A stretch of DNA of 64,000 nt from Variovorax sp. GTDB lineage: Bacteria > Pseudomonadota > Gammaproteobacteria > Burkholderiales > Burkholderiaceae_C. Shown piece after piece: positions 1 through 64,000 of the stretch. Numbering within the stretch: the first letter of the stretch is position 1; the number at the start of each line of letters is the position of its first letter. The notes below the pieces were generated by a model. The model saw only the letters and a list, made by a program, of their open reading frames with translations. It had not been told where the DNA came from and made no database searches. The position numbers were made by a program, and so were the translations under genes. The stretch is taken from contig CBDCKT010000003.1 in the NCBI GenBank assembly GCA_965218415.1, forward strand, positions 1,896,904 to 1,960,903. Direction: 5' to 3'.

Positions 1-1754
1 ACGATCGGCACCACCACGGGCAGCAGCGACGGAATCATCATTTCCTTGATCGCCGCGCCCGTCAGCATGCTCACCGCCCGGCCGTATTCGGGCTTGGCCG
101 TGCCTTCCATGATGCCGGGAATGTCGCGAAACTGCCTGCGCACTTCCTCGACCACCGAGCCGGCCGCGCGGCCCACGGCTTCCATCGCCATCGCGCCGAA
201 CAGGTAGGGAATCAGCCCGCCGATGAACAAGCCGACGATCACCATCGGGTCGCTCAGATTGAAGCTGATCGCCGAGCCGTACGCGTCGAGCTTGTGGGTG
301 TAGTCGGCGAACAGCACCAGCGCCGCGAGGCCGGCCGAGCCGATCGCGTAGCCCTTGGTCACCGCTTTGGTGGTGTTACCCACAGCGTCGAGCGGGTCGG
401 TGACAGCGCGCACGCTGTCGGGCAAGTTGCTCATCTCGGCGATGCCGCCGGCGTTGTCGGTGATCGGGCCGTAGGCATCGAGCGCAACCACGATGCCGGC
501 CATGCTCAGCATCGCGGTTGCGGCGGTGGCGATGCCGTAAAGGCCGCCCAGTTCGTAGGAACACAGGATCGCGATGCAGACCAGCACCACAGGATACGCG
601 GTCGAGCGCATCGACACGCCGAGCCCGGCGATGATGTTGGTGCCGTGGCCGGTGGTCGACGCGCGCGCGATGTGTTGCACCGGCTTGAACTGGGTGCCGG
701 TGTAGTACTCGGTCACCCACACCAGCGCGCCGGTCAGCGCCAGGCCGACGAAACAGGCGCCCCAAAGCCGCCAGACGCTGCCCGATTCAGCCACCGCATT
801 GCCGGGAATCAGCCACCACGTGACGAACAGGAACAGGATCAACGACAGGCCGCCGGCCACCGCGAGCCCCTTGTAGAGCGCCGGCATCACATTGACCATG
901 CCCGGCGACGCCTTGACGAAGAAGCATCCGACGATCGAAGCCAGGATCGAAACCGCGCCGAGTGCGAGCGGATACAAGACTGCGCCGGCTGGTGCATTGG
1001 TGATCGTCAGCGCACCCAGCACCATCGTCGCGATCAAGGTCACGGCGTAGGTTTCGAACAGGTCGGCCGCCATGCCGGCGCAGTCGCCGACGTTGTCGCC
1101 CACGTTGTCGGCGATCACGGCCGGATTGCGCGGGTCGTCCTCGGGAATGCCAGCTTCGACCTTGCCGACCAGGTCGGCGCCGACATCGGCGCCCTTGGTG
1201 AAAATACCGCCGCCGAGCCGCGCGAAGATCGAGATCAGCGACGAGCCGAAGGCGAAGCCGATCAGCGGGTTGAGCAATGTCGCGAGGTTGCCTCCGTCGC
1301 TGCCACCCGCGAGGAACCAGAAAAAGCCGGCGACGCCGAGCAGGCCGAGCCCGACCACCAGCATGCCGGTGATCGCGCCGCCCCTGAACGCGACGTCGAG
1401 CGCGGGGCCGATGCCCAAGGTCGCGGCTTGCGCGGTGCGCACGTTGGCGCGCACCGACACGTTCATGCCGATGAAGCCGCAGGCGCCCGAAAGCACCGCG
1501 CCGATGACGAAGCCGACGGCCGTCGTCAGGTCGAGAAAGATGGCGATCAGCACCGCGAGCACCAGTCCGACGATCGCGATCGTCGTGTATTGCTTGGCCA
1601 GATAGGCGGCCGCACCGGTCTGGATCGCGGCGGCGATCTCCTGCATGCGCGCGTTGCCCGCGTCCTTGGCAAGAATCCAGTTGCGGGCCCAGAAGCCATA
1701 CCCGACGGCCACGAGGCCGCACAGAATGGCGAGGACGAGAGGGGTATGGCTCAT
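1..1754 (-). CDS. hppA: Membrane-bound proton-translocating pyrophosphatase, K+-independent type; 3' end runs off the window
   Basis: Not in the ORF track (no stop in window). Manual minus-strand translation from ATG 1754 gives [45 protein letters not shown]. It contains [30 protein letters not shown] and [12 protein letters not shown] (Lys at the K+-independence position, 363-380). Confidence 0.95.
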
Positions 1755-2039
1755 GCGGGGCTTCTCCAGTGCTTTGTCCAGACATGTCGTGGTGACGACA
1801 ACGATCAGCGGGAGCACCAGCCGAAAGCGTGCAGGGAAAGCAACGCGATGGGACGGGAGCAGCCGCCGCGTTGCTTCCTCGAAGCTCCGTGCAAATAAGT
1901 ATCGGAGCCGATTGGCCAACGCGCGGAATTTACATGCAAAAGTGCGGGTTGCCCGTCGGCGCATGCCGGCCGATGGCTAAACTTCGGGTTTCTCCGCAGC
2001 CACGGTGCGACTGCGTCCCTATTTCTCTTTAAAAAAACC

Positions 2040-2567
2040 ATGGCTTTCGAAAAAGTATCTCCGGGCAAATCGATTCCCGACGAGTTCAACACCGTGATCG
2101 AAATTCCGATGAATTCCGACCCGATCAAGTACGAGGTCGACAAGGAATCGGGCGCAATCTTCGTCGACCGCTTCATGACCACCGCGATGTACTACCCGGC
2201 GAACTATGGCTATGTGCCGCAGACGCTGTCCGGCGACGGCGACCCGGTCGACGTGCTGGTCATCACGCCGTACCCGCTTCATCCCGGTGTCGTCGTGCCG
2301 TGCCGGCCGCTCGGCATTTTGATGATGGAAGACGAAGCCGGCGTCGACGGCAAGGTGCTCGCGGTGCCGACGACCAAGGTGTTGCCGATTTACAGCCACT
2401 GGATGAAGGTCGACGACGTGAACCAGATGCGCTTGCATGCGATCGCGCATTTCTTCGAGCACTACAAAGACCTTGAAGAAGGCAAGTGGGTCAAGGTGCT
2501 CGGCTGGGAAGGCGTCGATGCCGCGAAGAAGGAAATCATGGACGGGATTGCGAATTACAAAAAGTAG
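2040..2567 (+). CDS. ppa: Soluble inorganic pyrophosphatase, family I
   Basis: KYEVDK, YPANYG and DGDPVDV catalytic motifs; 175 aa. Confidence 0.97.
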
Positions 2568-2594
2568 GCGCGCCCCGCTGCGCTTCGACAAGAT

Positions 2595-2626
2595 GCCCGC
2601 CCGGAATTCCGCAGCGGGTTTTTTTT
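2595..2626 (+). terminator. Probable intrinsic terminator after ppa
   Basis: cccgc...gcggg stem enclosing cggaattccg, followed by 8 T. Confidence 0.7.
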
Positions 2627-2796
2627 GGCAGCGGTCGGAGGACGCGAGCAGCAACAGAGGGACGCCGCATCTCGCGCTCGCACTATCAACTCGATCGAAC
2701 AATGACCATTTGGTATTTGTGTGAACTCATTGGTTTATATTGCAGTCACACCAGTTCTGGTGTCATTGCTTTTTCAATATTTCAAGGAGATTCCCT

Positions 2797-3255
2797 ATGA
2801 AGAAAACCCTCGTCGCACTGGCCATGGTGGCCGCTAGCGCCACCGCGTTTGCGCAAGACATCGTCGATACCGCCGTCAAGGCTGGCAACTTCACGACCTT
2901 GGTCACCGCAGTCAAGGCGGCTGGCCTGGTCGAAACCTTGAAAGGCCCGGGTCCGTTCACCGTGTTCGCGCCGACCGACGCCGCCTTCGCGAAAATTCCG
3001 AAGGCCACCCTCGACGGGCTGCTCGCCGACAAGGCGGCGTTGACCAGGGTACTGACCTACCACGTCGTTCCCGGCGCGGTGATGGCTGCGGATGTCAAGC
3101 CCGGCATGGTCAAGACCGTCGAAGGTCAGGAACTGAAGCTCGCCGCCTCGGGCGGCAAGGTGATGGTCAACGACGCCACCGTCGTCGCTGCGGACGTCAA
3201 AGCCAGCAATGGCGTGATTCACGCGATTGACACGGTGCTGATGCCGCCGAAGTGA
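2797..3255 (+). CDS. Secreted fasciclin (FAS1) domain protein
   Basis: Signal peptide [19 protein letters not shown]; [17 protein letters not shown] and [11 protein letters not shown] motifs; GGAG RBS before ATG 2797. Confidence 0.92.
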
Positions 3256-3292
3256 TTTCGCCGCGCGCGCTTTAAGCGACGCGCCGACAGAC

Positions 3293-3321
3293 AGGGGCCG
3301 GAGTATTCCGGCCCTTTTTTT
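3293..3321 (+). terminator. Intrinsic terminator after the fasciclin gene
   Basis: ggggccgga-gtat-tccggccc(t) stem followed by a T run. Confidence 0.85.
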
Positions 3322-3374
3322 ATTTGATGCGACCATGGCGACGAGCCGCCGGAAGCCTTCTGAACGCCGCCGAA

Positions 3375-4637
3375 TCAGCCGGCGTGCTCTGCGCCGTGCG
3401 GCGCGGAAGGCACTGCCTCGCCAGCGCTGCGAAACGGACTGCGGCCCTCGAGATGCTCCATGTAGTTCTCGATCCCCGCGCCCTCGCGCTCCAGAAAGCG
3501 CTCGATCGCATCGGCGAACGCCGGATGCGCGAGCCAGTGGGCGCTGGTGGTTTTGACCGGCATCAGCGCGCGCGCCATCTTGTGCTCGCCTTGCGCGCCG
3601 CCCTCGAAGCGCGTGATGCCGTGCGCGATGCACCACTCGAGCGGCTGGTAGTAGCAGGCTTCGAAGTGCAGGCAGTCGACGCGCTCGAGTGCGCCCCAGT
3701 AGCGGCCATACGCGACGCCTTGCGCGGAATTTGAATCAAAAGTGCTTGAAACGTCCGATGGGCCTGCGCTGACAGCTATCAAACTCGTAGCAATCGGATG
3801 ACCGTCGCGCTCGGCGATGAACATGAGCCAGGCTTCGGGCATGGTCTGCGCGGTGCGGCGGAAGAAGTCGCGCGTGAGGTAGGGCGCGTTGCCGTGCTCG
3901 CGGTAGGTGCGCGCATAGCAGCGGTAGAAAAAATCCCAGTCGGCGTCCGTGATGTCGGTGCCGAGAGACCAGCGAAAAGTAACGCCCGCGTCACGCACTT
4001 TGCGCCGCTCTTGCCTGATTTTTTTGCGTTTGTCGTGCGCGAGGCTGGCGAGGAAAGCGTCGAAGTCGGCAAACCGCTGCGGCGCGGCATGGCCGGGCAC
4101 CGTCGGCGCGATGTTCTGCCAGTGAAACTGCACTGTGTGCCGCAGCATCAATCCGGCGTCTTCGCAGGCGGCAATGTCCTCGTCGGCTGCGAACAGCAAG
4201 TGCAGCGACGACAGTTTTTCCTGCTCGCACCATTGAACGAGACCATTGACCAGCAACACCCGGCTTTCGGCGTCGCGCGCAAGCAGCCGTGCGCCCGGCA
4301 CCGGCGTGAACGGCACTGCGACCAGCGCCTTCGGGTAGTAGGCGAGACCGTGCTGCTCGTAGGCGTTGGCCCACGCCCAGTCGAACACGTACTCGCCGGA
4401 AGAATGCGACTTCAGATAGACCGGGCAGGCCGCTTCGATTGACTCGCCACGGTGCAAGGTGACGAACGCGGCTTGCCAGCCGCGCTCGGGCGTTGCGCTG
4501 CCGCTTTCGTGCAGCGCGCTCAGGTATTCGTGCCGCATGAACGGCGACGGGGATGACTGCAGCGCGAGCAGGTCGTTCCACGCGGCCTCGTCGATTTCCA
4601 ACGGCGAGTGGTGAATGCGCAAAAAAAGATCGGTCAA
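3375..4637 (-). CDS. FemAB-like GNAT family protein (DUF482 type), carries an in-frame repeat copy
   Basis: HSSGEYVFDWAWA, GRYWG, CLHFEACYYQ and FEGGAQGEHK motifs; start placed at TTG 4637 (inferred). Confidence 0.85.
   Translation of the reverse strand: MTDLFLRIHHSPLEIDEAAWNDLLALQSSPSPFMRHEYLSALHESGSATPERGWQAAFVTLHRGESIEAACPVYLKSHSSGEYVFDWAWANAYEQHGLAYYPKALVAVPFTPVPGARLLARDAESRVLLVNGLVQWCEQEKLSSLHLLFAADEDIAACEDAGLMLRHTVQFHWQNIAPTVPGHAAPQRFADFDAFLASLAHDKRKKIRQERRKVRDAGVTFRWSLGTDITDADWDFFYRCYARTYREHGNAPYLTRDFFRRTAQTMPEAWLMFIAERDGHPIATSLIAVSAGPSDVSSTFDSNSAQGVAYGRYWGALERVDCLHFEACYYQPLEWCIAHGITRFEGGAQGEHKMARALMPVKTTSAHWLAHPAFADAIERFLEREGAGIENYMEHLEGRSPFRSAGEAVPSAPHGAEHAG
3728..3791 (+). repeat. 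64-bp dispersed repeat, copy 1 (inside the GNAT CDS, antisense)
   Basis: AATTTGAATCAAAAGTGCTTGAAACGTCCGATGGGCCTGCGCTGACAGCTATCAAACTCGTAGC. Confidence 0.85.
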
Positions 4638-4795
4638 ATGCGGAATCGGGCGGTACGGCAGGAGGCGACAGTGTAGGAACGATTGTGAAACCCTGCGCCG
4701 CGCGGGCCGTGCGCCGAAGCTTCGATGCCGCCGCGGCACGCCGAATAAGATCGTGCTTCGCTTTTGCTCCTGACACTGCCTCGACCCGCTTGCCC

Positions 4796-6858
<2,063 letters not shown>

Positions 6859-6886
6859 GGCCGCCTGCGTCAACCAATTCCAGGCT

Positions 6887-7507
6887 TCAGATTTTTTCGG
6901 CCAGCGCTCCGGGTGGATGCGCATCGCCGCCGCGCAAAACCAGCCACTGAAGCAGCGCTTGTGCATCGTCGTCGACACGCACCAGCCCGCGCTGCCATTG
7001 GCCCATGAATCCGGCTTCGATGCTCTGGTCGATCAAGACTAGCAGCGGGTCGTAGTAGCCGGCCATGTTCAGGATGCCGATCGGCTTGTCGTGATAGCCG
7101 AGCTGGCGCCAGGTCCAGACTTCGAACAGCTCCTCGAAAGTGCCGATGCCACCCGGCAGTGCCAGAAACGCATCGGCGCGCTCGCCCATCATCGCCTTGC
7201 GCTGATGCATGTTGTCGACCACGTGCAGTTCGTCGCATCGGGCGTTGGCGACTTCCTTGTCGACCAGTGCCTTCGGAATGATGCCGACCACCCGCCCGCC
7301 TGCTGCCCGCGTGGCCTCGGCGACCGCGCCCATGAGCCCGGTGCGGCCGCCGCCATAGATCAATTGGCCGCCGCGTTCGCCGATCCAGCGACCGACGGTC
7401 TGCGCCGCTTCGGTGTGGAGCACATCCCGACCGGGTCGCGAACCGCAATAAACACAGAGCGAAAACGCCGGGCTTGGCGCTGTTGCTTCAGATTTCGGGT
7501 CGGTCAT
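6887..7507 (-). CDS. LOG-family (TIGR00730-type) Rossmann-fold protein
   Basis: CVYCGSR, YGGGRTGLMG and PGGIGTFEE motifs; start at ATG 7507. Confidence 0.92.
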   Translation of the reverse strand: MTDPKSEATAPSPAFSLCVYCGSRPGRDVLHTEAAQTVGRWIGERGGQLIYGGGRTGLMGAVAEATRAAGGRVVGIIPKALVDKEVANARCDELHVVDNMHQRKAMMGERADAFLALPGGIGTFEELFEVWTWRQLGYHDKPIGILNMAGYYDPLLVLIDQSIEAGFMGQWQRGLVRVDDDAQALLQWLVLRGGDAHPPGALAEKI

Positions 7508-7517
7508 CGTGCGGCGC

Positions 7518-7946
7518 TCACGAAAGAAAGCGCTGCCAGAGCGCCGCCAGCCAAATTCCAGCGCACAAGAGCAGCGACAGCAGAACCGCGGCGCTGCCCA
7601 TGTCCTTGGCGCGCTTGGACAGCGCATGCCATTCGGGCCCGACCCGATCGATCGCCGCTTCGACCGCGGTGTTGAGCAACTCGACGATGAGCACCAGCAG
7701 CGCGCTGCCCGCGAGTACCGCGACCTCGACCCAGCCGCGGCCGACCCAGAGCGATAAGGGCAGCAACACGATCGCGCCGATCGCCTCCTGGCGGAAGGCG
7801 GTTTCGCCGAGGCCGGCGCGCAACCCGTCCAGCGAGATCAGCGTGGCATGCCAGACGCGGTGCAGGCCGGTTCGTCCCGCCTGTGGATTGGCAGGCGCAG
7901 GTGCGTTCGAATGGTCGGTGGATTCGCCGCGCTTGGAGTGATTCAT
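7518..7946 (-). CDS. dgkA: Diacylglycerol kinase (DgkA family)
   Basis: ETAFRQE, VELLNTAVEAAIDR and KRAKDMGSAAV motifs. Confidence 0.93.
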   Translation of the reverse strand: MNHSKRGESTDHSNAPAPANPQAGRTGLHRVWHATLISLDGLRAGLGETAFRQEAIGAIVLLPLSLWVGRGWVEVAVLAGSALLVLIVELLNTAVEAAIDRVGPEWHALSKRAKDMGSAAVLLSLLLCAGIWLAALWQRFLS

Positions 7947-7975
7947 CCATTTCGTCGCATCTTGGCGCTTCGGCT

Positions 7976-8563
7976 TCAAACGCCGGCCGGCGAACGCTTG
8001 TCCGATGGAATCAGACGCGTGCCGGCCCACACGTCGTGCCAGAACTGGCCTTGAGGCTGAAAGCGCGACAAAAGCGCCCAGACCGCGACCCAGCCGGACA
8101 CCAGCAGCGCGACTTCCGCGCCGGACAGCGCGAAAGGCGTCACCGCCGCCAGCGGCGGCAGAAACCAGACCCAGCAGAGCAGGTAGCGCCGCAGCGCGCG
8201 CCATTGGGTCAGCGGGCGGCCATTCGCATCGACGATTTGCACGCCCCAGGTTTTCATCGCCAAAGTTTGCCCCTTCGCCCAGAACCAGGTGAAGTAAACG
8301 CCGAACACGATGAAAACGAAGGCCTGGAGCAGATGCCGGCGTGCATCCATCGCATCGCGCATCTGGCCCAACGTGCTGAAAAGCCAACCCGCGACGAACA
8401 CCACCGCGAACAGCAGCATGCCTTCATAGAGCCAGGCGGCCATTCGACGCCCGAGCCCGGGCGCTATTAAATCGATAGCTGTCTGCGCACGTCCAGACTG
8501 GGCTAAAGGCCTTTTTGATTCATAAATCTCGGATTTTGGAGGCAGCGCGTCGTGATCGGACAT
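7976..8563 (-). CDS. RDD family membrane protein, N-terminus carries an in-frame repeat copy
   Basis: RRMAAWLYE, GQTLAMKTWG and WHDVWAGT RDD motifs. Confidence 0.88.
   Translation of the reverse strand: MSDHDALPPKSEIYESKRPLAQSGRAQTAIDLIAPGLGRRMAAWLYEGMLLFAVVFVAGWLFSTLGQMRDAMDARRHLLQAFVFIVFGVYFTWFWAKGQTLAMKTWGVQIVDANGRPLTQWRALRRYLLCWVWFLPPLAAVTPFALSGAEVALLVSGWVAVWALLSRFQPQGQFWHDVWAGTRLIPSDKRSPAGV
8463..8526 (-). repeat. 64-bp dispersed repeat, copy 3 (in frame in the RDD N-terminus)
   Basis: Reverse complement TTTATGAATCAAAAAGGCCTTTAGCCCAGTCTGGACGTGCGCAGACAGCTATCGATTTAATAGC, encoding YESKRPLAQSGRAQTAIDLIA. Confidence 0.9.
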
Positions 8564-8573
8564 CGCTGCGACT

Positions 8574-9350
8574 TTATCGCGGGTCGGGCGTCGACCGGGT
8601 CGGAATGTCGCGCGGACTGGCGTCGAGCTCGGCCGGTTCACGCTCGCCCCGAAGCGCCGGCGGCTGCGCGCGCTGAGCCGCGAGCGGCGGCCCGAGCTGG
8701 ATGCGCGCGCTGTGCGCACCGCGCCCCGATGCCGGCGGCGGCAACTGGATTTGCTTTTGGGCCGACGCCGGCCGGGTCGCGACTGCGGCGCCCCGTGGCG
8801 TTTGTGCTGCCTTGGCCGCCAGGTCGTTCTTCTGCTTTTCCGACAGCGCCTGGTAGGCCGCCCACTTTTCCTTGCGATCCTGCGGCGAAAGGCGCTTGAC
8901 CTCGGCGAAGTTGAGTCGGGCCTGCGCGCGCTGCCGCGGACTCAAGGCAGCCCAGTCGGTCATGCGGCTGTGCAGCATCGCCTGCTCCGGGGCCGGCAAG
9001 TCGGCGAAGTCACGCGACAACGCGAGCCACTTGCGCTTTTGCGGGTCGCTCAGCAGATTCCAGTGGGCGGCGAGCGGCTGCAAAGCGGCTTTCTGGGCAT
9101 CGGTCAGCTCCGACCACAGCGGGCCGGAACGCGCCGTTTTCGATGGCGCTGCATTGGCCTTCGGGCTGGTTGGCGCAGCCGCTGCCGCGCTGGCGGGCCT
9201 GGCTCCGCTCACTGCGGTTGCCGCAGCAGGCGTGGCCGGCGCGGCAGCCGGCTGCGCGTTGGCCGAGAACGCGATCAAAACGCAGCCCGGCAAAGCGGCC
9301 AGTACCAGCCGACGAAAGTGTCGAGGTTCCGTCGTCAGGCGCACAGGCAT
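8574..9350 (-). CDS. DUF3106-like exported protein
   Basis: Signal peptide, Ala/Pro-rich linker, W-rich helical repeats (WSELTDAQKAALQPLAAHW, WAALSPRQR); third gene of the ECF operon. Confidence 0.8.
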   Translation of the reverse strand: MPVRLTTEPRHFRRLVLAALPGCVLIAFSANAQPAAAPATPAAATAVSGARPASAAAAAPTSPKANAAPSKTARSGPLWSELTDAQKAALQPLAAHWNLLSDPQKRKWLALSRDFADLPAPEQAMLHSRMTDWAALSPRQRAQARLNFAEVKRLSPQDRKEKWAAYQALSEKQKNDLAAKAAQTPRGAAVATRPASAQKQIQLPPPASGRGAHSARIQLGPPLAAQRAQPPALRGEREPAELDASPRDIPTRSTPDPR

Positions 9351-9367
9351 CGGCGCGTCCGGGTCGG

Positions 9368-9814
9368 TCAGCGCGCGGAGCCGCTGGTCTTCAGGAACTG
9401 CGCGAAACCGGGATCGGTGAAGGCGGCCGGAGGCAGATCGCCGGTGAGCAGCGCGATATCGACTTCAGCCGCTTCGCTTGCGCGGTTGTCGTCCTGCAAG
9501 GTGTCGATCGCGATCAGGCCCGCCACCAGCGCGACCAGCGGAAGCGCAAAGCCGATCCGCGTCCACCAACCCGAAAACCCGCCGCTCTGCGACGCACCGG
9601 CAGCCGAGGACACGACCGCCGCGGAAGCAGGCCGCAACGCCGAACGCGGGGAGGGCGCCAGCTGGCGTCGCGCGAGCGCCTGGACCCGGGCCGCGCGAAG
9701 CCTTTCAGCCACGTCGTGCGGAAGATCGTCGGCGCCATTCGACAGGCGCGCTGCAATCAGGCGGCCGAAGCGTTCTTCCGAGGTCGCCTGAGCCGGCGAA
9801 ACTGTGATGTTCAT
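9368..9814 (-). CDS. DUF3619-like single-TM protein, probable anti-sigma factor
   Basis: LPHDVAERLRAARVQAL; one TM; DIALLTGDLPPAAFTDPGF; ATGA overlap with the sigma gene. Confidence 0.8.
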   Translation of the reverse strand: MNITVSPAQATSEERFGRLIAARLSNGADDLPHDVAERLRAARVQALARRQLAPSPRSALRPASAAVVSSAAGASQSGGFSGWWTRIGFALPLVALVAGLIAIDTLQDDNRASEAAEVDIALLTGDLPPAAFTDPGFAQFLKTSGSAR

Positions 9815-10377
9815 AACGCGATTCCCTTGGCCTTGAGGGCTTTGCCGAGCGCCCCGACGGCGCGCGAGCAGTGGGTTTTGACGCTCCCCTCCGAGCAGCC
9901 CATGGCGGCCGCCGTTTCGGCGACATCCATCTCTTCCCAATAACGCAGAAGGAAGGCTTCACGTTGACGCGCCGGCAACAAGGCAATTTCGGCCTCGATC
10001 TCGCGGAAAACCTGAGCGCGTCGGGTCGTGTCTTCGGCGCTTTCGGATTCGCGCGAATCGACCGGCGCGTTGTAGCTTTCGAGCAGATTGAAATCGCCAT
10101 CGTCGTCGGCTGGCTCGAAATCGCTCAGGTTCGAGAACAACGCGCGCCGGCTTTTCTGGCGCCGAAACCAGTCGAGCGTGCAGTTCGACAGGATGCGCTG
10201 AAACAGCATCGGCAACTCGCCCGGCGGCTTGGCGCCATAGTGCTCGGCGAGCTTCATCATGCTGTCCTGCACGATGTCGAGTGCGGCTTCCTGGTCGCGC
10301 ACGTGATAGACCGAGCGCTTGAAGGCTCGCTTTTCGACGCTCCTGAGGAAGTCGGAGAGTTCTTGTTCGGTGGCCAA
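9811..10377 (-). CDS. ECF RNA polymerase sigma factor
   Basis: Region 2 (ALDIVQDSMMKL, FQRILSNCTLDWFRR) and region 4 (LPARQREAFLLRYWEEM...SVKTHCSRA); TTG start inferred. Confidence 0.92.
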   Translation of the reverse strand: MATEQELSDFLRSVEKRAFKRSVYHVRDQEAALDIVQDSMMKLAEHYGAKPPGELPMLFQRILSNCTLDWFRRQKSRRALFSNLSDFEPADDDGDFNLLESYNAPVDSRESESAEDTTRRAQVFREIEAEIALLPARQREAFLLRYWEEMDVAETAAAMGCSEGSVKTHCSRAVGALGKALKAKGIAL

Positions 10378-10526
10378 GCGTGAGGTGCGGCGGGTCTCGG
10401 CGCGAAAAACGCGCAACCGCAGGGCGCGTGGTGCGGCGCGAGCGGGGCGGATCGCTTCTGTTCTTCTGTGGAGGCGCGGATTATGGCATCGGGCATCCCG
10501 CTTCAACGCCCATCGGGTTCGGCTTG

Positions 10527-10562
10527 CACGCGCATCACGCGCATCACGCGCATCACGCGCAG
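10527..10562. repeat. 9-bp tandem repeat (cacgcgcat)x4 between the divergent sigma and ilvI genes
   Basis: cacgcgcat cacgcgcat cacgcgcat cacgcgcag. Confidence 0.9.
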
Positions 10563-10768
10563 CAGCGAAGCCGGGGAGGCGCAATGCCATAATTCCGCCT
10601 CGCGGCTCCAGCGGTCGCAATGCGCACAAGCAGACAGCAAACGGATCACGGTCCGGCGGAGCGATCCCTTCCGCCCATGGCCCTGGTCTCAAGTCCTGAC
10701 GCGGTTTCACAAGAGCCGGCAAGGGGCACCGAAGGTTTTTCGTTCCCGAACAAACGCAAAGGTTCATC

Positions 10769-12565
10769 ATGGAAATCTCAAGAGCGGAGCTCTCCTCCGC
10801 GGCCGCCGCATCCAGCGCGATGGCCAGCAATCCCGAACAGAACACCGAAGATTTGATGGGCGCCGAAGTGCTGATCAGGGCGCTTCAAGCCGAAGGCGTC
10901 AAGTACATCTGGGGCTATCCTGGCGGCGCGGTGCTCTACATCTACGACGCGCTCTACAAGCAGGACACTATGCAACATGTGCTGGTGCGCCACGAGCAGG
11001 CGGCGGTGCATGCAGCCGATGGCTACGCGCGTGCGACGGGCGATGTCGGCGTGGCGCTGGTCACGTCCGGGCCGGGGCTGACCAATGCGGTCACGGGGCT
11101 GGCAACCGCTTATATGGATTCGGTTCCAATGGTCGTCATCTCGGGCCAGGTGCCGACGCACGCGATCGGGCTCGATGCGTTTCAGGAGTGCGACACGGTC
11201 GGCATCACGCGGCCGGTGGTCAAACACAACTTCCTGGTCAAGGACGCGCGCGACCTCGCGATGACGATGAAAAAGGCTTTTCACATCGCGCGCACCGGCC
11301 GGCCCGGACCGGTGGTGGTCGATGTGCCGAAGGACGTGTCTTTCAAGAAGGTGCCCTATACCGGCTATCCCGACAAAGTCGAGATGCGCTCGTACAACCC
11401 GGTCAAAAAAGGCCACGGCGGGCAGATTCGCAAGGCGTTGCAACTGCTGCTGAATGCGAAGCGGCCCTACATCTATACCGGCGGCGGCGTGCTTTTGAGC
11501 AATGCTTCCACCGAGTTGCGCAGCTTGGTCGACATGCTCGGCTATCCGGTGACCAACACCTTGATGGGGCTGGGCGCGTATCCGGCGAGCTCTGCGAAGT
11601 TCCTCGGCATGCTCGGCATGCACGGCACGATCGAGGCCAACAACGCGATGCAGAACTGCGACGTGCTGCTGGCCGTAGGCGCCCGATTCGACGACCGGGT
11701 CATCGGCAACCCCAAGCACTTCGCGCAGAACGAACGCAAGATCATCCATATCGACATCGATCCGTCGAGCATCTCGAAGCGGGTCAAGGTCGATATTCCG
11801 ATCGTCGGCGACGTGAAAGACGTGCTCACCGAATTGATCACGATGATCAAGGAATCGGCCGCGAAGCCCGATGCCCATGCCCTCGGCCAATGGTGGAACA
11901 CGATCGAAGCCTGGCGCGGGCGCGATTGCCTCCGATACGACCGCGGCAACAAGGACGTCATCAAGCCGCAGATGGTGGTCGAGACGCTCTGGAACATGAC
12001 CAAGGATGTCGATACCTACATCACGTCCGACGTCGGCCAGCACCAGATGTGGGCCGCGCAGTACTACCGTTTCGACGAGCCGCGCCGCTGGATCAATTCG
12101 GGCGGGCTCGGCACGATGGGCGTCGGCATTCCGTATGCGATGGGCATCAAGTTGGCCAAACCCGAGAGCGAAGTGTTCTGCATTACCGGCGAAGGCTCGG
12201 TCCAGATGTGCATTCAGGAACTGTCGACCTGCTTGCAGTACAACACGCCGATCAAGATCGTTTCGCTCAACAACCGCTACCTCGGCATGGTGCGGCAGTG
12301 GCAGGAAATCGAATACTCGGGCCGCTACAGCCACAGCTACATGGATGCGCTGCCCAACTTCGTGAAGCTCGCCGAAGCCTACGGCCATGTCGGCATGCTG
12401 ATCGAGCGCCCGCAAGACGTCGAGCCGGCATTGCGCGAAGCCCGCAAGCTCAAGGACCGCACCGTGTTCATGGACTTCCGCACCGACCCGACCGAAAACG
12501 TGTTCCCGATGGTCAAGGCGGGAGCGGGCATCACGGAAATGCTGCTGGGCAGCGAAGATCTCTAA
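10769..12565 (+). CDS. ilvI: Acetolactate synthase (AHAS) large subunit
   Basis: GYPGGA, RHEQAA, TSGPG, DVGQHQMW, SGGLGTMG and GEGSVQM motifs. Confidence 0.97.
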   Translation: MEISRAELSSAAAASSAMASNPEQNTEDLMGAEVLIRALQAEGVKYIWGYPGGAVLYIYDALYKQDTMQHVLVRHEQAAVHAADGYARATGDVGVALVTSGPGLTNAVTGLATAYMDSVPMVVISGQVPTHAIGLDAFQECDTVGITRPVVKHNFLVKDARDLAMTMKKAFHIARTGRPGPVVVDVPKDVSFKKVPYTGYPDKVEMRSYNPVKKGHGGQIRKALQLLLNAKRPYIYTGGGVLLSNASTELRSLVDMLGYPVTNTLMGLGAYPASSAKFLGMLGMHGTIEANNAMQNCDVLLAVGARFDDRVIGNPKHFAQNERKIIHIDIDPSSISKRVKVDIPIVGDVKDVLTELITMIKESAAKPDAHALGQWWNTIEAWRGRDCLRYDRGNKDVIKPQMVVETLWNMTKDVDTYITSDVGQHQMWAAQYYRFDEPRRWINSGGLGTMGVGIPYAMGIKLAKPESEVFCITGEGSVQMCIQELSTCLQYNTPIKIVSLNNRYLGMVRQWQEIEYSGRYSHSYMDALPNFVKLAEAYGHVGMLIERPQDVEPALREARKLKDRTVFMDFRTDPTENVFPMVKAGAGITEMLLGSEDL

Positions 12566-12574
12566 TACGAACAG

Positions 12575-12686
12575 CCGAACGCGAAGGACGCGAAAACTAC
12601 GCGAAGGACGCGAAAAACCGAACCGAAAAATCGATTTGGTATTCCTTTTGCGCTCTTCGCGAAACCTTCGCGTCCTTCGCGTTCGG
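12575..12686. repeat. Long REP-like imperfect inverted repeat, family 2 copy A
   Basis: Perfect 20-bp arms ccgaacgcgaaggacgcgaa (12575-12594) and ttcgcgtccttcgcgttcgg (12667-12686), with inner repeated acgcgaaggacgcgaa units. Confidence 0.9.
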
Positions 12687-12727
12687 ATGTCCGATCCCGA
12701 ATTTCAAATCCCAAAGACAAATCTATT

Positions 12728-12770
12728 GCCCGCCAAGCCCGCGCATCACCGTGCGCGGGGGAGGGCGGCG
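12728..12770 (+). promoter_or_regulatory. GC-rich hairpin just upstream of the ilvH RBS, candidate cis-regulatory RNA
   Basis: cccgcgca-tcaccg-tgcgcggg stem with outer ccgcc/ggcgg pairing; AGAGG RBS follows. Confidence 0.45.
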
Positions 12771-12790
12771 AAAAGAGGCGTCGCATCACC

Positions 12791-13282
12791 ATGAAACACA
12801 TCATCGCGGTATTGATCGAGAACGAACCCGGCGCGCTGTCGCGCGTGGTCGGTCTTTTCTCGGCTCGCGGCTACAACATCGAATCGTTGACGGTCGCGCC
12901 GACCGAAGATGCAAGCCTGTCGCGCATGACAATTCAGACGGCGGGCTCCGATGAGGTCATCGAGCAGATCACCAAGCACTTGAACCGGCTGATCGAGGTC
13001 GTGAAGGTGGTCGACCTGACCGAGGGCGCCTACACCGAGCGCGAACTGATGATGGTGAAAGTCCGCGCGGTCGGCAAGGAGCGCGAGGAAATGAAGCGCA
13101 TGGCCGATATTTTTCGCGGCCGCATCATCGACGTGACCGACAAGAGCTACACCATCGAACTCACCGGCGACCATGCCAAGAACGACGCATTCATCGATGC
13201 GATCGAGCGCAGTGCGATTCTGGAAACCGTGCGCACCGGGCCGAGTGGCATCGGACGCGGCGAGCGCGTGCTACGCGTTTAG
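12791..13282 (+). CDS. ilvH: Acetolactate synthase small regulatory subunit
   Basis: ACT domain ENEPGALSRVVGLFSARGYNIESL; 163 aa. Confidence 0.97.
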   Translation: MKHIIAVLIENEPGALSRVVGLFSARGYNIESLTVAPTEDASLSRMTIQTAGSDEVIEQITKHLNRLIEVVKVVDLTEGAYTERELMMVKVRAVGKEREEMKRMADIFRGRIIDVTDKSYTIELTGDHAKNDAFIDAIERSAILETVRTGPSGIGRGERVLRV

Positions 13283-13291
13283 CCCACCTGA

Positions 13292-14335
<1,044 letters not shown>

Positions 14336-14352
14336 TGACGCTCGATCGTCAT

Positions 14353-14416
14353 GCTCCTGAATTGATAGCTTTCTGCGCACGACTGGCGGGCGCTGGAGCA
14401 CTATTTTATGCATGAC
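14353..14416 (-). repeat. 64-bp dispersed repeat, copy 4 (ilvC-pssA junction)
   Basis: Reverse complement ...ATAAAATAGTGCTCCAGCGCCCGCCAGTCGTGCGCAGAAAGCTATCAATTCAGGAGC. Confidence 0.8.
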
Positions 14417-15232
14417 GATACTTCGTGGGACGAGCCCGTGCCGCGCAAGCGTCGCAAGGGCATCTACATCCTGCCGAACCTGTTCACCCTGGCGGCGCTG
14501 TTCGGCGGTTTTTACGCGATCGTGATGGCGATGAACGCGCGCTTCGACCAGGCGGCGCTCGGCGTCTTCGCGGCCATGATTCTCGACAGCCTCGACGGCC
14601 GCGTCGCGCGCATGACCAATACCCAGAGCGCGTTCGGCGAACAGATGGATTCGCTGTCGGACATGGTGTCGTTCGGCGCAGCGCCGGCGCTGATCGCCTA
14701 CGAATGGTCGCTCAAGGGTCTCGGGCGCTGGGGCTGGATCGCGGCCTTCGTCTATTGCGCGTGCGCGGCACTCAGGCTCGCGCGATTCAATGTCAATACC
14801 GGCGTCGTCGACAAACGCTGGTTTCAGGGATTGCCGTCGCCGGCTGCTGCGGCGCTCGTCGCTGGCTTCATCTGGCTCGTCACCGATTGGGGTCGGCACG
14901 GCGCAGACTTCGCGTACGTGAGCTGGCGGCAAATCGGGTGGGTGACATTCGTAGTCACCCTCTACGCCGGGCTCACGATGGTGACCAACGCGCCGTTCTA
15001 CAGCTTCAAGGACGTGCAGATGAAGCGGACGGTGCCGTTCGCGACGATCGTATTGATTGCGCTGGTGATCGCTGTTATCAACATCGATCCGCCGACGGTC
15101 TTGTTTTCGCTCTTCGTCATCTACGGCCTGAGCGGCTATGTCGTCTATGGCTGGCGCCGGTCCAAAGGCTTGCAGACCAGCCTGGTCAGCATTTCGACCG
15201 ACGAGCCCGACGAGCGCGATTTGCACAAGTGA
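14408..15232 (+). CDS. pssA: CDP-diacylglycerol--serine O-phosphatidyltransferase
   Basis: LPNLFT; DSLDGRVAR...GEQMDSLSD CDP-alcohol motif; RLARFN; FQGLPSP. Confidence 0.95.
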   Translation: MHDDTSWDEPVPRKRRKGIYILPNLFTLAALFGGFYAIVMAMNARFDQAALGVFAAMILDSLDGRVARMTNTQSAFGEQMDSLSDMVSFGAAPALIAYEWSLKGLGRWGWIAAFVYCACAALRLARFNVNTGVVDKRWFQGLPSPAAAALVAGFIWLVTDWGRHGADFAYVSWRQIGWVTFVVTLYAGLTMVTNAPFYSFKDVQMKRTVPFATIVLIALVIAVINIDPPTVLFSLFVIYGLSGYVVYGWRRSKGLQTSLVSISTDEPDERDLHK

Positions 15233-15248
15233 AGCACATGCTTATAAT
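15221..15248 (+). promoter_or_regulatory. Putative sigma70 promoter of the leu leader/leuA
   Basis: TTGCAC (15221-15226), 16-nt spacer, TATAAT (15243-15248). Confidence 0.65.
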
Positions 15249-15258
15249 CTTCGCTCCC

Positions 15259-15312
15259 ATGAAGCAATTTGCACTGGCTCTACTACTGACCTCCGACGGG
15301 GGGAGACGGTAG
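15259..15312 (+). CDS. leuA leader peptide [17 protein letters not shown]
   Basis: Four Leu codons (CTG GCT CTA CTA CTG), including rare CTA, between the promoter and a terminator hairpin upstream of leuA. Confidence 0.85.
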
Positions 15313-15334
15313 CGCACGCGCAAATTCCAGATCC

Positions 15335-15372
15335 ACGGCCCGTTCGCACCAGCAACGGGCCGTTTGTTTTTT
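15335..15372 (+). terminator. Attenuator terminator of the leuA leader
   Basis: acggcccgtt/aacgggccgt 10-bp stem followed by ttgtttttt. Confidence 0.85.
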
Positions 15373-15412
15373 GGGGTTGCTGGTGGATTCATCCACCCAT
15401 CGAGAACTCACC

Positions 15413-16951
15413 ATGACCGACCAACTCATCATCTTCGACACCACCTTGCGCGACGGCGAGCAGTCGCCCGGCGCTTCGATGACACGCGACGAAAAGCTGC
15501 GCATTGCCCGGCAGCTCGAGCGCCTGAAGGTCGATGTGATCGAGGCCGGCTTTCCGGCCAGCTCCAACGGCGATTTCGAAGCCGTGAAGGCGATCGCCGA
15601 CGTGATCAAGGATTCGACTGTTTGCGGCCTCTCGCGTGCCAACGACCGCGATATCTCTCGTTCGGCGGAGGCGCTCAAAGGTGCTGTGCGCGGTCGCATC
15701 CATACGTTCATCGCGACTTCGGCGTTGCACATGGAGAAGAAGCTGCGCATGACGCCCGAGCAGGTGTTCGAGCAATCGAAGCTCTCGGTGCGCTTCGCGC
15801 GCAATCTGATCGACGATGTCGAATTCAGTCCCGAAGACGGCTACCGCAGCGACGTCGATTTTCTGTGCCGCGTGCTCGAGGCGGTGATCACCGAAGGCGC
15901 GACCACGATCAACGTCCCCGACACGGTCGGCTATGCGGTGCCCGAGCTCTATGGCAACTTCATCAAAACCCTGCGTGAGCGCATACCCAACAGCGACAAG
16001 GCCATCTGGTCGGTGCATTGCCACAACGACCTCGGCATGGCGGTCGCGAACTCGCTCGCGGGCGTGAAGATCGGCGGGGCACGCCAGGTCGAATGCACGA
16101 TCAACGGCCTCGGCGAGCGCGCGGGCAACTGCTCTCTAGAAGAGATCGTGATGGCCGTCAAGACGCGCAAGGACTACTTCGGGCTCGAGATGCGGATCGA
16201 TCCGCAGCACATCGTTGCCGCGAGCCGGATGGTGAGCCAGACCACCGGCTTCGTTGTGCAGCCGAACAAGGCGGTGGTCGGCGCCAACGCTTTCGCGCAT
16301 GCCTCGGGCATTCATCAGGACGGCGTGCTCAAGGCGCGCGACACCTACGAGATCATGCGGGCCGAAGACGTGGGCTGGAGCGCCAACAAAATCGTGCTCG
16401 GCAAGTTGAGCGGGCGCAATGCCTTCAAGCAGCGGCTCGAGGAACTCGGCGTCGCGATGCAGAGCGAGTCCGACGTCAACGCCGCCTTCATGCGTTTCAA
16501 GGAACTCGCCGACCGAAAATCCGACATCTTCGACGAAGACATCCTCGCGCTTGTCAGCGACGGCGACGTTTCGAGCGTTGATGAACGGTTTGGTTTGGTC
16601 TCCCTCTCCCAACGCAGCGAAACCGGCGAGCGTCCGCAGGCGCAAGTTGTATTCACGGTCGCAGGCAAGGAAGTGACGGGCTCGTCCGATGGCAATGGTC
16701 CGGTCGACGCGTCGCTGAAAGCCATCGAGTCGCATGTGAAAAGCGGTGCCGAGATGGTGCTCTATTCGGTCAATGCGATCAGCGGGTCGACGGAAAGCCA
16801 GGGTGAAGTGACAGTTCGGCTGCAAAACGCCGGACGGGTGGTCAACGGCGTGGGCGCCGACCCCGACATCGTCGTCGCGTCGGCCAAAGCTTATTTGAGT
16901 GCCCTCAATAAGTTACAGAGTCAATCTGAGCGAGTGGCCGCGCAAGGCTAG
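15413..16951 (+). CDS. leuA: 2-isopropylmalate synthase
   Basis: [31 protein letters not shown]; C-terminal regulatory domain (GNGPVDA); start at ATG 15413. Confidence 0.97.
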
Positions 16952-17066
16952 TTTGGCCGCGCTCCTCAATTCGGAGCGAGGAAAAACGCGCAAGTAACTG
17001 ATATTGCGCGTGATTTACAAGTTGGATAAACTCGGCATCCATTCGCCGTTTGCTGGAGTTCATTCA

Positions 17067-18308
17067 ATGCCGCACGTCTCGACTCTTGCAGGGTTCGCCC
17101 AGCGCCGGTTGCCCGCCATCACCGGCTTGCTCACTGCAGCCGTTTTCGCGGTCGCGCTGACGAGCCCTGCGGCAATCGCCGCAAAACGGGCGCCATCCGC
17201 AGTCAAAAACCAACAGAGCTCGACCGACAGCAAGCGGCGAATTGCTGCGGCACCGGCGAAAGCCGGCCGATCCGTGCAAAAGTCCGCACAAGCCGAAAAA
17301 ACTGCGAAGAGATCGGAAAAGACCACCGTGCGGCGCGACTCGCGCAGCGCTCGGGCAGCGCAGGAGACACGCGGCAACAGCAGCAAAGTCGTGCGCGCCG
17401 GGCGCAACGTGGTCGCCGAAATCCGCAAGAAACATGGCCGTACCGAGGTCGTGGTGCAGCGCCGGTCGGTCGTTCGCGTCGCCGAACCTACGCCGCCGCG
17501 CATGTCCTTCGGTGAGCTGGCTGGATTGCACGGCTCTGAAGATGCGCTCGACCTGAAGTCCGGTGTGGCGCTCGTCATCGATCAGGACACCCACGAGGTG
17601 TTGTTTCGCAAGAACGACCGGGCCGTGCTGCCCATCGCATCGCTGACCAAGCTCATGACCGGTTTGGTGGTGAGCGAAGCGCGCCTTCCGATGGACGAAC
17701 TCATCACCATCTCACAGGACGATGTCGACACCGAAAAGAACAGTCGCTCGCGTTTGAGCGTCGGCAGCGTGCTGCCGCGCGGTGAGTTGCTGCACCTGGC
17801 CCTGATGTCGAGCGAAAACCGCGCGGCGCATGCGCTCGGTCGGACCTATCCCGGTGGCCTTCAAACCTTCGTGAGTGTGATGAACGCCAAGGCCCGCATC
17901 CTGGGCATGAGCAACACGCGTTATGTCGAGCCGACCGGGCTTTCGAGTTCGAACCAGTCGAGCGCGCAGGACCTGGCGCTGCTGGTCAATGCGGCTTCGC
18001 GCGATGCGATGGTGCGCCAGTATTCCACCTCTTCCGAATACCAGGTCGAAGTCGGCAACAGGGTGCTCCAGTACACCACCACCAACCGACTGGTTCGCAA
18101 CCCCGACTGGGACATCGGTGTTCAAAAGACCGGCTATATCAGCGAGGCGGGTCAATGCCTCGTGATGCAGACCCGCATTGCCGGACGCAAGCTGATCATG
18201 GTGTTCCTCGATTCGACCGGCAAGTTCAGCCGCATCGGCGATGCCGAGCGTGTGAGGCGCTGGATCGAGGGCTCGCATGTTGCAGCCCTGGCAAGCGCTG
18301 CGGGCTGA
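17067..18308 (+). CDS. pbpG: D-alanyl-D-alanine endopeptidase (PBP7)
   Basis: SxxK (ASLTK), SEN and KTG motifs after a basic low-complexity N-terminus. Confidence 0.9.
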   Translation: MPHVSTLAGFAQRRLPAITGLLTAAVFAVALTSPAAIAAKRAPSAVKNQQSSTDSKRRIAAAPAKAGRSVQKSAQAEKTAKRSEKTTVRRDSRSARAAQETRGNSSKVVRAGRNVVAEIRKKHGRTEVVVQRRSVVRVAEPTPPRMSFGELAGLHGSEDALDLKSGVALVIDQDTHEVLFRKNDRAVLPIASLTKLMTGLVVSEARLPMDELITISQDDVDTEKNSRSRLSVGSVLPRGELLHLALMSSENRAAHALGRTYPGGLQTFVSVMNAKARILGMSNTRYVEPTGLSSSNQSSAQDLALLVNAASRDAMVRQYSTSSEYQVEVGNRVLQYTTTNRLVRNPDWDIGVQKTGYISEAGQCLVMQTRIAGRKLIMVFLDSTGKFSRIGDAERVRRWIEGSHVAALASAAG

Positions 18309-18421
18309 CTTACCGCTGCCACGGATGATGATGCGCTGACGAGGCGCGAAATGCGGGCGAAAACCCGCTGAACCCGCCCGCTTAGAGTAGCCAGCGCGCG
18401 GCTACGCATTCGGAAAACTGC

Positions 18422-19216
18422 TCAGGTCGGCGGTTGCGCGCCAATCCCATGCCCGAGCGCGTTCGAAATTTCGTCCGCAGTCGCCTGCAGCTTCGGCATC
18501 CAGCTGTCGTCGAGCCGGTCGGCTGGCGCGGAGATCGACAGTCCCGCCACGAGCTTGCCCTGGTCGTCTCGGATGCCGGCGCCGATGCATCGCACGCCCA
18601 GCTCCAGTTCTTCGTTGTCTCGGGCCTGACCATCGTGCCGCGCCTTGTCGAGTTCGCGCTCCAGCGCAGACAACTGCGTGATGCTGTTGCGCGTGTGGCC
18701 GGCCAGCCCGGTTCGCGTGGCATAGCTGCGCACGCGTTGCGGCTCGTCTGCCGCCAGAAACAGCTTGCCGACCGACGTCAGGTGCAGCGGCGCACGCCCA
18801 CCGATCGCCCGCACCACCTGCATGCCCGATCGCTCGCTATACGTGCGCTCGATGTAGACGATTTCGTCGCCTTGCCGCATGCTCAAGTTAACTGGCTGCT
18901 GGGTCAGTTTGTGCAGCTCGCGCATCGGCGCCAGCGCGGCGTCGCGCACGTTGAGGCGCCCTTTAACCAAGTTACCGAGCTCGAGCAACCGCATGCCGAG
19001 CCGATAGCTTCCCGCCTCGGGTCGGTCGACAAAGCGGCCCAATGCCAGGTCGTTGAGGATGCGGTGGGTCGTCGAAGGATGCAGCCCCGTCTTCTCGCTG
19101 ATTTCTTTGAGCGTGAATGCTTCCTCGCGCGACGCCAGAACGTCGATGAGCGAGAACATGCGCTCGATGACCTGGATCACAGGCGCGGCGGGAAGGTCGG
19201 ATCGGGCTTTGCTCAT
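18422..19216 (-). CDS. IclR family transcriptional regulator
   Basis: HTH (GLHPSTTHRIL), PLHLTSVGK, DNEELELGVRCIG. Confidence 0.93.
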   Translation of the reverse strand: MSKARSDLPAAPVIQVIERMFSLIDVLASREEAFTLKEISEKTGLHPSTTHRILNDLALGRFVDRPEAGSYRLGMRLLELGNLVKGRLNVRDAALAPMRELHKLTQQPVNLSMRQGDEIVYIERTYSERSGMQVVRAIGGRAPLHLTSVGKLFLAADEPQRVRSYATRTGLAGHTRNSITQLSALERELDKARHDGQARDNEELELGVRCIGAGIRDDQGKLVAGLSISAPADRLDDSWMPKLQATADEISNALGHGIGAQPPT

Positions 19217-19312
19217 GCCGGCAAAAAAATCGGATGAAGTTCCGTCATTTTACTTCGTGAAATTACCGATTCCGGGAAATTACGCGGCTTCGTCCCGGGC
19301 GCGCAGTGCTTT

Positions 19313-20068
19313 TCAGTCCAACGCACCTGGCGGACCGCTTCGCCAGTGCCCATCGATCAAAAGTTCATGCGGCAGGAAGTGCGCCTTGTAATTCATCTTG
19401 CTACTGCCCTCGATCCAGTAGCCGAGATAGACATGCGGCAACTCGAGCCTGCGCGCCTGCGCGATTTGCCATAGCACGCTGTAGTTGCCGTAACCCGCGC
19501 CCCGCTCGGGCTCGTAGAAGGTGTAGACCGCCGAGATACCGTCGTCGAGCACGTCGAGGATAGAGACCATCTTGAGCGCGCCCGGGCTACCGTCCGGCTG
19601 CGGTGGATCGCGAAACTCGACCAGCCGCGAATTGACCCGACTTTGCAGCAGGAACTGGGTGTACTGATCGATGCTGTCGTGGTCCATGCCACCGCCGGCA
19701 TGGCGCCCGTTCTGATAGCGCAGATAGAGCCGGTAATGCTCGGGCACGAAGCACAGTTTCAACACGCGGGTCTGCAGCGACGCGTGCCGCGCCTGCGCCC
19801 GGCGCTGGCTGCGGTTGGGCGCAAACCCGGCTGCGTCGACCCGCAACGGAATGCAGGCCTGGCAACCATCGCAATACGGTCGGTAGGTGAACATGCCGCT
19901 GCGTCGGAAGCCGCCGACCACCAACCCGGAATACACGTCGTTGTGGATCAGATGGCTTGGCGTCGCGACCTGTGAGCGCGCCTGCCGGTCAGGCAGATAG
20001 CTGCAGGGGTAGGACGCCGTTGCATAGAACTGCAACGTGTGGAGCGGAAGGTCCTTGAGGTCGGTCAC
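19313..20068 (-). CDS. bpt: Arginyl-transferase-like Asp/Glu leucyltransferase (ATE/Bpt, N-degron pathway)
   Basis: [29 protein letters not shown] and YLGYWI motifs; overlaps aat. Confidence 0.88.
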
Positions 20069-20817
20069 GTCGAGATGGAAGGGCGCGCGGGAAGCAGTTC
20101 ATTCCAGTATACGGATTCGAATTTCCATTCGGGTGCGACGAGATTGCGGGCCGCACCCACGTGACTGGCAAACGCTTCGCGCGAAATTTCATGCGCACCG
20201 AAACTGGCCAGATGCTGCGTGTTCTGCTGGCAGTCGATCATGGCGATGCCGCTTCGGCGGCATAACGCGACCAGCGCAGCGAGCGCGATCTTCGACGCAT
20301 CGGGCCGAAGCGCGAACATCGACTCGCCGAACACCGCCTTGCCGATGGCCACGAAATAAAGCCCGCCTGCCAGTTCGCCGTCGATCCAGGTCTCGACGCT
20401 GTGCGCGTGGCCTGCGGCGTGCAGCGCCCGGTAGGCGCGCAACATGTCGGGCACGATCCAGGTGCCCGACTGGCCCGCGCGCGGCATCCGCGAGCAAGCG
20501 CCGATGACCGTGCCGAAGCTGTGATCGACGCGGATCTCGCAACCCGTCTGGCGAGCGAATTTGGCCAATGTCTTCCTGAACGACCGATGCACCCTGAATT
20601 GCGAGACCTCGAGCACCATTCGCGGATCGGGGCTCCACCAGAGGATCGGTTGGCCGTCGCTGAACCACGGAAAGATCGCCTGGCTATAGGCGTCGAGCAG
20701 CTGCGCCACATCGAGCGTGCCGCCGGCCGCGAGCAGGCCCGGCACCGGGTCGGCCTCGCTCCAGGCATTGCTCGGGTCGGGAAACGGGTCGCCGGGTGCG
20801 AGCCAGGGCAGTTTCAT
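20065..20817 (-). CDS. aat: Leucyl/phenylalanyl-tRNA--protein transferase
   Basis: GLLAAGG, FPWFS, WWSPDPR, AHSVETW, FGESMF and [10 protein letters not shown] motifs. Confidence 0.95.
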
Positions 20818-20943
20818 GGGCAGGAGGTATACACGGTCGAGCGCCCGGGCGCGTAGAGCAGATTCCCGGCGCGCCTTTTATAGTGGCGGCTCTGCGTCGT
20901 CTTCCGCTTCGGATCGCCGCCAAAACCACATTCCAGGAATCCC

Positions 20944-23274
20944 ATGAATCCATCCGATGTTCCCGCCATGCGTTTCGGCAGCGGACAGGCCGTGCGCCGG
21001 CTCGAAGACGATGCGCTGCTGCGCGGTGTGGGCCAGTACACCGCCGACTTCGCGCCGACCGGCGAAGCTTTCGTTTCGTTCGTGCGCTCGCCGCATCCGC
21101 ATGCCGAAATCGCTTCGGTCGACGCGAAAGCCGCCTCGCAAATGCCTGGCGTGCTGCGCGTTGTCACGGGCGCCGATCTGGCCCAGGCTGGTGTCAAGCC
21201 GATGCCCGGTCCGGCGGGCTTCAAGCGACCCGGCGGCGGCGATTGCGTTTCGCCGCCGCGTTGGCCGCTCGCGCACAAGCGGGTGCGCTTTGTCGGCGAA
21301 GCGGTCGCGGTGGTGGTCGCCGAAACGCAGCAGCAAGCGCGGGACGCGGCCGAAGCCGTCGATGTTCAGTACGAGCTGCTGCCGATTGCGATCGACATGG
21401 CTTCGGCACTCGCGTCCGGTGCGCCGGTGATTTGCGAGGAGGCGCCCGACAACATCGCCGCCGAGATGCGCCACGGCAGCATCGAGAAAACCAACGAAGC
21501 CTTCGCCAAAGCCAAACACTCGGTGTCTCTGCATATCGTCAACCAGCGCCTTGCTGCGCTCACGATCGAGCCGCGTACCGTGCTCGCGCACATCGATACC
21601 GAATCGAAGCGCCTGACCGTGCGCCTTTCCACCCAGATGCCGACCGGCGCGCGCGATTCGGTCTGCGATTCGCTCGGGTTGCCCAAGGAAGACGTACGGG
21701 TCGTGGTCGGCGATGTCGGTGGCGGCTTCGGCATGAAAACCGGCGCCTATCCCGAAGACATCGCGGTCGCGTACTGCGCAAAATTGCTCGACCGGCCGGT
21801 CAAATGGGTGTCGGAACGCAGCGAAGAATTCTTGGCGACCACGCACGGCCGCGATGTCGATATCAAAGCCGAACTCGCGCTCGACGAACACGGCAAGATC
21901 CTCGCGCTGCGCATCGCCACGCTCGCCAACGCGGGCGGCTACGCGACCGGCACCACGGTCGCGATCCAGCTTTTGATCGGCCCGTGGGTGCAGACCAGCG
22001 TCTACGACATTCAAACGATCGACTTCGACTTCAAGGCGGTGCTGACCAACACCGCACCCACCGGCGCCTACCGCGGCGCGGGCCGGCCCGAAACCATCCA
22101 CACGATCGAGCGGCTGATGGACGAAGCCGCACGCCAGACCGGCATCGACCGCATCGAACTGCGCCGGCGCAACTTCATCCGCCCCGAGCAGATGCCTTAC
22201 ACGAATCCGATGGCGCAGACCTACGACACCGGCATGTTCGAGTCGATCATGGACCAGGGTTTGAAGCTCGCCGACTGGCAGGGCTTCGACGCGCGCGCCG
22301 CTGAATCGAAAAAACGCGGCAAGGTGCGCGGGCTCGGCATCGCGACCTTTCTCGAATGGACCGGCGGCAATGTATTCGAGGAGCGCGTCACGCTGTCGGT
22401 TCAAGCCGACGGCATCATCGAAGTGTTTTCGGCCGTGAATGCGATGGGGCAGGGCATCGCGACCACGCTCGCGCAACTGGTCGTCGATGCTTTCGGTGTG
22501 CCGATCGAGCAGGTGCGCGTGGTGCTAGGCGACACCGATCGCGGCACCGGTTTCGGCAGCGCGGGATCGCGATCGCTTTTCACCGGCGGTTCAGCCGTGC
22601 GCGTTGGCGCCGACCGCACTATCGACAAGGCGAGAAAGCTCGCCGCCGATCACTTCGAAGCGGCCGCCGACGACGTGCAATACGAAGCTGGCAATTTCAG
22701 CGTCGCCGGCACCGACCTGCGCATCGAACTGTATGAACTCGCCGGCCGCCAAGCCCACAAGCGCATCGACATGGATTCGACCAGCACCGTCGCCGGCCCG
22801 ACCTGGCCCAACGGCTGCCACATCGCGGAAGTCGAGCTCGACCCCGACACCGGCGACGTGCAGGTCGTCGCCTATGCCTCGGTCAACGACGTCGGCAAAG
22901 TCGTCAACCCGATGATCGTGCGCGGCCAGCTCGAAGGCGGCGCCGTGCAGGGCATCGGCCAGGCGCTGTACGAGCACATGGTCTACGACAACGAAACCGG
23001 CCAGCCCGTGACCGGAAGCCTGATGGACTACGCCGCGCCGCGCGCCGATGTACTGGTCGATATCAAAACCGAAATGGACCCGTCGATCCCTTGCAAGAAC
23101 AACGCGCTCGGCGTCAAAGGCGTCGGCGAACTTGGCACCATCGGCGCCACGCCCGCGGTCGTCAACGCCGTCGCCGATGCGCTCGCACGACACGGCCGCG
23201 CCGCGCTCGCACCCCGCTTGCAGATGCCGGCGAGCGCGGCGCGTGTGTGGGTGTTGCTGCAGGAAGCGGACTGA
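20944..23274 (+). CDS. Xanthine dehydrogenase family molybdopterin large subunit (CoxL form II/CutL-like), standalone
   Basis: RRLEDDALLRG, DVGGGFGMK, AYRGAGRPE, MGQG, DVGKVVNP, QGIGQAL and KGVGE motifs. Confidence 0.92.
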   Translation: MNPSDVPAMRFGSGQAVRRLEDDALLRGVGQYTADFAPTGEAFVSFVRSPHPHAEIASVDAKAASQMPGVLRVVTGADLAQAGVKPMPGPAGFKRPGGGDCVSPPRWPLAHKRVRFVGEAVAVVVAETQQQARDAAEAVDVQYELLPIAIDMASALASGAPVICEEAPDNIAAEMRHGSIEKTNEAFAKAKHSVSLHIVNQRLAALTIEPRTVLAHIDTESKRLTVRLSTQMPTGARDSVCDSLGLPKEDVRVVVGDVGGGFGMKTGAYPEDIAVAYCAKLLDRPVKWVSERSEEFLATTHGRDVDIKAELALDEHGKILALRIATLANAGGYATGTTVAIQLLIGPWVQTSVYDIQTIDFDFKAVLTNTAPTGAYRGAGRPETIHTIERLMDEAARQTGIDRIELRRRNFIRPEQMPYTNPMAQTYDTGMFESIMDQGLKLADWQGFDARAAESKKRGKVRGLGIATFLEWTGGNVFEERVTLSVQADGIIEVFSAVNAMGQGIATTLAQLVVDAFGVPIEQVRVVLGDTDRGTGFGSAGSRSLFTGGSAVRVGADRTIDKARKLAADHFEAAADDVQYEAGNFSVAGTDLRIELYELAGRQAHKRIDMDSTSTVAGPTWPNGCHIAEVELDPDTGDVQVVAYASVNDVGKVVNPMIVRGQLEGGAVQGIGQALYEHMVYDNETGQPVTGSLMDYAAPRADVLVDIKTEMDPSIPCKNNALGVKGVGELGTIGATPAVVNAVADALARHGRAALAPRLQMPASAARVWVLLQEAD

Positions 23275-23275
23275 G

Positions 23276-23339
23276 AATTTAAGAGAAAAGTCGCTGGAAC
23301 GTCCGGTGGACGTTCGCAGACAGCTATGTAAATGATAGC
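23276..23339 (+). repeat. 64-bp dispersed repeat, copy 5 (2 nt after the coxL-like stop)
   Basis: AATTTAAGAGAAAAGTCGCTGGAACGTCCGGTGGACGTTCGCAGACAGCTATGTAAATGATAGC. Confidence 0.9.
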
Positions 23340-23438
23340 AACCGTCTGCTGCAGACCTCACGGCAGCCGAGCGCTGCTTCGTCGGCGGATGCGTTTTCTT
23401 GTCGCCGCCGGCCTCGAAGAGCCCACGTGACGCGACGT

Positions 23439-23444
23439 TATAAT
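23439..23444 (+). promoter_or_regulatory. -10 box of the tRNA-Asn promoter
   Basis: TATAAT 12 nt upstream of the mature tRNA 5' end; -35 box not clear. Confidence 0.55.
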
Positions 23445-23456
23445 CGTTGGTTGCAT

Positions 23457-23532
23457 TCCTCGATAGCTCAGTTGGTAGAGCGCCGGACTGTTAATCCGTA
23501 GGTCCCTGGTTCGAGCCCAGGTCGAGGAGCCA
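23457..23532 (+). tRNA. tRNA-Asn (GTT)
   Basis: TCCTCGA acceptor arm pairs with TCGAGGA; D arm AGCTCAGTTGGTAGAGC; anticodon loop ct-GTT-aa; T arm GGTTCGAGCC; encoded CCA; 76 nt. Confidence 0.98.
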
Positions 23533-23540
23533 AAAAATCC

Positions 23541-23571
23541 AAGCCCCTGCAGCGTTCTGCAGGGGCTTTTT
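23541..23571 (+). terminator. Intrinsic terminator after tRNA-Asn
   Basis: aagcccctgcag-cgtt-ctgcaggggctt 12-bp stem followed by a T run. Confidence 0.9.
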
Positions 23572-23649
23572 CGTTTCACCTTTTGACTTTGAACTTCCCG
23601 GTTGCATGGCCCGCAAAAGGGCAAGTACAGCGAAGACCACAAAGAGCAA

Positions 23650-24160
23650 ATGATGGGTGTTGCAATTCGCAAACTGTCGCTGTCGGAATTCATGGCCTGG
23701 AAAGCGAACCAGGCAGGCCGCAACGAGTTCCATCGCGGCGAGGTGTTTGCCAATGTCGGCGGTCGTCGTGGCCACAGCCGCATCGTTGCCAACCTCACGC
23801 GGCATTTGGGCAACCACCTCGATGGATTGCCTTGCCAGGTTTTCAGAGGAGGCATGAAGGTGCGGATCGGCGATGACACTGTTGTCTACCCGGATGTTTT
23901 CGTGGGCTGTGACGAGCAGTTCAGGTTCGACGAGCAGGTGATCACCGAGCCCGTCCTCGTCATCCAAGTTCTCTCGCCCGGGACGCAGGCCTACGACAGG
24001 AGTGCGAAATTCGCTTCCTATCGGCGGCTGCCATCGCTGCGGGTACGCCCTGATCGACCCCGATACGCGCCGCGTCGAAGTGTTCAGGCCGGGCGACGAT
24101 GCGCTTTGAAAACTGTTCGACATGAGCGACAGTGAAGCGCTCGAATTCGCCAGCGTCGGT
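23650..24160 (+). pseudogene. Uma2 (DUF820, PD-(D/E)xK-like) endonuclease pseudogene
   Basis: YPDVFVGC, EPVLVIQVLSPGT and YRRLPSLR in one frame; YALIDPDTRRVEVFR resumes in another frame from 24044; in-frame TGA at 24107-24109 where Trp is expected, then KLFDMSDSEALEFASVG. Confidence 0.85.
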
Positions 24161-24343
24161 CCACGCATTCTTTATTCGATGTTTTTCAGGGCATGGACAG
24201 CGACGGGCGCCGCAGTCGGCACAGGGCGTGACCTTTGTTCTTTGCGTTGCGAACTTCTTCGCTGAGGACGTTCGTTGTCCGCCTGCCTGCTTCACTGCGC
24301 CTCGCGCAAAATTTAACATCCCGATCGTTCGGCGAAAAGTCAG

Positions 24344-24407
24344 GATTTAAGAGAAAAAGGTCCGAAACGCCCGATTGACGTGCGCTGACAGCTATTTATT
24401 TGATAGT
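24344..24407 (+). repeat. 64-bp dispersed repeat, copy 6
   Basis: GATTTAAGAGAAAAAGGTCCGAAACGCCCGATTGACGTGCGCTGACAGCTATTTATTTGATAGT. Confidence 0.9.
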
Positions 24408-24427
24408 AAACGCCCGGCCGGCGCCCG

Positions 24428-25360
24428 CTATCCGCCGACTTCATTGACCACATCCGCACCATCGAGCACGGTCAAAAGATTCCGGATCGCAGCGCCCCGC
24501 AAATGCGCGATCGACTCGTGCGAGACGCCTGCGACGTGCGGGCTCAAGATCACATTGGGCACATCGCGCCAGCGTTCCGGCGAGGCGGGTTCTTCCGCGA
24601 AAACATCGAGCGCCGCATAGCCGAGTCGGCCGTCACGGAGCGCGGCAATCAGCGCGTCTTCGTCGATCACGGTGCCGCGCGAGATGTTGACGATCAGCCC
24701 TTCAGGGCCGACTGCCGCGATGGTTCCGGCGTCAATCAGGCCCGCCGCATCGCCGCGCGTGGCGAGGATCAGCGCGGTGCACCAGTGCGCCAGATCGATC
24801 AGGCTGTCGCGACGCGGCCAGGCTGCGGATTTGTCGTGCGGCGACCACCACGCGATCTCGCTTCCGAACAGTGCTAGACGCTGTGCAATCGCGCTGCCGA
24901 TGTTGCCGAGGCCGACGATGCCGAAGCGCTGGGCGGACATGGCGCGCCGACGCTTGGGAAGACCGGAGTGCAGCCATCGCCCATCCCGAACCCAGGCGTG
25001 CATTTCGGGCAAGCGATGGACCGCAGCGAGCGTCAATGCCACCGCATGATCGGCGACGTCGCCGCTGTGCGTGTTGCCGGCGTTGGCGACCTTGATGCCG
25101 CGTGCCCGGGCGGCGGCGACGTCGATGCCGTCGTATCCCGCGCCTGGTACCGCGATCAGACGCAAATTGGGCAGCCGATCGAGCATCGATTTGTCGAGAT
25201 GGGTCGTCAGCGTCGCGATCACCTCGCCACCGCGCGCTTCGAGCGTCGCGCGCGGATCTTGCGCCTCCCACAGCCGGATGAAGTCGAAGCGATCGGCGAG
25301 TGCGCCGTCGAGCAGGTGTTCCTCGCGTTGATCGCAAAAGAGCAGGGCGGGCTGAGACAT
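24428..25360 (-). CDS. D-isomer-specific 2-hydroxyacid dehydrogenase
   Basis: GAGYDGID, GLGNIG, NISRG, LDVFAEEP and SPHVAG motifs. Confidence 0.92.
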   Translation of the reverse strand: MSQPALLFCDQREEHLLDGALADRFDFIRLWEAQDPRATLEARGGEVIATLTTHLDKSMLDRLPNLRLIAVPGAGYDGIDVAAARARGIKVANAGNTHSGDVADHAVALTLAAVHRLPEMHAWVRDGRWLHSGLPKRRRAMSAQRFGIVGLGNIGSAIAQRLALFGSEIAWWSPHDKSAAWPRRDSLIDLAHWCTALILATRGDAAGLIDAGTIAAVGPEGLIVNISRGTVIDEDALIAALRDGRLGYAALDVFAEEPASPERWRDVPNVILSPHVAGVSHESIAHLRGAAIRNLLTVLDGADVVNEVGG

Positions 25361-25384
25361 TCGGTTGCGCTTTTTCAGTCGAAG

Positions 25385-26161
25385 CTAGCTTCGATAACTC
25401 GCATCACGCCGATCCAGTTGCCGCACCAGGGCGTCGTACACGTCCTGCCCGGCGCCATAGCGCGGATTGAATTGAAGTGAATCGGTCGTCGTCCTCTCGG
25501 CGACCCCGAGCGGAATCGGAAGCGCCTTGCCGAGCGCTGCCTGCGCAACCTGAATCTCGCAAGCGCGCTGGAGCGTCCAGAGCCGCACGAACGCCAGGGG
25601 CAGGGTGACGCCCCACGCCAGCAAGCCGTGGTTGCGCAGGATCAGCAGCGGCTTGCCACCCATGTTCGCGAGCAGCCGCGGCGTTTCGCCGGCATGGATC
25701 GTGATGCCTTCGAACGGGTGATAGGCGACCAGATCGTGCAATTGCGCGGAATAAAAGTTGTTCTGCGCCAACCCCTCGGCCGTGCTGGCGACCGCGAGGC
25801 CTGCCGTGGTATGCGTGTGCATCACGCAATGTGCTTCCTCGACATGATCGTGAATCGCGGCATGCACCGTGAAGCCGGCGGGGTTGACCGGCCAGGGATT
25901 CGACGCATCGAGCTTGCGGCCTTCCAGATCGATCCTGACCAGATTGCTCGCCGTGACTTCGCTGTAATGCAGCCCGAAGGGATTGATGAGGAACTGCTTT
26001 TGCTTGCCCGAAACGCTTTCGGGCAAACGCACTGTGATGTGGTTGTAGATCATCTCGGCCCAACCGAGCCGATCGAAGATGCGGTAGCACGCGGCCAATT
26101 GCACGCGTGCGGTCCACTCCTCGGGATGAAAACTCCGTTCGCCGGAAGCCAGGTTCGTCAT
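25385..26161 (-). CDS. Class II aldolase/adducin family protein
   Basis: YNHITVR, INPFGLHYSEVTASNL, HAAIH, MHTHT and RNHG motifs. Confidence 0.92.
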   Translation of the reverse strand: MTNLASGERSFHPEEWTARVQLAACYRIFDRLGWAEMIYNHITVRLPESVSGKQKQFLINPFGLHYSEVTASNLVRIDLEGRKLDASNPWPVNPAGFTVHAAIHDHVEEAHCVMHTHTTAGLAVASTAEGLAQNNFYSAQLHDLVAYHPFEGITIHAGETPRLLANMGGKPLLILRNHGLLAWGVTLPLAFVRLWTLQRACEIQVAQAALGKALPIPLGVAERTTTDSLQFNPRYGAGQDVYDALVRQLDRRDASYRS

Positions 26162-26312
26162 GAAGCATCTCCAGTTCACGTGCGGTGTCGAACTGCGCGC
26201 CGGTAACAGTTCGTGCCGACGCGCGCGCTAGCGGAACACGTTTTACAACCGAAACGATCGTTGTGGGTGGATGCGCGTTGCGCAGTCCGCAGGGAATGAC
26301 GGGTTCCACACA

Positions 26313-26376
26313 GTTTCAAATAAAAAGTGTTTGAAACCTTTACTGGACGTGCGCAAGCAGCTATCCCTTTAATAGC
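26313..26376 (+). repeat. 64-bp dispersed repeat, copy 7 (left flank of the MAA cluster)
   Basis: GTTTCAAATAAAAAGTGTTTGAAACCTTTACTGGACGTGCGCAAGCAGCTATCCCTTTAATAGC. Confidence 0.9.
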
Positions 26377-26603
26377 ATTACCCGTGTTGCGATCGATGGC
26401 TTTCGGCTCGACGACGGTCCGTGCGAAAGCTGCGCCCATGTGCCGGACGGCTCGCGATGCCGGTCTTGCGCCCCGATGCAAACGCGCCACTGCAAGCCGA
26501 TAGCAGCATCGACTTCCGCGAATTGCGGCATGCGCCTACCTGCGCCGAGCAAGTGACTCCCGATAGTCCGGGATGGTTTTAAACATGGAACGCCACACCG
26601 CCA

Positions 26604-27482
26604 ATGAGCATGCTGTCACGTAAGTTGCTGACGACAGATGAATCGGGTGCCGCCAACGCGTCACCGCGCCCTGTCGATCCGCTCGGCATCATTGCCGAGC
26701 GGTTGAACCAGATCGCGCAGCACGCCAGCGGCATGGCAGAGCTCGATTCCGGTTTCGTCGAGGCGATTCGACATGTTTCGCGGCTTGCAAACGGGTTGGC
26801 GCCCTACATGGCGGACTGCACGACACCCGAATCCGCTGCGTTGTCGGCGCTCGTCGCGCGCACGCAGTCGACGGATTGGGCAGCCCATTTTTCGCAGGGC
26901 GAGACCACCGTCGCGCTGGAGCAGGAGATGCTCTCGGGCCATGTCGAAGGCCAGTTCCTCAAGTTTCTGGTCGGCGCGATGCGGGCGAAGCGCATTCTCG
27001 AAATCGGGCTCTTCACGGGGTACTCGGCGCTCGCAATGGCCGAAGCCTTGCCAGGGGAAGGCCGCCTGGTCGCCTGCGAGATCGATCCCTTCGCCGCCGA
27101 ATTGGCGCAAAAGGCATTCGATGCGTCGCCGCACGGGCAAAAGATCGAAGTGCATGTCGGCGATGCCGCTCGAACCCTGCAGCGCTTGAACGAAGAAGGA
27201 GCGAGCTTCGACCTGATCTTCATCGACGCCGACAAAGCCGCCTACGGGGCCTACTTCGACATAGTGCTCGGCGGCTCACTGCTCAGCGCACATGGTGCGA
27301 TTTGCGTCGATAACACCTTGATGCAGGGCAGCCCCTGGATGCCCGAGCCGATGACGCCAAACGGATCGGCGATCGCCGAGTTCAATCGCATGGTCAGGGA
27401 CGATGAGAGGGTCGAGCAGGTGTTGATACCGCTTCGGGACGGCTTGACCTTGATTCGCCGCCGCGAATCCGGGGCGCTGTAA
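26604..27482 (+). CDS. mysB: O-methyltransferase of MAA biosynthesis (MysB-like)
   Basis: PVDPLGI N-terminal segment, EQEMLSGHVEGQFL, LEIGLFTGYS, FIDADK, DNTL, PLRDG; cluster context. Confidence 0.9.
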   Translation: MSMLSRKLLTTDESGAANASPRPVDPLGIIAERLNQIAQHASGMAELDSGFVEAIRHVSRLANGLAPYMADCTTPESAALSALVARTQSTDWAAHFSQGETTVALEQEMLSGHVEGQFLKFLVGAMRAKRILEIGLFTGYSALAMAEALPGEGRLVACEIDPFAAELAQKAFDASPHGQKIEVHVGDAARTLQRLNEEGASFDLIFIDADKAAYGAYFDIVLGGSLLSAHGAICVDNTLMQGSPWMPEPMTPNGSAIAEFNRMVRDDERVEQVLIPLRDGLTLIRRRESGAL

Positions 27483-27487
27483 TCCGC

Positions 27488-28894
27488 ATGGCAAGCGATC
27501 TAACCAGAACCGCTGGCGCTATCGGCAATGTCGGCAGCGTCCGCAAGACCGGCGGCGCTCGAATAGTCGCAAAAGATATTGCGACTTTGGCCTTGCTGAC
27601 AGTCGCATTGCCGCTCAATTTGGGGCTCGTCGCGGGAGCTCTGGTCTGGCGCACGTTCCGAAAAGCATTGGGGCGTGACCGCCCGCGCGTGCCCGCGCGC
27701 GAGCCGAAATCGATTCTCATCAGCGGCGGAAAAATGACGAAGGCGCTGCAACTCGCGCGCTCGTTCCACGACGCCGGTCACAGGGTCGTCCTTGTGGAGA
27801 GCCATGACTACTGGCTCATCGGCCACCGTTTTTCGCGCGCGGTCGATCGCTTCTATACGCTGCCCAAATCCGGATCAGCGACCTATGCGCGCGCCTTGCT
27901 CGAGATCGTTCGCCGGGAGCGAATCGATGTGTACGTGCCCGTGTGCAGCCCGGTCGCGAGTCTGCACGATGCGCAGGCCATTGCCGTGCTGGCGCCTTAT
28001 TGCGAAATCATTCATGTCGACTCGACGAAGATCTCGCTGCTCGACGACAAGTACGAGTTTTCGCAAGCGTCCGGAGGAATGCAGCTCTCTGTTCCCCGAA
28101 CTTTCCGGGTCACGTGCGCCGACGACGTATTGCGATTCGATTTTTCCGGCGAGGCGCGGCGCTACATTTTGAAGAGCATCGCCTACGACTCGGTGCGGCG
28201 TCTCGACCTGACGCAGCTTCCAGCCGCGACGCCAGCGCAAACGGCGGATTTTGTGCGCTCGCTTCCGATCTCGGCATCGAACCCCTGGATCCTCCAGGAG
28301 TTCATTCCCGGCAAGGAATTTTGCACGCACGGCACCTTCAAACATGGCGAACTGCGGGTGCATGCCTGTTGTGAATCCTCTGCGTTCCAGATCAATTACA
28401 AGAACGTCGACAAGCCGGCGATCGAGGCGTGGGTCCAGCGGTTCGGTGCAGAACTCGCGCTGACGGGCCAGGCCTCCTTCGATTTCATCGAGGCCGACGA
28501 CGATGGCCGGATCTACGCGATCGAATGCAATCCGAGAACACATTCGGCCATCACGATGTTCTACGACCATCCGGACCTGGCGGACGCTTATCTGGGCGAG
28601 CAGCCGCTGCCGGCCCCGATTCGTCCGCTGGCTTCGAGCCGCCCGACCTATTGGATCTATCACGAGATCTGGCGACTCCTCACGCGCGTGGGGTCGATGG
28701 CCGCCACGCGCGAGCGCCTGCGCATCATCCGCGGAGGCAAGGATGCGGTGTTCGACTGGCGCGACCCGTTGCCGTTTTTGATGCTGCACCACTGGCAGAT
28801 TCCGCTGCTGCTGCTCAGAGATGTGCGCGAGCGGCGCGGCTGGGTCAAGATCGATTTCAATATCGGCAAGCTCGTGCAGTTGGGAGGCGACTGA
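27488..28894 (+). CDS. mysC: ATP-grasp mycosporine-glycine ligase (MysC-like)
   Basis: TLALLTVALPLN, ISGGKMTKALQLARSFH, GHRFSRAVDRFY, ILKSIAYDSVRRLDL, LQEFIPGKEFCTH, IECNPRTHSA, PTYWIYHE and DFNIGKLV, the recognisable MysC signatures. Confidence 0.93.
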   Translation: MASDLTRTAGAIGNVGSVRKTGGARIVAKDIATLALLTVALPLNLGLVAGALVWRTFRKALGRDRPRVPAREPKSILISGGKMTKALQLARSFHDAGHRVVLVESHDYWLIGHRFSRAVDRFYTLPKSGSATYARALLEIVRRERIDVYVPVCSPVASLHDAQAIAVLAPYCEIIHVDSTKISLLDDKYEFSQASGGMQLSVPRTFRVTCADDVLRFDFSGEARRYILKSIAYDSVRRLDLTQLPAATPAQTADFVRSLPISASNPWILQEFIPGKEFCTHGTFKHGELRVHACCESSAFQINYKNVDKPAIEAWVQRFGAELALTGQASFDFIEADDDGRIYAIECNPRTHSAITMFYDHPDLADAYLGEQPLPAPIRPLASSRPTYWIYHEIWRLLTRVGSMAATRERLRIIRGGKDAVFDWRDPLPFLMLHHWQIPLLLLRDVRERRGWVKIDFNIGKLVQLGGD

Positions 28895-28897
28895 GCC

Positions 28898-29941
28898 GTG
28901 CCGCTGCGTCGAATCCTGCACTTGGTCGGCTCGCCGACGAACGATTTCTTTTGCGAGCTTTCCGATGTTTACGCGAGAGCGTGCATCGACGCGCTTCGCG
29001 ATCCGGCGCGCTATGCGTTCGTCATTGCACTTGTCACGCCTGACGGCCTCTGGCGCTTCCCCGAATCGCTCGAACGCGATGCGATCGACGCTTGCGAGCC
29101 TATGACCGTCGGCCCGGCCATCGCCCGCATCATCGGCGAGCGCATCGATCTGGCGCTTCCGCAAATGTTCTGCATGGCGGGAATGACGGCTTACCGCGCG
29201 CTGCTCGACATGCTGAAAATTCCATATCTCGGAAACCCGCCGGCGCAAATGGCGATCGCGGCTGACAAAGCGAAGGCACGGGCGATCGTCGCGAGCGCCG
29301 GCGTGCGCATTCCGCGCGGCGAGTTGCTTCGCGCAGGCGACGCGGTCACGCTGCCACCGCCCCTCGTCATCAAGCCCAATGATTCCGACAACTCCGACGG
29401 GGTTTCGCTCGCGCGCTCCACGCAAGAGGCAGCGGGGTCGTTGCGTGAAGCTTTTTCTTTTTCGGACCGCGTGCTGGTCGAGCAATACATCGAACTCGGG
29501 CGCGAGGTGCGCTGCGGCGTCGTGGTCGAAGGCGGCGAACTGCAATGCCTACCACTCGAAGAGTATTTCGTCGATACCGAAAAAAGGCCGATTCGCACCC
29601 GCGCGAACAAGCTCAGCCGCGATGCGGACAACGGCATGACACTCGCTGCCAAAGAAAGCACGCAGTCCTGGATCGTCGCCACCGACGATCCCATATTTCC
29701 CGCCGTGCGGGATGCTGCGCTGCGGTGCCACGACGCGCTCGGATGCCGGCAGTACAGCCTTTTCGATTTCAGGATCGATCCCGAAGGCAAGCCCTGGTTC
29801 CTGGAAGCGGGGCTTTATTGCTCGTTCTCACCCCAAAGCGTGCTTGCCACGATGATGAGCGCGGCCGGTACGCCGCTCAGTTTGTTTTTCTCCCGGGCAG
29901 TCGAAGAATTGCTGAACGCCGATCCGACGCGGGGCCGCTGA
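28898..29941 (+). CDS. mysD: D-Ala-D-Ala-ligase-like MAA amino-acid ligase (MysD-like)
   Basis: LHLVGS..DFFCELS..YA, LALPQMFC..GMT.YRALLDML, YIELGREVRCG, CLPLEEY, YSLFDFRID and FLEAGLYCSF motifs; GTG start. Confidence 0.9.
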   Translation: MPLRRILHLVGSPTNDFFCELSDVYARACIDALRDPARYAFVIALVTPDGLWRFPESLERDAIDACEPMTVGPAIARIIGERIDLALPQMFCMAGMTAYRALLDMLKIPYLGNPPAQMAIAADKAKARAIVASAGVRIPRGELLRAGDAVTLPPPLVIKPNDSDNSDGVSLARSTQEAAGSLREAFSFSDRVLVEQYIELGREVRCGVVVEGGELQCLPLEEYFVDTEKRPIRTRANKLSRDADNGMTLAAKESTQSWIVATDDPIFPAVRDAALRCHDALGCRQYSLFDFRIDPEGKPWFLEAGLYCSFSPQSVLATMMSAAGTPLSLFFSRAVEELLNADPTRGR

Positions 29942-30048
29942 TCGCGCTTTGCGTTTTTTCGCTCGACCGCTCCGGTCTGGTTTTTTCTAGTTTCACTGGT
30001 TCGCGTCGCCGCAGGGCGGCAATTTTCCAATCAAAGGTCTTGTGTTTT

Positions 30049-31806
30049 ATGAGCAGCACGGTGCACGGTATTCAAAAGTTCCTCGACCGGTTCGACCATT
30101 CGGCATTGAACGGGGACGATCCGGGGCGCGATCTGATCGGGCTTGTCGCGTCTGAAGATTTCAGGCGCCTGTTGTCGACGCTGGTGGAGGCACCCGCGTT
30201 CTCGAATGCTCTGGGCGAAGAATTCGCTGCCGTCGGTGCGGTCGAAGGGATATCCGCGTGTCGCATGCTGCGCGGCTGCATGAATTTGTCGTTGCGCCGC
30301 TTCATCATGTTGCTGGCGCAGCTCCTGTCGTCGTTCGACAGCGCGCCGGAGAAGCCGGCGGTCGGCCCGGCCTGGAAGCGGTTCGCAGAGCGGATTCAGC
30401 AGGCGGAAGCGCTTCGGGACGAAAAACTCACCGACTACGCCGCTTCGCTTCAAAACGCATCCGACGCGGGGATTTTCTACGAATCGCTCGCGGTGCGGCT
30501 CGAGCAGACGAATCCGCATGCGATCTATCCAACCTCCAACTACCGCGAATCCGACGGCCATGCGGTCAGTACGGCAGACGACCAGACCATCGAAGCGGTG
30601 ATGTCGGTGAGTACCTTTTCGAGCATCAAGATCGTCGATCGGTCGCTCGACCTGGATCAGCCGGTTCTGAAAGATATCTATCAGTCGCTCGGTCGTTGCG
30701 TCTGCCTCGTGGACGAAAGCGTCGAAGCGATTTATGGCGCGCAGCTCGAGCGCTATTTCACGCATCACGACGTGGTGCTGCACAAGCGTGTCTACCGCGC
30801 CATGGAGGCGGACAAGGGAATCCGAACGGTCGAGAAAATGCTGGGCGATTTCAAGGCGCTCGGTGTGTCCCGAAACGAGCCGGTTTTGATCGTCGGTGGC
30901 GGGGTGCTGGCCGACACCGGCGGATTGGCTTGCGCGCTCTATGGCCGCAATACCCCCTATGTGATGCTCGCGACGTCGATAGTCACCGGCATCGATGCCG
31001 GACCGTCACCGCGCACCTGCTGCGATGGATTCGGCTACAAGAATCTGTTCGGCGCGTACCACCCGCCGGTGGTGTCGATCACCGACCGGTACTTTTTCAA
31101 GTCGCTGCACGAAGGCTGGTTGCGTCATGGCATTGCCGAAATCATCAAGATGAGCATCGTCAAGAATGCCGAGCTTTTTGCCGATCTCGAGAAAGCGCAA
31201 GCCGACCTCGTGCGAACGCGATTCGGCACAGTCGAATGCGCCGGCGACGATGCGATTCGGAGCCTTTCGCAGAAAATTCTGGGTGGCGCGCTCAAGTCAT
31301 ATGTGGCGGCGGAATATGACAACTTGTATGAAACCCATCAATGCCGTCCGCACGCGTATGGCCACACCTGGTCGCCAGGTTTCGAGATTGAGGCCGGTCT
31401 CTTGCACGGTCATGCCGTGTCGGTCTGTATGGGATTCGGTGCCTATCTGAGCTTCAGGCTGCAATGGATTGAAAAAAGTGACTTCGAGCGCATCCTTAAA
31501 TTGATCAGTGGTTATGGGTTGAGCCTCTGGCACGAAATTCTCGATCGCAAGGAAACGATCTGGAAAAGCCAGCAGGTCGTGATGCAAAAGCGCGGCCAAA
31601 ACCTCGTGGCACCGCTTCCCAAGAATGCGATCGGCCAATGCGGCTACCTCAACAAGCTGACTCAGGCCGATCTGTATTCGGCTCTGGACGAATACAAGGC
31701 GCTGTGCAAGAGCTACCCCCGAATGGGGCGTGGCATCGATCCGCTGTGCAGCGATGTCGGGCTCGAAGCGCCGTCCACGGTCGGCGCGGCGTTGGTCGAC
31801 GCATGA
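30049..31806 (+). CDS. mysA: Sedoheptulose-7-phosphate cyclase / demethyl-4-deoxygadusol synthase (MysA-like), long form, 585 aa
   Basis: DHQS-like fold: GGGVLADTGG, MLATSIVTGIDAGPSPRTCCDG, KNLFGAYHPP, HGIAEIIKM, CRPHAYGHTWSPGFE, LLHGHAV; start at ATG 30049. Confidence 0.88.
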   Translation: MSSTVHGIQKFLDRFDHSALNGDDPGRDLIGLVASEDFRRLLSTLVEAPAFSNALGEEFAAVGAVEGISACRMLRGCMNLSLRRFIMLLAQLLSSFDSAPEKPAVGPAWKRFAERIQQAEALRDEKLTDYAASLQNASDAGIFYESLAVRLEQTNPHAIYPTSNYRESDGHAVSTADDQTIEAVMSVSTFSSIKIVDRSLDLDQPVLKDIYQSLGRCVCLVDESVEAIYGAQLERYFTHHDVVLHKRVYRAMEADKGIRTVEKMLGDFKALGVSRNEPVLIVGGGVLADTGGLACALYGRNTPYVMLATSIVTGIDAGPSPRTCCDGFGYKNLFGAYHPPVVSITDRYFFKSLHEGWLRHGIAEIIKMSIVKNAELFADLEKAQADLVRTRFGTVECAGDDAIRSLSQKILGGALKSYVAAEYDNLYETHQCRPHAYGHTWSPGFEIEAGLLHGHAVSVCMGFGAYLSFRLQWIEKSDFERILKLISGYGLSLWHEILDRKETIWKSQQVVMQKRGQNLVAPLPKNAIGQCGYLNKLTQADLYSALDEYKALCKSYPRMGRGIDPLCSDVGLEAPSTVGAALVDA

Positions 31807-31849
31807 ATCACCCAGTCGCAGATCACTTCAACTTTCAGGAGAACCAGAT

Positions 31850-32545
31850 ATGCCCAAATCCGCTTTGATGTTCGGCTCGATCGGGAGCATCGTCGAAAGC
31901 TCCGACATCCAGCGACGCGCTTACAACCAGGCACTGAAAGAAGCCGGCCTCGACTGGGAATGGGATCGCGACACCTATGCCGAACTGCTCAACCAGTCCG
32001 GCGGCAAGGAAAGGTTGTCGATGCTCGCCTCGGCGACCCACGCGGCGTTGTCTGCCGAAAAAATCGAAAGAATTCATGCGCGCAAGACCGAGATTGCATG
32101 CGAAGAGCTTGTTTCAAAAGGCATCAAGCTCAGGCCAGGCGTTTCGGAATTGATCAAGTTTGCCAAAGGCCAAGGCACGAAGCTGGCTTTCGTCACCAGC
32201 ACGTATCAGCCGAATATCGACGCGATCTTCGAGGCGGCAGGGGCCGCGCTGGCGGCCAGCGACTTCGACTACATCGGTTCTCGCAGCGATGTGACGCAAG
32301 GCAAGCCGGCGCCCGACGCTTATCTGAACGCGCTCGCGAAGCTCGGCGTATCGGCAGCGGATGCGGTTGCGGTCGAAGACACGGCCAACAGCGTTATGTC
32401 GGCCAAGCGCGCCGGACTGTTCGTGATCGCGACGCCCGGCGAAGTCACCGCCAACCAGGATTTCTGGCAAGCCGATCTGCTTGCCGGCAGCTTGCTGGGC
32501 CCCGACGGCGCACTCGATCCGCGCGTTCGGGCATCGCTTCAATAA
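31850..32545 (+). CDS. HAD-IA/CbbY-like protein with non-canonical motif I
   Basis: MFGSIGSIVESS replaces DxDGT; GGKERL, LRPGV, FVTST, KPAPDAY and AVEDT motifs; AGGAG RBS. Confidence 0.8.
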   Translation: MPKSALMFGSIGSIVESSDIQRRAYNQALKEAGLDWEWDRDTYAELLNQSGGKERLSMLASATHAALSAEKIERIHARKTEIACEELVSKGIKLRPGVSELIKFAKGQGTKLAFVTSTYQPNIDAIFEAAGAALAASDFDYIGSRSDVTQGKPAPDAYLNALAKLGVSAADAVAVEDTANSVMSAKRAGLFVIATPGEVTANQDFWQADLLAGSLLGPDGALDPRVRASLQ

Positions 32546-32547
32546 GC

Positions 32548-33327
32548 ATGCAGCCGACGCCTCTTGCGCCGTTCGGAGCGCAAGTACACGGGTTGGACCT
32601 TCGTGCGGCTTCCAGCCGACAGATGGCCGAAATCGCATTTCTGATTGCGAGCGCCAGAGTGGTGGTTTTCCGCGGCCAGCAGGCCGACGATGCCCAGTTC
32701 GTTCGCTTCCTTCGCGGGCTCGGCAGGCTCACGTTCACGCGCGGTGAGACGCCGGTAGAAGGCGCGCCGGATCTGAACATCGTGACGAACCTGGGGCGGT
32801 CAACGCCGCCACGCAGCGTCTTTCACACCGATTCGAGCTACATGGCAAGCCCGCCCTCATTCACTGCGCTTCGCCCGGCGCAGTTGCCGAATGCGGGCGG
32901 GCAGACCCTGTTTTCAGACCAGGTTCGGGTGGCCAGCGAGTTGACACCCGCCGTCAGGCGATGGCTCGCGGGGCGACGCGTGCTGCATCGGTCGACCGGG
33001 ATCGACAGGGAAACCGAATCGCACTGGCATCCACTTTTCCGTCGTCATCCATTGACGGGCGAAACCGCGTTGTTTTTGTCGACGCCGCAGCGCTGCGTCG
33101 AACTCAGCGGCGCCGATCGAGCGACCGCGCAGCGCGTGATCGGCGCGTTGTACCGACGCAGCACCCGGCCTTCGAGGCTCTATCGCCATCGATGGCAAGC
33201 CGGCGACATACTTGTTTGGGACAACCGCGTGACGATGCACCGCGCCGATCATGCGGACGTCTCGGGCGCACGCGTGCTGCATCGTGGCATGGTGGCTGGA
33301 GAGGTTCCGCAAGCTGCCACAGAGTAG
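32548..33327 (+). CDS. TauD/TfdA family Fe(II)/2-oxoglutarate dioxygenase
   Basis: PFGAQVHGLDL, VVVFRGQ, FHTDSSY (HxD), GGQTLFSD, HPLFRRHPLTGE, WQAGDILVWDNR..MHR and RVLHR motifs. Confidence 0.92.
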   Translation: MQPTPLAPFGAQVHGLDLRAASSRQMAEIAFLIASARVVVFRGQQADDAQFVRFLRGLGRLTFTRGETPVEGAPDLNIVTNLGRSTPPRSVFHTDSSYMASPPSFTALRPAQLPNAGGQTLFSDQVRVASELTPAVRRWLAGRRVLHRSTGIDRETESHWHPLFRRHPLTGETALFLSTPQRCVELSGADRATAQRVIGALYRRSTRPSRLYRHRWQAGDILVWDNRVTMHRADHADVSGARVLHRGMVAGEVPQAATE

Positions 33328-33366
33328 CCACGTCGCCATCCGCAGGGGTCGCAGCGCTTCAGGCAG

Positions 33367-33430
33367 ATTTTGAAAGAATAGTGCTTGAAACGCCCGTCAG
33401 TCTTGCGCAGACAGCTATAACTTTAATAGC
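33367..33430 (+). repeat. 64-bp dispersed repeat, copy 8 (right flank of the MAA cluster)
   Basis: ATTTTGAAAGAATAGTGCTTGAAACGCCCGTCAGTCTTGCGCAGACAGCTATAACTTTAATAGC. Confidence 0.9.
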
Positions 33431-33479
33431 GTTTCAATGGAGAAACAGAGCAGGGCGCAAGCTCGGTCCTCGCCATTTT

Positions 33480-34280
33480 TCAAGGTCTGTGCCCCGGTTC
33501 CGGATACACCCACGTGCCGAGCCCTTCGCGCTTGAACGGTTTCCAGTCGTCTTCGGGCTGCGCCAAACGATCCGCCACCGCATACAGCACGGCGGGGTTC
33601 GCGCCGAGGCCCAGATGGCTCGCATGCACCTCGACGTTTTCGGCCTGCGGTCCGACTATTTCGATGCTGCCTTGCCAGGCGACAATGCCGTCGGTGCGGC
33701 TGTAGATCGAGGTGAACGGAACGCGTGGCGTGGCTTGCACATCGCGCCAGCGAGTGGGATCGTCGGCGCGCTGGCCGCTGACGCCTTCGTAGACCTGCCA
33801 GGCATTGGTCGAACGCGGGCCAGCCGAGAAAGGGCTGCCGAGCGTGATGACATTGCGCACGAGTTCGGGCCGGCGTGCGGCCAGCAGCCGGGCGTAGGCG
33901 CCGCCCAGGCTCCAGCCGATCAGGCTCACTTTGCGCCCGTCCTGCCCATGAAGCTGTTCGAGCTTGTCGAACATGCCTTTTTCGATGCCGGGCCGCGGGC
34001 CGAGGTTGCGGCCGAGCCCCCATCCCTGCACGTCGTAGCCGCGCTCGCGCAGGTAGCGGCGCAGGATCCGGGTCGAGCCGTCGCCGGCGATGAGGCCCGG
34101 CAGCACCAGCACCGGATGACCGTCGCCGCGCGGCGCGAGACTCAGCAGCGGCCAGAGCCAAATCGTCGCGCCGAGCTCCCAGAAGGCGCGGCCCTCGGCC
34201 AATTGAAGCCAGCGGGAAGGCGCGGCGATCGACTCGGGCGAGGCGCGGTCGAAGGCAGCGTTGGACATAGTGGCGGTCAT
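33480..34280 (-). CDS. Alpha/beta hydrolase (esterase/lipase-like)
   Basis: VLVLPG, GWSLGG nucleophile elbow, SRTDGIVAW and SHLGLG motifs. Confidence 0.88.
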   Translation of the reverse strand: MTATMSNAAFDRASPESIAAPSRWLQLAEGRAFWELGATIWLWPLLSLAPRGDGHPVLVLPGLIAGDGSTRILRRYLRERGYDVQGWGLGRNLGPRPGIEKGMFDKLEQLHGQDGRKVSLIGWSLGGAYARLLAARRPELVRNVITLGSPFSAGPRSTNAWQVYEGVSGQRADDPTRWRDVQATPRVPFTSIYSRTDGIVAWQGSIEIVGPQAENVEVHASHLGLGANPAVLYAVADRLAQPEDDWKPFKREGLGTWVYPEPGHRP

Positions 34281-34377
34281 GGAGGACTCCTTTTGGGGCT
34301 GGTCGCTTGCAGATACCGGCCTTGCCGGTCTTTCCGGTCCTTCCGGTCGTGACAGTCGGTCAAGCAAAAGCACAGAT

Positions 34378-35022
34378 TCATCGAATGTATTTGCTGCGCA
34401 GGTAATCGAGATAGCCTCGCGAGCCCGGATCGACGTACGGCGCGAGCAGGGTCAGCGTGTAGTACGCGGCAAGACCCGTGTCGGACGCGACCGCGTTGCC
34501 ATCCGCCGACCGACGTGCCGCCACCAAACGTTCGAACGAGAGCCACGAACTGGTCGTGAAAACGATTTGCAGCGCGAGCATCTCGGCTTCGTCTTGTGTC
34601 GCGTTCAGCACGCCAGCCTCGGCCAGACGCTCGCACAAGGCACGTGCACCGAGCAGGTTTTTCGCGACCAGCGCGCGCGCCTTGACCGCCGTGGCAGGGT
34701 ATTCGGCCTCGATGTGCGCGATGTCGCGAAACACGAAGCGGTAGACGTTCACGGTCTCGAAGGTCAGATGCAATGTGAGCCACAGGTCGTCGATCGCGCG
34801 GACCGAATCGGCCGAGTCCGCCAGTTCGAGCAAGCGCTGCTCGAAGCGCCGGTAAAGCCATTCGACGAGCAATCGCTTCGCCTTGAAGTGGTAGTGCAGA
34901 TTGCCGGGGCTGATGCCCATTTCGGCGGCGATTTTGTGCGTCGACACCGACGGCAATCCATGCGCGTTGAAGAGCTGGAGACTGGTTTCCAGAATGCGGT
35001 CGCGCGTGCTGGAGCCGGCCAC
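34378..35022 (-). CDS. TetR family regulator, PhaD-like
   Basis: TRDRILETSLQLFN...STHKIAAEMGISPGNLHYHFK HTH closely resembling Pseudomonas PhaD; YRFVFRD. Confidence 0.85.
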   Translation of the reverse strand: MAGSSTRDRILETSLQLFNAHGLPSVSTHKIAAEMGISPGNLHYHFKAKRLLVEWLYRRFEQRLLELADSADSVRAIDDLWLTLHLTFETVNVYRFVFRDIAHIEAEYPATAVKARALVAKNLLGARALCERLAEAGVLNATQDEAEMLALQIVFTTSSWLSFERLVAARRSADGNAVASDTGLAAYYTLTLLAPYVDPGSRGYLDYLRSKYIR

Positions 35023-35051
35023 GGATCGATTCGGGTTGCGATTGCCAACGC

Positions 35052-35609
35052 TCAGCGCTTGTCGGAACGCGGCTTGCCTGGCTTGGCCAACTTGCCGGAT
35101 CCGGATTCGGCGCCAACCGCAGGCTTGCCGGTCAATTGGTCGAGCTGCCGTTGCAACGCTTCGAACTGCGCGGCGCTCGGCACACCGAGCCGTTCGAGCG
35201 CGGCGGCGATGCGCTGGTCGAACACGTCTTCGATCTTGCGAAAACCGAGCGGATCGAACGATGCCCGGGACACTTGAGATGGCTCGGGAGCCGACCGCCC
35301 CGAAGCCCGCGGCTGCGGCAGCCCGAGCAGCGTTTCGACGACCCGAGTCTGACGTTGCACCACACCGTCGCGCACGTCGCCGAGTGCTCGCAAGCCGGCA
35401 CGCAGCAACCCGTCGCGGGCTTTGGGTGCGGCAGGCGATTTGGCGACTTTCGCCGATGCCTGTGCAGGCCTCGCAGACTGCGCAGAGCGCGGCACGACCG
35501 GCGCGTTGACCTTCTTGCGCGCCGGACTTGCCGCTGCCTCGGTGCGCGCGGCGGCAGCAGCCTTCGCGGGACTCTTGACAGCTAGCTTGCCTGAACGCTT
35601 GTCGGTCAT
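35052..35609 (-). CDS. Phasin (PhaF/PhaI-like) granule-associated protein
   Basis: Ala/Lys/Pro-rich N-terminus; C-terminal KIEDVFDQRIAAALERLGVPS..FEALQRQLDQL phasin signature. Confidence 0.75.
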   Translation of the reverse strand: MTDKRSGKLAVKSPAKAAAAARTEAAASPARKKVNAPVVPRSAQSARPAQASAKVAKSPAAPKARDGLLRAGLRALGDVRDGVVQRQTRVVETLLGLPQPRASGRSAPEPSQVSRASFDPLGFRKIEDVFDQRIAAALERLGVPSAAQFEALQRQLDQLTGKPAVGAESGSGKLAKPGKPRSDKR

Positions 35610-35637
35610 TGCATCTCCGGTTGCCGCGCAGTATGGC

Positions 35638-36177
35638 TTACTTGCGCGCAGCGCGGCGGGCCGGCTTGGTAGCGCGCTTGGGCGTCACGACGACTTCGAT
35701 TTCCGTCGAAACAACGCGCGCCTCAATCGCCTTCGCGCCTTGCGCAACCTTCTCGGCGACTTGCAATGCGAGGTGGGCAGCGGGCAGGTTGACCTGGCGC
35801 ATCGTAGCAACCGCGGTCGGCGACACGTTGAAGGCCATTTCGACGCGGCCGGCGGTGTTGCCGAGGGCGCTGATCGCACCCGAAGTACGGCTGGTCATGC
35901 TGTCGACGGCTTGAACGCTGCGGCCGGCTGCCGCATGTACGCCGTTCAGGACGATGCCCGAAATGCGCTCTTGCGCTGCGACCAGATCGGCCTTGACTTG
36001 CTCGCTCACGAACGGAATCGAGCGGGTCTGAACGAAATTCGAATAGCGCTCGCTGGCGCCACCGATCATGCGTGCGAGGCCGCCGTGCCAGGCTTGCGCC
36101 AGATGCTTGCCGGCATTGCCGTACTGGTCGACGACGTTCAGGGCGACGGAATTGAGGGTTTGAGTAGAAGTAGACAT
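35638..36177 (-). CDS. Hypothetical helical protein, possibly phasin-like
   Basis: 179 aa, amphipathic, basic C-terminal tail; RBS AAGGA; first gene of the operon. Confidence 0.65.
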   Translation of the reverse strand: MSTSTQTLNSVALNVVDQYGNAGKHLAQAWHGGLARMIGGASERYSNFVQTRSIPFVSEQVKADLVAAQERISGIVLNGVHAAAGRSVQAVDSMTSRTSGAISALGNTAGRVEMAFNVSPTAVATMRQVNLPAAHLALQVAEKVAQGAKAIEARVVSTEIEVVVTPKRATKPARRAARK

Positions 36178-36473
36178 GTTTTTCCTTGAGGCGCTGGTTG
36201 AGCTGAGTTGGTAGATATCGTTGTTCGAACAGCGCCACTGTTCAATCAGTGACCGCTTTTCGAAACGACCCGGTAATGGTCTCGCCAAAGCACTGGTCGA
36301 TAAAAACTAGAACAGCGCGATATTTAGGTCAACTGCCCCAATTCGGGCTGTTTTGCGCCGGCGAGCTGCTTATTCTTCCGGGGCTACCTGCGTTTGCGCG
36401 CGGCGCTTGGGGTTGCAACCCGGTGGCAAGCCTCGCGAGCCCACGTATGCTCGCACCTACGAGGAGAACGCCC

Positions 36474-39400
36474 ATGTCCGGTCATAACCCGCTTCATCCC
36501 ATTCCGCACCCGCCGCGCAAACCGATCGTCGGCAACCTGCTGTCGATCGGCTCGGATTCGCCCGTGCTCGACATGTGGAAGATCGCGCGCGATCTCGGCG
36601 GTATTTTCTGGCTCGACATGCCGGGCATGCCGGTGATCGTGGTTTCTTCGCCGGCGTTGGTCGACGAACTCTGCGACGAAAAGCGCTTCGACAAAAGCAC
36701 GCGCGGCGCATTGCGGCGGTTGCGCGCGGCATCGCATGGGCTTTTCACGTCGGACACCGACGAGCCGACCTGGTCGAAGCCGCACAACATCTTGCTGGCC
36801 AACTTCAGCCAGCGCGCGATGCAGGCCTATCACCCGATGATGCTCGACATCGCGAACCAGCTGGTTACCAAATGGGAGCGGCTCAATTTCGACGACCAGG
36901 TCGATGTCACGCGCGACATGACGGCACTCACGCTCGACACGATCGGATTGTGCGGTTTCGGCTACCGCTTCAATTCTTTTTATCGCGAGGGCTTTCATCC
37001 GTTCGTCGACGCGATGGTGCGCACGCTCGAGACGGTGCAGGACCGGCGCGGCCTGCCGCTCGAAGAGCTGATGATGAAAAAGCAGCTGACCCAGCAGCGC
37101 AAGGACATCCGCTACATGCACCGGATGGTCGAGGACATCATCAAGGAGCGTCGCGATAGCGGCGCCGACATCGCGACCCGGCCCGACTTGCTCAGCTACA
37201 TGATCGCTGGTGTCGACAAGAAGAGCGGCGAAAAGCTCGACGACAAGATGATCCGCGACGAGTGCATCGAGTTCCTGATCGCGGGGCACGAGACGACCAG
37301 CGGTTTGCTCTCGTTCGCAATGTACTACCTCGTCAAAAACCCTGAAATTCTCGCGAAGGCGCAGGCCGAAGTCGACACCGTGTTCGGCACCGATCTGGCC
37401 GTTGAGCCGACCTATGCGCAGGTCAATCGGCTGCAATACATCCAGCAAATTCTCAAGGAAGCGCTTCGGATGTACCCCACGGCGCCGGCCATCGCCAAGC
37501 GCGCGCTCGAGGACACGACGATCGGTGGGCAGTACACGATCAAGAAGCGCAACCTCGTGATCCTGCATGCGCTCGCATTGCACCGCGACAAGGCCGTCTG
37601 GGGCGAGGACGCCGACGAGTTCAACCCCGAGCATTTCAGCCGCGAGGCCGAACGCGCCTTGCCGCCGAATGCCTACAAGCCTTTCGGCACCGGGCAGCGC
37701 TCGTGCATCGGGCGCCAGTTTGCGTTGCAGGAGGCGACGCTCACGCTTGCGATGGTGCTGCAGCGTTTCGACTTGATCGACCACACCGACTACAAGCTGA
37801 AGGTGAAAGAAGCGCTCACGATCAAGCCGGAGCATTTTCATATTCAGGTGCGGCTACGCGAGGCGGTTGGCCGATCACCGGCTGCGCGTGCGCCCGCCGG
37901 CGCCGGTTCAGCGTCGGCGTCCGGTGATGCGCAGGCGCAGAGCGCGGTCGCATCGACCGCCGCGCCGCGCCACGGAACGCCGTTGCTGGTGCTGCACGGC
38001 TCGAACCTCGGCACCGCCGAAGACCTCGCGCGCCAGGTGGCGGAAGAGGGCACAGCACGCGGCTTCGCGGCCGAACTCGCGTCGCTCGACGACTTCGCGG
38101 GCACCTTGCCGGTGGCAGGCGCAGTCGTGATCGTGAGCGCCTCGTACAACGGCGTGGCGCCCGACAACGCAGGCGGCTTCGTGCGCTGGCTGAGCGACAC
38201 CGACGCCGCGTTGAAGGGCGTGAACTACAGCGTGTTCGGTTGCGGCAACAGCGATTGGGCCGCGACCTACCAGTCGGTGCCGCGAGCGATCGACGAGAAA
38301 TTGGCCGCGCTAGGCGCGCACCGGATGATGGAGCGCGGCGAGGGCGATGCGCGTGAAGACATGGACGGCGCATTCCAGAGCTGGTTCGGGGCGCTGTGGC
38401 CTGCCCTCGGCCAGACATTGAGCATCGCTGTCGATGCCGCAGGCGGGCGCAGCGAGCCATTGCTGCTAATCGAGGATGTCGCGCCCGCGGGCGTGCTTTC
38501 GCCTGCGGTCGCGCAAGGTTTCAGCCGGCTCATGGTGGCCGTGAACAGCGAATTACAGAGTTCGGCCGAACATGGCGAAGGCGCCGCTGCGACCGATGCA
38601 CGTTCGACCCGCCATGTCGAGTTCGCGCTGCCCGAAGGCATGCGCTATCGCGCGGGCGACCATCTGAGCGTGGCGCCGCGCAACAGCGACTGGATGGTCG
38701 AGCGCGTGATGGCCCGTTTCGGCCTTGCGCGCGACGCACACGTGCGGCTGCGAACCGCGGCCGGCCGCAAGACATTTCTTCCGACCGACCAACCCATCGC
38801 AGTTCGCCGCTTGCTCGGCGAATTCGTCGAACTGCAGGACGTCGCGAGCCGCAAGAGCATTGCGGCGCTGGCAGAACACACCCCATGCCCGGTCACGCGC
38901 GGCAGGCTCGAGGCACTGACCGGTACCAGCGACGAGGCATCGAAGCTCTACAAGTCCGAGGTGCTGCAAAAGCGCAAGTCGGTGTTCGACCTGCTCGACG
39001 AATTTCCGGCTGCCGCGCCGCCCTTCGGTGCAGTGCTGGAAACGCTCGCACCGCTCGCGCCGCGGTATTACTCGATCTCGTCGTCGCCGTTGGCCGATCC
39101 CGCGCGGCTCGCAATCACGGTCGGCGTGGTCGCCGGCAAGGCGCGCTGCGGCGTCGGCGAGTTCGAAGGCGTTTGCTCGAACCATGTGCAGCGGATGCAA
39201 AGCGGCGATGCGGTTCATGCGCTGGTGCGCGAGCCGACCGTCGCATTCCGGCTACCCGACGACCCAATGCGGCCGCTCATCATGGTCGGGCCGGGCACCG
39301 GACTCGCGCCGTTCCGCGCCTTTTTGCAGGAGCGCGAAGCATTGCAAAAAGCCGGCACCGCGCTCGGGCCTGCGATGCTGTTCTTCGGCTGCCGCCATCC

Positions 39401-39725
39401 CCGCGAGGACTTCATCTATGCCGACCAGTTGCAGGGCTGGGCCGATGCTGGGTTGGTGCAGCTCTTCACCGCGTTTTCGCGTGAAAGCAAGCGCAAGGTT
39501 TATGTGCAGGACCTGATGCGCGAGCAATCCGAAGCAGTCTGGAAGCTGATCGATGCCGACGCTGTGATCTACATTTGCGGCGACGGCTCCCGCATGGAAC
39601 CCGATGTGCGGCGCACGCTCGGCGAAATCGCGCGCACGGTCGGGCAGGTGGCCGATCCGGAGCAGTGGATCGAGAAAATGATCGCCCACGATCGCTATGT
39701 CACGGATGTGTGGACGGGAAATTGA
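36474..39725 (+). CDS. Self-sufficient cytochrome P450/NADPH-P450 reductase fusion (CYP102, BM3-like)
   Basis: AGHETT, EALR and FGTGQRSCIG heme motifs; flavodoxin GSNLGTAE and FGCGNSDW; FAD/NADPH motifs RYYSISS, GPGTGLAPF, FFGCR, YICGDG. Confidence 0.96.
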   Translation: MSGHNPLHPIPHPPRKPIVGNLLSIGSDSPVLDMWKIARDLGGIFWLDMPGMPVIVVSSPALVDELCDEKRFDKSTRGALRRLRAASHGLFTSDTDEPTWSKPHNILLANFSQRAMQAYHPMMLDIANQLVTKWERLNFDDQVDVTRDMTALTLDTIGLCGFGYRFNSFYREGFHPFVDAMVRTLETVQDRRGLPLEELMMKKQLTQQRKDIRYMHRMVEDIIKERRDSGADIATRPDLLSYMIAGVDKKSGEKLDDKMIRDECIEFLIAGHETTSGLLSFAMYYLVKNPEILAKAQAEVDTVFGTDLAVEPTYAQVNRLQYIQQILKEALRMYPTAPAIAKRALEDTTIGGQYTIKKRNLVILHALALHRDKAVWGEDADEFNPEHFSREAERALPPNAYKPFGTGQRSCIGRQFALQEATLTLAMVLQRFDLIDHTDYKLKVKEALTIKPEHFHIQVRLREAVGRSPAARAPAGAGSASASGDAQAQSAVASTAAPRHGTPLLVLHGSNLGTAEDLARQVAEEGTARGFAAELASLDDFAGTLPVAGAVVIVSASYNGVAPDNAGGFVRWLSDTDAALKGVNYSVFGCGNSDWAATYQSVPRAIDEKLAALGAHRMMERGEGDAREDMDGAFQSWFGALWPALGQTLSIAVDAAGGRSEPLLLIEDVAPAGVLSPAVAQGFSRLMVAVNSELQSSAEHGEGAAATDARSTRHVEFALPEGMRYRAGDHLSVAPRNSDWMVERVMARFGLARDAHVRLRTAAGRKTFLPTDQPIAVRRLLGEFVELQDVASRKSIAALAEHTPCPVTRGRLEALTGTSDEASKLYKSEVLQKRKSVFDLLDEFPAAAPPFGAVLETLAPLAPRYYSISSSPLADPARLAITVGVVAGKARCGVGEFEGVCSNHVQRMQSGDAVHALVREPTVAFRLPDDPMRPLIMVGPGTGLAPFRAFLQEREALQKAGTALGPAMLFFGCRHPREDFIYADQLQGWADAGLVQLFTAFSRESKRKVYVQDLMREQSEAVWKLIDADAVIYICGDGSRMEPDVRRTLGEIARTVGQVADPEQWIEKMIAHDRYVTDVWTGN

Positions 39726-39785
39726 AGGCCTGCGCCGGCGACCGGGAGCGAAGCCCGCCATCTCGGGAGTGGCTTCGCGGCTGGT

Positions 39786-40205
39786 TTATTTCGCGACCAC
39801 CATCAAAAGTGTCTCGCCAGTCGCCACGAGCACTTCCTTCCCTTCCGATAGTGCGTACAACTCGCACGCCGTAAAGAACTGCGCTTTCCCCGGCTTGACG
39901 ACGCGTGCGCGCGCAGAGAAACGCTCGCCGACCGCAGGGCGCAAACAGTTCACCGAGAAGTGCGAAGCCAGCAAATTGTTGCCTGCCATCGTTGCTGCGG
40001 CGTAGCCGCATGCCGTGTCGATGAGTGCGCCGACAAGGCCGGCATGCATGAAGCCGGTGTATTGACCGACCTCGGCGCGCCACGGCATTTCGATCGTGAC
40101 GCGGCCAACCTCTGCGTCGATCACTTCGATCCCGCACCAGCGATTGAAAGCCGCAAGTTCGTTGAGAGATTTCAAAGACTGAAGGGGATTCGTATTCGCG
40201 TCCAT
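39786..40205 (-). CDS. PaaI family thioesterase
   Basis: HAGLVGALIDTACG hotdog-fold motif. Confidence 0.88.
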   Translation of the reverse strand: MDANTNPLQSLKSLNELAAFNRWCGIEVIDAEVGRVTIEMPWRAEVGQYTGFMHAGLVGALIDTACGYAAATMAGNNLLASHFSVNCLRPAVGERFSARARVVKPGKAQFFTACELYALSEGKEVLVATGETLLMVVAK

Positions 40206-40424
40206 GCGTGCAGCTCCTCCGGTTGGTCGTTCGGAGGGTAAGTCGCAACGGTTGGGTCAATCGTCGCGGCGGTGACAAGCGTTATGGAGGCAAAGGGCCA
40301 ACTCGGCCGACGCCACAAGCGGTCGGCTGAAGCGATGCGTCAGTCGGTCAGGTCGATCAGCGCGTAGCGACGAGACAAGATGTTCAAATCCGCAGCGCAA
40401 TCCCCACGAGCAATACGGGCAACC

Positions 40425-40488
40425 GCTATGAAATAAATAGCTGTTTGCGCACGTCCAGTATGGCTTAGAGCCCGATTCGACTCAAAAC
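40425..40488 (-). repeat. 64-bp dispersed repeat, copy 9
   Basis: Reverse complement ...GGGCTCTAAGCCATACTGGACGTGCGCAAACAGCTATTTATTTCATAGC. Confidence 0.85.
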
Positions 40489-40507
40489 AATCCAAAGCGG
40501 AAGCGCC

Positions 40508-42499
40508 TCATTTCGGCCGAATCAACGCCACGTCCAGCCAATTCGCAAACTTGGCGGTGAAGCTCGCACGCAGGTGATCGGCGTCCTTGTAGATCGGTTT
40601 GCCATCGGTCGTGGCGCGGATGCATTTGTCGGCGATGCAGAGGGTTTGCAGCGGATCGATCACCGACACACCGGCCTGCTTCGCAATCTCCCGTAACCTC
40701 GTATTCAACTGCCGCTGCGCTTCGGGCAGCGGCGCGGTCGGCGTCAAGCGCGCGGCTTTCAAAGTGCCGAGCCGGCTGCCGCTGATGAGCTTTTCGGGGC
40801 CGAAGGCAGCGCCGACCGGCACGTCGAGCAGCAGGTAAACCTTCTTCTGGACCGACAGCAGCTTGAGCAGGCGCTCCAGCGATTCGAGCGCTTTCTCGAC
40901 GCCGTCGCCATTCTGAAATGGATGCCTTCCGTCGGCGTCGACGTAGAAAAAGCCGACACCTTCGGGCAATTTCAGTGCCGGGTTGGCGAGCGTGACGAAG
41001 TAGCAGTTCCAGCAGCCGCCGACCACAACCGAGTCGACGTCGCGGCCCAGCGCGTATTGAATCATTTCCTTTCGGCGCGGGTCGCAAAACACGTTGTGAC
41101 CGTCGACCACGCCGGGAATCGGCGGACAGCCGCCCCAGGTCGCAAAGAAAAGGGTGTTGAGCTGATCGGGCAACTCCTTTGCAAGCGCAACGGCGCGCGG
41201 GCCGTATTGCTCGATATGGCTGTCACCGAACAGCAGCACATTGCCGCCGCCCGAACCGATGCGGTAGATCAGCTGGTCGCCGATCTGCATCGGCGTCAAA
41301 CCGTCGGGGTAGGTCCAGTCGCGCTTCGCCGCCACCACTTCGCTGATGTACGCATCGTTGTGCCGGTTCGGCAGCGCATGACGGTTCGCGAGCAAGCCGG
41401 CGGCGCCCAGTGTCACCATCGCGGCGATCAGCATGACAACGACCACCCGTCGTCCGTTATGACGCAATCGCAGTTCCAGCAACCGATAAGTGAGCCAGGC
41501 CAGCATGAAGCTGGCCAGCACGATCGCGAAACGTATCCAGAGATTCGGTTTGCCTTCGCCGACGATGCGCGCGAACACCAGCAACGGCCAGTGCCAGAGG
41601 TAGAGCGGATAGCTGATAAGGCCGATCCACACCAACGGTCTGGCCGCGAGCAGCTTGCGGTTAAAAAATGCGGTCGGCCCGGCCGAGATGCAATAGAAGG
41701 TGCCCACTGTCGGCAGCAAGGCCCAGGTTCCCGGAAAGGTTCGTCCATTGCGAATCAGCACCAGGCCGAGCACGATACAAAGCAATCCGAACACCGATTG
41801 CAGATCGCGATAGCGGGTCAGCCGATCGGGTCGGTTCTGCCGCCACCAGGCCAGCGCGCCGCCGATCATCAATTCCCAGAAGCGCGACAGCGGCGAGTAG
41901 AACGCCGCGGTTTGGTGGCTGTGAACGGTGGAGATATTCAACGCGAACGAAGCCGCTGCGAGCGCGCCGACCACGAACGACAGCCGCCACTTTCGCTTGT
42001 AGGCAAGCCCTAACAGCAGCGGCCAGACGATGTAGAACTGCTCTTCGATCGCGAGCGACCACAAATGGAGCAGCGGCTTGGTCTCGGCCACCGTGTCGAA
42101 ATAGCCGGCCTCGCTCCAGAACGCGAAGTTCGACACGAACGCTGTGCCGGCAAACAGATGCTTGCCGAGCTGCACCCACTCGTGCGGCAACAGCACCCAC
42201 CAGCCGATCGCCAAAGTCGCCGCTAGAACCAATGCCAGCGCCGGAAAAATGCGCCGAATCCGCCGCGCGTAAAAGGTTCGATAACTGAAACCCTGCGCCG
42301 ACAGGCTGCGAAAGATGATCGAGCTGATCAGAAAACCCGAAATGACGAAGAAGACATCGACGCCGATGAAGCCGGCCCGCATCCATTCGGGAAAGGCATG
42401 AAAGGCGACCACCGCGATCACCGCGATCGCGCGCAATCCGTCGATGTCGGGTCGGTAGGTCGGATGGACGAGCGGCGGCGGGTCGGTGGTGGAATTCAT
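40508..42499 (-). CDS. Acyltransferase-3/SGNH fusion (OafA/OatA-like O-acetyltransferase)
   Basis: YRPDIDGLRAIAV, GVDVFFVISG, RIRRIFP, HLWSLAIEEQFY, ISYPLYLWHWP; SGNH motifs GDSH and DADH. Confidence 0.93.
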   Translation of the reverse strand: MNSTTDPPPLVHPTYRPDIDGLRAIAVIAVVAFHAFPEWMRAGFIGVDVFFVISGFLISSIIFRSLSAQGFSYRTFYARRIRRIFPALALVLAATLAIGWWVLLPHEWVQLGKHLFAGTAFVSNFAFWSEAGYFDTVAETKPLLHLWSLAIEEQFYIVWPLLLGLAYKRKWRLSFVVGALAAASFALNISTVHSHQTAAFYSPLSRFWELMIGGALAWWRQNRPDRLTRYRDLQSVFGLLCIVLGLVLIRNGRTFPGTWALLPTVGTFYCISAGPTAFFNRKLLAARPLVWIGLISYPLYLWHWPLLVFARIVGEGKPNLWIRFAIVLASFMLAWLTYRLLELRLRHNGRRVVVVMLIAAMVTLGAAGLLANRHALPNRHNDAYISEVVAAKRDWTYPDGLTPMQIGDQLIYRIGSGGGNVLLFGDSHIEQYGPRAVALAKELPDQLNTLFFATWGGCPPIPGVVDGHNVFCDPRRKEMIQYALGRDVDSVVVGGCWNCYFVTLANPALKLPEGVGFFYVDADGRHPFQNGDGVEKALESLERLLKLLSVQKKVYLLLDVPVGAAFGPEKLISGSRLGTLKAARLTPTAPLPEAQRQLNTRLREIAKQAGVSVIDPLQTLCIADKCIRATTDGKPIYKDADHLRASFTAKFANWLDVALIRPK

Positions 42500-42551
42500 T
42501 CGGGCGTCATTGTGCGCACAACCTTTTCATCGGTTTCGAAGGCCGGATCCG

Positions 42552-44717
42552 CTAAAGAGCGGCGCTCAGTCCCAGCCTCAGCGTGCGCGCCGAACCGGGA
42601 AACAAGTACACATGGCTGAACTGGGTCGGTGACTCTTTCCAGTAGCGGCGGTTCAAGACGTTCTCCACGGCCAAAGTCCAGCGCAGCGATGTGCCTTGCC
42701 ATTTCGTGTCGTAGCGCAGCGCGGTGTCGAAACGCGTCCACGACGGCAATTCGATCGATCCATCGGCCAGAACGTTGCGCTTGCCTTCGTGCGAGAGCTG
42801 GCCTTCGATTTCGAGCCCCGGCACGCTCGCGAGCCGGTACGCGGCTTGCGCGCGAACCACCGCGCGGGGCACGTTGGTCGGCCGCTCGCCGTTGACGGCC
42901 GGGTCGGCGATGCTGCTTTCGCGCCTGGCGTCGAGCCAAGTGAGGCCGCTTGCGAGCCGCCATGGGCCTCGGCGCCATTGGCCGCTGGCTTCGACGCCTC
43001 GATGCCGCGCCGCGCCGTCGAAGCCGATCGTGCAGGCGCCTGCTGCGGCGTCGCAGGTGTCGAGGTTGGTGGCGGGGCGGCGAATGTCGAAGTAGGCGAC
43101 CCGCCAATCGAATGCCGCTTGCGTTCCCTTGAGCCCTATTTCCCACTGGCGCGATTCGAGCGCCGGCAGTGCCTGGCCGGCGTTGCTGTAGATCGGCAGG
43201 TTCGGCACCAACTGCGATTCGACCCCTTTGCCCCAGCTCGCATAGGCCAGCAAATCGGGTCGCAATGCATAGCTTGCAGCCACCCAGGGTGTCGTGAAGG
43301 TCTGGCTGTAGGCGGTCGGGTTAGCGCCGTCGGTGCCGATGCTGGTTCGTGAAAGTCGGGTGTAGCGCACGCCGACCCAGGTCGTGAGCTGCTCGTTCCA
43401 ATGGATCGCGTCGTGGACCGAGAACTCGGTCGAGCGCTCGTTGCGATTCGTGTTCGGCGTGGTCAGGCCCGGATCGGGCGGCACGATCGCGGTACCGACA
43501 ATGTTGCCGCTGCCGACATAGTTGAACGCCGAATCATCGAAGCGATTGCGCACCTGGCTGCGGGTCAGGCCGAAAGCGAGTTCGTGCCGCACGCTGCCGG
43601 TCATCGCGCTGCCTTTGAGGCTCAGGTTGCCGGCAGTTTCGACGCGGCGTTCGTTCTCGCTGCGGAAATCGTAGAAGTCGAAAGTGCCGTCCGAGCAATA
43701 GCGGTCGAAGTTGCCTTCGGCGCCGCAGCCGAAAGGGAATGCGAGGCGGTCGTCGGTTTTGAGGCGTTGCCGGCCTACTTGCGCGCTCCAGCGCCAATCG
43801 CGCGCAAGCGCCTGGGTGAAGCGCAGGGTGCCGGTCAGCGCATCGAAGCGCGACGGCTGCGACCAGGGCTGATTATTCAGGTTGAGGTTGGGGTTCGGCA
43901 CCGCCGGCAACACGTTGCCGAGCAGGCTGAAGCCGGCCTGGCTCGGCTGCGTCTTGTGGCTTTTCTCGATCTCGAATTCGACCAGCGAATCGCGCGTGAC
44001 GCGCCAGTCGGCCGCGAGTGAAAACAGGTTGCGGTTGCCGTCGATGTTGTGCGTCTGCGGCTTCAGGTTCTCGAACGCGGCGTTGAAGCGATAGCCGAAC
44101 TGCCGGTCTGCACCGAATCGGCCGCCGAGATCGACCGCGCCGAGCAGACTGCCACGGCTCGAATATTCGGTGCGGACTTCACGCAAATCCTTTTCGGTCG
44201 GCCGTTTGACGACGTAGTTGACCAGCCCGCCCGGCGCGCTGGTGCCGGCCTGAATGCCGCTGGTGCCGCGCAGGATTTCGACCCGCTCCTTGTTGTCGAG
44301 CGGAATCGAGGTTTCGGCGCTGATCGGCAAGCCCTCGCGCTGGTAGTTGAAGCGGTTGTCGAGTACGAAGCCGCGCACCGTCAAGAAGTCCCAGTAGCCG
44401 GGCGAGTTGTACGAATCGGTGACCGACGCATCGAACTGCGTGAGGTCGGACAGGCGCCGCGCGCCGCTTGCCGCAATTTGGCCGCTGTCGATCACCGTCG
44501 CCGAGATCGGCACCGCCGAGAGCGGCATGTCGCCGAAACCGCTGACATTGGCAGCAGGCGGCGGCGCATCGGCACTGACCGTCACCGCAGGCAAGGTGCG
44601 TTCCTGTGCATGCACCGACACCGCATTTGCTATGAAAATTAGAGCTGTCAGCGCACGCAGGACGGGCGTTTCAGCCCCTTTTTTCTTGAAAACCGGGTTG
44701 TACGAAGAAGTTGCCAT
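42552..44717 (-). CDS. TonB-dependent receptor under TPP riboswitch control (thiamine/precursor uptake candidate)
   Basis: TonB box-like PAVTVSA; plug motifs VRGF and ERVEILRG; C-terminal aromatic residue of a beta-barrel; start at ATG 44717. Confidence 0.9.
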   Translation of the reverse strand: MATSSYNPVFKKKGAETPVLRALTALIFIANAVSVHAQERTLPAVTVSADAPPPAANVSGFGDMPLSAVPISATVIDSGQIAASGARRLSDLTQFDASVTDSYNSPGYWDFLTVRGFVLDNRFNYQREGLPISAETSIPLDNKERVEILRGTSGIQAGTSAPGGLVNYVVKRPTEKDLREVRTEYSSRGSLLGAVDLGGRFGADRQFGYRFNAAFENLKPQTHNIDGNRNLFSLAADWRVTRDSLVEFEIEKSHKTQPSQAGFSLLGNVLPAVPNPNLNLNNQPWSQPSRFDALTGTLRFTQALARDWRWSAQVGRQRLKTDDRLAFPFGCGAEGNFDRYCSDGTFDFYDFRSENERRVETAGNLSLKGSAMTGSVRHELAFGLTRSQVRNRFDDSAFNYVGSGNIVGTAIVPPDPGLTTPNTNRNERSTEFSVHDAIHWNEQLTTWVGVRYTRLSRTSIGTDGANPTAYSQTFTTPWVAASYALRPDLLAYASWGKGVESQLVPNLPIYSNAGQALPALESRQWEIGLKGTQAAFDWRVAYFDIRRPATNLDTCDAAAGACTIGFDGAARHRGVEASGQWRRGPWRLASGLTWLDARRESSIADPAVNGERPTNVPRAVVRAQAAYRLASVPGLEIEGQLSHEGKRNVLADGSIELPSWTRFDTALRYDTKWQGTSLRWTLAVENVLNRRYWKESPTQFSHVYLFPGSARTLRLGLSAAL
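44629..44692 (-). repeat. 64-bp dispersed repeat, copy 10 (in frame, forms the signal peptide n/h region)
   Basis: Reverse complement TTTTCAAGAAAAAAGGGGCTGAAACGCCCGTCCTGCGTGCGCTGACAGCTCTAATTTTCATAGC, encoding FKKKGAETPVLRALTALIFIA. Confidence 0.85.
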
Positions 44718-44792
44718 GACGTTCTTTCGACGCAATGGCAGGTCGGCTTGCGATGCCCGAATGGCTGGCGAGATGGCAGCCGGGCTTTTTTG

Positions 44793-44890
44793 CATGCTTC
44801 CCTGCGCGAGGATTACCTCAATCAGGTTCAAAGGGACTTTCTCAGCCGTTGCGCAACCGGTTTGATTGCGCGTCGGCACCCCTAGCGATG
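44793..44890 (-). ncRNA. TPP riboswitch 1 (upstream of the TonB receptor)
   Basis: Reverse complement: ctaggggtgcc...GGCTGAGAaagtCCCTTTGAACCTGAttgaGGTAATcctcGCGcAGGGAAGC. Confidence 0.95.
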
Positions 44891-44922
44891 TCTGCCGACT
44901 GTGCTCGGCGGACCGTTGAATT

Positions 44923-45876
44923 CTATGCGCCGCCTGCGAACGACACTTTCCCGCCAGACGCGACGATCGCCATCAATTGCGCTGCCGCAGCCTCGGGATC
45001 GGCCGCCGCGACGAGTCCGCGCACCACCCCCACCGAGCCGACGCCGGTCGCCAGCACCGCGGGCATGCGCTCGGCATCGATGCCGCCGATGGCAACTTGT
45101 GGATAGCCGCGCATCAGCCGCGCGTAAGCATCCAGCCGCGCGACGCCTTGCGGCGCAGTCGCCATCTGCTTGAGGGTCGTCGGGAAGACCGCACCCATCG
45201 CGATATAGCTCGGGCTTACCGCGTCGGCGCGGACCATTTCCGCATAGCCATGGGTGCTGACGCCGAGTCGCAAGCCGGCCGCGCGAATCTGGTCGAGTGC
45301 GCTTGCGGGCAGGGCGTCCAGGTCTTCCTGGCCCAGATGAACGCCGTATGCGCCGACGGCAATGGCAGTCCGCCAATGGTCGTTGACAAAGAGCAAGGCG
45401 TCGGTTCCGCGCACGGCATCGACCGCAGCGCCGACTTCCTCGATGACTGCTTGCGCATCGTTCGCCTTGAAGCGCAACTGCAATGTCGGCACGCCCGCGC
45501 GCGCCATCCGGGCGACCCAGGCGGCGTCGGGCAGCACGGCATACAGGCCGAGCTGTTCGGGGCAGGGCGCGAATGCATCGGTGCGCTCGGCGGGCGGGTA
45601 TTCGCGCAGGCCGAAATCGGCGGGCGTGTCGGGCCAGTGGATCGCGTCGAAGCGGCCGGTTCGCCGGGTCTGAGCCTGCCAGGCATGGGCCAGCAGGTCG
45701 GCATCGGCTGCAATGAAACCGAGCGTGGCGCACGCCTGACGCGCGCCATGCAGAACGGGGTCGCCGTCGTTGACCCCAAGTTCGGTGTCGTTGGGCTTGG
45801 CGCTGCCGAACCGTGCCGTATGCGCCAGCACGATCGCAGCGGCAATCGATGCGGCGTCGCCAATCCGATCGTTCAT
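44923..45876 (-). CDS. thiE: Thiamine-phosphate synthase with N-terminal extension
   Basis: QLRFK, NDHW, GVHLGQED, GVSTHG, FPTTLK and AIGGI motifs; ATGA overlap with thiG. Confidence 0.9.
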   Translation of the reverse strand: MNDRIGDAASIAAAIVLAHTARFGSAKPNDTELGVNDGDPVLHGARQACATLGFIAADADLLAHAWQAQTRRTGRFDAIHWPDTPADFGLREYPPAERTDAFAPCPEQLGLYAVLPDAAWVARMARAGVPTLQLRFKANDAQAVIEEVGAAVDAVRGTDALLFVNDHWRTAIAVGAYGVHLGQEDLDALPASALDQIRAAGLRLGVSTHGYAEMVRADAVSPSYIAMGAVFPTTLKQMATAPQGVARLDAYARLMRGYPQVAIGGIDAERMPAVLATGVGSVGVVRGLVAAADPEAAAAQLMAIVASGGKVSFAGGA

Positions 45877-46700
45877 CGCGATGCCTCCTGATGCCAGAAC
45901 GGCGTTCCGAGCACCGGAGTGCTGGGCTGTGCCGCCTCCTGCGCGGTCATGGCCCCCGCCAGACGCGCTGCGCGACCGGCGCGCACCGCATCGGCAAAGG
46001 ATCCGGCCATCATGACCGGGTCTTGCGCCAGCGCGACCGCGGTGTTGAGCAACACGCCGTCGTAACCCCACTCCATGACCTGACATGCCTGCGACGGCAA
46101 GCCGAGGCCAGCGTCGATCAGCATCGGCACCTCGAGTCGTTCGCGCAGCATCTGCAATGCATAAGGGTTGACCGGACCGCGGCCGGTACCGATCGGTGCC
46201 GCCCACGGCATGACGGCCTGGCAACCGACTTCGACCAGGCGCCGGCACAGCACCAGGTCTTCGGTGCAGTAGGGCAGCACCTGAAAGCCGTCGCGAATCA
46301 GTCGAGATGCCGCATCGACGAGGTTCAAAGTGTCAGGCTGGAGCGTGTAGTCGTCGCCGATCAATTCGAGCTTGATCCACGGCGTCTCGAACACTTCGCG
46401 CGCCATCTGCGCGGTTGTGATGACCTCCTCGATGCTGTGGCATCCCGCCGTGTTGGGCAGCACCGGCGTGTCGAGCGCGCGCAGCAGCGCCCAGAAGCCG
46501 TTGTCGTCGCCTGAAGTGCCGGCACTGGCCGACTGGCGGCGTAGCGACGCGGTGAGCATGGCGGGACGGGCCCGCCGCACGGCCGCTTCGAGCACATCGG
46601 GAGACGGGAAGCGCGCGGTGCCGAGCAGCAGACGGCTTTCGAACGACTGTCCGTAGAGCACCAGCGGGTCGCTGTGCGTTGATGATTCGACTTGATTCAT
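45873..46700 (-). CDS. thiG: Thiazole synthase
   Basis: SRLLLGT, LPNTAGC, WIKLE, MPWAAPIGTG and DAGLG motifs. Confidence 0.95.
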   Translation of the reverse strand: MNQVESSTHSDPLVLYGQSFESRLLLGTARFPSPDVLEAAVRRARPAMLTASLRRQSASAGTSGDDNGFWALLRALDTPVLPNTAGCHSIEEVITTAQMAREVFETPWIKLELIGDDYTLQPDTLNLVDAASRLIRDGFQVLPYCTEDLVLCRRLVEVGCQAVMPWAAPIGTGRGPVNPYALQMLRERLEVPMLIDAGLGLPSQACQVMEWGYDGVLLNTAVALAQDPVMMAGSFADAVRAGRAARLAGAMTAQEAAQPSTPVLGTPFWHQEASR

Positions 46701-46711
46701 GTTGGAGGAAT

Positions 46712-46909
46712 TTAACCGCCGGTGACAGGCCGAATGACCTCGACCCTGTCGTCGGGCGCGAGGGTCCGGGTGGCATGGGCCGAGCGCGGAACGAAGTCCT
46801 TGTTGACCGCCACCGCGAACGGCGGCGTGGCTTTCAGCGCCTCCAACGCATCGGCGACGCAGGCGTCTTCGGGAAGTTCGTGAGATGTGTCGTTGATCAG
46901 GATGCGCAT
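46712..46909 (-). CDS. thiS: Sulfur carrier protein
   Basis: 65 aa; AVAVN..FVPR; C-terminal GG. Confidence 0.95.
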   Translation of the reverse strand: MRILINDTSHELPEDACVADALEALKATPPFAVAVNKDFVPRSAHATRTLAPDDRVEVIRPVTGG

Positions 46910-48021
46910 CGTGTTTCGTCCCCGTTAAGTTGCAGCCCCAGGCGTTCGGCGAGCGCCGAATGACCGGACCGCAGGATTTCAATTGTTATGTCGAGCAGCG
47001 CAGGCGCGACCAAAAAACCGTGGCGGTACAGGCCGTTGATCTGCAGCACCCGTTTGGCAGGCTGGCGGATCGCGGGCAAGTTGTCGGGCAGCGTCGGGCG
47101 GCAATGGGCTGCCATTTCGACGATCCGGGCCTCGGCGAAGCCACTGTGCACTGCGTAGGCGGCGCTCAAAAGTTCGAGCGCCGAGCGCACGCTTATCGGC
47201 GACATGTCGTCCGACTCGATCTCGGTCGCGCCGATCACGAACAGATGGTCAGGTTTGGGCGCGATGTAGAGCGGATAGCGCGGATGGACGAGTCGCGTCG
47301 GCCGCGTGAGCGGGACTTCGGGCGCATGGACCCGGATCACCTCACCGCGCACGCCACGAAGTGCCGGCCATTCACGCCTCGCGCCGAGTCCGCGGCAATC
47401 GATGACCCAGTCGGGCTCGCCGCGTTGGCCCGGTTGGCCGGGCCGGAAGTCCTCGAGCGCCCGCGCCGTCTGCCAATGCAAGGTGACGCGCGGATCGGCC
47501 TCGAGCGTCGCGAGCAGTGCGCCCAGCAGGGCGCGGTTGTCGAGTTGACCTTCATCGCGCAAGAAGATGCCTTGCGTGAACCGGTGCCCCAAGGACGGCT
47601 CGAGTGCTTCGATTTCATCGGCCTGCAACCTCTCCGGGCCCGGCAATTCGGGGATCTGCTCGGCAGTGCGCGACAGCACCTGGACGAGCCGCGTGGCTTC
47701 GGCGGCGTCTTGCCGATGCCACAGCATCAATGTGCCTTCGCGCTGAAAAAACACCGGCAACGCGAGCGTCTGCAAAAGCGCTGGCCAGCGCTCGATCGCG
47801 TGAATGCCCATCCGAACCACGGACAGCGGCGCAACGGCTGACTCGGCCAGCGGCGCGAGCATGGCTGCGGCGATTCGCGCCGCGGCGGTGCGCCCGTCGG
47901 ACTCGCCTGCGTCGAACAAGTCCACCCGGCAGTCGGCGTGCGCGAGGCTGACCGCCAACAGTCGGCCCATCAGGCCGGCGCCGAGAATCGCGACCGACTC
48001 GAGCGGCAAGGCAGCGGGCAT
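46897..48021 (-). CDS. thiO: Glycine oxidase ThiO (FAD-dependent)
   Basis: GAGLMG, AAAMLAP, IDCRGLG, VRGE, RPTLPDNLP and NGLYRHG motifs; upstream of thiS. Confidence 0.9.
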   Translation of the reverse strand: MPAALPLESVAILGAGLMGRLLAVSLAHADCRVDLFDAGESDGRTAAARIAAAMLAPLAESAVAPLSVVRMGIHAIERWPALLQTLALPVFFQREGTLMLWHRQDAAEATRLVQVLSRTAEQIPELPGPERLQADEIEALEPSLGHRFTQGIFLRDEGQLDNRALLGALLATLEADPRVTLHWQTARALEDFRPGQPGQRGEPDWVIDCRGLGARREWPALRGVRGEVIRVHAPEVPLTRPTRLVHPRYPLYIAPKPDHLFVIGATEIESDDMSPISVRSALELLSAAYAVHSGFAEARIVEMAAHCRPTLPDNLPAIRQPAKRVLQINGLYRHGFLVAPALLDITIEILRSGHSALAERLGLQLNGDETRCAS

Positions 48022-48071
48022 CTTCAGTCGCCCCTCGCTTCGAAGGTCGCGGCTCGCCGATACTCGGCCCG

Positions 48072-48938
48072 ATGATTCATCCGCTCTCCACGCCATCCAA
48101 TACGCCGACGCGATACGCGCGCGTGCTCACGATCGCCGGCTCCGACAGTGGCGGCGGCGCTGGCATCCAGGCGGACCTCAAGACTTTCGCAGCGCTCGGC
48201 TGCTACGGCATGAGCGCGATCACCGCACTTACAGCGCAAAACACGGTAGGCGTATCGGCAATTCATGCAGTGCCGCCGGCGTTTCTCGAAGCCCAGATCC
48301 GCGCGGTGGTCGAAGACATCGGCGTCGATGCGGTCAAGCTCGGCATGCTGCATGCGCCCGAAGTCGTCGAAGTGGTGGCGCGGGCGATCGACCGCTACCG
48401 GCTGCCGCATGTGGTGCTCGATCCGGTGATGGTCGCAACCAGCGGCGACCGGTTGATTGCCGAGGAAACGGTGCAGTTGCTGGTGCGCGAACTGTTTCCG
48501 CGCGCTGTGCTCGTCACGCCGAATCTCGACGAAGCGCAGCTTTTGATCGGCCATCCAATCGATGGGGTCCAAGCCTTCGAAAGCGCGGCCGAAGAATTGC
48601 TGGCGCTGGGCGCGCATGCAGTTTTGCTCAAGGGTGGGCATTTGCCCGGCGATGAGGTCGTCGATCTGCTGGCATCGAGCGACGGTAGCCGAAAGCGGCT
48701 GTCGTCGCGCCGCATCGAAAGCCGTAACCTGCATGGCACAGGCTGCACGCTGTCGTCCGCCATCGCGGCGTTCCTCGCGCTCGGCCATCCGCTCGTCGAT
48801 TCGGTCGAGCGCGCGCGGGCTTACGTGGTCGGCGCGCTGCAGGCCGGCGCGGATGTGAAGGTGGGCGAGGGCCACGGTCCGCTCAACCACGGCTTTGCGC
48901 CAGTGCCGATGCACCGGTTGCCGCCGATGGCCGGCTGA
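48072..48938 (+). CDS. thiD: HMP/HMP-P kinase
   Basis: IAGSDSGGGAGIQADLK, VLDPVM, TPNLDEA, LLKGGH and HGTGCTLSSAIA motifs. Confidence 0.95.
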   Translation: MIHPLSTPSNTPTRYARVLTIAGSDSGGGAGIQADLKTFAALGCYGMSAITALTAQNTVGVSAIHAVPPAFLEAQIRAVVEDIGVDAVKLGMLHAPEVVEVVARAIDRYRLPHVVLDPVMVATSGDRLIAEETVQLLVRELFPRAVLVTPNLDEAQLLIGHPIDGVQAFESAAEELLALGAHAVLLKGGHLPGDEVVDLLASSDGSRKRLSSRRIESRNLHGTGCTLSSAIAAFLALGHPLVDSVERARAYVVGALQAGADVKVGEGHGPLNHGFAPVPMHRLPPMAG

Positions 48939-50235
48939 GCCAGGCGGCGACGAAGGTCAGTGCCAGGGTCGGCAATGCCGAACCCCATTGCGGCGCCCAT
49001 TTGGCACACCCGTGATAGACCGCGATGCCGGCAATCCAGATCGAAGCCGCCCGCCAGTCGACGCGACGTGCGCCGACCGCTATCGCTTCAGCGCCGGTGC
49101 CGTAAAGGCCGAGACGCCCGAGTATCACGCCGTACAACGGCACGAACACCGAACTGAGCAGCAGCAGAAAAGGTTCGAGCGAATGCATCGGCAGCACTAG
49201 CGCAAAGGCGATGCACAGGGCGGCGAGCAAAAGGCCCCAGCGCCTGACGCTCCAGCGCGGCAGCAGGCTGTGGGTCGACACCGCGCCTGAATAGACATCA
49301 CCGTAGGCGTTGTCGAGTTCGTCGATGAGAATCAGACCCAGCGCCACCAGACCGCCTTGCGCGAGCAGCAAGGCTGTCACCAGCCCGGCACCCGGCTCGG
49401 CCGTGCTCACGACCATCACGCCGAGCGCATAGCACCAGATGTTGGCGAGCGCATAGCCGAGCCAGGTGCCGCTGAACGCACTGCCGAGGCCGCCTTTGGC
49501 ACTGGCGCGCTTTCCGTGACGCGCATAGTCGGCAACTAGCGGCAGCCAGGACACCGGCATCGCGATCACCAGATCGAGCGCGCCGAAGACACCCATGCTG
49601 CCGTCGCCGGGCCGCGACCAGAACGCATCGAAGCCATTGGCCGACAAGCGTGCCGCAAACTGCCAAGTCAGCCAGATCAGCGAGAGGATCACGAGCGGCA
49701 AACCGAAACGGCTCACGAACCTGCGCACCAGCTTGACCATCGATCCCGCGAGCAGCGCCAGCAGCACCGCGCCCCAAAGCAGCGTGAGGAGCCCGGTGGC
49801 GAGCGGCGTTCCGAGTTGCGTGCCGGTCGCCCCGAGCGCTTTGCCGGCGATCGCCTGCGTGCCCTCGCGCATGATCACGATCTCGAAGGTGGTCCAGCCG
49901 ACCAGCTGAACGATGTTGAGCAGCACCGGCAATCGCGCGAAGGCGCTGCCGTAGGTTGCATGCATCAATCCGGCGCTCGCGAGCCCGGTTTCACATCCCA
50001 GTCGGGCCGTCCATGCCAGCAGCCCGGCGCCCAGGCACGAGCCGATGACGATCGCAATGGTGGCGTCTCGCGTACCGACGGCTGGCACCAGATAGGCGCC
50101 GACCTGCATCACCAGAAGCCCAACGCCCAGGCTGAACCAGAGCGCAGCATGGTCGTGCCATCGGAAGACGCGCGCGTTGGCCGGCATCGGCGTCAACGCC
50201 TCGTTGGTGCCGGGAGAGGTTTCGATGTTTGCCAT
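48883..50235 (-). CDS. cytX: NCS1/CytX-like hydroxymethylpyrimidine permease
   Basis: WFSLGVGLLVMQVG, QLVGWTTFE, MPVSWLPLVADYAR; about 12 TM; TPP riboswitch upstream. Confidence 0.82.
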   Translation of the reverse strand: MANIETSPGTNEALTPMPANARVFRWHDHAALWFSLGVGLLVMQVGAYLVPAVGTRDATIAIVIGSCLGAGLLAWTARLGCETGLASAGLMHATYGSAFARLPVLLNIVQLVGWTTFEIVIMREGTQAIAGKALGATGTQLGTPLATGLLTLLWGAVLLALLAGSMVKLVRRFVSRFGLPLVILSLIWLTWQFAARLSANGFDAFWSRPGDGSMGVFGALDLVIAMPVSWLPLVADYARHGKRASAKGGLGSAFSGTWLGYALANIWCYALGVMVVSTAEPGAGLVTALLLAQGGLVALGLILIDELDNAYGDVYSGAVSTHSLLPRWSVRRWGLLLAALCIAFALVLPMHSLEPFLLLLSSVFVPLYGVILGRLGLYGTGAEAIAVGARRVDWRAASIWIAGIAVYHGCAKWAPQWGSALPTLALTFVAAWLSRPSAATGASALAQSRG

Positions 50236-50319
50236 TCGTTTGCTCCAAAGCAAAGTTCTGGCAGGTGGGCAACAATTCAGTGGCTGAAATTCAACGAGAG
50301 AGTCGTCGCGGCCATCGAA

Positions 50320-50416
50320 CCAGCTTCCCTGCGCGAGGATTACCTCAATCAGGTTCAAAGGGACTTTCTCAGTCGATTCCCACAGCCGAAGCCAGCGAAT
50401 GACACCCCTAGCGATT
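50320..50416 (-). ncRNA. TPP riboswitch 2 (upstream of cytX)
   Basis: Reverse complement: ctaggggtgtc...GACTGAGAaagtCCCTTTGAACCTGAttgaGGTAATcctcGCGcAGGGAAGC. Confidence 0.95.
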
Positions 50417-50538
50417 GGCTTCACACCGACACGGATCGGCGCAAAGCTTCACTATCTTACGCAAGCTATGAATGCTTTACACAAGTGCATCGTCGGGATG
50501 CCCGGTCAAGCGCATAGTTGGCTGCAACTGAGATCTGA

Positions 50539-50748
50539 ATGAAATACTCGTTGAGCACCCGCTATGTTGTCTGGACCGATATTGCGATCGCGGTCGTTGC
50601 AATCGTCTGGATCGCGCTGAGCCAGCCAGCCCCCCCGCCGCCTGAAACCGATACGCACGCGGCTCAGCCGACAACAGTGTCAACCGGCCCGGCCAAAGCG
50701 CCGGCCGCTGGCGCCCGGGCCGACATCATCGCCAGGACGGGCGATTAG
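50539..50748 (+). CDS. Small hypothetical membrane protein (69 aa)
   Basis: One hydrophobic segment followed by a Pro-rich tail; fills the gap between cytX and FNR. Confidence 0.5.
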   Translation: MKYSLSTRYVVWTDIAIAVVAIVWIALSQPAPPPPETDTHAAQPTTVSTGPAKAPAAGARADIIARTGD

Positions 50749-51811
50749 CTGCAACGGGCGCCACCCCGAGCAGCTCGTGCAGGCGCGTACTCGTGGTCGT
50801 GTATTGCAGCTGCGCCGGCCGATCGGGATGCACGATTGTGCGGGCGCCCCAGGCCGCGAGCGTGGCTTCATGAAAGCCGCAGACGATCAGCTTTTTCTTG
50901 CCCGGATAGGTGTTGATGTCGCCGACCGCGAACACGCCCGGCTGGCGCGTTTCGAAGCGCTCGGTGTCGACCGGCACCTGCTTGCGCTCGAGTTGCAGAC
51001 CCCAATCCGCAATCGGGCCGAGGCGCGGTGAGATGCCCAGCCATGCGAGCACCGTGTCGGCCTGAAGCTTTGTTGCGCCGCCATCAGGCGCGAGGACTTC
51101 GAGCCCGCGCAGGGCGCCGTCGTCGCCGCTGCAACCAGCAATCTGGCCGATCAGAAGCCGCAGTGCGCCTGCGTCGCACTGCTTGCGCATTCTGGCGACC
51201 AGCGCGTCTTCGGCCTGAAAGGCATCCCGACGGTGCAGGACGGTGATGGATGCCGGTTTCTCTTGGCCGGGGCTTCGTGTCGCCAGCGCCGTGGCTGCGT
51301 CGAGCACCGCGTCGTTGCCGCCGACGAGCACAACATGCCGATCTTCCAGACCATCGAGCTGCTCGGGGTGATATCGGACCTGCGTCCCTTCGTACCGGGC
51401 GAGTCCTTCCAGCGCGATCCGTTTCGGCATGAACGCCCCCACACCGCCCGCGATAATCGCGACCTTCGTGAGGAACCCGGTGCCGGCGGATGTGCCGAAG
51501 CGCATTCGCCCGTCGTCTTCGCGAGCCATCGTCGTCACTTGCTGGCCCAGATGCAGGGCAGGGTGAAAGGGCGCGACTTGATTCAGCAATGCATCCGTAA
51601 GGCCTTGCCCTGTGGTTGCGGGCAAGCCGGGAATGTCGTAGATCGGCTTGTCGCCGTACAGCTGCGCGCATTGGCCGCCCGCATGCGGCAGTGCATCGAC
51701 CACCTGACAGGAAATTTCGAGCAGTCCGAGCTGAAACACCTGGAACAGCCCGACCGGACCGGCGCCGATGACGAGCGCGTCGGTTTCGATGGTCGCAGCG
51801 GACGCGCTCAG
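50726..51811 (-). CDS. TrxB-like ferredoxin--NADP+ reductase
   Basis: [37 protein letters not shown] and [10 protein letters not shown] motifs; no CxxC; probable CTG start overlapping the fdx stop. Confidence 0.88.
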
Positions 51812-52137
51812 CGCACCAGCTCCGACAGCTTGTTCGGCACGTCTTTCCATTCGTCGGCGTCGGGCGGCGCGGGCTTGCGCCGCGTGATGGTTTTCCAGCC
51901 GTCGGCGTTCACGAGTTCGGCATTGAGCTTGATGAATTCCATCTGGTCGGCCGGCAGATCTTCTTCGGCATAGATCGCGTTGACCGGGCATTCGGGAATG
52001 CAGACCGCGCAATCGATGCATTCATCGGGATCGATGATCAGCATGTTCGGCCCCTCGCGAAAGCAATCGACCGGACAGACGTCGACGCAGTCAGTGTATT
52101 TGCAGCGGATACAGGATTCGGTGACGACGTGGGTCAT
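51808..52137 (-). CDS. fdxA: 7Fe ([3Fe-4S][4Fe-4S]) ferredoxin
   Basis: [26 protein letters not shown]...[12 protein letters not shown]. Confidence 0.93.
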
Positions 52138-52293
52138 GTTGTGAGGCGATGGTTCTGGCGCTCGTTGCAGCGCCGATTCCGGAAAAAGCAACTTATTTTA
52201 GAGGGGCTGCCGGCGCGTCGACGCGATGCGGTCTTTCCGAATGGCGCGCGTTCGATCAGCCTCGGCGCGCAACACGAGCCGCGCGACACATCC

Positions 52294-53700
52294 TCACCGT
52301 ACCAGCACCGCGCCGGCGGTTCGATGGCTCGCCGTGTCGACCAGCACCAGCGACCCGAGCGCGCGCGATTCGGCGAACGGTCGCACGACCAATGGCTGCT
52401 GCAATGCAAGAACCACAGTCCCGATCGCGTTGCGCTCGAGTTGCGAGGCCGGCGCCGATTGCAAGCTCGCGATATCGAGCCGGCCCGCGATCCGCGCGAC
52501 CTTCGCCTTCACCCAGCGGTGCCCTTGCAGTGCCCAGTAAACCCGGCCAACCACCAGCGGTTCATCGTCGAGCCAGGCGACGGTCGCATGCAGTTGGCGC
52601 ACCGGCGCGAAACAGTCGGGCGCGAGTAGCCAATCGCCACGCGAGATGTCGAGCTCCCGGTCGAGCACGATGCCGCCGCTTCGTCCCGCGCTCACGGTGT
52701 CGGGTCGGCGCACATGGTCGAGCACACGGGCCACGATCGCCGTCTGTCCACCCGGCATCACTGTGAGCGGCTGGCCCGGCGCGATCCGGCCCGAGGCAAC
52801 CCGGCCCCAGAAAATCCGGCGGCCTCCGGTCGTCTCGCTTGGTTCCGCTGCCTTCGACGCCGCTGCGTTAGACTCCGCTGCCGTCGATTCCGATGCTCTT
52901 TCGACCCACTGAACCGGAAATGCGCACGGCCCGCCGTTCTCCGCCGGCATCGACGGAAGTGCTTCGAGCAGCTCGAGCAGACACGGGCCCTGGTAGCCGC
53001 ACCAACCGGCCTTCCGGCGAGCCACGTTCCAGCCTTCGAGCGCAGACACCGGAATCGCGGCGGCAGCCGACATTGCGGCTGCGTCGGCGAATTCGGCGAG
53101 CGCCGAAGCGATCCGGCGGAACGCCTGCGCCGCGTCTGCGATCGCGTCGAGCTTGTTGACGACGAACACGATCGAGGGCACGCGCAGCAGCTGCGCGAGG
53201 AGCGCATGGCGACGGGTTTGCGGCAACAGTTCGCCGATGTCACGATCGCCGGCGCCGGCCCAAGCGAGCTTGGTCGCATCGACCAGCACCACGGCGGCGT
53301 CGGCGCTCGACGCTGCGGTGACCATGTTGCGCGTGTACTGCTCATGGCCCGGCGCATCGCCGATCACGAACTTGCGCCGCGCGGTCGCGAAGTAGCGGTA
53401 CGCGACATCGATCGTGATGCCTTGTTCGCGCTCGGCGGAAAGGCCGTCGGTGAGGCGCGCGAGGTCGATCGACTCGCCGTTGGCACCGCGTGTCGTCATG
53501 CCCGCAAGCTGGTCTTGCAGCACGGCCTTGCTGTCGACCAGCAGCCGACCGATCAAGGTGCTTTTGCCGTCGTCGACGCTGCCGCAGGTGATGAAACGCA
53601 GCGCTGCGGCGGTCTCGTGCTGTGCTCCAAAATTTGAAGAAAAAGTGGTCGAAACGCCCGTCCCACCTTCGCAGGCAGCTATCGAATCAATAGCATTCAT
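52294..53700 (-). CDS. cysN: Sulfate adenylyltransferase subunit 1 (GTPase)
   Basis: CGSVDDGKSTLIG, EREQGITID, DAPGHEQYTRNM, NKLD and SALEG motifs; ATGA overlap with cysD. Confidence 0.93.
   Translation of the reverse strand: MNAIDSIAACEGGTGVSTTFSSNFGAQHETAAALRFITCGSVDDGKSTLIGRLLVDSKAVLQDQLAGMTTRGANGESIDLARLTDGLSAEREQGITIDVAYRYFATARRKFVIGDAPGHEQYTRNMVTAASSADAAVVLVDATKLAWAGAGDRDIGELLPQTRRHALLAQLLRVPSIVFVVNKLDAIADAAQAFRRIASALAEFADAAAMSAAAAIPVSALEGWNVARRKAGWCGYQGPCLLELLEALPSMPAENGGPCAFPVQWVERASESTAAESNAAASKAAEPSETTGGRRIFWGRVASGRIAPGQPLTVMPGGQTAIVARVLDHVRRPDTVSAGRSGGIVLDRELDISRGDWLLAPDCFAPVRQLHATVAWLDDEPLVVGRVYWALQGHRWVKAKVARIAGRLDIASLQSAPASQLERNAIGTVVLALQQPLVVRPFAESRALGSLVLVDTASHRTAGAVLVR
52843..52896. 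repeat. Imperfect 15-bp tandem repeat (about 3.5 units) inside cysN
   Basis: ttccgctgccttcga / cgccgctgcgttaga / ctccgctgccgtcga / ttccgatgc, encoding S(T/N/K)AA(E/A) units. Confidence 0.7.
53631..53694 (+). repeat. 64-bp dispersed repeat, copy 11 (in frame, antisense, in the cysN N-terminus)
   Basis: AATTTGAAGAAAAAGTGGTCGAAACGCCCGTCCCACCTTCGCAGGCAGCTATCGAATCAATAGC; protein reads AIDSIAACEGGTGVSTTFSSNF. Confidence 0.9.
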
Positions 53701-54641
53701 CAAAAATATCCATCCTTCTTTCGCGTTTCCATCGAGGCATCGGAGGTTCTGTCGTCCATCCGCGTCGCGCCGCGTTCGCTGATATCGACGACGAGCGTCT
53801 CGCGCACCACGGCCGAGGCATCGGCCGCCGAACTCGCGACCGGGCAGGTGCAGGTCACATCGCCGACAGTGCGAAAGCGGACGTTGCGGCGCTGCACCGA
53901 TTCGCCCTCGCGCGGCGGCGTGAGTTCGGTCACCGGCACCAGCAGGCCTTTGCGTTCGACCACCTCGCGTTGGTGCGCGTAGTAGAGCGAGGGCAGGGCG
54001 ACGGCTTCGCGCTCGATGTATTGCCACACGTCGAGTTCGGTCCAGTTCGAGATCGGGAACACCCGAAAATGCTCGCCAGGTGCGATGCGGGTGTTGAAAA
54101 GCGTCCACAGCTCGGGTCGCTGGTCTTTGGGCTGCCATTGGCCGAAGCCGTCGCGGTGCGAAAAGATCCGTTCCTTGGCGCGCGCTTTTTCCTCGTCGCG
54201 CCGGGCGCCGCCGATCAGCGCGTCGAAGCGGAACTCTTCGATCGCTTCGAGCAAGGTCACCGACTGATGCACGTTGCGCGATTCGCCAGAATGCGCGAGC
54301 CGCACCGTGCCGCGCGCGATCGAGTCGTCGAGCTTGCGCACGATCAGCTCGCAACCCAGTTCCGCCGCGCGAAAGTCACGAAAGGCGGTGACTTCGGGAA
54401 AGTTGTGGCCGGTATCGATCATCAACAGCGGATAGGGAATTCGCCCGCGTCCGAATGCCTTCTCGGCGCAGCGCAACAGCACCAGCGAATCCTTGCCGCC
54501 CGAGAACAGCAGTGTCGGCCGCTCGAACGCGGCCGCGACTTCGCGCAGGATGAAGATCGTCTCTTCTTCGAGCGCGTCGAGATGGGTATTCGAAAGCGGC
54601 GCGGGCGATTGCAGAAGGTCGGGAGCGGTGCGGGCGTTCAT
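53700..54641 (-). CDS. cysD: Sulfate adenylyltransferase subunit 2
   Basis: FSGGKDS, IDTGHNF, GGARRDEEKARAKER and RFRTVGD motifs. Confidence 0.96.
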   Translation of the reverse strand: MNARTAPDLLQSPAPLSNTHLDALEEETIFILREVAAAFERPTLLFSGGKDSLVLLRCAEKAFGRGRIPYPLLMIDTGHNFPEVTAFRDFRAAELGCELIVRKLDDSIARGTVRLAHSGESRNVHQSVTLLEAIEEFRFDALIGGARRDEEKARAKERIFSHRDGFGQWQPKDQRPELWTLFNTRIAPGEHFRVFPISNWTELDVWQYIEREAVALPSLYYAHQREVVERKGLLVPVTELTPPREGESVQRRNVRFRTVGDVTCTCPVASSAADASAVVRETLVVDISERGATRMDDRTSDASMETRKKDGYF

Positions 54642-54673
54642 GTTTGTTGGTTAGTTTCAGAGAGCGAACTTCC

Positions 54674-54851
54674 GGACGCAGAGGACGCAAAGGTTTTGCA
54701 GAAGACGCAAAAAAGAAAATTGGTCTTGGATGTGTCGGTTGTGGAACTCAGCTAATTCAGCTGTTCAGGGCGCAGACAGAAGACGCGGCTCGAGAAAAAG
54801 TTTTGGTATTCCTTCTGCGCCTTCTGCGAAACCTCTGCGTCTTCTGCGTCC
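54674..54851. repeat. Long REP-like imperfect inverted repeat, family 2 copy B
   Basis: Arms ggacgcagaggacgcaaagg... and ...cctctgcgtcttctgcgtcc; shares tttggtattcctt-tgcgc-cttc-gcgaaacct with copy A. Confidence 0.88.
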
Positions 54852-54869
54852 TGTAGTCCGCTTTGGATT

Positions 54870-55622
54870 TCACGCGACTACCGCAATCGAAATCGACCCG
54901 CCCACATGCAGCCCGCATTCCTTTGCGCCTTCCTGCTCCCACCACCAGCGGCCAGAGCGAAAGTCTTCGCCGAGCGTCACGGCGCGGGTGCAGGGGGCGC
55001 AGCCGATGCTCGGATAGAACTGGTCGTGCAGCGGGTTGTAGGGAATGCCGCGGTACTGGATGTAGTGCCAGACATCGCCCCACGTCCATCTGGCGAGCGG
55101 GTTGAATTTGGCGAGCTTCGGGTTACCGTGCGACGCCACATCGGGACGCTCGAACAATTCCACTTTGGACCGGTCGCCCGACTGCTCCCGGCGCAGGCCG
55201 GTGACCCAGCCGCGCTTGCCGGTCAATGCGCGCGCGAGCGGCTCGAGCTTGCGCAAATGGCAGCAGGCCTTGCGCAGTTCGACGCTGCGAAACATCGGCG
55301 ACTCACCCTCCGCGGCTTCGAAAGCGGCCACCGCAGCGGCATCGGGCCGGTAGCGCGACACCTGGATTCCATAGTGCGTTTCGACCCGGTCGACGAGCGC
55401 CAGGGTTTCGGCATGAAGCTTGCCGGTGTCGAGCACGAAGATTTCCGCCTCGATGCCCGAGCGATTCAGCAGGTCGGTGATCACCATGTCTTCGGCGCCG
55501 AGGCTCGATGCTTGCGTGATCGGCGCGTACTCGACAGCCGCTTGCTGCAGCAGCGCGATGGTTTCAGCCAGCTTGTCTTCGAAGTCTGGCGACGGATTGG
55601 CATGGAGCGTGATCGCGTTCAT
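54870..55622 (-). CDS. cysH: APS reductase-type CysH
   Basis: SSLGAED, LDTG, CCHLRKLEPL (CC pair), SIGCAPCT (CxxC) and ECGLH; the CC...CxxC pattern indicates a 4Fe-4S APS reductase, consistent with no cysC in the operon. Confidence 0.93.
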   Translation of the reverse strand: MNAITLHANPSPDFEDKLAETIALLQQAAVEYAPITQASSLGAEDMVITDLLNRSGIEAEIFVLDTGKLHAETLALVDRVETHYGIQVSRYRPDAAAVAAFEAAEGESPMFRSVELRKACCHLRKLEPLARALTGKRGWVTGLRREQSGDRSKVELFERPDVASHGNPKLAKFNPLARWTWGDVWHYIQYRGIPYNPLHDQFYPSIGCAPCTRAVTLGEDFRSGRWWWEQEGAKECGLHVGGSISIAVVA

Positions 55623-55694
55623 CTACATTGCCTTTCTCGCTGGACCGTGCCGGCTTTCATTGAGCCGAACCGAAGCTGCTGTCGCGCAGCAAAC

Positions 55695-56117
55695 TCAAAT
55701 TGCAATCGCCGAGTCGTGCGGATCGGCCATGCGCCGAAAGCGCGGCAACGGCTCTTGCGCGTCGCCCTGATAGAAGCTCGCGAAACGATCGAACTGCCGC
55801 TCGGCCGCATTCGCACTGACGTCGTCGCGCAGCACCGCACTCGAGAAGCCGCAACGTTGCATCTGCACGAGCTGGTCGATCAACACGTCGCCGGTCGCGC
55901 GGATCTCACCCTTGTAGCGCAGGCGTTGCCGCAGCAAATACGCCTGGCTGAAGGCGCGGCCGTCGGAGAACACCGGAAAGTCGAGGTCGATTCGTGTCAC
56001 GTCGCCCAAGCAAGCGTCGATCGCGAGCGGATCGGCGTCGTTCGCGATTTGCAGCACGTTCGGTGTGCCGTCGTCGGTGTGCTCCTCGCTCGACAGAATG
56101 CGCAAAGTCCGGTTCAT
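55695..56117 (-). CDS. DUF934 family protein
   Basis: FPVFSDGRAFSQAYLLR, RATGDVLIDQ, RCGF and YQGD motifs. Confidence 0.9.
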   Translation of the reverse strand: MNRTLRILSSEEHTDDGTPNVLQIANDADPLAIDACLGDVTRIDLDFPVFSDGRAFSQAYLLRQRLRYKGEIRATGDVLIDQLVQMQRCGFSSAVLRDDVSANAAERQFDRFASFYQGDAQEPLPRFRRMADPHDSAIAI

Positions 56118-57904
56118 GCCGCGTGCTCCTCTTTGAATCGCGCGCCATTGGCTGCCGTCTTGAACGGATCGGGCCCGACCCGGCGCAAGGTGTCGATGAA
56201 GTTCTCGCGCCGGCCCTCGCTCGTCTGGCGCTGGTCGCGATAGGTGCCGAGCAAGGCCTCGATCACATCGGGCACTTCGGCCGCCGAGAACGACGGGCCC
56301 ACGGTCTTGCCGGCTTGCGCGGCGCCGCTGAGCACAGAGCCGTCCGAGCCGCCGAGCGAAACCTGGTACCACTCCTTGCCGTCCTTGTCGACGCCGAGGA
56401 TGCCGATATGCCCGCTGTGATGATGGCCGCAGGAATTGATGCAGCCGCTGATGTGCAGATCGATTTCGCCGAGGTCGTCGAGCTCGTCCAGGTCCTGGTA
56501 GCGCTCGGTGATCGCCTCGGCGATCGGGATCGAGCGCGCATTCGCGAGTGCGCAGAAGTCGCCGCCGGGGCAGGCGATCATGTCGGTGAGCAAATGCACG
56601 TTCGCGCTTGCAAAACCGGCTTCGCGCGCGGCGAGCCACAGCGCATGCAGGTCTTCGGCATGGACCCAGGGCAGCACGATGTTCTGGTCGTGGTTGACGC
56701 GCGCTTCGCCGCACGAAAAACGATCGGCGAGCTCGGCCAGGGTGTCGAGCTGGTCGGCCGATGCATCGCCGGGCGCCTGACCGCGCCGCTTGAACGACAG
56801 CGTGACTGCGCGCAAGCTGGCGTTTTTATGCGCCGCGACGTTGCGCTGCAGCCAGCGCGCGAACATCGGCTCCTCGGCCGAGGCGTTGCGCAGGTCGGTA
56901 TCGGTCTGCTCCGCGCTCTGGAACACGCGCGCCGCGAGCGCGGGCGGGACGAACGACGCGGCGACCCGGTCGAATTCGGCTTGCGTCAAGGTATGCGAGG
57001 CACCGTCGTGTTCGATGATTTGGCGAAATTCGGCCTCGACGTCGTCGATGAAGCGCTGTCCTTCGGCCTTGACCAGGATCTTGATCCGCGCCTTGTACTT
57101 GTTGTCGCGCCGACCGTAGCGGTTGTAGGTTCGCACCACGGCTTCGAGGTAATTCATGATCTGCGGCCACGGCAAAAACTCGCGCAGAACCGTGCCGATG
57201 ACCGGCGTGCGGCCCATGCCGCCACCGGCCATCACGCGAAAGCAGACTTCCCCACCATCGTTCTTGACCAGCTTCAGGCCGACGTCGTGCCAGGCAGTTG
57301 CCGCACGGTCTTCGTCGGCGCCGGTGATCGCGATCTTGAACTTGCGCGGCAAGAACGCGAACTCCGGATGCAAGGTGCTCCACTGCCGCAGGATTTCGGC
57401 GAAGGGCCGCGGATCAGCCACTTCGTCCACCGCGATGCCCGCGCGCTCGTCGGTCGTGATGTTGCGGATGCAGTTGCCGCTGGTCTGAATGCCGTGCATG
57501 TCGACCGTGGCGAGCAGGTCCATCACGTCGGCCGATCTGGCCAGCGGAATCCAGTTGAACTGCACGTTGGTGCGGGTCGAGAAATGGCCGTAGTGGGTCG
57601 GCAAATGGGCGGTGCCGAGGGCGCCCTGGGTTTCGCTCGCATGCCTATAGACCTCGGCTTCGGGCTCGTCGTATTCGCGGGCGATTCGCGCCAGAACCCG
57701 CAACTGGCGGCTGGCCAATTCGCCATAAGGCACCGCCACGCGCAGCATCGGCGCATAACGCTGCACATACCAGCCGTTTTGAAGCCGCAGCGGCAAAAAT
57801 TCGGATTCGGAGAGTTGCCCCGCCTGCCAGCGCTCGAGCTGGTCGCGAAACTGCGCCGCGCGCTGGCGGACGAACTGGCGATCGAAATCGGTGTATTGGT
57901 ACAT
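56114..57904 (-). CDS. cysI: Ferredoxin-dependent sulfite/nitrite reductase hemoprotein
   Basis: RLQNGWY, TRTNVQFNW, TSGNCIRN, LPRKFKIA; ACPGGDFC and SGCINSCG siroheme-FeS ligands. Confidence 0.93.
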   Translation of the reverse strand: MYQYTDFDRQFVRQRAAQFRDQLERWQAGQLSESEFLPLRLQNGWYVQRYAPMLRVAVPYGELASRQLRVLARIAREYDEPEAEVYRHASETQGALGTAHLPTHYGHFSTRTNVQFNWIPLARSADVMDLLATVDMHGIQTSGNCIRNITTDERAGIAVDEVADPRPFAEILRQWSTLHPEFAFLPRKFKIAITGADEDRAATAWHDVGLKLVKNDGGEVCFRVMAGGGMGRTPVIGTVLREFLPWPQIMNYLEAVVRTYNRYGRRDNKYKARIKILVKAEGQRFIDDVEAEFRQIIEHDGASHTLTQAEFDRVAASFVPPALAARVFQSAEQTDTDLRNASAEEPMFARWLQRNVAAHKNASLRAVTLSFKRRGQAPGDASADQLDTLAELADRFSCGEARVNHDQNIVLPWVHAEDLHALWLAAREAGFASANVHLLTDMIACPGGDFCALANARSIPIAEAITERYQDLDELDDLGEIDLHISGCINSCGHHHSGHIGILGVDKDGKEWYQVSLGGSDGSVLSGAAQAGKTVGPSFSAAEVPDVIEALLGTYRDQRQTSEGRRENFIDTLRRVGPDPFKTAANGARFKEEHAA

Positions 57905-58173
57905 GGGAGTTACAAGGCGTGCAGCGCCTTCGAAGGACCGCTGCTTTCCGATGAAACCGGAATGTAGCGACGGACCTTATGGATTCAAACGATTATTTTG
58001 TTCGCGCTTTATGCGGATAAGCATATGCGTGATGCGGGGTACGCGTTGCGGCGGGATCGAGAAGCCATCCTGTGTGCGCTGCCGCGGCGATCACGCGGCG
58101 TTCAACACAGGTTTCATCCGCATGCCGGCGGCAGCATCGGGTTCGCAGGAGACAGGCAGCGCCTGCACCGCCT

Positions 58174-58237
58174 AATTCAAGAGAAATATGCCACCAGCGC
58201 TTGCTGGACTTGCGCATCCAGCTATTGAAGTGATAGC
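58174..58237 (+). repeat. 64-bp dispersed repeat, copy 12
   Basis: AATTCAAGAGAAATATGCCACCAGCGCTTGCTGGACTTGCGCATCCAGCTATTGAAGTGATAGC. Confidence 0.85.
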
Positions 58238-58266
58238 GAAATAGCCTTGCTTTCTACCTTGAAAAC

Positions 58267-60396
58267 TCAAATCCGCGGCGTCATCCGCAAGCTCCCGCGC
58301 GGCCGGGGGGCGCTGTCCGCGAGTGACGCGGTGGCGGGATGCAGCAAGCCGCCGACGCTGCGAAGTTCGTCGAGACACCGCTGCGCGTTGCCGCGGCGGC
58401 AGGGGTCGTAGTTGCGGGCCGATACGGCCGCCAGCACGCTGTTCCAGGTCGGGTCGGGTGGCTGGGTGTAGAGCGGCGCGACCATGGTCTCGACCGCGCC
58501 GAGGAAGGAGCGCAACCGCACATCCTGATGCTGCTTCCAGCCGTCGCTGACGGCACCTTCGATCGGGAAGAAGCGGTCGCCGAGGCGATCGGCGGCAAAT
58601 CGGCCGGCCTCGCTCAGATGGTCGATGTCCTCTTTCGGCATGTTCAGGTTGAGGCCGCCTTCACCGTTGCGCTGACTGATCTGCACGATCCGGTCGCGGT
58701 AGCCGGGGTAGGGGAACAGGCTTTCGTCGCGCCAGTTCTGCATCGTCGAGACGATGCTGACGACGAAATCGATGAGCCCGCCGAAAGCCTGGTCGTCCCG
58801 CGGCGCTTTCCAGTAGCGCAACGCGCCGGGTGTGCCGTTCTCCTCGTCGGGCAGAAAAACGCGCCCGTCTTCGTTGGCTTTGCCGGGCGGCTCCTTGATG
58901 AGGTGGTCCGGATGCTCCTGCTTCAAGTCGACCGCGAAAGTCGGATGGCGCGGCAGCATCGCGTCGAAGAAATGAAGCGGCATGTTGCTTGCGATACCGC
59001 CGTCGGAAAACCAGACCCGCTTCGCATACAGATCGCCGCTACCCTTGTTTTTCACGCGGCTGCGATCGACCGCGTACAGCGGCAGCGCCGACAAGAGCAG
59101 CGGAAAGCTCAGGCTCATGCGCACCGCAAAAACCACCGGCAGATTCGCGTTGGCCGGCAGCAGCGACAGCTTGCGATCGGCCGCGCCGTCGATCCATACG
59201 GTTCGCTCCGATCCGAGCCGGCCCGCTGACTTTTCGGCCCTCGAAACGGTGGCTAGCCAATCGGCGATGCGGTTCGGAAACATCCCGTGCATTTCGGCCG
59301 AGTCGAAGTACAGCGACACGTCGTCGCGAAACGGAATCGCATAGCACAGGTGCTGGCTGACCGCGGTGGTCATCATCTCGAGGTTGACTTTGCGATCCTG
59401 CGGCGCGACGTCGCCGAACAGCGCACCGTCGCGCGGCGCACCCCAGAGATCGCCGAAGCACAGCGGGTGGTCGGCATTTTCGATGCCGGCCAGTTCATCG
59501 AGGTAGGTCGCGAGCCAATCGGTCAGGCCGGCGGGTGTTTTCGCATCGTTCTTCGGCTCGTCTTTGCGGCCGCTCTTCGCCACCACGGTGCGTCCGCTGC
59601 AAAGGCCCCAGCCGTTGGTGTGCAGACCCGCGACCAGCGTTGTCGCGAAGCGCAGCCCCGCGAGCAGCGCCACCAATCCGATCGTCAACGGCGCCGCGAT
59701 GCCGGCAGCCACCGCGGCGGCCCACAAGCGAAGCCGATCGGGCGAATCGGTGACGAGGAACAGCGCAAGCGCGGTCACGGCAACGCCCGCCAGCCACCAG
59801 CCGCCGATCCAGAGCCATGGCGACGCCTTCAATTTCTCCAGCCGCCGCGATCCGAGAAAGGCCCAGGACCACCATGCGGCCGTGATCGCGAAGGCCCCCG
59901 TCGCAGCAGCCGGCAAGCTCGCCCCCGGCCATGCCATGACGACCACCGGCGTGAACAGCAGCAGAGCCAGCAGCAGGCCGAGACCCGCCGTGGCCCAGAA
60001 CTGCCGCACCATCGCGATCGACGCCCGGCCGACTGCCGCGAGCGGCGAACTGTTCAGCATGCTCATGAGCACGGCGAAGTGGCTCGCCACCGCGGGCGCG
60101 GGTTGAAACAGGTGGAACAACATCGAGCCGACACCGGTACTGCCGGCCGGCGCTCCCAGCTCGTCCGGCAGCATGCCGAGCTTCTCGAAACCGCTCGCAT
60201 CGCCCCGCGTGAGTCGGCGGTGCTCGGCCGCAGCCGCAGCCGCAGCCGCGATCGCGCCGGCCGAAGTGCCGCCGAGATTCTTGAACTGAAAACGACTGGC
60301 CAGCGCTTCGATCATGCGTGGATAAACCACGCCGCTCGTGATGCCGCCTTTCATCACGAGGTCGCAGGGCGCTTCGGGAATCGGGACATCGCTCAT
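58267..60396 (-). CDS. Patatin-like phospholipase with a multi-TM insertion (SuhR-like architecture)
   Basis: CDLVMKGGITSGVVY, GGTSAGA, AVRMSLSFP and SDGGIASN motifs; hydrophobic helices at about residues 115-255. Confidence 0.8.
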   Translation of the reverse strand: MSDVPIPEAPCDLVMKGGITSGVVYPRMIEALASRFQFKNLGGTSAGAIAAAAAAAAEHRRLTRGDASGFEKLGMLPDELGAPAGSTGVGSMLFHLFQPAPAVASHFAVLMSMLNSSPLAAVGRASIAMVRQFWATAGLGLLLALLLFTPVVVMAWPGASLPAAATGAFAITAAWWSWAFLGSRRLEKLKASPWLWIGGWWLAGVAVTALALFLVTDSPDRLRLWAAAVAAGIAAPLTIGLVALLAGLRFATTLVAGLHTNGWGLCSGRTVVAKSGRKDEPKNDAKTPAGLTDWLATYLDELAGIENADHPLCFGDLWGAPRDGALFGDVAPQDRKVNLEMMTTAVSQHLCYAIPFRDDVSLYFDSAEMHGMFPNRIADWLATVSRAEKSAGRLGSERTVWIDGAADRKLSLLPANANLPVVFAVRMSLSFPLLLSALPLYAVDRSRVKNKGSGDLYAKRVWFSDGGIASNMPLHFFDAMLPRHPTFAVDLKQEHPDHLIKEPPGKANEDGRVFLPDEENGTPGALRYWKAPRDDQAFGGLIDFVVSIVSTMQNWRDESLFPYPGYRDRIVQISQRNGEGGLNLNMPKEDIDHLSEAGRFAADRLGDRFFPIEGAVSDGWKQHQDVRLRSFLGAVETMVAPLYTQPPDPTWNSVLAAVSARNYDPCRRGNAQRCLDELRSVGGLLHPATASLADSAPRPRGSLRMTPRI

Positions 60397-60544
60397 CAGT
60401 TTTCCTCCGGGCAGGGCAACAGCGTCAGGCCGGCCGACGCGATCGATCGCCGCTGAATTCGACGCACGCTTCGCAGGTCGGCGCGTCGGCCATTCTCGAT
60501 TCGACCGCACCCCCGCGCATCCACCGCGGTGAGGAACATGCAGC

Positions 60545-61504
60545 TCAGCGGCAACTGTGCCAGCCGCCCGTCTCCAGATGGAAATGATCGCGATGGACCG
60601 CGTTGTAGTCGGGCCCGAGCACGCCGTCGAACCAGCGGCAGGCGCCGCGATGGGCTTCGCGCAGCAGCGCCGCGGCGGCACCCGAGCCGCTGCCAGAGCC
60701 TGCAGCAGCGCTGCGCCAGTCTTTCAGCACCGAAACACGGCTGCCGTCCGCCAACGTGAATCCTGCGATGTCGAACGCATTGGCCGTTGCATGGCGGCTG
60801 CGCCGGCCGCCGGCTGCATTCGGCGCTGCGCCATCGCCGGTGTTGACGTTGCGGCAGGCGTAGCTGCCGAAGTTGTCGATCGACACCACCGGCGCGCCGA
60901 AATAAAGCCGGGCCGCGGGCTGCAGCGCATGGCGTTCCCACATCGACAGCGACAGCGCCATTGGGCAGCTCAGTGTTAGCGGCCCGCCGAGGCTGATGGC
61001 CGGTCTTTCCAGGTTGTTTGCGCTGTTCGCATCGTTCACGCCGTTTTTGCCGTCGCCGCGCAGCCGCACCGCGTTCTCGAAGCCGCAACCCGGCGCGGTG
61101 ACGCGATCGGCGATGGATTCGTAGCGCAGGCCGGTCTTCGCCAACGCGGCCAGGCAGGACGCGGGCGTGGCACGAGCGCGCGAGAGCTTGAATCCGGTCA
61201 AAAAATTCGGCGGCGCGTGCGTATCGAGCGGCGCCCAGGGGTTGAATCGATCGGGAATCACCAGTGCGCCGCTGTAGACACTGTAGGCCGCGCTTGCGGC
61301 AACCACGCAGCCGACGAGCGCAAGCCAACGGCCGAGCGGCGGTGCGGACGTGGCGCTACCGCGCTGTGGCGTCGCCGGGGTCGGCGCGGCCTCGTCGGCT
61401 TGCCGCGCAGTGCCGGCTCCGGATTCGGACGGCGCGCCGGATCCGGACGGCGAAGCGTCTTCCGCCCCCTCGTCCGACGCGCTTTCCGTTTTGCTTGTTG
61501 CCAT
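60545..61504 (-). CDS. Extensin-like C-terminal domain protein
   Basis: PWAPLD, GSYACRN, SRHATANAFDI, GVLGPDYNAVHRDHFHL; N-terminal TM; start at ATG 61504. Confidence 0.88.
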   Translation of the reverse strand: MATSKTESASDEGAEDASPSGSGAPSESGAGTARQADEAAPTPATPQRGSATSAPPLGRWLALVGCVVAASAAYSVYSGALVIPDRFNPWAPLDTHAPPNFLTGFKLSRARATPASCLAALAKTGLRYESIADRVTAPGCGFENAVRLRGDGKNGVNDANSANNLERPAISLGGPLTLSCPMALSLSMWERHALQPAARLYFGAPVVSIDNFGSYACRNVNTGDGAAPNAAGGRRSRHATANAFDIAGFTLADGSRVSVLKDWRSAAAGSGSGSGAAAALLREAHRGACRWFDGVLGPDYNAVHRDHFHLETGGWHSCR

Positions 61505-61509
61505 CGTCC

Positions 61510-61573
61510 GATATGAGAAGAAAAGCCTTGAAACCCTTACTGAACATGCGCAAGCAGCTACTATAAACATAGC
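61510..61573 (+). repeat. 64-bp dispersed repeat, copy 13 (between divergent genes)
   Basis: GATATGAGAAGAAAAGCCTTGAAACCCTTACTGAACATGCGCAAGCAGCTACTATAAACATAGC. Confidence 0.85.
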
Positions 61574-61721
61574 AACTCAGACGATGCCCGCCGCCACTTG
61601 CCAAATCGCCGAAGATCGCCGACCCTGCCTCAACAGACATTTCAATTCGAGAAAGGTTTCCCGGTATGGCCGATCGATTCGATCTTCGCTCCTATGGCCG
61701 CGCGCTGCGGGCGACCCCGCC

Positions 61722-63182
61722 ATGAGCGCATCCGCCACGCTGAATCAGCTGCGCGAATTCGACGACCTGCCGGGTCCGCGCGGCGTACCGGTGTTCGGCA
61801 ACTTGCTGCAGATCGACTCGACCCGGATGCACCTGCAACTGGAGCAATGGTGCAATGAATATGGCCCGATCTTCAGGTTGCGCCTGGGTCCACGCCGAGT
61901 TGTCGTCGTGGGCGACCACGAGTTGATCGCGACGGCCTTGCGCGATCGACCCGACGGCTTTCGCCGCACCAGCCGGCTCGAACAGGTGTCGAGCGAGCTG
62001 GGCCTGATGGGCGGCGTGTTCGGTGCCAACGGCGACACCTGGCGGCGCCAGCGCCGCATGGTGATGGCAGGCTTCGACCCGGGCAGCATCCGGCGCTACC
62101 ACCCGGCGTTGCAACGGGTCGGAGGGCGCCTTGCCGATCGTTGGCAAACGGCCGCACGCAAGGGTCACACCATCGATCTGCAGGCCGACCTGATGCGCTT
62201 CACGGTCGACACGATCGCGGGTCTGGCGTTCGGCGCCGAAGTCAACACCCTTCAAAGCGACGAAGACGTGATTCAGAAGCACTTGAATCGCATTTTTCCG
62301 GCGCTCTTCAAACGCATCTTCATGCCCCTTCCGCTGTGGCGCTGGTTTCCATCGGCCGAAGACCGCCAATTGACCGCGAGCGTCGCCGAGGTGAATGCGG
62401 CCGTCGACGGCTTCATCGCCGAAGGACGCAAGCGCTTGCAGGCGAATCCCGAACTGCGCGAGCATCCGTCGAACCTGCTCGAAGCCATGCTCATCGCCGC
62501 CGACGAGCCCGGCAGCGGCATCGACGACAAACAGGTCGCCGGCAACGTGCTCACCATGCTGCTGGCCGGTGAAGACACGACTGCGAACACGCTGGCCTGG
62601 ATGATTCACCTGCTATGGCAAAACCCCGATGCGCTGGCCAGCGCAACCGAAGAAGTGCGCAAAGTCTGCGCGGACGGCGCGCCGCCGACCATCGAGCAGA
62701 TCGCTCAGCTCGATTACGTCGAAGCCTGCGCCCACGAGACCATGCGCCTCAAACCCGTGGCGCCGCAGAACAGCATGCAAGCCCTTCGCGACACGACGGT
62801 GGGCGACGTGCAAATCCGCACCGGCATGATCGTGATGGCGGTCATGCGGCGCGATGCGGTCAGCGAAGACCATATTTCAAACGCCGCGCGCTTCGAACCC
62901 GAACGATGGCTGGCCGACGGCCACGCAGGAGCGCATGGTCAGAAGGCCAACTCGGCGCGCCGCGTGTCGATGCCCTTCGGCGCCGGCCCGCGCATCTGCC
63001 CCGGCCGCTATCTGGCGCTGATCGAAATGAAGATGGCGATGTCCGTTTTGCTGAGCCGATTCGACATCGCCGACGTCGGCACGCTCGACGGAAACGAGCC
63101 GCGCGAATTGCTGCAACTGGCGATGGCGCCGGTGGGTTTGACGATGAAGTTGCGCGAGCGGCAGAGGAGCGTTGCAACCTGA
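61722..63182 (+). CDS. Cytochrome P450 (standalone)
   Basis: LPGPRGVPVFGNL, AGEDTT, ETMR, FEPERW and FGAGPRICPG motifs; start at ATG 61722. Confidence 0.95.
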   Translation: MSASATLNQLREFDDLPGPRGVPVFGNLLQIDSTRMHLQLEQWCNEYGPIFRLRLGPRRVVVVGDHELIATALRDRPDGFRRTSRLEQVSSELGLMGGVFGANGDTWRRQRRMVMAGFDPGSIRRYHPALQRVGGRLADRWQTAARKGHTIDLQADLMRFTVDTIAGLAFGAEVNTLQSDEDVIQKHLNRIFPALFKRIFMPLPLWRWFPSAEDRQLTASVAEVNAAVDGFIAEGRKRLQANPELREHPSNLLEAMLIAADEPGSGIDDKQVAGNVLTMLLAGEDTTANTLAWMIHLLWQNPDALASATEEVRKVCADGAPPTIEQIAQLDYVEACAHETMRLKPVAPQNSMQALRDTTVGDVQIRTGMIVMAVMRRDAVSEDHISNAARFEPERWLADGHAGAHGQKANSARRVSMPFGAGPRICPGRYLALIEMKMAMSVLLSRFDIADVGTLDGNEPRELLQLAMAPVGLTMKLRERQRSVAT

Positions 63183-63237
63183 ATGCCGGGTATCTTTCGA
63201 TCCCGAGTTGTCTCATTCATCGTTCGACGCCAAAACC

Positions 63238-63963
63238 ATGACTGCCCTGCAAAACCCCTTCGGCCAACCCATCGGCTCCGCAGTGCCCGGCTGGACCGCG
63301 CGGCCTGTACCCCAACGCAAGGTCCTCGAAGGCCGCACCTGCCGGCTCGAACCGCTCGATGCGCAAAAGCATGCGGCCGATCTGCACCGTGCTTATTCGA
63401 TGGCGCCGGACGGCCGCGACTGGACCTATCTTTTCGTCGAGCGCCACGACAATGTGGACGACTACCGCGCCTATGCCGAACAATGCGCCGCGAGCGCCGA
63501 CCCGATGCATTTCGCTGTCATTGCCAAAGGCGCAGAGCACGCGGGCCACGCCGTTGGAACGATGGCGTTGATGCGCATCGACCCGACGCATGGCGCGATC
63601 GAGGTCGGGAATATCGCACTCTCGCCGCTCGTCAAGGCCACCCCGATGTCGACCGAAGCGCAGTTCCTGCTGATGAAGTACGCCTTCGACGAACTGGGCT
63701 ATCGGCGCTATGAATGGAAGTGCGACAACTTCAACGAACCGTCGAAACGCGCGGCGAAACGGCTCGGGTTCGAATTCGAAGGCGTGTTCCGCCAGGCCGT
63801 GGTCTACAAGGGCCGCAGCCGCGACACCGCCTGGTTCGCCATCATCGATCGTGACTGGCCCGCGCTGCGCACGGCTTTCGAGCACTGGCTCGCGCCCGGG
63901 AACTTCGATGAACAAGGGCGCCAACGCGCGTCGCTCGAAAGTTTCAGAAGCCCCGGCCTTTGA
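63238..63963 (+). CDS. RimJ/RimL (YdaF-like) GNAT N-acetyltransferase
   Basis: LEPLD, WTYLF, GAIEVG, YRRYEWKCD, GFEFEGVFRQ and RDTAWF motifs. Confidence 0.9.
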   Translation: MTALQNPFGQPIGSAVPGWTARPVPQRKVLEGRTCRLEPLDAQKHAADLHRAYSMAPDGRDWTYLFVERHDNVDDYRAYAEQCAASADPMHFAVIAKGAEHAGHAVGTMALMRIDPTHGAIEVGNIALSPLVKATPMSTEAQFLLMKYAFDELGYRRYEWKCDNFNEPSKRAAKRLGFEFEGVFRQAVVYKGRSRDTAWFAIIDRDWPALRTAFEHWLAPGNFDEQGRQRASLESFRSPGL

Positions 63964-64000
63964 TCGCACCCTGGAGCTCGAGCATGCAGATCCGGATGAT

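Follow-up and report, generated by a model that had tools for sequence, protein, structure and literature searches.

How does one short DNA repeat come to lie in frame in five unrelated genes of a single stretch of Variovorax DNA, and does it add a peptide to the encoded proteins or stand in for residues that these proteins already had? In-frame selfish repeats within genes are known mainly from Rickettsia, where they have been regarded as an oddity of genomes reduced by intracellular life. In the window, by which we mean the whole stretch of 64,000 nt that was analysed, a repeat-profile search identifies 13 copies (Table 1). The five in-frame peptides that had been listed in a preliminary description of this DNA are present exactly as quoted, and the five sites represent one repeat family, all of them matching the same profile with 48-60 bits.

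Table 1. Copies of the repeat in the window and the genes that host coding copies.
Feature	Position	Strand	Score, context and evidence
FemAB-like (PF04339) host gene	3375..4640	-	Pfam 453 bits; orthologs 73-78% identity
Repeat copy	3729..3794	+	52.5 bits; in FemAB-like gene, antisense reading IATSLIAVSAGPSDVSSTFDSN
NadE, glutamine-dependent NAD synthetase, host	4793..6523	+	CN_hydrolase + NAD_synthase domains; ortholog alignment; start MPLQFAIAQ
Repeat copy	5530..5595 (peptide 5531-5593)	+	54.3 bits; in NadE, sense reading
RDD-family (PF06271) host gene	7976..8563	-	Pfam domain; sister-genome alignment
Repeat copy	8460..8525 (peptide 8462-8524)	-	48.5 bits; RDD N-terminal tail, sense reading YESKRPLAQSGRAQTAIDLIA
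Intergenic repeat copy	14350..14415	-	40.1 bits; spacer between 13319-14335 and 14408-15232 genes
Intergenic repeat copy	23277..23342	+	53.2 bits; 3 nt past stop of 20968-23274 gene, upstream of tRNA
Intergenic repeat copy	24345..24410	+	55.3 bits
Intergenic repeat copy	26314..26379	+	47.8 bits; between divergent genes
Intergenic repeat copy	33368..33433	+	57.3 bits; between convergent genes
Intergenic repeat copy	40422..40487	-	46.3 bits
TonB-dependent receptor host (Plug + beta-barrel)	42552..44717	-	Domain matches; TPP riboswitch upstream
Repeat copy	44626..44691 (peptide 44628-44690)	-	59.7 bits; TonB receptor N-terminus, sense reading FKKKGAETPVLRALTALIFIA
CysN, sulfate adenylyltransferase GTPase subunit, host	52294..53700	-	GTP_EFTU domain; start-codon conservation
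Repeat copy	53632..53697 (peptide 53629-53694, -)	+	53.0 bits; from CysN codon 3, antisense reading AIDSIAACEGGTGVSTTFSSNF
Intergenic repeat copy	58175..58240	+	44.2 bits
Intergenic repeat copy	61511..61576	+	36.4 bits; between divergent genes

The repeat is a dispersed unit of ~66 nt with the consensus TTTTAAGAGAAAAGTGGCTGAAACGCCCGCTGGACGTGCGCAGACAGCTATTAATTTAATAGCAAT and a GC content of 43%, as against 63.5% for the genome. At its core lies the dyad GCTAT-N7-ATAGC with a 5-bp stem, which gives A-I-x-x-I-A on both strands, as had been described. The core GTGCGCAGAC resembles what we take to be the XerC arm of dif, and the half corresponding to the XerD arm is without a match. Across the 4.19-Mb genome, the repeat-profile search finds 835 copies. 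The majority are extragenic, with the intergenic copies enriched between convergent genes; 141 of the 835 (17%) lie wholly inside genes, 122 overlap gene 3' ends, and about 4% of the genes in this Variovorax genome contain a copy. The proteome contains 41 instances of the motif AQ[TSAP]A[IMT]..[IV]A against an expectation of 0.4. The spacing of copies is over-dispersed, with 9 gaps shorter than 300 nt where 48 are expected; copies never occur in tandem, close pairs are depleted, and there are no BIME/REPIN-type pairs or clusters. Among the genome copies, neither a replication-strand bias nor a gene-orientation bias was found.

It had been reported that the five coding copies use only two reading frames, three sense copies sharing one and two antisense copies another, and this holds for the window and, for the most part, genome-wide, where 114 of the 141 in-gene copies use these two frames (sense +1 and antisense 0), the antisense frame 40 times. 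In the consensus, four of the six frames contain stops and the two used frames are stop-free. Intergenic copies had been said to carry stops in the sense frame; this is correct for the copies at 23277, 24345 and 26314 and incorrect for those at 33368, 40422, 58175 and 61511. Because the sense frame is stop-free in 60% and the antisense frame in 69% of the intergenic copies genome-wide, openness is a property of the family consensus, and the suggestion that the coding copies are selected to stay open becomes largely trivial. There is, nevertheless, a real additional signal: in-gene copies avoid a third frame, antisense +2, which they use only 6 times vs 38 expected (p = 4e-6) even though it is open in 57% of the copies between genes. 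The antisense +2 peptide is Cys/Arg-rich. Since this third open frame is nearly unused, the encoded peptide is filtered as well.

The central question is whether these copies lengthen their hosts. We compared 33 deep in-gene copies with five repeat-free congeners, using a coordinate method that was checked against real alignments; genes were called with our own crude caller, and all 33 tested genes have orthologs (45-86% identity) that span the site. Net gains grade continuously from 0 to about +21 aa, and sites accumulate at 0: the median is +4 aa, 16 of the 33 sites gain ≤3 aa, and a gain of about 21 aa is seen at only 2-3 sites (2 within 18-25). More consensus-like copies have a higher net gain (rho = 0.41, p = 0.014). 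At the net-0 sites, orthologs from 8 other families have the same length, and the Pfam profiles of the ComEC, RsmB-like, HSP70 and TruB hosts run across the repeat with no gap. Identity to the outgroups, 0.69 outside the repeat, drops to 0.47 within it; the drop is sharply bounded and coincides exactly with the 66 nt, and at net-0 sites identity is no higher at weakly conserved positions of the element. The general proposition that the coding copies are ~21-aa inserts thus fails in the window as well, where NadE gains 0, the TonB receptor about 0, the RDD protein about +5, the FemAB-like protein about +10 and CysN about +16 aa; an extra segment, seen as a gap in orthologs, occurs in a minority only, including CysN and a GluQ-RS-like host.

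The individual sites illustrate this continuum. In NadE, PDB 4F4H aligns gap-free through the repeat segment, which had been placed in a tolerant linker between the glutaminase and synthetase domains; instead, it overlaps the end of the CN_hydrolase domain and is predicted by structure modelling to form a beta-hairpin. In Polaromonas, Curvibacter and others, the same codon of nadE matches the repeat profile with 16-40 bits, and the NadE proteins of Comamonadaceae have here the sequence SFKENLF.VQAQRAQAAIKLVA, about half of it identical to the consensus peptide. The NadE of Burkholderia (4F4H) carries the weakly similar FEEGNAIVEFDGARALPAAIAP, and in the large-genome Variovorax NadE there is no DNA similarity to the repeat. 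The copy in the TonB receptor overlies the n/h-region of the signal peptide, with a net gain of about 17 nt relative to repeat-free relatives, and has orthologous copies in genomes G136 (46 bits), G052 (21 bits) and G016 (19 bits). In the RDD protein, the N-terminal tail comprises 34 aa here vs 29 aa in sister genomes, which lack the repeat copy; the start ATG at 8563 is their conserved start, and the repeat lies downstream of it. An alternative in which RDD relatives start at M(S/V)TPGLWRR was overturned by the sister-genome alignment. The FemAB-like gain is relative to repeat-free Variovorax; ortholog comparison identifies the strand I-A-x-S-L-I-A at this site as native, the dyad is spelled with synonymous AT-ending codons in four species, and G136 has the orthologous copy (34 bits). 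The CysN gain (range +13 to +24) lies directly after the conserved start, the copy is common to G052 (28 bits), and the overlap of the cysD stop and cysN start, TGATG, is conserved upstream of the repeat. True starts downstream of the N-terminal copies, which would have undermined the coding assignment, are therefore ruled out by the conserved CysN TGATG and RDD ATG; conversely, the comparison with repeat-free orthologs, proposed earlier as a check on the insert reading, shows that at NadE and the TonB receptor these orthologs have alignable segments of the same length, and that the FemAB-like strand is native.

The copies are not recent insertions. They are inherited vertically over very long periods: several sites share copies with sister species, orthologous copies were independently detected in other genomes, and the NadE site is occupied in other genera. 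For instance, the copy at 14350 has orthologous copies in the same spacer of G052 (24 bits) and G136 (22 bits). Divergence among copies is star-like, with a single pair at 95% or more, and intergenic copies differ between species by presence or absence of the whole element. Of 201 genera sampled within the same Comamonadaceae-type family, 56 have the repeat; it is widespread there and, with its 835 copies, highly amplified in this Variovorax, whose genome is small. Copies have an amino-acid identity of 45% vs 77% in the flanks, while third-position identity inside copies is equal or higher even though third positions are AT-rich. Judged from these sequence comparisons, conservation appears to act on the DNA rather than on the peptide.

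The copies carry no recognisable signature of integration. There are no terminal inverted repeats, as AAATTTAAGAGAAAAGTGGC at the 5' end shows no inverted symmetry with ATTGCTATTAAATTAATAGC, the reverse complement of the 3' end; among 373 high-scoring copies, target-site duplications reach at most 9 matches vs about 3 expected over all boundary offsets and k = 2-8, and the junctions have no microhomology beyond codon level. A structured RNA was considered and dismissed, with no match to Rfam models, either at the gathering threshold or with E ≤1, and no covariation beyond the invariant dyad. Plasmid records contain no match to the repeat. The genome encodes a single Y1_Tnp protein (39 bits; NF047646 73 bits vs a cut-off of 80), and this conserved RAYT-like HUH transposase is a candidate mobiliser. 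A 25-bit copy abuts the stop of its gene; on the upstream side, the closest copy lies at a distance of 2.7 kb. Orthologs are vertically inherited and present in 41 of 41 Variovorax genomes, repeat-free ones included; because all congeners have the gene, RAYT was rejected as a sufficient explanation.

Based on these data, the best explanation, which we hold with about even confidence, is that the five sites are ancient copies of a ~66-nt AT-rich repeat that stand in for native segments after in-frame integration. In this scenario, the element would have integrated in frame and a comparable length of adjacent native coding sequence would have been lost, either in the same event or soon after by compensating deletions in a genome-reducing lineage. 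The element sequence, above all the GCGCAGACAGCTAT...ATAGC core, would then have been kept by constraint at the DNA level, and the in-gene copies would be translated. In-gene copies persist only with a stop-free frame, a benign peptide and a roughly preserved protein length. Therefore, the survivors replace native loops, beta-hairpins, N-terminal tails and the signal-peptide core and do not form a 21-aa appendage. Insertion followed by an equal deletion, as two steps, must predate the split of the sister species because lengths are already equal among sisters, and random compensating deletions would hardly seem able to produce a net change of exactly zero against every one of the five outgroups, as is seen at several sites. 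A bolder version, in which the 66-nt element spreads or persists by templated replacement, overwriting an equal resident length, structured parts of essential proteins included, without insertion while the DNA is selected and the peptide merely tolerated, strikes us as rather unlikely. Homology-guided targeting was rejected: native sites in repeat-free relatives score ≤8 bits against the model, none of those hits at orthologous sites, and native-vs-consensus identity is 0.36 with no terminal peak.

A simple insertion as in Rickettsia, i.e. a clean in-frame gain of about 21-22 aa without any loss, at a place on the protein surface that tolerates it, has a precedent in established in-frame fusions (PMC10969869) and fits a minority of sites, namely CysN (+13 to +24), the GluQ-RS-like host (+19 vs the shortest outgroups), C3:501695 (+21) and C2:1027343 (+19). 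As a general rule it is refuted by the distribution of net gains, and the NadE, TonB receptor, ComEC, RsmB-like, TldD-like, HSP70-like and M61 peptidase hosts gain nothing even vs other families, Pfam or a crystal structure; we consider it improbable. An old genus-wide insertion that decayed in the large genomes, as a general account of the net-0 sites, was rejected for most of them, as the 8 families, Pfam and 4F4H all keep the length. Decay in large genomes remains relevant to polarity within the family: NadE shows that a "repeat-free" large-genome Variovorax may carry a decayed copy, and therefore polarity at some net-0 sites is uncertain. In-situ conversion or molecular drive, in which the element or its core works as a DNA motif, for instance for uptake or for protein binding, and biased gene conversion or biased uptake and recombination draws native sequence towards it with neither insertion nor length change, as for USS/DUS in coding regions, would account for the family-wide conservation, the over-dispersion, the lack of orientation bias, target-site duplications and terminal inverted repeats, the star-like divergence without recent copying, the orthologous positions across genera, the native residues kept under the FemAB-like dyad, and the patch-like copies in the TldD-like and RsmB-like hosts, where the core alone differs from native. 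Its weight is reduced by a conserved unit (66 nt, about 50-60 bits) that greatly exceeds known uptake signals in length, by the whole-element presence or absence in spacers, by the uniformly low native identity over the block at net-0 sites, by native sites of repeat-free relatives without detectable seed similarity and by the many copies that add residues, and we regard it as unlikely.

Could the repeat instead descend from a gene fragment, e.g. the NadE hairpin, with the NadE "copy" being its source or sibling? This would explain the protein-like open frame, the half-identical Comamonadaceae NadE peptide with its 16-40 bits of DNA match and the similarity of FEEGNAIVEFDGARALPAAIAP. It accounts for one site at most, however, the resemblance to Burkholderia NadE is weak, the large-genome Variovorax nadE has no DNA similarity to the element, and the antisense frame is also open and used 40 times, making such an origin very unlikely. 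Finally, that the coding copies resemble the repeat only by chance or through composition, or that their hosts are not real genes, might be suspected from the lower in-gene scores (median 39 bits, against 49.5) and from gene calls made with our own caller. This suspicion is already refuted and its probability is negligible: the coding copies in the window reach 48-60 bits (E-values about 1e-12 to 1e-16), 33/33 hosts have spanning orthologs, Pfam domains are confirmed and orthologous copies exist in other genomes.

The scale of the phenomenon is considerable, with an apparently undescribed element in dozens of Comamonadaceae genera; the genome report of Polaromonas JS666 reportedly describes a MITE that may be the same element. 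Substitution of beta-hairpins, a signal-peptide core and domain-internal stretches represents a natural experiment on how much of its sequence a fold can exchange, and annotators and structure predictors will meet repeat segments in many Comamonadaceae proteins. Persistence at the same codon across genera, together with conservation at the DNA level, points to some function or maintenance mechanism. If replacement proved to be mechanistic, it would constitute a new way of repeat spread, distinct from transposition.

The uptake sequences of Pasteurellaceae and Neisseriaceae (USS/DUS) are short, preferentially taken up, family-wide motifs with even spacing, preferred in-gene frames and orthologous conservation. 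The Variovorax repeat is similarly conserved in a whole family, evenly spaced and without length change at many coding sites; by contrast, its unit is about six times longer, it is gained and lost as a whole element in spacers, and it replaces blocks. With REP/RAYT systems (PMC2817692) it has in common the high copy number, the mostly extragenic location, a hairpin-forming dyad and a single conserved Y1/HUH transposase-like gene. However, REPs are GC-rich while this repeat is AT-rich, with a 5-bp stem in a unit of 66 nt, never forms BIME/REPIN pairs and has 17% of its copies in genes, and congeners without the repeat have the RAYT-like gene just as regularly. The BRE (75-91 bp, 69% GC and thus above the genome average, often in tandem VNTR arrays; Hot et al. 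2011, PMC3110155) is likewise present in Comamonadaceae including Polaromonas, of undocumented function and in some copies entirely within coding sequence; identity with it was rejected because the Variovorax repeat has 66 nt and 43% GC and is never in tandem. QMITE1/2 of Coxiella come closer in one respect, as their in-frame gene overlaps alter amino-acid composition "without extending or truncating" the protein (PMC5896051), and 122 Variovorax copies overlap gene 3' ends; QMITEs, however, have a MITE architecture and affect mainly C-termini, whereas the Variovorax repeat takes the place of internal structured segments and has no TIRs or TSDs.

The closest parallel, and the one originally drawn, is with the Rickettsia palindromic elements (RPE), which are ~150 bp long, with 44 copies in R. 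conorii, about half of them in ORFs (Ogata et al. 2000, summarised in PMC10969869). The parallel holds for a dispersed repeat that is read in frame within real proteins, as the 141 in-gene copies document, and breaks down for the added peptide. Both elements have a palindromic part and a conserved open frame and lie in frame in unrelated housekeeping genes that are left intact, and in the Variovorax repeat no transposase or terminal-repeat signature is evident. Yet, the Variovorax unit is 66 nt rather than ~150 bp, its copies number 835 with 141 in genes vs 44, and its host belongs to a free-living-type betaproteobacterial family rather than being an obligate intracellular alphaproteobacterium; judged from length, taxon and consensus, homology to the Rickettsia RPE families is unlikely. 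Moreover, RPEs are extra peptides, while the Variovorax repeat mostly replaces native residues without net gain and, unlike RPEs, has copies at orthologous codons across genera. Our verdict is, thus, that the element is an RPE-like coding repeat of a new, replacement type.

All five peptides that the preliminary description had read as ~21-aa inserts were found where, and on the strands on which, it had placed them, and at the DNA level they are members of one dispersed repeat of ~66 nt with the consensus TTTTAAGAGAAAAGTGGCTGAAACGCCCGCTGGACGTGCGCAGACAGCTATTAATTTAATAGCAAT. An nhmmer profile, iterated once, identified 835 copies in the genome (4.19 Mb in three contigs), 13 of them in the window. 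This corresponds to ~1 copy per 5 kb on every replicon alike. The copies have sharp edges in random flanking sequence, a GC content of 43-44% in a genome of 63.5%, and a 5-bp dyad (GCTAT/ATAGC) that gives A-I-x-x-I-A on either strand. They are ~76% identical to the consensus, with just one pair ≥95% identical; judged by these sequences, the family is old and star-like.

We suggest a model, to which we give about an even chance, in which this is an ancient repeat similar to the Rickettsia palindromic elements (RPE). In this model, the in-gene copies that survive would have passed a filter on three properties: they have no stops, their peptide is benign and the length of the protein is kept. They would therefore substitute for native segments. 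The native sequence lost, at integration or soon afterwards, would be of comparable amount, and constraint would act on the DNA of the element.

Clean insertion as a general rule, as originally proposed, is quite improbable, but holds at a minority of sites. Composite queries, in which inserts and 70-aa flanks of many in-gene copies were joined, gave net length from match coordinates, a method validated against real alignments. Compared with five congeners lacking the repeat, 33 deep in-frame copies had a median net gain of +4 aa (≤3 aa at 16 sites, 4-17 aa at 14, 18-25 aa at 2 and >25 aa at 1), and the gain increases with the consensus-likeness of the copy (rho = 0.41, p = 0.014). At several sites it is exactly 0 against all five congeners, and orthologs of eight other families have equal length there. 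Pfam profiles cross the repeat ungapped in the ComEC, RsmB-like, HSP70-like and TruB hosts. Where the net gain is 0, DNA identity to the outgroups drops from 0.69 to 0.47 across exactly the 66 nt of the element. Conversion in situ, or drive toward a functional motif, appears unlikely; weakly conserved element positions show no higher outgroup identity at the net-0 sites, and no similarity to the element was seen at native sites of repeat-free relatives. Partial copies occur, and in a TldD-like gene the repeat sequence is the 3' half only (~36 nt).

NadE is collinear with its orthologs right across the repeat (net change 0, with a separate +3 aa shortly downstream), and the Burkholderia thailandensis crystal-structure sequence 4F4H has no gap across the 21 repeat residues. 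Residues 247-267 are predicted to form a beta-hairpin (pLDDT 76-88) in an AlphaFold2 model (pLDDT 74) for which the MSA held mostly repeat-free orthologs. The same codon position has a 16-40-bit sense match in named NadE loci of many organisms, including Polaromonas spp., Curvibacter and several MAGs, and the peptide at this site is family-wide SFKENLF.VQAQRAQAAIKLVA; edge matches in these loci fall at the expected place of the FemAB-like copy. That the repeat descends from a piece of coding sequence, for example of NadE, is compatible with the other readings but very improbable, and an artefact is hardly credible. A long ORF was rejected as a spurious 5' extension of NadE, because the start lies further downstream according to both orthologs and coding potential. 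Several congeners have another, longer NadE type, and in one sister genome, G052, NadE is absent from the locus.

The other hosts in the window differ in how far they fit ~21-aa inserts. The description stands for CysN, where the repeat begins at codon 3, the tail exceeds that of relatives by 13-24 aa and the cysD/cysN TGATG overlap is conserved. It fails for NadE, for the FemAB-like protein (~+10 aa), of which every ortholog has I-A-x-S-L-I-A as a native strand, for the TonB-dependent receptor, in which the copy occupies the position of the signal-peptide n/h-region of relatives with ~17 nt net gain, and for the RDD protein, whose tail has 34 aa versus 29 aa in sister genomes and whose copy was found in this genome only. 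Two TPP riboswitches share a 60-nt stretch with 93% identity, one upstream of the repeat-bearing receptor gene, and this suggests a duplicated thiamine-regulated leader.

Coordinates and match scores of features (window positions unless a contig is named; G136, G052 and G016 are sister genomes of small-genome Variovorax)
Feature	Position	Strand	Score or remark
Sister locus L236	G052:C2:98000-117999		compared with window 3375-6858
Rejected NadE 5' extension	4553-4792
NadE start (MPLQFAIAQ)	near 4790-4796
Gene whose ortholog, with the FemAB-like gene, bounds the locus lacking NadE in G052	6520-6858
RDD start, conserved ATG	8563		right after upstream stop
CGCGAAGGACGCGAAA-type repeat	12568-12693		inverted arms, 81% complementarity
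ilvH leader RNA	12716-12783
Intergenic copy	14350		common to sister genomes
First TPP riboswitch	44782-44893	-	60 bits; common stretch 44796-44855
Gene downstream of second TPP riboswitch	48883-50235
Second TPP riboswitch	50309-50419	-	58 bits; common stretch 50323-50382
CGCGAAGGACGCGAAA-type repeat	54791-54860		74%-identical copy
RAYT-like gene	C3:909922-910633		outside window
TonB receptor orthologous copy			G136 46 bits, G052 21 bits, G016 19 bits
FemAB-like orthologous copy			G136 34 bits
GluQ-RS-like orthologous copy			G016 39 bits
CysN orthologous copy			G052 28 bits

With genes called by our own codon-usage caller (3,703 genes, 87% coding), 141 of the 835 copies lie wholly in genes, 162 across a gene end and 532 in intergenic regions. 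Only sense +1 and antisense 0 of the consensus are stop-free, and 74 and 40 of the in-gene copies, respectively, use these frames. The idea that coding copies are selected to stay open adds little, because 60% and 69% of intergenic copies are open in these frames anyway. By contrast, antisense +2, which encodes a Cys/Arg-rich peptide, is used only 6 times versus ~38 expected (p = 4e-6), although 57% of intergenic copies are open in this frame. Thus, a second filter acts on the encoded peptide. The proposed proteome search for the peptide motifs agreed with this (41 matches versus 0.4 expected). We infer that in-gene copies are translated. Because 122 of the 162 gene-end copies overlap the 3' end of the called gene (median 16 nt), the repeat provides the final codons and stop of many genes.

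The repeat is absent from most Variovorax congeners sampled. Other small-genome Variovorax carry it in diverged form, with some in-gene copies at orthologous positions. In a family-level survey, 90 of 401 genomes and 56 of 201 genera had strong full-length matches, compared to 0 of 16 genomes of other families; copy counts outside this genome are lower bounds. Amino-acid identity in shared copies is 45% versus 77% in the flanks, while third-position identity is equal or higher, although third positions are AT-rich, and the FemAB-like dyad is written with synonymous AT-ending codons in four species. Thus, conservation is at the DNA level.

No TIRs, TSDs or covarying stems beyond the dyad were found in the copies, no strand or orientation bias was seen genome-wide, and the repeat had no Rfam match. 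Spacers between convergent genes are enriched in copies, and those between divergent genes hold fewer than expected. Their spacing is more even than random (9 gaps <300 nt versus 48 expected and 76 <1 kb versus 150 expected, under a null not restricted to intergenic space), partly because a short spacer holds one copy; with close pairs depleted, there are therefore no BIME- or REPIN-type clusters or tandem arrays. A weak 25-bit copy adjoins the stop codon of the single RAYT-like (REP-associated transposase type) Y1/HUH transposase gene (motifs NHFHVL and YIDLNPVRA), which is present once in 41 of 41 Variovorax genomes sampled, repeat-free ones included, with 63-74% identity.

The Beta-proteobacterial repeat element (BRE; Hot et al. 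2011) was rejected as the identity of the 66-nt repeat, being a different element. The window also has a second, GC-rich repeat of the CGCGAAGGACGCGAAA type, which is not related to the 66-nt element and may resemble BRE; one of its copies lies close upstream of the ilvH leader RNA. In the part of the literature covered, outside which the Polaromonas JS666 genome paper lies, we found no published description of internal replacement at such scale. In-frame fusions of RPE and MITE with genes are established (PMC10969869, PMC5896051), and Coxiella QMITEs have likewise been reported to supply gene 3' ends, as the 66-nt repeat does here.

Follow-up and report, generated by a model that had tools for sequence, protein, structure and literature searches.

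Whether a heterotrophic betaproteobacterium can make a mycosporine-like amino acid (MAA), and with which enzymes, is the question raised by six consecutive genes at 26604-33327 of the window, the 64-kb stretch of DNA analyzed here. A sequence-only reading had described them as a complete MysB-MysC-MysD-MysA set followed by two accessory genes, and domain matches were indeed found for all six. Gene content, like the catalytic motifs, distribution and phylogeny described below, was observed directly. The locus is best explained, with good probability, as a functional, horizontally acquired HAD+TauD six-gene MAA cluster in a non-phototrophic, Variovorax-like member of the Comamonadaceae. Its features are as follows.

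25385-26179, minus strand: class II aldolase gene, the upstream neighbor
26180..26603, plus strand: upstream intergenic region (424 bp) between the class II aldolase gene and the O-methyltransferase start, presumed promoter
26604..27482, plus strand: MysB-type SAM-dependent O-methyltransferase (OMT; 292 aa; PF01596)
27488..28894, plus strand: MysC-type ATP-grasp ligase (468 aa; NF005315/PRK06849)
28898..29941, plus strand: MysD-type D-Ala-D-Ala-ligase-like ATP-grasp enzyme (347 aa; PF07478)
29942..30048, plus strand: mysD-cyclase intergenic gap (107 bp); a weak hairpin resembling a terminator lies at 29965-29977
30049..30543, plus strand: cyclase N-terminal domain, all-alpha (residues 1 to about 160; AlphaFold2 model)
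30049..31806, plus strand: long-form DDGS-like sedoheptulose-7-phosphate cyclase, MysA equivalent (585 aa; DHQ_synthase and DHQS_C)
31850..32545, plus strand: CbbY-like HAD-fold protein (231 aa; HAD_2)
32548..33327, plus strand: TauD/TfdA-family Fe(II)/2-oxoglutarate oxygenase (259 aa; PF02668)

The six genes are intact, share the plus strand and fill the interval in the order OMT (B), MysC, MysD, cyclase (A), HAD and TauD, on the largest replicon of the genome. The open reading frames lie exactly where they had been placed, with gaps of 5, 3, 107, 43 and 2 bp, in agreement with the claimed range of 2-107 bp; all are full length relative to their homologues and have zero internal stops. Upstream, no open reading frame with a family match was found between the class II aldolase gene and the OMT start, and no sigma-70 consensus was found in the 424-bp region, which carries one copy (26333-26375) of a dispersed, genome-wide repeat of about 70 nt. 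The 107 bp separating mysD from the cyclase gene may mark the boundary of two transcription units; hairpin counts around 29942..30048 were not above the shuffled expectation. The same six genes were found in Polaromonas, Janthinobacterium and Granulicella MAGs, in one 4.6-Mb genome and in several cyanobacterial MAGs. Because the same six recur together in unrelated genomes, their grouping is not due to chance. Gene order in other loci further showed that OMT-MysC-MysD, the cyclase and HAD-TauD are separately moving modules.

The first three proteins follow the known pattern. The OMT matches PF01596 (1.2e-53, residues 105-286) and is 51-63% identical to OMT genes adjoining MysC in cyanobacterial and other loci. 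The MysC-type protein scores 467 bits against NF005315/PRK06849 (cut-off 406) and is 52-70% identical to the OMT-adjoining gene of MAA loci; against solved ATP-grasp enzymes its similarity is weak and non-significant. It is the only gene in the whole genome above the NF005315 cut-off, which none of 14 control genomes exceeded. The MysD-type protein matches PF07478 (Dala_Dala_lig_C, 5.5e-15) and is 55-66% identical to the gene after MysC in other loci. A housekeeping Ddl identity was rejected for it, with Ddl models reaching 87 bits against a cut-off of 243. MysB OMT, MysC ATP-grasp and MysD ligase are held in common with the canonical mysABCD clusters of Nostoc punctiforme, Microcystis and Nostoc linckia, from which the present cluster differs in its B-C-D-A order and its two further conserved genes. 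In Anabaena variabilis an NRPS-like MysE replaces MysD; the DDGS of that cluster is Ava_3858 (PDB 5TPR).

The cyclase (ATG at 30049) is less conventional. Compared with DDGS and EEVS, as had been proposed, its best solved relative was found to be the Anabaena DDGS 5TPR (246 bits), above the EEVS ValA (164 bits). Residues 195-564 align with canonical DDGS, the GHTWSP motif of DDGS is present, and Ala436 occupies the ValA-Asp281/DDGS-Ala site in the DDGS state. At the ValA-His360/DDGS-Thr site, however, Lys514 matches neither enzyme, so that of the two EEVS/DDGS fingerprint sites only one shows the DDGS state. The cyclase also departs from both DDGS and EEVS at Arg322, Asp326 and Leu333, which stand in place of their Lys, Asn and Arg in a stretch which we take, from DHQS, to be phosphate-binding. 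This lysine and the altered putative phosphate-pocket residues are invariant across the long-form family. Invariant, too, are E364, H439 and H455, which align with conserved motifs of DDGS and are presumably metal ligands, as in the DHQS family. The cyclase shares 62-73% identity with the members of a large family which NCBI names 'sedoheptulose 7-phosphate cyclase'. The expectation that automated annotation would label it aroB was thus only partly right, and the claimed MysA signature holds in that the protein is DDGS-like, but it is a long form. Judged by its sequence, it departs from characterized DDGS and is a non-textbook MysA.

This long form has an extra N-terminus of about 190 aa, made up of a domain of about 160 aa, absent from canonical DDGS, and then a linker, modeled at low confidence, up to about residue 195. 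The domain is confidently folded and all-alpha in the AlphaFold2 model (pLDDT 89.4, pTM 0.86) and is conserved across the cyclase family (A1 and A2). It gave zero matches in Pfam even at E<=10 and zero among PDB sequences; the best PDB fold found by Foldseek reached only E=1.8 and TM 0.2. Only 48 matches were found among 1.84 billion representative proteins. Ten of these were scanned, seven had any Pfam match, and all seven place the domain N-terminal to a DHQS-like domain. Moreover, a natural fusion of N-domain, cyclase and MysB-type OMT exists (protein P0294). The domain probably has a regulatory or docking role.

The context of the long-form cyclase was examined in eight cyanobacterial genomes where it stands alone. 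In six of the eight, OMT-MysC(-MysD) is located elsewhere in the genome, and no other DDGS-like cyclase was found in any of the eight. The long form is therefore the sole candidate MysA in those six. A comparable layout is known from Halothece sp. PCC 7418 (Aphanothece halophytica Ap3858-3855), in which the cyclase gene is likewise separable from OMT-MysC-MysD and HAD and TauD genes are absent; this split mysA / mysBCD arrangement yields mycosporine-2-glycine heterologously (PMC12981126). Two of the cyanobacterial genomes have the long-form cyclase without MysC, and therefore the family may also serve another pathway; in some cyanobacteria it is found alongside DUF6492. Together with the family-invariant lysine, the altered pocket and the orphan N-terminal domain, these occurrences would fit a fourth kind of C7 cyclitol synthase, whose product would be gadusol- or 'gadusporine'-like or another new cyclitol-amino acid conjugate. 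Such an enzyme is very unlikely here, given the higher DDGS than EEVS score, the DDGS-like Ala436 and GHTWSP, the fusion to a MysB-type OMT in P0294 and the six genomes in which no other MysA candidate exists. The locus is read as an MAA cluster because its MysC exceeds a curated cut-off specifically, its cyclase is closest to a solved DDGS and the six genes are co-inherited.

The two remaining genes had been regarded as accessory. Both are present, but they belong to the conserved core of this type of cluster and are not incidental neighbors. The HAD-fold protein has as its best PDB match CbbY (4UAR, 138 bits over 211 residues), a xylulose-1,5-bisphosphate phosphatase (Rhodobacter sphaeroides PDB 4UAR; Arabidopsis At3g48420, PDB 4UAV), and shares with it HAD motifs II-IV and, in the cap domain, the W-x-W...GGKER region. 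In motif I, however, FDVDGT of CbbY aligns with FGSIGS, so that both aspartates are lost. The resulting G-[SA]-I-G was found at 8 cluster loci from 3 phyla and in all 120 of the 120 nearest database homologues. Since every member examined has Gly and Ile in place of the nucleophile and the acid/base aspartate, phosphatase chemistry is ruled out, and the protein is predicted from its motifs to be a non-catalytic pseudo-phosphatase. It is most likely a non-catalytic partner of its coupled oxygenase, through binding, scaffolding or regulation.

The oxygenase matches PF02668 (TauD, 1e-46), and alignment with E. coli TauD (1GQW) shows the H-x-D...H triad, which is intact, and the Arg. Its gene begins 2 bp 3' of the HAD gene; HAD precedes TauD in every locus where both were found, and at each of the loci examined the pair is embedded in the biosynthetic cluster. 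Oxidative N-dealkylation by way of alpha-hydroxylation belongs to the usual chemistry of the TauD family. The enzyme is predicted to carry out a MysH-like oxidative step giving palythine-type MAAs. MysH and MysI are PhyH-family Fe/2OG oxygenases which convert disubstituted MAAs to palythines (Chen et al., 2021; Arsin et al., 2023; reviewed in PMC10666671). They have in common with the present enzyme the Fe(II)/2OG oxygenase superfamily, a gene within the MAA cluster and a proposed removal of the glycyl carboxymethyl group, but differ in family and in having no counterpart of its constant pseudo-HAD partner. Given these two differences, the mys genes might make an ordinary disubstituted MAA while the HAD-like/TauD pair did a non-palythine job, either ring or side-chain hydroxylation to an undescribed analogue or MAA salvage or degradation. 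Moreover, the functional hint for TauD is a single unpublished conference abstract, known through its citation in PMC11888242. That abstract (Osborn & Mahmud), as cited, attributes shinorine, palythine and palythine-serine to a HAD+TauD operon of Rhodococcus fascians, which argues the other way, as do the fitting family chemistry and the constant position of the pair within the cluster. A non-palythine role is thus unlikely, and a palythine-forming step is preferred.

From these data we infer each chemical step and the final product. The long-form cyclase would convert sedoheptulose-7-P to desmethyl-4-deoxygadusol, as homology and context suggest, and MysB would methylate this to 4-deoxygadusol. 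MysC would add glycine to give mycosporine-glycine; with a second amino acid attached by MysD, this would become an MAA of the shinorine, porphyra-334 or mycosporine-2-glycine (M2G) type. Lastly, the TauD-type oxygenase, with the HAD-fold protein as its likely partner, would form palythine-type MAAs by oxidatively stripping off the carboxymethyl group that stems from glycine, a step analogous to that of MysH but not homologous at the family level.

The six-gene HAD+TauD architecture is already a published bioinformatic class and not a new kind of cluster. GATOR-GC described it in Actinomycetota, Alphaproteobacteria and Bacillota (Cediel-Becerra et al., 2025; PMC11888242 / NAR gkaf606), with examples from Pseudonocardia alni, Rhodococcus fascians, Mycobacterium spp., Caulobacter vibrioides, Bradyrhizobium and Priestia, and reported HAD and TauD to be conserved in MAA clusters. 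Each of the six domain types (DHQS-like, O-MT, ATP-grasp, D-Ala-D-Ala ligase, HAD and TauD/TfdA) is found in those clusters as well, and so, going by the Osborn & Mahmud abstract, is the predicted product class, shinorine and palythines. Its statement that Cyanobacteriota are without HAD and TauD is contradicted by loci L004, L007, L008, L011 and L013. Burkholderiales, the host order here, are absent from its 131 windows. The claim that no Burkholderiales example had been characterized stands for the literature searched, where none was found, but must be qualified by the Polaromonas and Janthinobacterium MAGs and by the published architecture. What is new is the host group, the place of the cyclase in the tree within cyanobacterial six-gene clusters, and three non-standard proteins: the long-form cyclase with its orphan domain, the pseudo-HAD, and an oxygenase of TauD type instead of PhyH type.

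The host is probably a Variovorax-like member of the Comamonadaceae. Its IlvC falls among proteins of Variovorax and Rhodoferax, and no Photo_RC (photosynthetic reaction centre) was found in its genome, as expected of the heterotrophic betaproteobacterium that had been proposed. Horizontal acquisition, also suggested earlier, is supported because the cyclase was absent from about 800 sampled Burkholderiales genomes (0/300 from the family, 0/100 from the genus and 0/400 from the order) and nests among cyanobacterial clusters. In the cyclase tree a heterotroph clade (support 100) lies within a cyanobacterial six-gene clade (support 99), itself nested among cyanobacterial long-form cyclases. On the other hand, no sign of foreign composition was seen (cluster GC3 at the 31st-49th percentile of the genome), and no mobile-element or att signature marking an island was found. 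The region is non-syntenic and adjoins a frameshifted Uma2 gene. Such a site, and a cluster unique among about 800 sampled relatives, could indicate a silent or decaying passenger unused by the host. This is highly improbable, since all six reading frames are uninterrupted and retain their catalytic and invariant residues, and a functional cluster is favored: the tight or overlapping gene spacing is preserved, codon composition is adapted to the host, and the protein branch length in the cyclase tree is not extreme.

Six plus-strand open reading frames were found exactly where the sequence-only reading had placed MysB, MysC, MysD and MysA signatures followed by two further genes, at 26604-33327 of the window. 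They are separated by 5, 3, 107, 43 and 2 bp in order, which agrees with the spacing of 2-107 bp given there.

26604-27482, + strand, O-methyltransferase (OMT; MysB), 292 aa, PF01596
27488-28894, + strand, MysC-type ATP-grasp protein, 468 aa, NF005315 (PRK06849)
28898-29941, + strand, MysD-type ligase, 347 aa, PF07478
30049-31806, + strand, cyclase, 585 aa, DHQ_synthase and DHQS_C
31850-32545, + strand, HAD-fold protein, 231 aa, HAD_2
32548-33327, + strand, TauD-type oxygenase, 259 aa, PF02668 (TauD)

Profile searches bore out the first three assignments. The OMT is caffeoyl-CoA-OMT-like (PF01596, 1.2e-53), lies beside the other mys genes and is 51-63% identical to the OMTs of mycosporine-like amino acid (MAA) loci. 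The MysC protein scores 467 bits against NF005315, above the curated cut-off of 406 that no protein in 14 control genomes exceeded; a search for solved relatives by sequence found none, the profile search giving merely non-significant ATP-grasp matches. In clusters of this kind the second amino acid calls for MysD or the NRPS-like MysE. The MysD-type ligase matches PF07478 (D-Ala-D-Ala ligase C-terminus) and keeps its synteny with MysC elsewhere, and the housekeeping Ddl models score far under their own cut-offs on it. Residues 1-70 of MysC (window 27488-27700), roughly 70 aa at the N-terminus, lie outside the NF005315 model; this extension has a hydrophobic stretch, IATLALLTVALPLNLGLVAGALVW, and could be a membrane anchor.

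Results on the MysA assignment were mixed. The closest solved relative of the cyclase is the desmethyl-4-deoxygadusol synthase (DDGS) of Anabaena variabilis (5TPR, 246 bits), ahead of the EEVS ValA (4P53, 164 bits) and the dehydroquinate synthases (at most 75 bits). The EEVS/DDGS fingerprint sites reportedly go back to Kean et al. in 2014, and we take the two positions to be Asp281 and His360 of ValA. That two such sites exist is described in the literature (eLife 2015, PMC4426668). In a multiple alignment Ala436 of the window cyclase (RPHAYGHTWSP) falls on the Ala of DDGS (RVIAYGHTWSP) and on Asp281 of ValA (RLVDFGHSFSP), which is DDGS-like, as is the GHTWSP motif. At the second site Lys514 (QKRGQ) stands against Thr in DDGS (LTRDG) and His360 in ValA (KHRDG); it is the residue of neither enzyme and is invariant in the 16 of 16 long-form sequences aligned. 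The putative phosphate-pocket stretch, presumably phosphate-binding in DHQS, reads PRTCCDGFGYKNLFG in the window cyclase vs IKVAVNHRKLKNRLG in DDGS and departs from DDGS and EEVS alike. The match to DDGS and Ala436 speak for a DDGS, whereas Lys514 in place of Thr and a length of 585 aa, against about 400-410 aa for the single-domain DDGS, do not fit a standard MysA. A leaf-symbiont kirkamide/EEVS cluster was also considered and rejected, since the host groups with Comamonadaceae and the DDGS-like cyclase has MysB, MysC and MysD as partners.

The additional length lies in residues ~1-160, which are conserved across the long-form family. A first full-length AF2 model was mediocre (pLDDT 66.6) and was used merely to set domain limits; the N-domain itself was modeled confidently as all-alpha (pLDDT 89.4, pTM 0.86). 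No relative of this domain was found in Pfam, among PDB sequences, or by a Foldseek search of PDB folds (best E 1.8, TM 0.2). Among 1.84 billion representative proteins 48 N-domain sequences were found. Ten were scanned against Pfam; in all seven that gave any match a DHQS-like domain follows the N-domain on its C-terminal side, and the remainder are mostly short fragments. One protein of the representative library (P0294, 899 aa) is a natural fusion of N-domain, DHQS-like cyclase and PF01596 OMT, which ties the long-form cyclase to MysB in the Rosetta-stone manner.

The long-form family comprises 1562 database matches, many of which carry the NCBI name 'sedoheptulose 7-phosphate cyclase'; in the GTDB species representatives it has 289 relatives. 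The top 80 GTDB loci are almost all cyanobacterial, with 62-68% identity to the window cyclase. In some cyanobacterial loci the cyclase lies beside OMT-MysC(-MysD), and in many it is alone, often with a DUF6492 gene after it. Genomes with such a 'lone' cyclase were found to encode the OMT-MysC(-MysD) module elsewhere in 6 of 8 cases, and none of the 8 has a DDGS-like cyclase other than the long form, the remaining matches being DHQS-type and 25-29% identical. The same layout is known from Halothece PCC 7418, in which mysA (PCC7418_1590) lies apart from mysBCD (PCC7418_1078-1076) and from which mycosporine-2-glycine was obtained in Synechococcus (PMC12981126). Based on the sole-candidate genomes, the Halothece-type split and the OMT fusion, synthesis of DDG is the best reading of what the long form would do. 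A search of a plasmid collection for the cyclase returned solely a distant short-form one from Nostoc HK-01.

In 6 of 10 loci examined, all from cyanobacteria in which the cyclase is away from the mys genes, a DUF6492 protein of ~340-365 aa directly follows the long-form cyclase. Its gene has these coordinates in the six homologous loci:

L051, 9797-10813, DUF6492 gene
L017, 6410-7465, DUF6492 gene
L006, 9791-10816, DUF6492 gene
L009, 9808-10905, DUF6492 gene
L033, 9777-10871, DUF6492 gene
L063, 9770-10783, DUF6492 gene

ESFC-1 and Spirulinaceae SM2_1_0 contain the cyclase-DUF6492 pair and lack MysC genome-wide; therefore the cyclase family may also feed a second pathway.

Phosphatases of the HAD fold use a motif I of the form DxDx(T/V), in which the first Asp is the nucleophile and Asp+2 the acid/base. 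The HAD protein of the cluster has xylulose-1,5-bisphosphate phosphatase CbbY as its closest solved relative (138 bits) and reads FGSIGS in place of the CbbY FDVDGT, so that both catalytic Asp residues are absent. Motifs II (Ser/Thr), III (Lys) and IV (an acidic pair) are retained (VTST, GKP and VEDT, aligned with ATTT, KKP and LEDS of CbbY). A G-[SA]-I-G motif I was found in 8 proteobacterial, acidobacterial and cyanobacterial cluster loci and in 120 of the 120 nearest homologues. Since both Asp are lost in all homologues examined, the protein is, as judged from its motifs, a conserved pseudo-phosphatase. Its gene is always adjacent to the TauD gene in the loci, with HAD first, and the two are 2 bp apart in the window. 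The oxygenase matches TauD at 1e-46 and has the H-x-D...H iron triad and the 2OG-binding Arg: in an alignment HTD pairs with WHTD of E. coli TauD, the distal His of TMHRA with that of TQHYA, and the Arg of VLHRG with that of IMHRA. In E. coli TauD we take these residues to be H99, D101, H255 and R266. PF02668 (TauD) is the sole family matched, and PhyH is not. The known palythine-forming oxygenases MysH and MysI are PhyH-type, MysH being of the phytanoyl-CoA dioxygenase type (PMC11888242). The window oxygenase may act like them, but it is no member of their family.

As the most likely pathway, the long-form cyclase would convert sedoheptulose-7-P to DDG, MysB would form 4-deoxygadusol, MysC would form mycosporine-glycine, and MysD would yield a disubstituted MAA. 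The TauD-type oxygenase, partnered by the pseudo-HAD in a non-catalytic capacity, would then give palythine-type MAAs. The cluster probably makes MAAs, which might serve as UV screen, osmolyte or antioxidant; the palythine step and the role of the HAD protein are proposed with lower confidence. A further and tentative proposal, which we consider rather unlikely in full, is a distinct MAA pathway variant of cyanobacterial origin that spread to non-phototrophs. In it, one unit producing palythine-type or undescribed MAAs would be made up of three proteins. The first is a C7 cyclase of a fourth type, marked by its orphan all-alpha N-domain, by Lys where EEVS has His and DDGS has Thr, and by a changed putative phosphate pocket. 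The second, a pseudo-phosphatase derived from CbbY, would serve as obligatory non-catalytic subunit or sugar-phosphate sensor, and the third is a TauD-type oxygenase. Such a pairing of enzyme and pseudo-enzyme would be one not known from MysH systems.

In Actinomycetota, Pseudomonadota and Bacillota, HAD and TauD/TfdA genes were recently reported as conserved parts of MAA clusters, with which they had formerly not been linked (GATOR-GC, PMC11888242; NAR 2025). The window cluster belongs to this class, as its HAD and TauD/TfdA genes are co-located with those for DHQS, O-MT, ATP-grasp and D-Ala-D-Ala ligase. An operon with HAD/TauD genes from Rhodococcus fascians D188 is described as yielding shinorine, palythine and palythine-serine (Osborn and Mahmud, 2018, an abstract cited in PMC11888242). 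The overall MAA interpretation of the sequence-only reading was largely right, but the class of cluster was already cataloged. That reading's statement that it knew of no characterized Burkholderiales example agrees with the literature searched, in which nothing linked Variovorax or Burkholderiales to MAA synthesis, and with Table S5 of the GATOR-GC survey, where among 131 windows the proteobacterial ones come from Alphaproteobacteria and none from Burkholderiales (PMC11888242). The cluster is thus an addition to a cataloged class in a new host order and no new kind of system.

The six genes recur in permuted order in a 4.6-Mb genome (L001), in MAGs of Polaromonas (L002), Granulicella (L014) and Janthinobacterium (L021), and in several cyanobacterial MAGs. 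Cyanobacteriota are said to be without HAD and TauD (PMC11888242); this is contradicted by five cyanobacterial MAG loci, Phormidesmis included (L004, L007, L008, L011 and L013), with the order OMT-MysC-MysD-HAD-TauD-cyclase, the contig of L013 stopping within MysC with the OMT outside the view. The genes act as three separate modules, namely OMT-MysC-MysD, the cyclase, and HAD-TauD; in line with this, the 107-bp gap contains a weak terminator-like hairpin. Two different long-form cyclases (P0034 and P0043) and two HAD-like proteins (P0148 and P0155) are recorded on a contig equal in length to that of the L001 genome (ENA contig, 4,633,546 bp), which suggests that one genome holds the cluster in two copies.

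A maximum-likelihood tree of the cyclases, with short-form DDGS as the root, unites the heterotroph sequences in a single clade (SH-aLRT 100). That clade is nested in a larger one (99) whose other members are exactly the six-gene loci of cyanobacteria, the sister group of the heterotrophs; the larger clade in turn falls among cyanobacterial long-form cyclases. The cyclase was found in 0 of 300 other genomes of the family, 0 of 100 of the genus and 0 of 400 of the order. With this nesting and distribution, the horizontal acquisition suspected earlier is well supported, and the tree gives its direction, with the six-gene clusters passing from cyanobacteria to Acidobacteriota and Proteobacteria. 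Among long ORFs the GC3 of the cluster (0.72-0.78) ranks at the 31st-49th percentile, so composition is uninformative on transfer as such. Given this host-like composition and the lack of any integrase or att signature found around the cluster, the transfer was not recent.

MAAs are sought-after natural sunscreens whose biosynthesis is known almost entirely from cyanobacteria. A Variovorax-type host that is culturable, grows fast and carries all six genes intact would be a convenient native or donor system, in which the pseudo-HAD and TauD, two conserved uncharacterized genes flagged by GATOR-GC, could be tested together with a long-form MysA whose N-domain has no known relative. Features that merit experiments are the orphan N-domain, the unusual cyclase fingerprint, the invariant dead HAD and the substitution of TauD for MysH. 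With the cluster, Burkholderiales also join the non-phototrophs that can probably produce protectants of their own against UV or stress.

The host genome (4.19 Mb, three replicons, 99.8% complete) belongs to Comamonadaceae, its IlvC being placed in a 90% cluster together with proteins of Variovorax and Rhodoferax, and a genome search found no photosynthetic reaction centre, in keeping with the heterotrophic betaproteobacterial host described earlier. The largest replicon carries the cluster, 10 kb away from ilvHC-pssA-leuA, with a class II aldolase gene on one side and an alpha/beta-hydrolase/TetR pair on the other. In four same-genus genomes searched for island borders by synteny, nothing but the class II aldolase gene is kept near its orthologue; of the 14 further query proteins from the cluster and its flanks none was found there, and no empty site could be rebuilt. 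The cluster has direct repeats on either side (26333-26375 and 33387-33429), which were considered as tRNA-Asn att-type sites and rejected, being copies of a dispersed ~70-nt intergenic repeat with the core GAAAC-N8-GNCNTNCGC-N3-CAGCTAT-N5-TNATAG. This element has ~487 copies over all three replicons (at most 3 mismatches), against 0 for a reversed-pattern control, and the window holds ten further copies at 3748, 5549, 8464, 23296, 24364, 40426, 44630, 53651, 58194 and 61530, 12 in all. Because the repeats are dispersed genome-wide they are no evidence for a cassette, and at ~1 copy per 8.6 kb the two same-orientation copies around the cluster are probably coincidental.

Other features were observed nearby. 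A tRNA-Asn(GTT) at 23457-23532 is followed by a Uma2-family (PF05685) endonuclease ORF (23602-24135) that covers only profile positions 2-121 of 172; it appears to carry a frameshift near 24030, as the YALIDPDTRRVEVF expected at its C-terminus lies in a different frame. At 36249-39725, 3 kb downstream of the cluster and past the opposite-strand alpha/beta hydrolase and TetR regulator, lies a 1158-aa self-sufficient, P450 BM3-like P450-flavodoxin-FAD/NAD reductase fusion, and nothing points to it as part of the MAA cluster. Three RNA elements are also present, the two riboswitches 5.5 kb apart:

12716-12783, ilvH leader RNA (RF02993), ahead of ilvH-ilvC-pssA-leuA
44782-44893, - strand, TPP riboswitch
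50309-50419, - strand, TPP riboswitch

What the first reader, a model, noticed from the sequence alone, without database searches (positions are those of the whole stretch)
32548..33327. TauD-family dioxygenase as a candidate new MAA tailoring enzyme
It starts 2 nt after the HAD stop and has an intact HxD...H triad and 2OG-binding Arg. The known MAA oxygenase MysH, which makes palythines by oxidative decarboxylation, belongs to the PhyH family. A TauD/TfdA-fold enzyme here could be a convergent palythine synthase or make an unreported MAA (inference).
Basis: partly seen in the sequence, partly recalled or inferred. Interest (0 to 1): 0.72.

Follow-up and report, generated by a model that had tools for sequence, protein, structure and literature searches.

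The report
Sunscreen-cluster TauD oxygenase with dead-phosphatase partner
This gene encodes an iron/2-oxoglutarate oxygenase that belongs to a mycosporine-like amino acid (UV sunscreen) gene cluster and probably trims an amino-acid arm off the sunscreen to make palythine-type pigments. That idea is already in print but untested. What is new here is that its constant partner is a catalytically dead phosphatase, and that the pair also sits beside uptake genes in bacteria that cannot make the sunscreen.

Summary
ORF 32548-33327 (+) encodes a 259-aa TauD/TfdA Fe(II)/2OG dioxygenase (Pfam E 1e-46). Its H93-x-D95...H231 triad, T120, R242 and R246 are intact, and it starts 2 nt after the HAD stop. 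It is the last gene of a six-gene block: mysB, mysC, mysD, a long mysA (DDGS type), HAD-like, TauD.

It is not a taurine enzyme. It scores far below NCBI's TauD cut-off, TauD's taurine-binding residues are replaced, and it falls in a separate clade (100/100 support) whose members always sit beside the HAD-like gene. Thirteen of 19 readable loci, from five phyla, carry mysABCD.

GATOR-GC (2025) reported conserved HAD and TauD/TfdA genes in non-cyanobacterial MAA clusters. It cited unpublished palythine production from a Rhodococcus operon. MysI is a separate cyanobacterial TauD-type candidate.

Three points go beyond the finding:
- The HAD partner is a CbbY homologue with its DxDGT motif replaced by GSIGS in all 12 orthologues.
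- Sphingomonadales genomes lacking MysA and MysC keep the HAD-TauD pair, mostly beside TonB receptors and MFS/SSF transporters.
- The cluster is absent from all 60 sampled relatives.

Most likely function: alpha-hydroxylation and N-dealkylation of a disubstituted MAA, giving a palythine. No biochemistry supports this yet.

The parts
26604..27482 (+). mysB-type O-methyltransferase (292 aa)
   Evidence: Pfam Methyltransf_3 E 1.2e-53. Orthologues at 50-63% identity lie in the related clusters.
27488..28894 (+). mysC-type ATP-grasp ligase (468 aa), with an extra roughly 70-aa N-terminus containing a hydrophobic stretch
   Evidence: NCBIfam PRK06849 scores 466.9 bits against a cut-off of 406, over residues 71-463. 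Orthologues are 55-70% identical. No homologue exists in 60 relatives.
28898..29941 (+). mysD-type D-Ala-D-Ala-ligase-like enzyme (347 aa, GTG start)
   Evidence: Pfam Dala_Dala_lig_C E 5.5e-15. Orthologues are 50-66% identical.
30049..31806 (+). mysA: DDGS-type sugar-phosphate cyclase, long form (585 aa), with an N-terminal extension of about 130-150 aa and unknown fold
   Evidence: The best solved relative is Anabaena DDGS 5tpr (E 7e-72, query 195-564), ahead of EEVS ValA 4p53 (E 4.5e-47). The first 200 aa have no Pfam hit. The extension is conserved in 581-585-aa orthologues.
31850..32545 (+). HAD-like protein (231 aa): a CbbY-type fold with the catalytic motif I lost (pseudo-phosphatase), constant partner of the TauD
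   Evidence: Pfam HAD_2/Hydrolase E 1.7e-20. Closest structure is CbbY 4uar/4uat, E 3.7e-39, where CbbY FDVDGT aligns to FGSIGS. GSIG/GSIS replaces DxDG in all 12 orthologues.
32548..33327 (+). TauD/TfdA-family Fe(II)/2OG oxygenase (259 aa), the finding itself
   Evidence: Clade and context evidence.

Best explanation
The gene encodes a functional Fe(II)/2-oxoglutarate oxygenase of the TauD/TfdA fold that is dedicated to mycosporine-like amino acids (MAAs), not to taurine. MysA (DDGS type), MysB, MysC and MysD build a disubstituted MAA of the shinorine, porphyra-334 or mycosporine-2-glycine type.

The oxygenase then most likely hydroxylates the alpha-carbon of one amino-acid substituent (N-CH(R)-COO-). 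The resulting carbinolamine collapses by itself, releasing glyoxylate (or another 2-oxo acid) and leaving an NH on the ring. The product would be a palythine-type MAA with absorbance shifted from about 334 nm to about 320 nm.

This is the same logic as the solved family members TauD, AtsK, TfdA, RdpA and AAD-1: hydroxylation next to a heteroatom, followed by spontaneous elimination. It works together with the adjacent HAD-like protein, which cannot be a phosphatase and probably serves as a non-catalytic ligand-binding or scaffolding partner.

Shown here: the fold, the intact cofactor site, a substrate pocket that differs from TauD, clade identity, the conserved linkage to HAD and mys genes, and the dead HAD motif. 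Inferred: the substrate, the site of attack, the product and any physical TauD-HAD interaction.
For: - **Active site and fold.** Intact active site and confident TauD fold.
- **Not a taurine enzyme.** NCBIfam taurine dioxygenase equivalog scores 116.9 bits against a cut-off of 313. The TauD taurine-binding positions H70/Y73/N95 are T64/E67/R89 here. E67, R84, R109, R143, R182, C183, D234 and H235 are invariant in the clade and rare in generic TauDs.
- **Separate clade.** All homologues of at least 46% identity form one clade (100/100, stem length 1.44) apart from generic TauDs at 34% identity or less.
- **Conserved context.** Every clade member with readable flanks has the HAD-like gene. Thirteen of 19 have mysABCD: the window, L001, L003, L004, L007, L010, L011, L023, L095-L098 and L114. 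These span Pseudomonadota, Vulcanimicrobiota/Eremiobacterota, Planctomycetota and Actinomycetota, in several gene orders.
- **Only family member in the genome.** It is the only PF02668 gene in this 4.19-Mb genome. The whole cluster is absent from 36 congeners and 24 other families of the order, so it travels as a unit.
- **Literature.** HAD and TauD are conserved in MAA clusters, and a Rhodococcus fascians D188 operon carrying them gave shinorine, palythine and palythine-serine in S. coelicolor (abstract cited in PMC11888242). MysH is proposed to alpha-hydroxylate the glycyl arm and release glyoxylate (PMC10666671).
- **Acts on finished MAAs.** The pair also occurs beside uptake genes in genomes with no MAA core genes. 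This argues that it acts on a finished MAA-like molecule rather than supplying a precursor.
Against: - No enzyme of this clade has a published assay. The only product data are a conference abstract, for an actinobacterial operon whose TauD is about 46-49% identical to this one.
- Similarity to characterised family members is flat, about 26-34% to TauD, RdpA, AtsK and PlaO1, so chemistry cannot be read from homology.
- TauD-fold enzymes in natural-product pathways also carry out non-hydroxylating reactions, for example PlaO1 lactone formation and ScoE isonitrile formation (named).
- The universal need for a dead HAD partner is not explained by a simple MysH-like reaction; MysH works alone.
- Standalone HAD-TauD pairs in MAA-less genomes could mean that the true substrate is something other than an MAA.
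Confidence: 0.55

Rival explanations
1. The enzyme tailors the MAA oxidatively but not by N-dealkylation. It could install a stable hydroxyl, or perform desaturation or oxidative decarboxylation of the Ser/Thr/Gly arm. That would give amino-alcohol or enamine-type MAAs (asterina, palythinol, palythene or usujirene-like) or a so far unreported MAA.
For: The cluster linkage is the same as for the best explanation. The TauD family includes oxidative decarboxylases and rearranging enzymes: ScoE hits, PlaO1. The many clade-specific pocket residues show a substrate pocket unlike any characterised member.
Against: The only product report for an operon with this pair lists palythines. The group of solved structures closest in fold (TauD, AtsK, RdpA, AAD-1) all perform hydroxylation followed by elimination next to a heteroatom.
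Confidence: 0.18
2. The HAD-TauD pair is primarily an MAA turnover or salvage module. It strips amino-acid arms from MAAs as the first step of recycling or catabolism. In this cluster it would serve remodelling or degradation of the cell's own or imported sunscreen, rather than making a dedicated end product.
For: Four Sphingomonadales genomes carry the pair at 55-67% (HAD) and 60-63% (TauD) identity, with all catalytic residues, but have no MysC and no MysA-type cyclase. In L006/L093, L009, L008, L112 and L113 a TonB-dependent receptor is the direct neighbour. These receptors are of three distant or unrelated types, and MFS or SSF transporters lie next to them in L093, L009 and L113. L115 has an SSF transporter, a cupin and SnoaL proteins. 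L112 adds a FAD monooxygenase, an FMO/BVMO-like enzyme, an HpcH aldolase, a MetE-like protein and a LacI regulator. In the tree, the window's TauD is sister to this transporter-linked subclade (96/98).
Against: In the window and 12 other loci the pair is embedded in, or abuts, the biosynthetic genes, with tight spacing (2-nt gap). No transporter or catabolic genes flank it here. TonB receptors are very common in Sphingomonadales, so some adjacency is expected by chance. Most of the MAA-less genomes are MAGs; G061 is a complete chromosome.
Confidence: 0.15
3. The pair works upstream of MAA assembly. It could modify a free amino acid for MysD, or act on or sense a sugar phosphate related to sedoheptulose-7-phosphate supply, with the CbbY-like protein binding the phosphate ester.
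For: The HAD-like protein keeps motifs II-IV (VTST, GKP, EDT) of a sugar-bisphosphate phosphatase and lies directly after mysA.
Against: The pair persists in genomes without any cyclase, MysC or (mostly) MysD, where a precursor-supply role would be pointless. The actinobacterial gene order separates HAD and TauD around mysA-mysB. No known TauD-group enzyme uses sugar phosphates.
Confidence: 0.08
4. It is an ordinary taurine/alkylsulfonate dioxygenase for sulfur scavenging that merely lies next to the MAA genes.
For: The best NCBIfam name is taurine dioxygenase, and JGI annotations of homologues say the same. It is the only TauD-family gene in the genome.
Against: The score is 116.9 against a cut-off of 313. 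The taurine-binding residues are replaced. It belongs to a separate clade. No tau or ssu neighbours are seen in any of 19 loci. The linkage to HAD and mys genes is conserved across phyla.
Confidence: 0.02

Closest known systems
HAD + TauD/TfdA genes of non-cyanobacterial MAA clusters (GATOR-GC, Pseudonocardia alni reference window; Rhodococcus fascians D188 operon of Osborn & Mahmud 2018, as cited in PMC11888242)
   Same: The same two Pfam families are embedded in mysA/B/C/D clusters. The actinobacterial cluster members sampled here (L011, L023, P0127-P0246) are 46-53% identical and monophyletic with the window's protein. The proposed role is the same: palythine formation by C-N cleavage.
   Different: This example is from a Burkholderiales-like proteobacterium, with gene order mysB-C-D-A-HAD-TauD, adjacent and tightly spaced HAD and TauD, and a long MysA. 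In the actinobacterial loci the order is HAD-mysA-mysB-TauD-mysC-mysD with a cyclase of about 400 aa. The papers read here do not mention that the HAD lacks its catalytic aspartates or that the pair occurs without mys genes.
MysH (Nostoc linckia NIES-25), the characterised palythine-forming Fe/2OG oxygenase
   Same: The cofactor class and the proposed reaction are the same: alpha-hydroxylation of the glycyl arm, then release of glyoxylate and a palythine (PMC10666671). Both sit in an mysABCD cluster.
   Different: MysH is a phytanoyl-CoA-dioxygenase-type enzyme. This protein hits only PF02668. MysH works without a HAD-like partner and is cyanobacterial.
MysI (Nostoc sp. UHCC 0926), a TauD/TfdA-family dioxygenase proposed to form the palythine structure
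   Same: The annotation is the same broad family, and the convergent-palythine idea is the same (PMC10510106).
   Different: MysI is 363 aa, plasmid-borne and co-clusters with mysF (methyltransferase) and mysE (NRPS). This protein is 259 aa, pairs with a HAD-like gene and has no mysF or mysE nearby. GATOR-GC found the HAD/TauD pair absent from Cyanobacteriota.
TauD, AtsK, TfdA/RdpA/AAD-1 (solved group of small-molecule Fe/2OG dioxygenases)
   Same: The fold matches at TM 0.85-0.92, with the same metal triad and the same 2OG-binding Thr and Arg. The shared chemical logic is hydroxylation next to S, O or N followed by spontaneous elimination. TfdA and RdpA attack an X-CH(R)-COO- unit like the MAA amino-acid arm (family knowledge).
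   Different: Identity is only 26-34%. The protein is shorter (259 against 280-300 aa). Substrate-contact residues are replaced by a clade-specific set. The genomic context is different.
CbbY xylulose-1,5-bisphosphate phosphatase (for the partner protein)
   Same: It is the best solved relative, E 3.7e-39 over the full length, and motifs II-IV are retained.
   Different: The motif I nucleophile and the general acid/base aspartates are Gly and Ile (FGSIGS) in all orthologues, so phosphatase chemistry is not expected.

Membership tests
TauD/TfdA Fe(II)/2OG dioxygenase superfamily (PF02668) | Pfam domain above the gathering score | tested here: met
   160.5 bits against 27, E 1e-46, residues 4-247
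TauD/TfdA Fe(II)/2OG dioxygenase superfamily (PF02668) | HxD...H facial triad plus 2OG-binding Thr and Arg | tested here: met
   H93, D95, H231, T120 and R242 align to TauD H99, D101, H255, T126 and R266. All are invariant in 71 homologues.
TauD/TfdA Fe(II)/2OG dioxygenase superfamily (PF02668) | Double-stranded beta-helix fold of the TauD group | tested here: met
   AF2 pLDDT 94.9. Foldseek TM 0.85-0.92 to 1os7, 6edh, 5bkc, 1oih and 7qtd.
Taurine dioxygenase TauD sensu stricto (NCBIfam NF007104 equivalog) | Score above the curated equivalog cut-off | tested here: not met
   116.9 bits against a cut-off of 313
Taurine dioxygenase TauD sensu stricto (NCBIfam NF007104 equivalog) | Taurine-contact residues (H70, Y73, N95 of E. 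coli TauD) | tested here: not met
   They align to T64, E67 and R89. Generic W98 is F92 throughout the clade.
Taurine dioxygenase TauD sensu stricto (NCBIfam NF007104 equivalog) | Sulfonate-utilisation gene context (tauABC/ssu) | tested here: not met
   No such neighbours in the window or in 18 related loci
MAA-cluster HAD/TauD pair (GATOR-GC 2025) | Co-location with mysA, mysB, mysC (and mysD) | tested here: met
   The window carries mysB-C-D-A-HAD-TauD. Thirteen of 19 related loci do likewise.
MAA-cluster HAD/TauD pair (GATOR-GC 2025) | Co-occurring HAD-family gene | tested here: met
   Present in every related locus with readable flanks
MAA-cluster HAD/TauD pair (GATOR-GC 2025) | Common descent with the actinobacterial cluster TauDs | tested here: met
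   A single clade at 100/100, with actinobacterial and Gram-negative subclades. The R. fascians and P. alni proteins themselves were not in hand.
MAA-cluster HAD/TauD pair (GATOR-GC 2025) | Conversion of disubstituted MAAs to palythines | not testable with these tools
   This needs expression and LC-MS. The only support is an abstract cited in PMC11888242.
MysH (PhyH-type palythine synthase) | Phytanoyl-CoA dioxygenase (PhyH) domain | tested here: not met
   The only Pfam hit is PF02668
MysI (cyanobacterial TauD/TfdA-type) | Sequence membership in the MysI clade | not testable with these tools
   No MysI sequence could be fetched. The plasmid tblastn gave only generic TauDs at or below 36% identity in the 25 records listed.
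MysI (cyanobacterial TauD/TfdA-type) | Protein of about 360 aa co-clustered with mysF and mysE | tested here: not met
   259 aa here. The neighbours are HAD and mysABCD, with no methyltransferase/NRPS pair.
HAD phosphatases (partner protein 31850-32545) | Motif I DxDx(T/V) with the nucleophilic Asp | tested here: not met
   FGSIGS aligns to CbbY FDVDGT. GSIG/GSIS is found in all 12 orthologues. The Pfam HAD_2 match starts at profile position 7.

The most novel reading that the evidence does not exclude
The dead-HAD + TauD pair is a self-contained, mobile two-protein module that removes amino-acid arms from MAAs. In producers it makes palythines. In MAA non-producing Sphingomonadales it is wired to TonB-dependent receptors and MFS/SSF transporters, and in one locus to a BVMO-like oxygenase, an aldolase and a LacI regulator. 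There it would process imported MAAs. That would be the first genetic handle on bacterial MAA salvage ('sunscreen piracy') or catabolism, with the pseudo-phosphatase acting as the substrate-binding subunit.
Probability: 0.22. Interest if true: 0.7.

Novelty: new member of a known kind. Interest (0 to 1): 0.42.

Why it matters
Palythine-type MAAs absorb at shorter wavelengths than shinorine-type MAAs and are wanted as natural sunscreen ingredients. Only MysH has experimental support (heterologous expression) for making them.

A compact 259-aa TauD-type enzyme found in hundreds of non-cyanobacterial clusters would be a second or third independent route, and a useful part for pathway engineering. 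It would also explain which MAAs heterotrophic bacteria from high-light or cold habitats make.

First, the partner is a pseudo-phosphatase, so it should be co-expressed and tested as a binding partner, not assayed as a phosphatase. Second, the pair also exists in uptake-linked loci of non-producers, which opens the untouched question of how MAAs are taken up, reused or degraded in microbial communities.

For this particular window, the finding is another member of a cluster type that is already described but not yet characterised.

Tried and rejected
- **Comparison with MysI.** No sequence was obtainable. The supplement gives only locus tag and length, and the plasmid tblastn returned only generic TauDs at or below 36% identity in the records listed.
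- **Mapping an empty insertion site in congeners.** The upstream aldolase has 67-76% identical orthologues in the genus, but none of the other window flank genes lies within 10 kb of it in three congeners. The boundaries of the acquired block could not be defined.
- **Promoter and terminator scan of the cluster.** It gave 0 promoter-like sites, and the terminator-like count was no higher than in shuffled sequence (10 against 8.1 expected). This was uninformative.
- **Full-length MysA structure, to identify the N-terminal extension.** The model was poor (pLDDT 59.8, 7-sequence alignment). It was not taken to fold search because low-confidence models give meaningless matches.
- **Organism name.** It is withheld by the tools. 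Megablast to plasmids/chromids gives only about 77-78% hits to Burkholderia and Paraburkholderia over one gene. The report therefore says Burkholderiales-like and no more.
- **Base composition as a sign of foreign origin.** The cluster is 59-65% GC against 63.5% for the window. The difference is not distinctive.
- **Earlier scan notes.** There were none on this genome or on this sequence.
- **Model coordinates.** They were not available in the Python box, so clade-specific residues were mapped through the TauD sequence alignment rather than in 3D.
Full report
**1. The observation**

The ORF at 32548-33327 on the + strand translates to 259 residues without a stop. The preceding HAD ORF ends with TAA at 32543-32545 and the ATG follows at 32548, so the 2-nt spacing is real.

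Pfam gives a single, strong TauD (PF02668) match: E 1e-46, residues 4-247. Alignment to E. coli TauD (1gqw) gives these correspondences:

| This protein | E. coli TauD | Role in TauD (family knowledge) |
|---|---|---|
| H93 | H99 | metal triad |
| D95 | D101 | metal triad |
| H231 | H255 | metal triad |
| T120 | T126 | 2OG binding |
| R242 | R266 | 2OG binding |
| R246 | R270 | substrate anion |

All of these residues are invariant in a 71-sequence alignment of homologues. An AlphaFold2 model built on that alignment has mean pLDDT 94.9. It superposes on TauD, RdpA, AAD-1, AtsK and PlaO1 structures with TM-scores of 0.85-0.92.

The source genome's own call starts at M26 (234 aa). Homologues align from residue 1. 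P8 and G10 are nearly invariant. Residues 2-14 form confident strands in the model.

**2. The surroundings**

Six genes lie on the + strand with short gaps:

| Coordinates | Gene | Main evidence |
|---|---|---|
| 26604-27482 | O-methyltransferase (MysB type) | |
| 27488-28894 | ATP-grasp ligase (MysC type) | passes NCBIfam PRK06849, |
| 28898-29941 | D-Ala-D-Ala-ligase-like enzyme (MysD type) | |
| 30049-31806 | 585-aa sugar-phosphate cyclase | best solved relative is Anabaena DDGS 5tpr (E 7e-72), ahead of the EEVS ValA |
| 31850-32545 | 231-aa HAD-like protein | |
| 32548-33327 | TauD | |

This is a complete mysABCD sunscreen cluster with two extra genes.

The flanks look unrelated to MAAs. 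Upstream are a molybdenum hydroxylase, a 2-hydroxyacid dehydrogenase and a class II aldolase, the last two divergently transcribed from the cluster. Downstream are a convergent alpha/beta hydrolase, a phasin-like gene and a P450-reductase fusion.

This is the only PF02668 gene in the 4.19-Mb genome. Neither a TauD orthologue (best 36% identity) nor any MysC homologue exists in 36 genomes of the same genus or in 24 other families of the order. The block was therefore acquired as a unit. An empty site could not be mapped because the flanks are not syntenic in congeners. Base composition is not distinctive.

**3. Relatives**

A scan of one genome per species found twelve loci whose TauD is 46-70% identical. 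After a sharp gap came generic TauDs at 34% identity or less. The relatives come from Candidatus Lustribacter (Vulcanimicrobiota), Polaromonas, Janthinobacterium, Sphingomonas, Sandarakinorhabdus, other Sphingomonadales, Planctomycetota, Jatrophihabitans and Nocardioides.

A maximum-likelihood tree of 124 sequences puts all of them in one clade with 100/100 support on a long stem. It also includes 80 metagenomic and actinobacterial homologues. The clade is separate from 33 generic TauDs. It has an actinobacterial subclade and a mainly Gram-negative subclade that holds the window.

Every member whose flanks can be read has the HAD-like gene. Counting these loci plus eight looked up in metagenome assemblies:

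- **Thirteen of 19 carry mysA, B, C and D next to the pair**, in at least four different gene orders.
- **None lies in a sulfonate-utilisation locus.**

In addition, the protein scores 116.9 bits against the 313-bit cut-off of NCBI's taurine dioxygenase model. The TauD residues that hold taurine (H70, Y73, N95) are T64, E67 and R89 here. A set of clade-invariant residues (E67, R84, S90, F92, R109, Q125, R143, R182, C183, D234, H235, G247) is absent from generic TauDs.

**4. What is already known**

The idea is not new.

- The GATOR-GC paper (PMC11888242) reports HAD and TauD/TfdA as two conserved, previously undescribed genes of MAA clusters in Actinomycetota, Pseudomonadota and Bacillota, but not in Cyanobacteriota.
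- That paper cites a 2018 meeting abstract in which the Rhodococcus fascians D188 operon containing HAD and TauD gave shinorine, palythine and palythine-serine in S. coelicolor. It suggests a MysH-like C-N cleavage.
- Arsin et al. (PMC10510106) named a cyanobacterial TauD/TfdA-family enzyme MysI and proposed that palythine formation arose convergently with MysH.
- MysI is 363 aa and clusters with mysF and mysE. It looks like a different recruitment from the 259-aa HAD-linked enzyme here, but the two sequences could not be compared directly.
- For MysH, a review proposes alpha-hydroxylation of the glycyl arm followed by hydrolysis to a palythine and glyoxylate (PMC10666671).
- Further literature searches found no published assay of the HAD-linked TauD.

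**5. The partner is a dead phosphatase**

The HAD-like protein's closest solved relative is CbbY, the xylulose-1,5-bisphosphate phosphatase (E 3.7e-39, full length). Where CbbY has FDVDGT, this protein has FGSIGS. The same loss (GSIG or GSIS) is seen in all twelve orthologues from four phyla, while motifs II-IV (VTST/VTTT, GKP, EDT/EDN) are kept.

The nucleophilic aspartate is indispensable in this superfamily (established knowledge). A conserved replacement therefore means a conserved non-catalytic role, probably ligand binding or partnership with the oxygenase.

It was checked independently here. In Gram-negative loci the two genes are adjacent or overlap (spacing from +5 nt to a 4-nt overlap). 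In the two actinobacterial loci they are separated by mysA-mysB but still co-occur.

**6. The pair without the pathway**

Four Sphingomonadales genomes, one of them a complete chromosome, carry the HAD-TauD pair with every catalytic and clade-specific residue intact. They have no MysC homologue at all and only housekeeping AroB at about 30% identity. Their contexts, and those of three related metagenomic loci, are as follows.

| Locus | Neighbours of the HAD-TauD pair |
|---|---|
| L006/L093, L009 | TonB-dependent receptor directly adjacent, then an MFS transporter |
| L008 | an unrelated TonB receptor, divergent from the pair |
| L113 | TonB receptor and sodium:solute symporter (SSF), next to rhodopsin and carotenoid-cleavage genes |
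| L112 | a distant TonB receptor, a FAD monooxygenase, an FMO/BVMO-like enzyme, an HpcH aldolase, a MetE-like protein and a LacI regulator |
| L115 | an SSF transporter, a cupin and SnoaL proteins |
| L005 | a MysD-like ligase, a glycosyltransferase and an ABC exporter, with no MysA or MysC in the genome |

These uptake-linked members form the sister group of the window's protein (96/98).

TonB receptors are common in this order and most of these genomes are MAGs, so this is suggestive rather than proven. It does argue that the pair acts on a finished, transportable molecule. It also raises the possibility of MAA salvage or catabolism by non-producers.

**7. Mechanism**

The best-supported reading has four steps:

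- MysABCD assemble a disubstituted MAA.
- The TauD-type enzyme hydroxylates the alpha-carbon of one N-linked amino-acid arm.
- The carbinolamine collapses to a 2-oxo acid and a palythine-type product.
- The pseudo-phosphatase assists, by an unknown mechanism.

This matches the chemistry of the structurally closest enzymes, which hydroxylate next to S or O and let the product fall apart (plus family knowledge). TfdA and RdpA do so on an X-CH(R)-COO- unit. It also matches the only product report.

Confidence differs between the two claims. That this is an MAA-dedicated oxygenase is very likely. The specific N-dealkylation is rated at about 0.55, because there is no assay, identity to characterised enzymes is only about 30%, and TauD-fold enzymes in natural-product pathways also do other chemistry. 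The rivals are other oxidative tailoring, a turnover or salvage role, a precursor-level role, and a coincidental taurine enzyme. The last is essentially excluded.

**8. Verdict**

- The gene is a new member (Burkholderiales-like host, horizontally acquired) of a cluster type that is described but biochemically uncharacterised.
- The dead HAD partner and the uptake-linked standalone pairs are the parts worth following up.

Noticed in passing
window 30049-31806 (+): The MysA cyclase is 585 aa, about 130-150 aa longer at the N-terminus than Anabaena DDGS. The extension has no Pfam hit and is predicted all-helical at moderate confidence. It is conserved in 581-585-aa orthologues of the Gram-negative clusters but absent from the actinobacterial ones (about 400 aa). 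Its function is unknown.
   Followed up: partly
window 27488-27700 (+): The MysC-type ATP-grasp enzyme has about 70 extra N-terminal residues, including the hydrophobic stretch IATLALLTVALPLNLGLVAGALVW. This may be a membrane anchor. The NCBIfam model covers only residues 71-463.
   Followed up: no
window 31850-32545 (+): The HAD-like gene is a CbbY homologue whose DxDGT motif reads GSIGS. The loss is conserved in all 12 orthologues examined, so it is a pseudo-phosphatase kept under selection.
   Followed up: yes
L093 10794-14511; L009 7122-11099; L008 7058-9250; L112 5610-8297; L113 2459-6575; L115 2860-4479: In Sphingomonadales-type loci without mys genes, the HAD-TauD pair sits next to TonB-dependent receptors of three distant or unrelated types and to MFS or SSF transporters. 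L112 also has a FAD monooxygenase, a BVMO-like enzyme, an HpcH aldolase, a MetE-like protein and LacI, which looks like a catabolic operon.
   Followed up: partly
L092 10771-11868; L095 9870-10934; L096 9845-10921: A GT1/GT4 glycosyltransferase directly follows the TauD in three related loci but not in the window. This suggests glycosylated MAA products in those organisms.
   Followed up: no
L092 (G061) 8217-14097: A complete Sphingomonas chromosome carries a MysD-like ligase (62% identical), HAD, TauD, a glycosyltransferase and a MacB/FtsX ABC system. It has no MysA-type cyclase or MysC anywhere, so this is a partial cluster with no obvious source of substrate.
   Followed up: partly
window 36249-39725 (+): There is a self-sufficient P450-flavodoxin-FAD/NAD reductase fusion (CYP102/BM3-like architecture, 1158 aa) 3 kb downstream of the cluster. 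No link to the MAA genes was seen.
   Followed up: no
whole genome G000 vs congeners: The genome is 4.19 Mb, while most of 36 same-genus genomes are 5-9 Mb. Its aldolase orthologues are only 67-76% identical to those of congeners, and local gene order is not conserved. This is a divergent, smaller member of its genus that alone carries the MAA cluster.
   Followed up: partly
window 32548-32622: The gene call stored for the source genome starts at M26 (234 aa). Homologue alignment and the structure model support the upstream ATG at 32548 (259 aa).
   Followed up: yes

Follow-up and report, generated by a model that had tools for sequence, protein, structure and literature searches.

The signal peptide predicted for a TonB-dependent receptor of this Variovorax genome is encoded in good part by a full-length copy of a dispersed repeat of about 67 nt, read in frame, and copies of the same repeat encode the hydrophobic regions of signal peptides in a number of other exported proteins. 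The repeat occurs 13 times in the window (the whole 64-kb stretch of DNA that was analyzed) and gives 822 profile matches in the 4.19-Mb genome. The start codon of the receptor is conserved, and its orthologues in sister species and in other genera carry copies of the repeat at the same place. The reading that we favor, and consider rather probable, is that the copy is an ancient insertion into a permissive signal-peptide region, that it replaced part of a pre-existing signal peptide, and that it is now held by selection on the protein.

The receptor gene lies on the minus strand (positions 42552 to 44717) and encodes a protein of 721 amino acids, which scored 274.5 bits against TIGR01783 (cutoff, 223.5 bits) and for which an identical public protein, P0001, has precomputed Pfam Plug (PF07715) and TonB_dep_Rec (PF00593) domains. 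Its orthologues across Variovorax are 69 to 75% identical. A TPP riboswitch aptamer that controls the receptor (44782 to 44893, minus strand) matched Rfam RF00059 over the full model, positions 1 to 105, at 59.9 bits (gathering score, 54.3 bits; E = 3e-9), and thiamine biosynthesis genes adjoin the receptor gene. The receptor is probably a thiamine-related outer-membrane transporter. The leader between aptamer and start codon (44718 to 44781, minus strand) contains a GCCCGGCTG...CAGCC...CGGGC hairpin and a conserved CGTCGAAAGAACGTC block directly 5' of the ATG.

This leader is collinear and conserved in G016, G158, G099, G088, G114, and G103, each of which has an ATG or a GTG at the corresponding position; start position and leader are kept in at least seven genomes. 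The first residues and the start codon are also conserved with outgroups (e.g., MAT.S in G114), and the public gene call of P0001 uses the same ATG. Five other starts were rejected. Translation from the GTG at 44879, which opens the long ORF, would traverse the riboswitch. Aptamer stem P1 contains the ATG at 44795. The in-frame TTG at 44735 lacks conservation, being replaced by TCG or CAC in G158, G088, and G103, and a protein begun at GTG 44621 or 44615 would have no h-region. The first-pass annotation had allowed that translation might begin elsewhere with an independent signal peptide; none of these five starts provides one. A crude gene finder placed the receptor start at 44621, and the signal peptide was lost; annotators should be warned that gene finders based on codon usage will cut off such N termini.

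The receptor ORF begins with MATSSYNPVFKKKGAETPVLRALTALIFIANAVSVHA/QERTLPAVTVSA, from which we predict a Sec signal peptide of 37 amino acids (44607 to 44717, minus strand). Its n-region runs from M1 to R21 (K11, K12, K13, and R21, with E16), its h-region from A22 to V35 (ALTALIFIANAVSV; mean Kyte-Doolittle hydropathy of about 2.1), and its c-region comprises S34-V-H-A37, with cleavage predicted between A37 and Q38. The sequence thus has the basic n-region, the uncharged h-region of at least 10 residues, and the small residues at −3 and −1 that mark substrates of Sec and signal peptidase I; it passes the crude signal-peptide screen of this genome, and its V-H-A/Q site fits the (A/V)HA/QQ of orthologues. 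The precursor would be exported by an ordinary Sec signal peptide and cut after VHA.

The repeat copy occupies positions 44626 to 44692 (minus strand) and is read in frame as residues 9 to 31 (VFKKKGAETPVLRALTALIFIAN). Against an nhmmer profile built from the other 12 window copies, with the receptor copy left out, it scored 45.2 bits (E = 2.2e-11; profile positions 4 to 70 of 72), ranking 350th among the 822 matches. It supplies the KKK of the n-region and 10 of the 14 h-region residues, and the VHA/QE cleavage region falls outside it. K11, K12, and K13 are the reading of the repeat A-tract (AAG AAA AAA, 44679 to 44687, minus strand), where the family consensus has AAGAGAAAAG, and the repeat dyad core GCTCTAATTTTCATAGCA (GCTCT-AATTTTC-ATAGC(A), 44628 to 44645, minus strand) is read as A25 L I F I A30 (ALIFIA). 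Removal of residues 9 to 31 leaves MATSSYNP-AVSVHAQ, without an h-region. The first-pass annotation had proposed that a repeat copy encodes the signal peptide, that its A-tract gives the lysines, and that no signal peptide would remain without it; the sequence supports all three proposals, the first of them for the n-region and most of the h-region. The interval that it gave, 44629 to 44717, begins at the start codon and reaches roughly as far as the repeat does on its 3' side but coincides neither with the repeat proper nor with the signal peptide.

By sequence, the receptor copy is a typical member of the family, with a nearest-neighbor identity of 83% (family median, 81.5%) and a mean identity to other copies of 0.657 (median, 0.639). 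It is 79% identical to the family consensus, with agreement at 16 of 21 third positions, and its core, GCGCTGACAGCTCT-N7-ATAGCA, retains the spacing and 12 of the 14 left-core bases of the consensus.

The repeat consists of an A-rich 5' part, then GAAACGCCCG, and then GCGCAGACAGCTAT-N7-ATAGCA. One sense frame reads FKKK..TP..RAQTAI..IA, the frame-0 consensus protein core being RAQTAI-x-x-IA with a hypervariable AT-rich loop, and one antisense frame reads AI..IAVCA..AGVSATF. According to the crude gene finder, 585 of the 822 copies are intergenic; 488 of 821 are open in frame 0. Of 668 copies, 35 have, as the receptor copy does, leucine in place of the glutamine codon (CAG to CTG), and 17 (2.5%) have a nonpolar core, 12 of these 17 being noncoding. 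Both features thus exist as standing variation, and the drift from the consensus by which the hydrophobic core of the receptor copy had earlier been explained is not shown; the core then taken as ancestral is the translation of a single copy (window positions 5531 to 5597), not the family consensus. On folding, a 5-bp hairpin formed in 11 of the 12 other window copies and not in the receptor copy, where the GCUAU/AUAGC hairpin of the family is lost because the left arm carries an A-to-C change, which is common to the orthologous copies. A role in RNA structure was rejected, as the hairpin is weak (z-scores mostly −1.5 to +0.7) and is lost in the receptor copy. No Rfam family matched the repeat at gathering thresholds, and we found no description of it in the literature.

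A strict core motif (GCGCAGACAGCTAT-N{5,9}-ATAGC) was found 150 times in this genome and not once in 40 relatives. This count is misleading, and we rejected the idea that the relatives are repeat free, since a relaxed motif and profiles show the repeat in sister species and many genera. The relaxed motif was present in 19 of 61 genera of the bacterial family (up to 66 copies) and in 76 of 148 Variovorax genomes (346 copies in G000, the genome studied here), with reversed-pattern controls almost always at 0, and G158 gave 23 profile hits in 400 kb. The repeat family is old and widespread in Comamonadaceae.

In G158, G016, and G126, a decayed copy sits at exactly the same receptor codons and has the rare GCTCT-N7-ATAGC variant. 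On the G158-type profile these copies scored 23.5, 27.2, and 17.9 bits, respectively, and in other genera the same receptor position scored 23.9 bits in G218 (full length; LFKLNRLAALIKTAQPAIFLIAY), 15.5 in G190, 11.2 in G215, and 8.8 in G211; none of 275 control windows from gene bodies exceeded 3.3 bits on the profile of the G000 type or 6.8 bits on that of the G158 type. The receptor coding sequence is 2,166 nt long in G000, G158, and G016 alike, and the N termini of the orthologues, 31 to 47 residues long, are collinear, those of repeat-poor genomes included. Four-fold synonymous identity between G000 and G158 is 0.61 (expected from composition, 0.43), a divergence so heavy that descent alone does not obviously explain the 79% consensus identity of the G000 copy.

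Receptor orthologues of repeat-poor Variovorax have signal peptides that are collinear and of the same length, with Smith-Waterman scores of 28 to 43 against the repeat-encoded segment. Generic signal-peptide likeness was rejected as the cause, since only 0 to 2% of 502 signal-like N termini score as high. The first-pass annotation had counted a shared peptide in repeat-free taxa as evidence against itself, and this applies by half, in that the peptides of repeat-poor Variovorax are specifically similar. The similarity of the repeat-encoded segment to peptides of genomes without detectable DNA likeness would also fit an ancestral signal peptide overwritten later. Further, all examined orthologues of the receptor, BamB, and SCO1 are collinear; none has an empty site, and none is shorter by the length of the repeat. 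With no empty site seen, we infer an insertion, which would need later re-equilibration of length.

The receptor is one of several such cases. In BamB (sense orientation; 380 to 384 amino acids everywhere), the copy scored 44 bits in G000, 5 to 12 bits in V. paradoxus types, and 9 to 21 bits in other genera. In SCO1 (antisense), whose orthologues are all collinear (MNKRNAIK.IA...), the scores were 47 bits in G000, 42 to 45 in G126, 30 to 46 in G016 and G158, 20 in G055, and 3 to 5 in GC-rich genomes. Both proteins show the same erosion gradient across the genus as the receptor. A crude screen of the genome gave 39 candidates. For ten of these, Pfam confirmed an exported family, with the domain starting directly C-terminal to the h-region that the repeat encodes. 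The repeat encodes the h-region, in one orientation or the other, in no fewer than 12 of the exported proteins checked in this genome. Signal-peptide copies also lie in the genes for TPM (C2:117574), PCuAC (C3:377486), M16 (C2:782170), and DsbD (C3:550786). The occurrence of copies in both orientations argues for a repeat that inserts into genes and against an origin from one gene. The proteins with repeat-encoded export signals include the TonB-dependent receptor, BamB, SCO1, MlaA, and DctP. An enrichment of hydrophobic loops among signal-peptide copies (P = 6e-5) was set aside as circular, because the screen had selected for hydrophobicity.

We hypothesize that the receptor is translated from the ATG at 44717, downstream of the TPP riboswitch, and that the copy was in its signal-peptide codons, at the latest, by the time G158, G016, and G126 diverged from this lineage, and probably already when Variovorax and neighboring genera began to radiate. 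We infer both the direction, from repeat into gene, and the time of this insertion. It had earlier been suggested that a noncoding repeat may have become an essential targeting signal; a TonB-dependent receptor, however, needed a signal peptide before the repeat came, so the repeat replaced part of one and did not create targeting. Signal-peptide regions may be permissive sites for this repeat, given that its sense and antisense frames are such that a copy arriving there can take over part of an existing n- or h-region. A copy that forms the h-region would then be kept by selection on the protein and, as a fossil, would outlast the intergenic copies, which turn over. In GC-rich relatives with large genomes, the DNA likeness to the repeat may have eroded until the peptide alone remained, and in the AT-richer, repeat-rich genome studied here the copy would have stayed near the family consensus. 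A dual use of the element is conceivable, though we think it distinctly unlikely: the dyad and AT-rich codons such as ATA GCA might be kept inside signal-peptide codons across species and genera through a second DNA or RNA function, or there might be continued exchange of sequence between embedded and dispersed copies. As a second function, the element might bind a protein, or it might act as a rare-codon or low-structure stretch that aids the targeting of exported proteins. If such sequence exchange occurs, concerted evolution would couple the signal peptides of numerous exported proteins to a selfish repeat family.

Gene conversion offers another account, in which the receptor always had this peptide and an old or chance-similar stretch was repeatedly homogenized against dispersed copies. 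As conversion replaces sequence without a change of length or frame, the present repeat identity would be younger than the peptide, and the collinearity and equal coding-sequence length across species agree with this. Each genome's copy scores better on the family profile of its own genome, a hint of conversion: the G000 copy reaches 58 bits on G000-type profiles versus 36.6 on the G158-type profile, and the copies of G158, G016, and G126 reach 23.6, 27.1, and 18.0 bits in this comparison on the G158-type profile versus 15.9, 13.9, and 5.8 on G000-type profiles. By hand count, five family-diagnostic differences between orthologous copies follow their own genome and none the opposite (sign test, P of about 0.03), but four of the five are A or T in G000 and G or C in G158, which the GC contents of 63.5% versus 69% could produce. 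The copy is also mosaic-like, with the G000-major GAAACG type in its 5' half and the GCTCT variant common to sister species in its 3' dyad, and it is no more diverged than intergenic copies, though older than a split with near-saturated synonymous sites. However, we demonstrated no tract of conversion, an eroded 67-nt copy falls short of the length of near-identity that conversion of the RecA type requires, and G218 retains an intact copy with just one core match elsewhere in its genome. Profile scores and synonymous divergence could not separate conversion from compositional drift at the receptor copy, and we regard conversion as unlikely, if not negligibly so.

A rival to the ancient insertion that we favor is a recent, lineage-specific domestication along the lines of the first-pass annotation, in which a noncoding copy inserted in this lineage, drifted to hydrophobicity, and became a signal peptide. 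The strict-motif counts in this genome and its relatives, preservation as good as that of intergenic copies, and the rarity of nonpolar cores would suit such an event, yet the decayed orthologous copies in G158, G016, and G126 have a derived variant in common, copies are present in other genera, many such cases exist in this genome, no orthologue lacks a corresponding 22 to 23 codons, outgroups share the start codon and first residues, and the family is old and widespread by the relaxed motif. We rejected a recent insertion on collinearity and orthologous copies, and consider recent domestication as a whole very improbable. The direction might instead be reversed, such that a segment encoding a signal peptide, whether in the receptor, in BamB, or in some similar gene, became mobile and gave rise to the repeat; likeness to the family is seen in the 5' coding regions of receptor and BamB throughout the genus and beyond it, and the FKPN(R/W) n-region motif of orthologues is the frame-0 translation of the family subtype TTCAAGCCGAATCGG. 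One source gene cannot explain copies in both orientations in many unrelated genes, however, the frame-0 family consensus is polar (E, R, Q, and K/N loops) and not a signal peptide, and no mechanism of mobilization is apparent, which makes this direction quite improbable. Finally, RAL(A/T)A, when encoded by GC-rich codons (CGCGCGCTGGCNGC), is similar to the repeat core CGTGCGCAGACAGC, so some likeness could arise by chance or composition; the full-length match (E = 2e-11), which extends over the A-rich 5' half and preserves the N7 spacing of the dyad, and the low scores of the gene-body control windows leave this explanation a vanishingly small probability.

Both parts of this finding have known precedents, in-frame coding repeats in the Rickettsia palindromic elements (RPEs) (Ogata et al. 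2000 Science 290:347, 2002 Genome Res 12:808) and a repeat-derived predicted signal peptide (Delihas 2007). RPEs, as outlined in PMC10969869, are elements of about 150 bp found in frame inside many genes. In that account they resemble the Variovorax repeat as short dispersed repeats that are intergenic and also in frame in unrelated genes, that are translated as a conserved peptide at tolerant sites, and that have copies common to related species. The Variovorax repeat is likewise intergenic and is also found in frame and without stops in the receptor, in BamB, and in ten exported proteins confirmed by Pfam; comparison of the receptor, BamB, and SCO1 with their orthologues did not show the copy as an insertion. 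Placing it among RPE-like repeats means that it works like them, not that insertion is proven. Relative to RPEs as outlined there, it is shorter (about 67 nt versus about 150 bp), it occurs in free-living Comamonadaceae, it is read in one sense and one antisense frame, and many of its coding copies lie in N-terminal signal peptides, not in surface loops; the likeness drawn here is one of way of working.

REP/BIME elements and REPINs are also alike in numbering hundreds per genome, lying mostly between genes near gene ends, and having a small dyad and a lineage-conserved core. REPs, however, are 20- to 40-bp imperfect palindromes with a GTAG or CGTC tag, and REPINs come with RAYT transposases (PMC2817692, PMC3733652), whereas the Variovorax unit is about 67 nt and oriented, its dyad has arms of only 5 bp (GCTAT-N7-ATAGC), inspection shows no tag, and its RNA forms no significant structure. 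MITEs are similarly small, dispersed, and nonautonomous in appearance, with occasional in-frame fusions (PMC10969869), but no parent transposon is known for the Variovorax repeat, and no terminal inverted repeats are visible in its consensus, the ends of which (TTTAAGAGAAAAG... and ...ATAGCAAT) are by inspection not complementary.

The enterobacterial RU-2 repeat, which is MITE-like, forms part of the predicted signal peptide of Yersinia pestis YPO1552 (Delihas 2007, PMC2759123); there, too, a small intergenic repeat is fused in frame and its residues lie in a signal peptide predicted by SignalP. That case concerns one small hypothetical exported protein, whose homologues in other genera have unrelated signal sequences, which points to a recent fusion (PMC2759123). 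In contrast, the hosts of the Variovorax repeat are well-known exported proteins, and all three that we traced through relatives are ancient, with conservation that extends over species or genera. They make a concrete, checkable case of a short "selfish" repeat predicted to supply the export signal of envelope proteins in a free-living bacterium, with signal-peptide regions as a permissive niche in which coding copies survive. As embedded copies far outlive the intergenic family, they are usable as fossils for dating repeat families, and whether they evolve in concert with the dispersed family becomes a testable evolutionary question.

An oriented repeat of ~67 nt (consensus, TTTAAGAGAAAAGTGGCTGAAACGCCCGCTGGACGTGCGCAGACAGCTAT-N7-ATAGCAAT), for which no description was found in Rfam or the literature, occurs 13 times in the 64-kb window. 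A profile built from 12 of these copies, leaving out the one inside the TonB-dependent receptor gene (44626-44692, minus strand), gave 822 matches in the source Variovorax genome, or ~1 per 5 kb, and recovered the omitted copy at full length (45.2 bits; E value, 2.2e-11; rank 350). Its nearest-neighbor identity (83%) and mean identity to the family (0.657) are both ordinary for the family. Read in frame, it encodes residues 9 to 31 of the receptor, whose N terminus reads MATSSYNPVFKKKGAETPVLRALTALIFIANAVSVHA/QERTLPAVTVSA: the A-tract gives K11 to K13, the core and dyad give R-A-L-T-A-L-I-F-I-A-N, and 10 of the 14 h-region residues are repeat encoded. The repeat does not include the c-region and predicted cleavage site (AVSVHA/Q), which agree with the (A/V)HA/QQ of the orthologues. 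The proposals of the first-pass annotation that a repeat copy encodes part of this signal peptide and that its A-tract supplies the KKK are thus borne out. Its further suggestion that the core had drifted toward hydrophobicity was not established: of 668 copies, 35 have leucine at the glutamine codon and 17 have a fully non-polar core (12 of these 17 non-coding), and standing variation suffices.

The receptor (721 aa; 42552-44717, minus strand) matches TIGR01783 (274.5 bits; cut-off, 223.5) and has recorded Pfam Plug and barrel domains. Directly upstream is a TPP riboswitch aptamer (44782-44893, minus strand; RF00059, 59.9 bits), preceded by thiE, thiG, thiS, and a thiO-like oxidase gene; thiD lies farther on, on the other strand. 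An NCS1-type permease gene (48883-50235, minus strand) has its own TPP riboswitch upstream (50309-50419, minus strand). Given this context, the receptor is most likely a thiamine-related outer membrane transporter. In large-genome Variovorax, the receptor gene directly follows thiE without an intervening riboswitch (loci L003 to L012); the source genome (4.19 Mb, 63.5% GC) is a small-genome member of the GTDB genus holding Variovorax. Elsewhere in the window, an ilvH RNA leader (12716-12783, plus strand) matches RF02993 at 85 bits, and a tRNA gene lies at 23457-23529 (plus strand).

The leader before the ATG at 44717 (GCCGACCTGCCAT..CGTCGAAAGAACGTC) is collinear and near-identical in six relatives (G016, G158, G099, G088, G114, and G103), all of which have an ATG or GTG at this position. 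Other in-frame starts lie within the riboswitch, are unconserved, or leave no h-region, and none yields an independent signal peptide, in agreement with the first-pass view that the receptor has no other. Between aptamer and start (44718-44781, minus strand) are a conserved hairpin (GCCCGGCUG..CAGCC..CGGGC) and a block, CGUCGAAAGAACGUC, with no U-run terminator; this segment is probably an expression platform acting on translation. A codon-usage-based gene finder shortened the receptor to a GTG at 44621 (CDS 42552-44621), owing to the atypical composition of the codons that the repeat supplies (GC3, 10/23); N termini of this kind are at risk of mis-annotation.

The embedded copy is not a recent, lineage-specific acquisition. 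The receptor CDS is 2,166 nt in the source genome and in the sister species G158 and G016 alike, and orthologues (69 to 75% identity) have 31 to 47 residues before the cleavage site, versus 37 in the source receptor. Decayed copies occupy the same codons in G158 (...TTCAGGCCAAAACACGGCCTGGCGCCCGTCCCGCTTGCGGTGGCAGCTCTCTTTTTGATAGCG), G016 (...CAGCTCTCTTTTTGATAGCA), and a third sister species, G126 (...CGCTCTCATCCTGATAGCAAAC), sharing with the source copy the left arm GCTCT (family consensus, GCTAT) and the N7 spacing. With a profile built from the intergenic copies of G158 itself, the scores are 23.5 (G158), 27.2 (G016), and 17.9 (G126) bits, against a maximum of 6.8 among 275 gene-body control windows. 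The copy is therefore older than the splits from these species. Repeat-like segments also occur at the same signal peptide site in orthologues from other genera (54 to 63% identity): G218 (23.9 bits, full length, with intact AGCTAT-ATTTTTA-ATAGCA and peptide LFKLNRLAALIKTAQPAIFLIAY), G190 (15.5 bits), G215 (11.2 bits; …ASIFIASGVHAQQ), and G211 (8.8 bits). Several orthologues have an n-region motif, FKPN(R/W), identical to what one family subtype, TTCAAGCCGAATCGG, encodes in frame 0. The first-pass annotation had held that the same peptide in repeat-free taxa would speak against a repeat origin. In repeat-poor Variovorax receptors, DNA likeness to the repeat is absent or marginal (G088, 6.6 bits, top 0.4% of controls), and the peptides aligned to residues 9 to 31 are similar, scoring 28 to 43, values reached by 0 to 2% of 502 signal-like N termini of the source genome and by 0.2 to 6% of the frame-0 translations of other copies. 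The signal peptide is thus homologous across the genus. The refuting observation named in the first-pass annotation is therefore half realized, for which age is the best explanation.

The family itself is old and widespread. A strict core motif has 150 matches in the source genome and 0 in 40 relatives, an absence that is misleading. When the core is relaxed to GCDNNCAGCTAT-N(6-8)-ATAGC, for which reversed-pattern controls were almost always 0, matches number 346 in the source genome, 25, 17, and 10 in small-genome sister species, and 1 to 4, partly at conserved loci, in many of the large Variovorax genomes; of 61 other genera sampled in the bacterial family, 19 have matches (e.g., 66, 51, and 39 core matches, 66 being the maximum). 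In G158, whose copies have a GC-richer consensus of their own, 400 kb yielded 23 profile matches. Lone copies such as GCAACCAGCTATCAATAAGATAGC are retained at conserved loci in many of the large Variovorax genomes. The source genome, with 346 core and 822 profile matches, is an exceptional expansion of this GCTAT-N7-ATAGC family.

Nor is the receptor the only host. A crude screen of the source genome gave 39 candidates for a predicted Sec or lipoprotein signal peptide with a repeat-encoded h-region, read as ..RA(Q/L)TAI..IA in sense or AI..IAVCA..AGVSATF in antisense. The 10 candidates checked belong to known exported families, with the Pfam domain starting just past the signal: TPM (C2:116679-117626), SCO1/SenC (C3:799906-800553), ABC_trans_aux (C3:230101-230790), PCu(A)C (C3:377471-377998), M16 (C2:782164-783534), DctP (C2:463029-464027), MlaA (C3:919357-920094), DsbD_N (C3:548643-550877), DUF2147 (C2:470318-470752), and PBP_like_2 (C2:1192084-1192953). 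With BamB (C2:1379174-1380328), at least 11 other exported or lipoprotein genes have a repeat-formed h-region, most in antisense. The BamB copy is in sense (MNFKRFMPVAAVGRAQTAIIIIAFGIILGAC), and the protein is 380 to 384 aa long throughout Variovorax; the 5' coding DNA scores 44 bits in the source genome, 25 to 29 in G158, 5 to 12 in V. paradoxus types, and 9 to 21 in other genera. Over its first ~70 nt, the BamB CDS (ATGAATTTCAAGCGTTT...GCTAT-N7-ATAGCA) is repeat-like in every Variovorax examined and several other genera (loci L054 [G158 C2:295506-295549], L051 to L066, and L070 to L098), and synonymous positions there are unusually conserved. SCO1, with its copy in antisense, is collinear in 13 of 13 relatives examined (MNKRNAIK.IA…), and the scores form a clean gradient: 47 bits in the source genome, 42 to 45 in G126, 30 to 46 in G016 and G158, 20 in G055, and 3 to 5 in GC-rich genomes. 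In receptor, BamB, and SCO1 genes, the embedded copy is thus ancient and eroding in GC-rich lineages. The use of both orientations in unrelated host genes argues that the repeat entered genes rather than that the family was born from one gene; no empty site was found among receptor, BamB, or SCO1 orthologues, so we infer the insertion itself.

Domestication thus holds insofar as the signal peptide is repeat derived, and not as a recent or unique event or as the creation of targeting. The receptor peptide would act as an ordinary Sec signal, with predicted export and cleavage. The repeat is suitable raw material, its A-tract giving lysines, its AT-rich loop often F, I, or L, and its antisense strand being intrinsically hydrophobic. 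Each host protein required a signal peptide before any copy arrived, so that the repeat probably took over a portion of a signal already present, at a permissive site, and was fixed there because the protein now depends on it. A coding ORF follows 92, 7, and 51 copies in frames 0, 1, and 2, respectively, frame 1 being closed by the TAG within ATAGC. Many sense copies lie in frame 0 of long open frames, e.g., in AP-rich linkers (C2:1349093 and C2:1350917), at window positions 5531-5597 (plus strand), and at other mid-gene sites; these mid-gene copies are candidate in-frame inserts.

The source receptor copy keeps 79% consensus identity (16 of 21 third positions, hand count) despite synonymous divergence from G158 (four-fold synonymous identity, 0.61; 0.43 expected from composition). 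Gene conversion between embedded and dispersed copies (concerted evolution) could account for this. Each genome's embedded copy scores higher on its own genome's family profile, and five differences at diagnostic positions side with the copy's own genome and none against; however, four of these five are AT versus GC, which genome composition alone could yield. We consider conversion a live rival, though an unlikely one. Less likely still is that the dyad has a second function at the nucleotide level. Replacement of part of a preexisting signal by an old repeat copy is the reading that we favor.

The closest analogues are the Rickettsia palindromic elements, which many genes carry as in-frame, translated copies (Ogata 2000, 2002, as described in PMC10969869), and the enterobacterial RU-2 repeat, reported to supply some of the predicted YPO1552 signal peptide (Delihas, PMC2759123). 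Unlike these, the Variovorax family is apparently undescribed in Rfam and the literature, its hosts differ in number and identity, it uses both strands, and its embedded copies are of great age. By inspection of the consensus, it lacks the terminal inverted repeats of a MITE, and it is unlike REPs in form.
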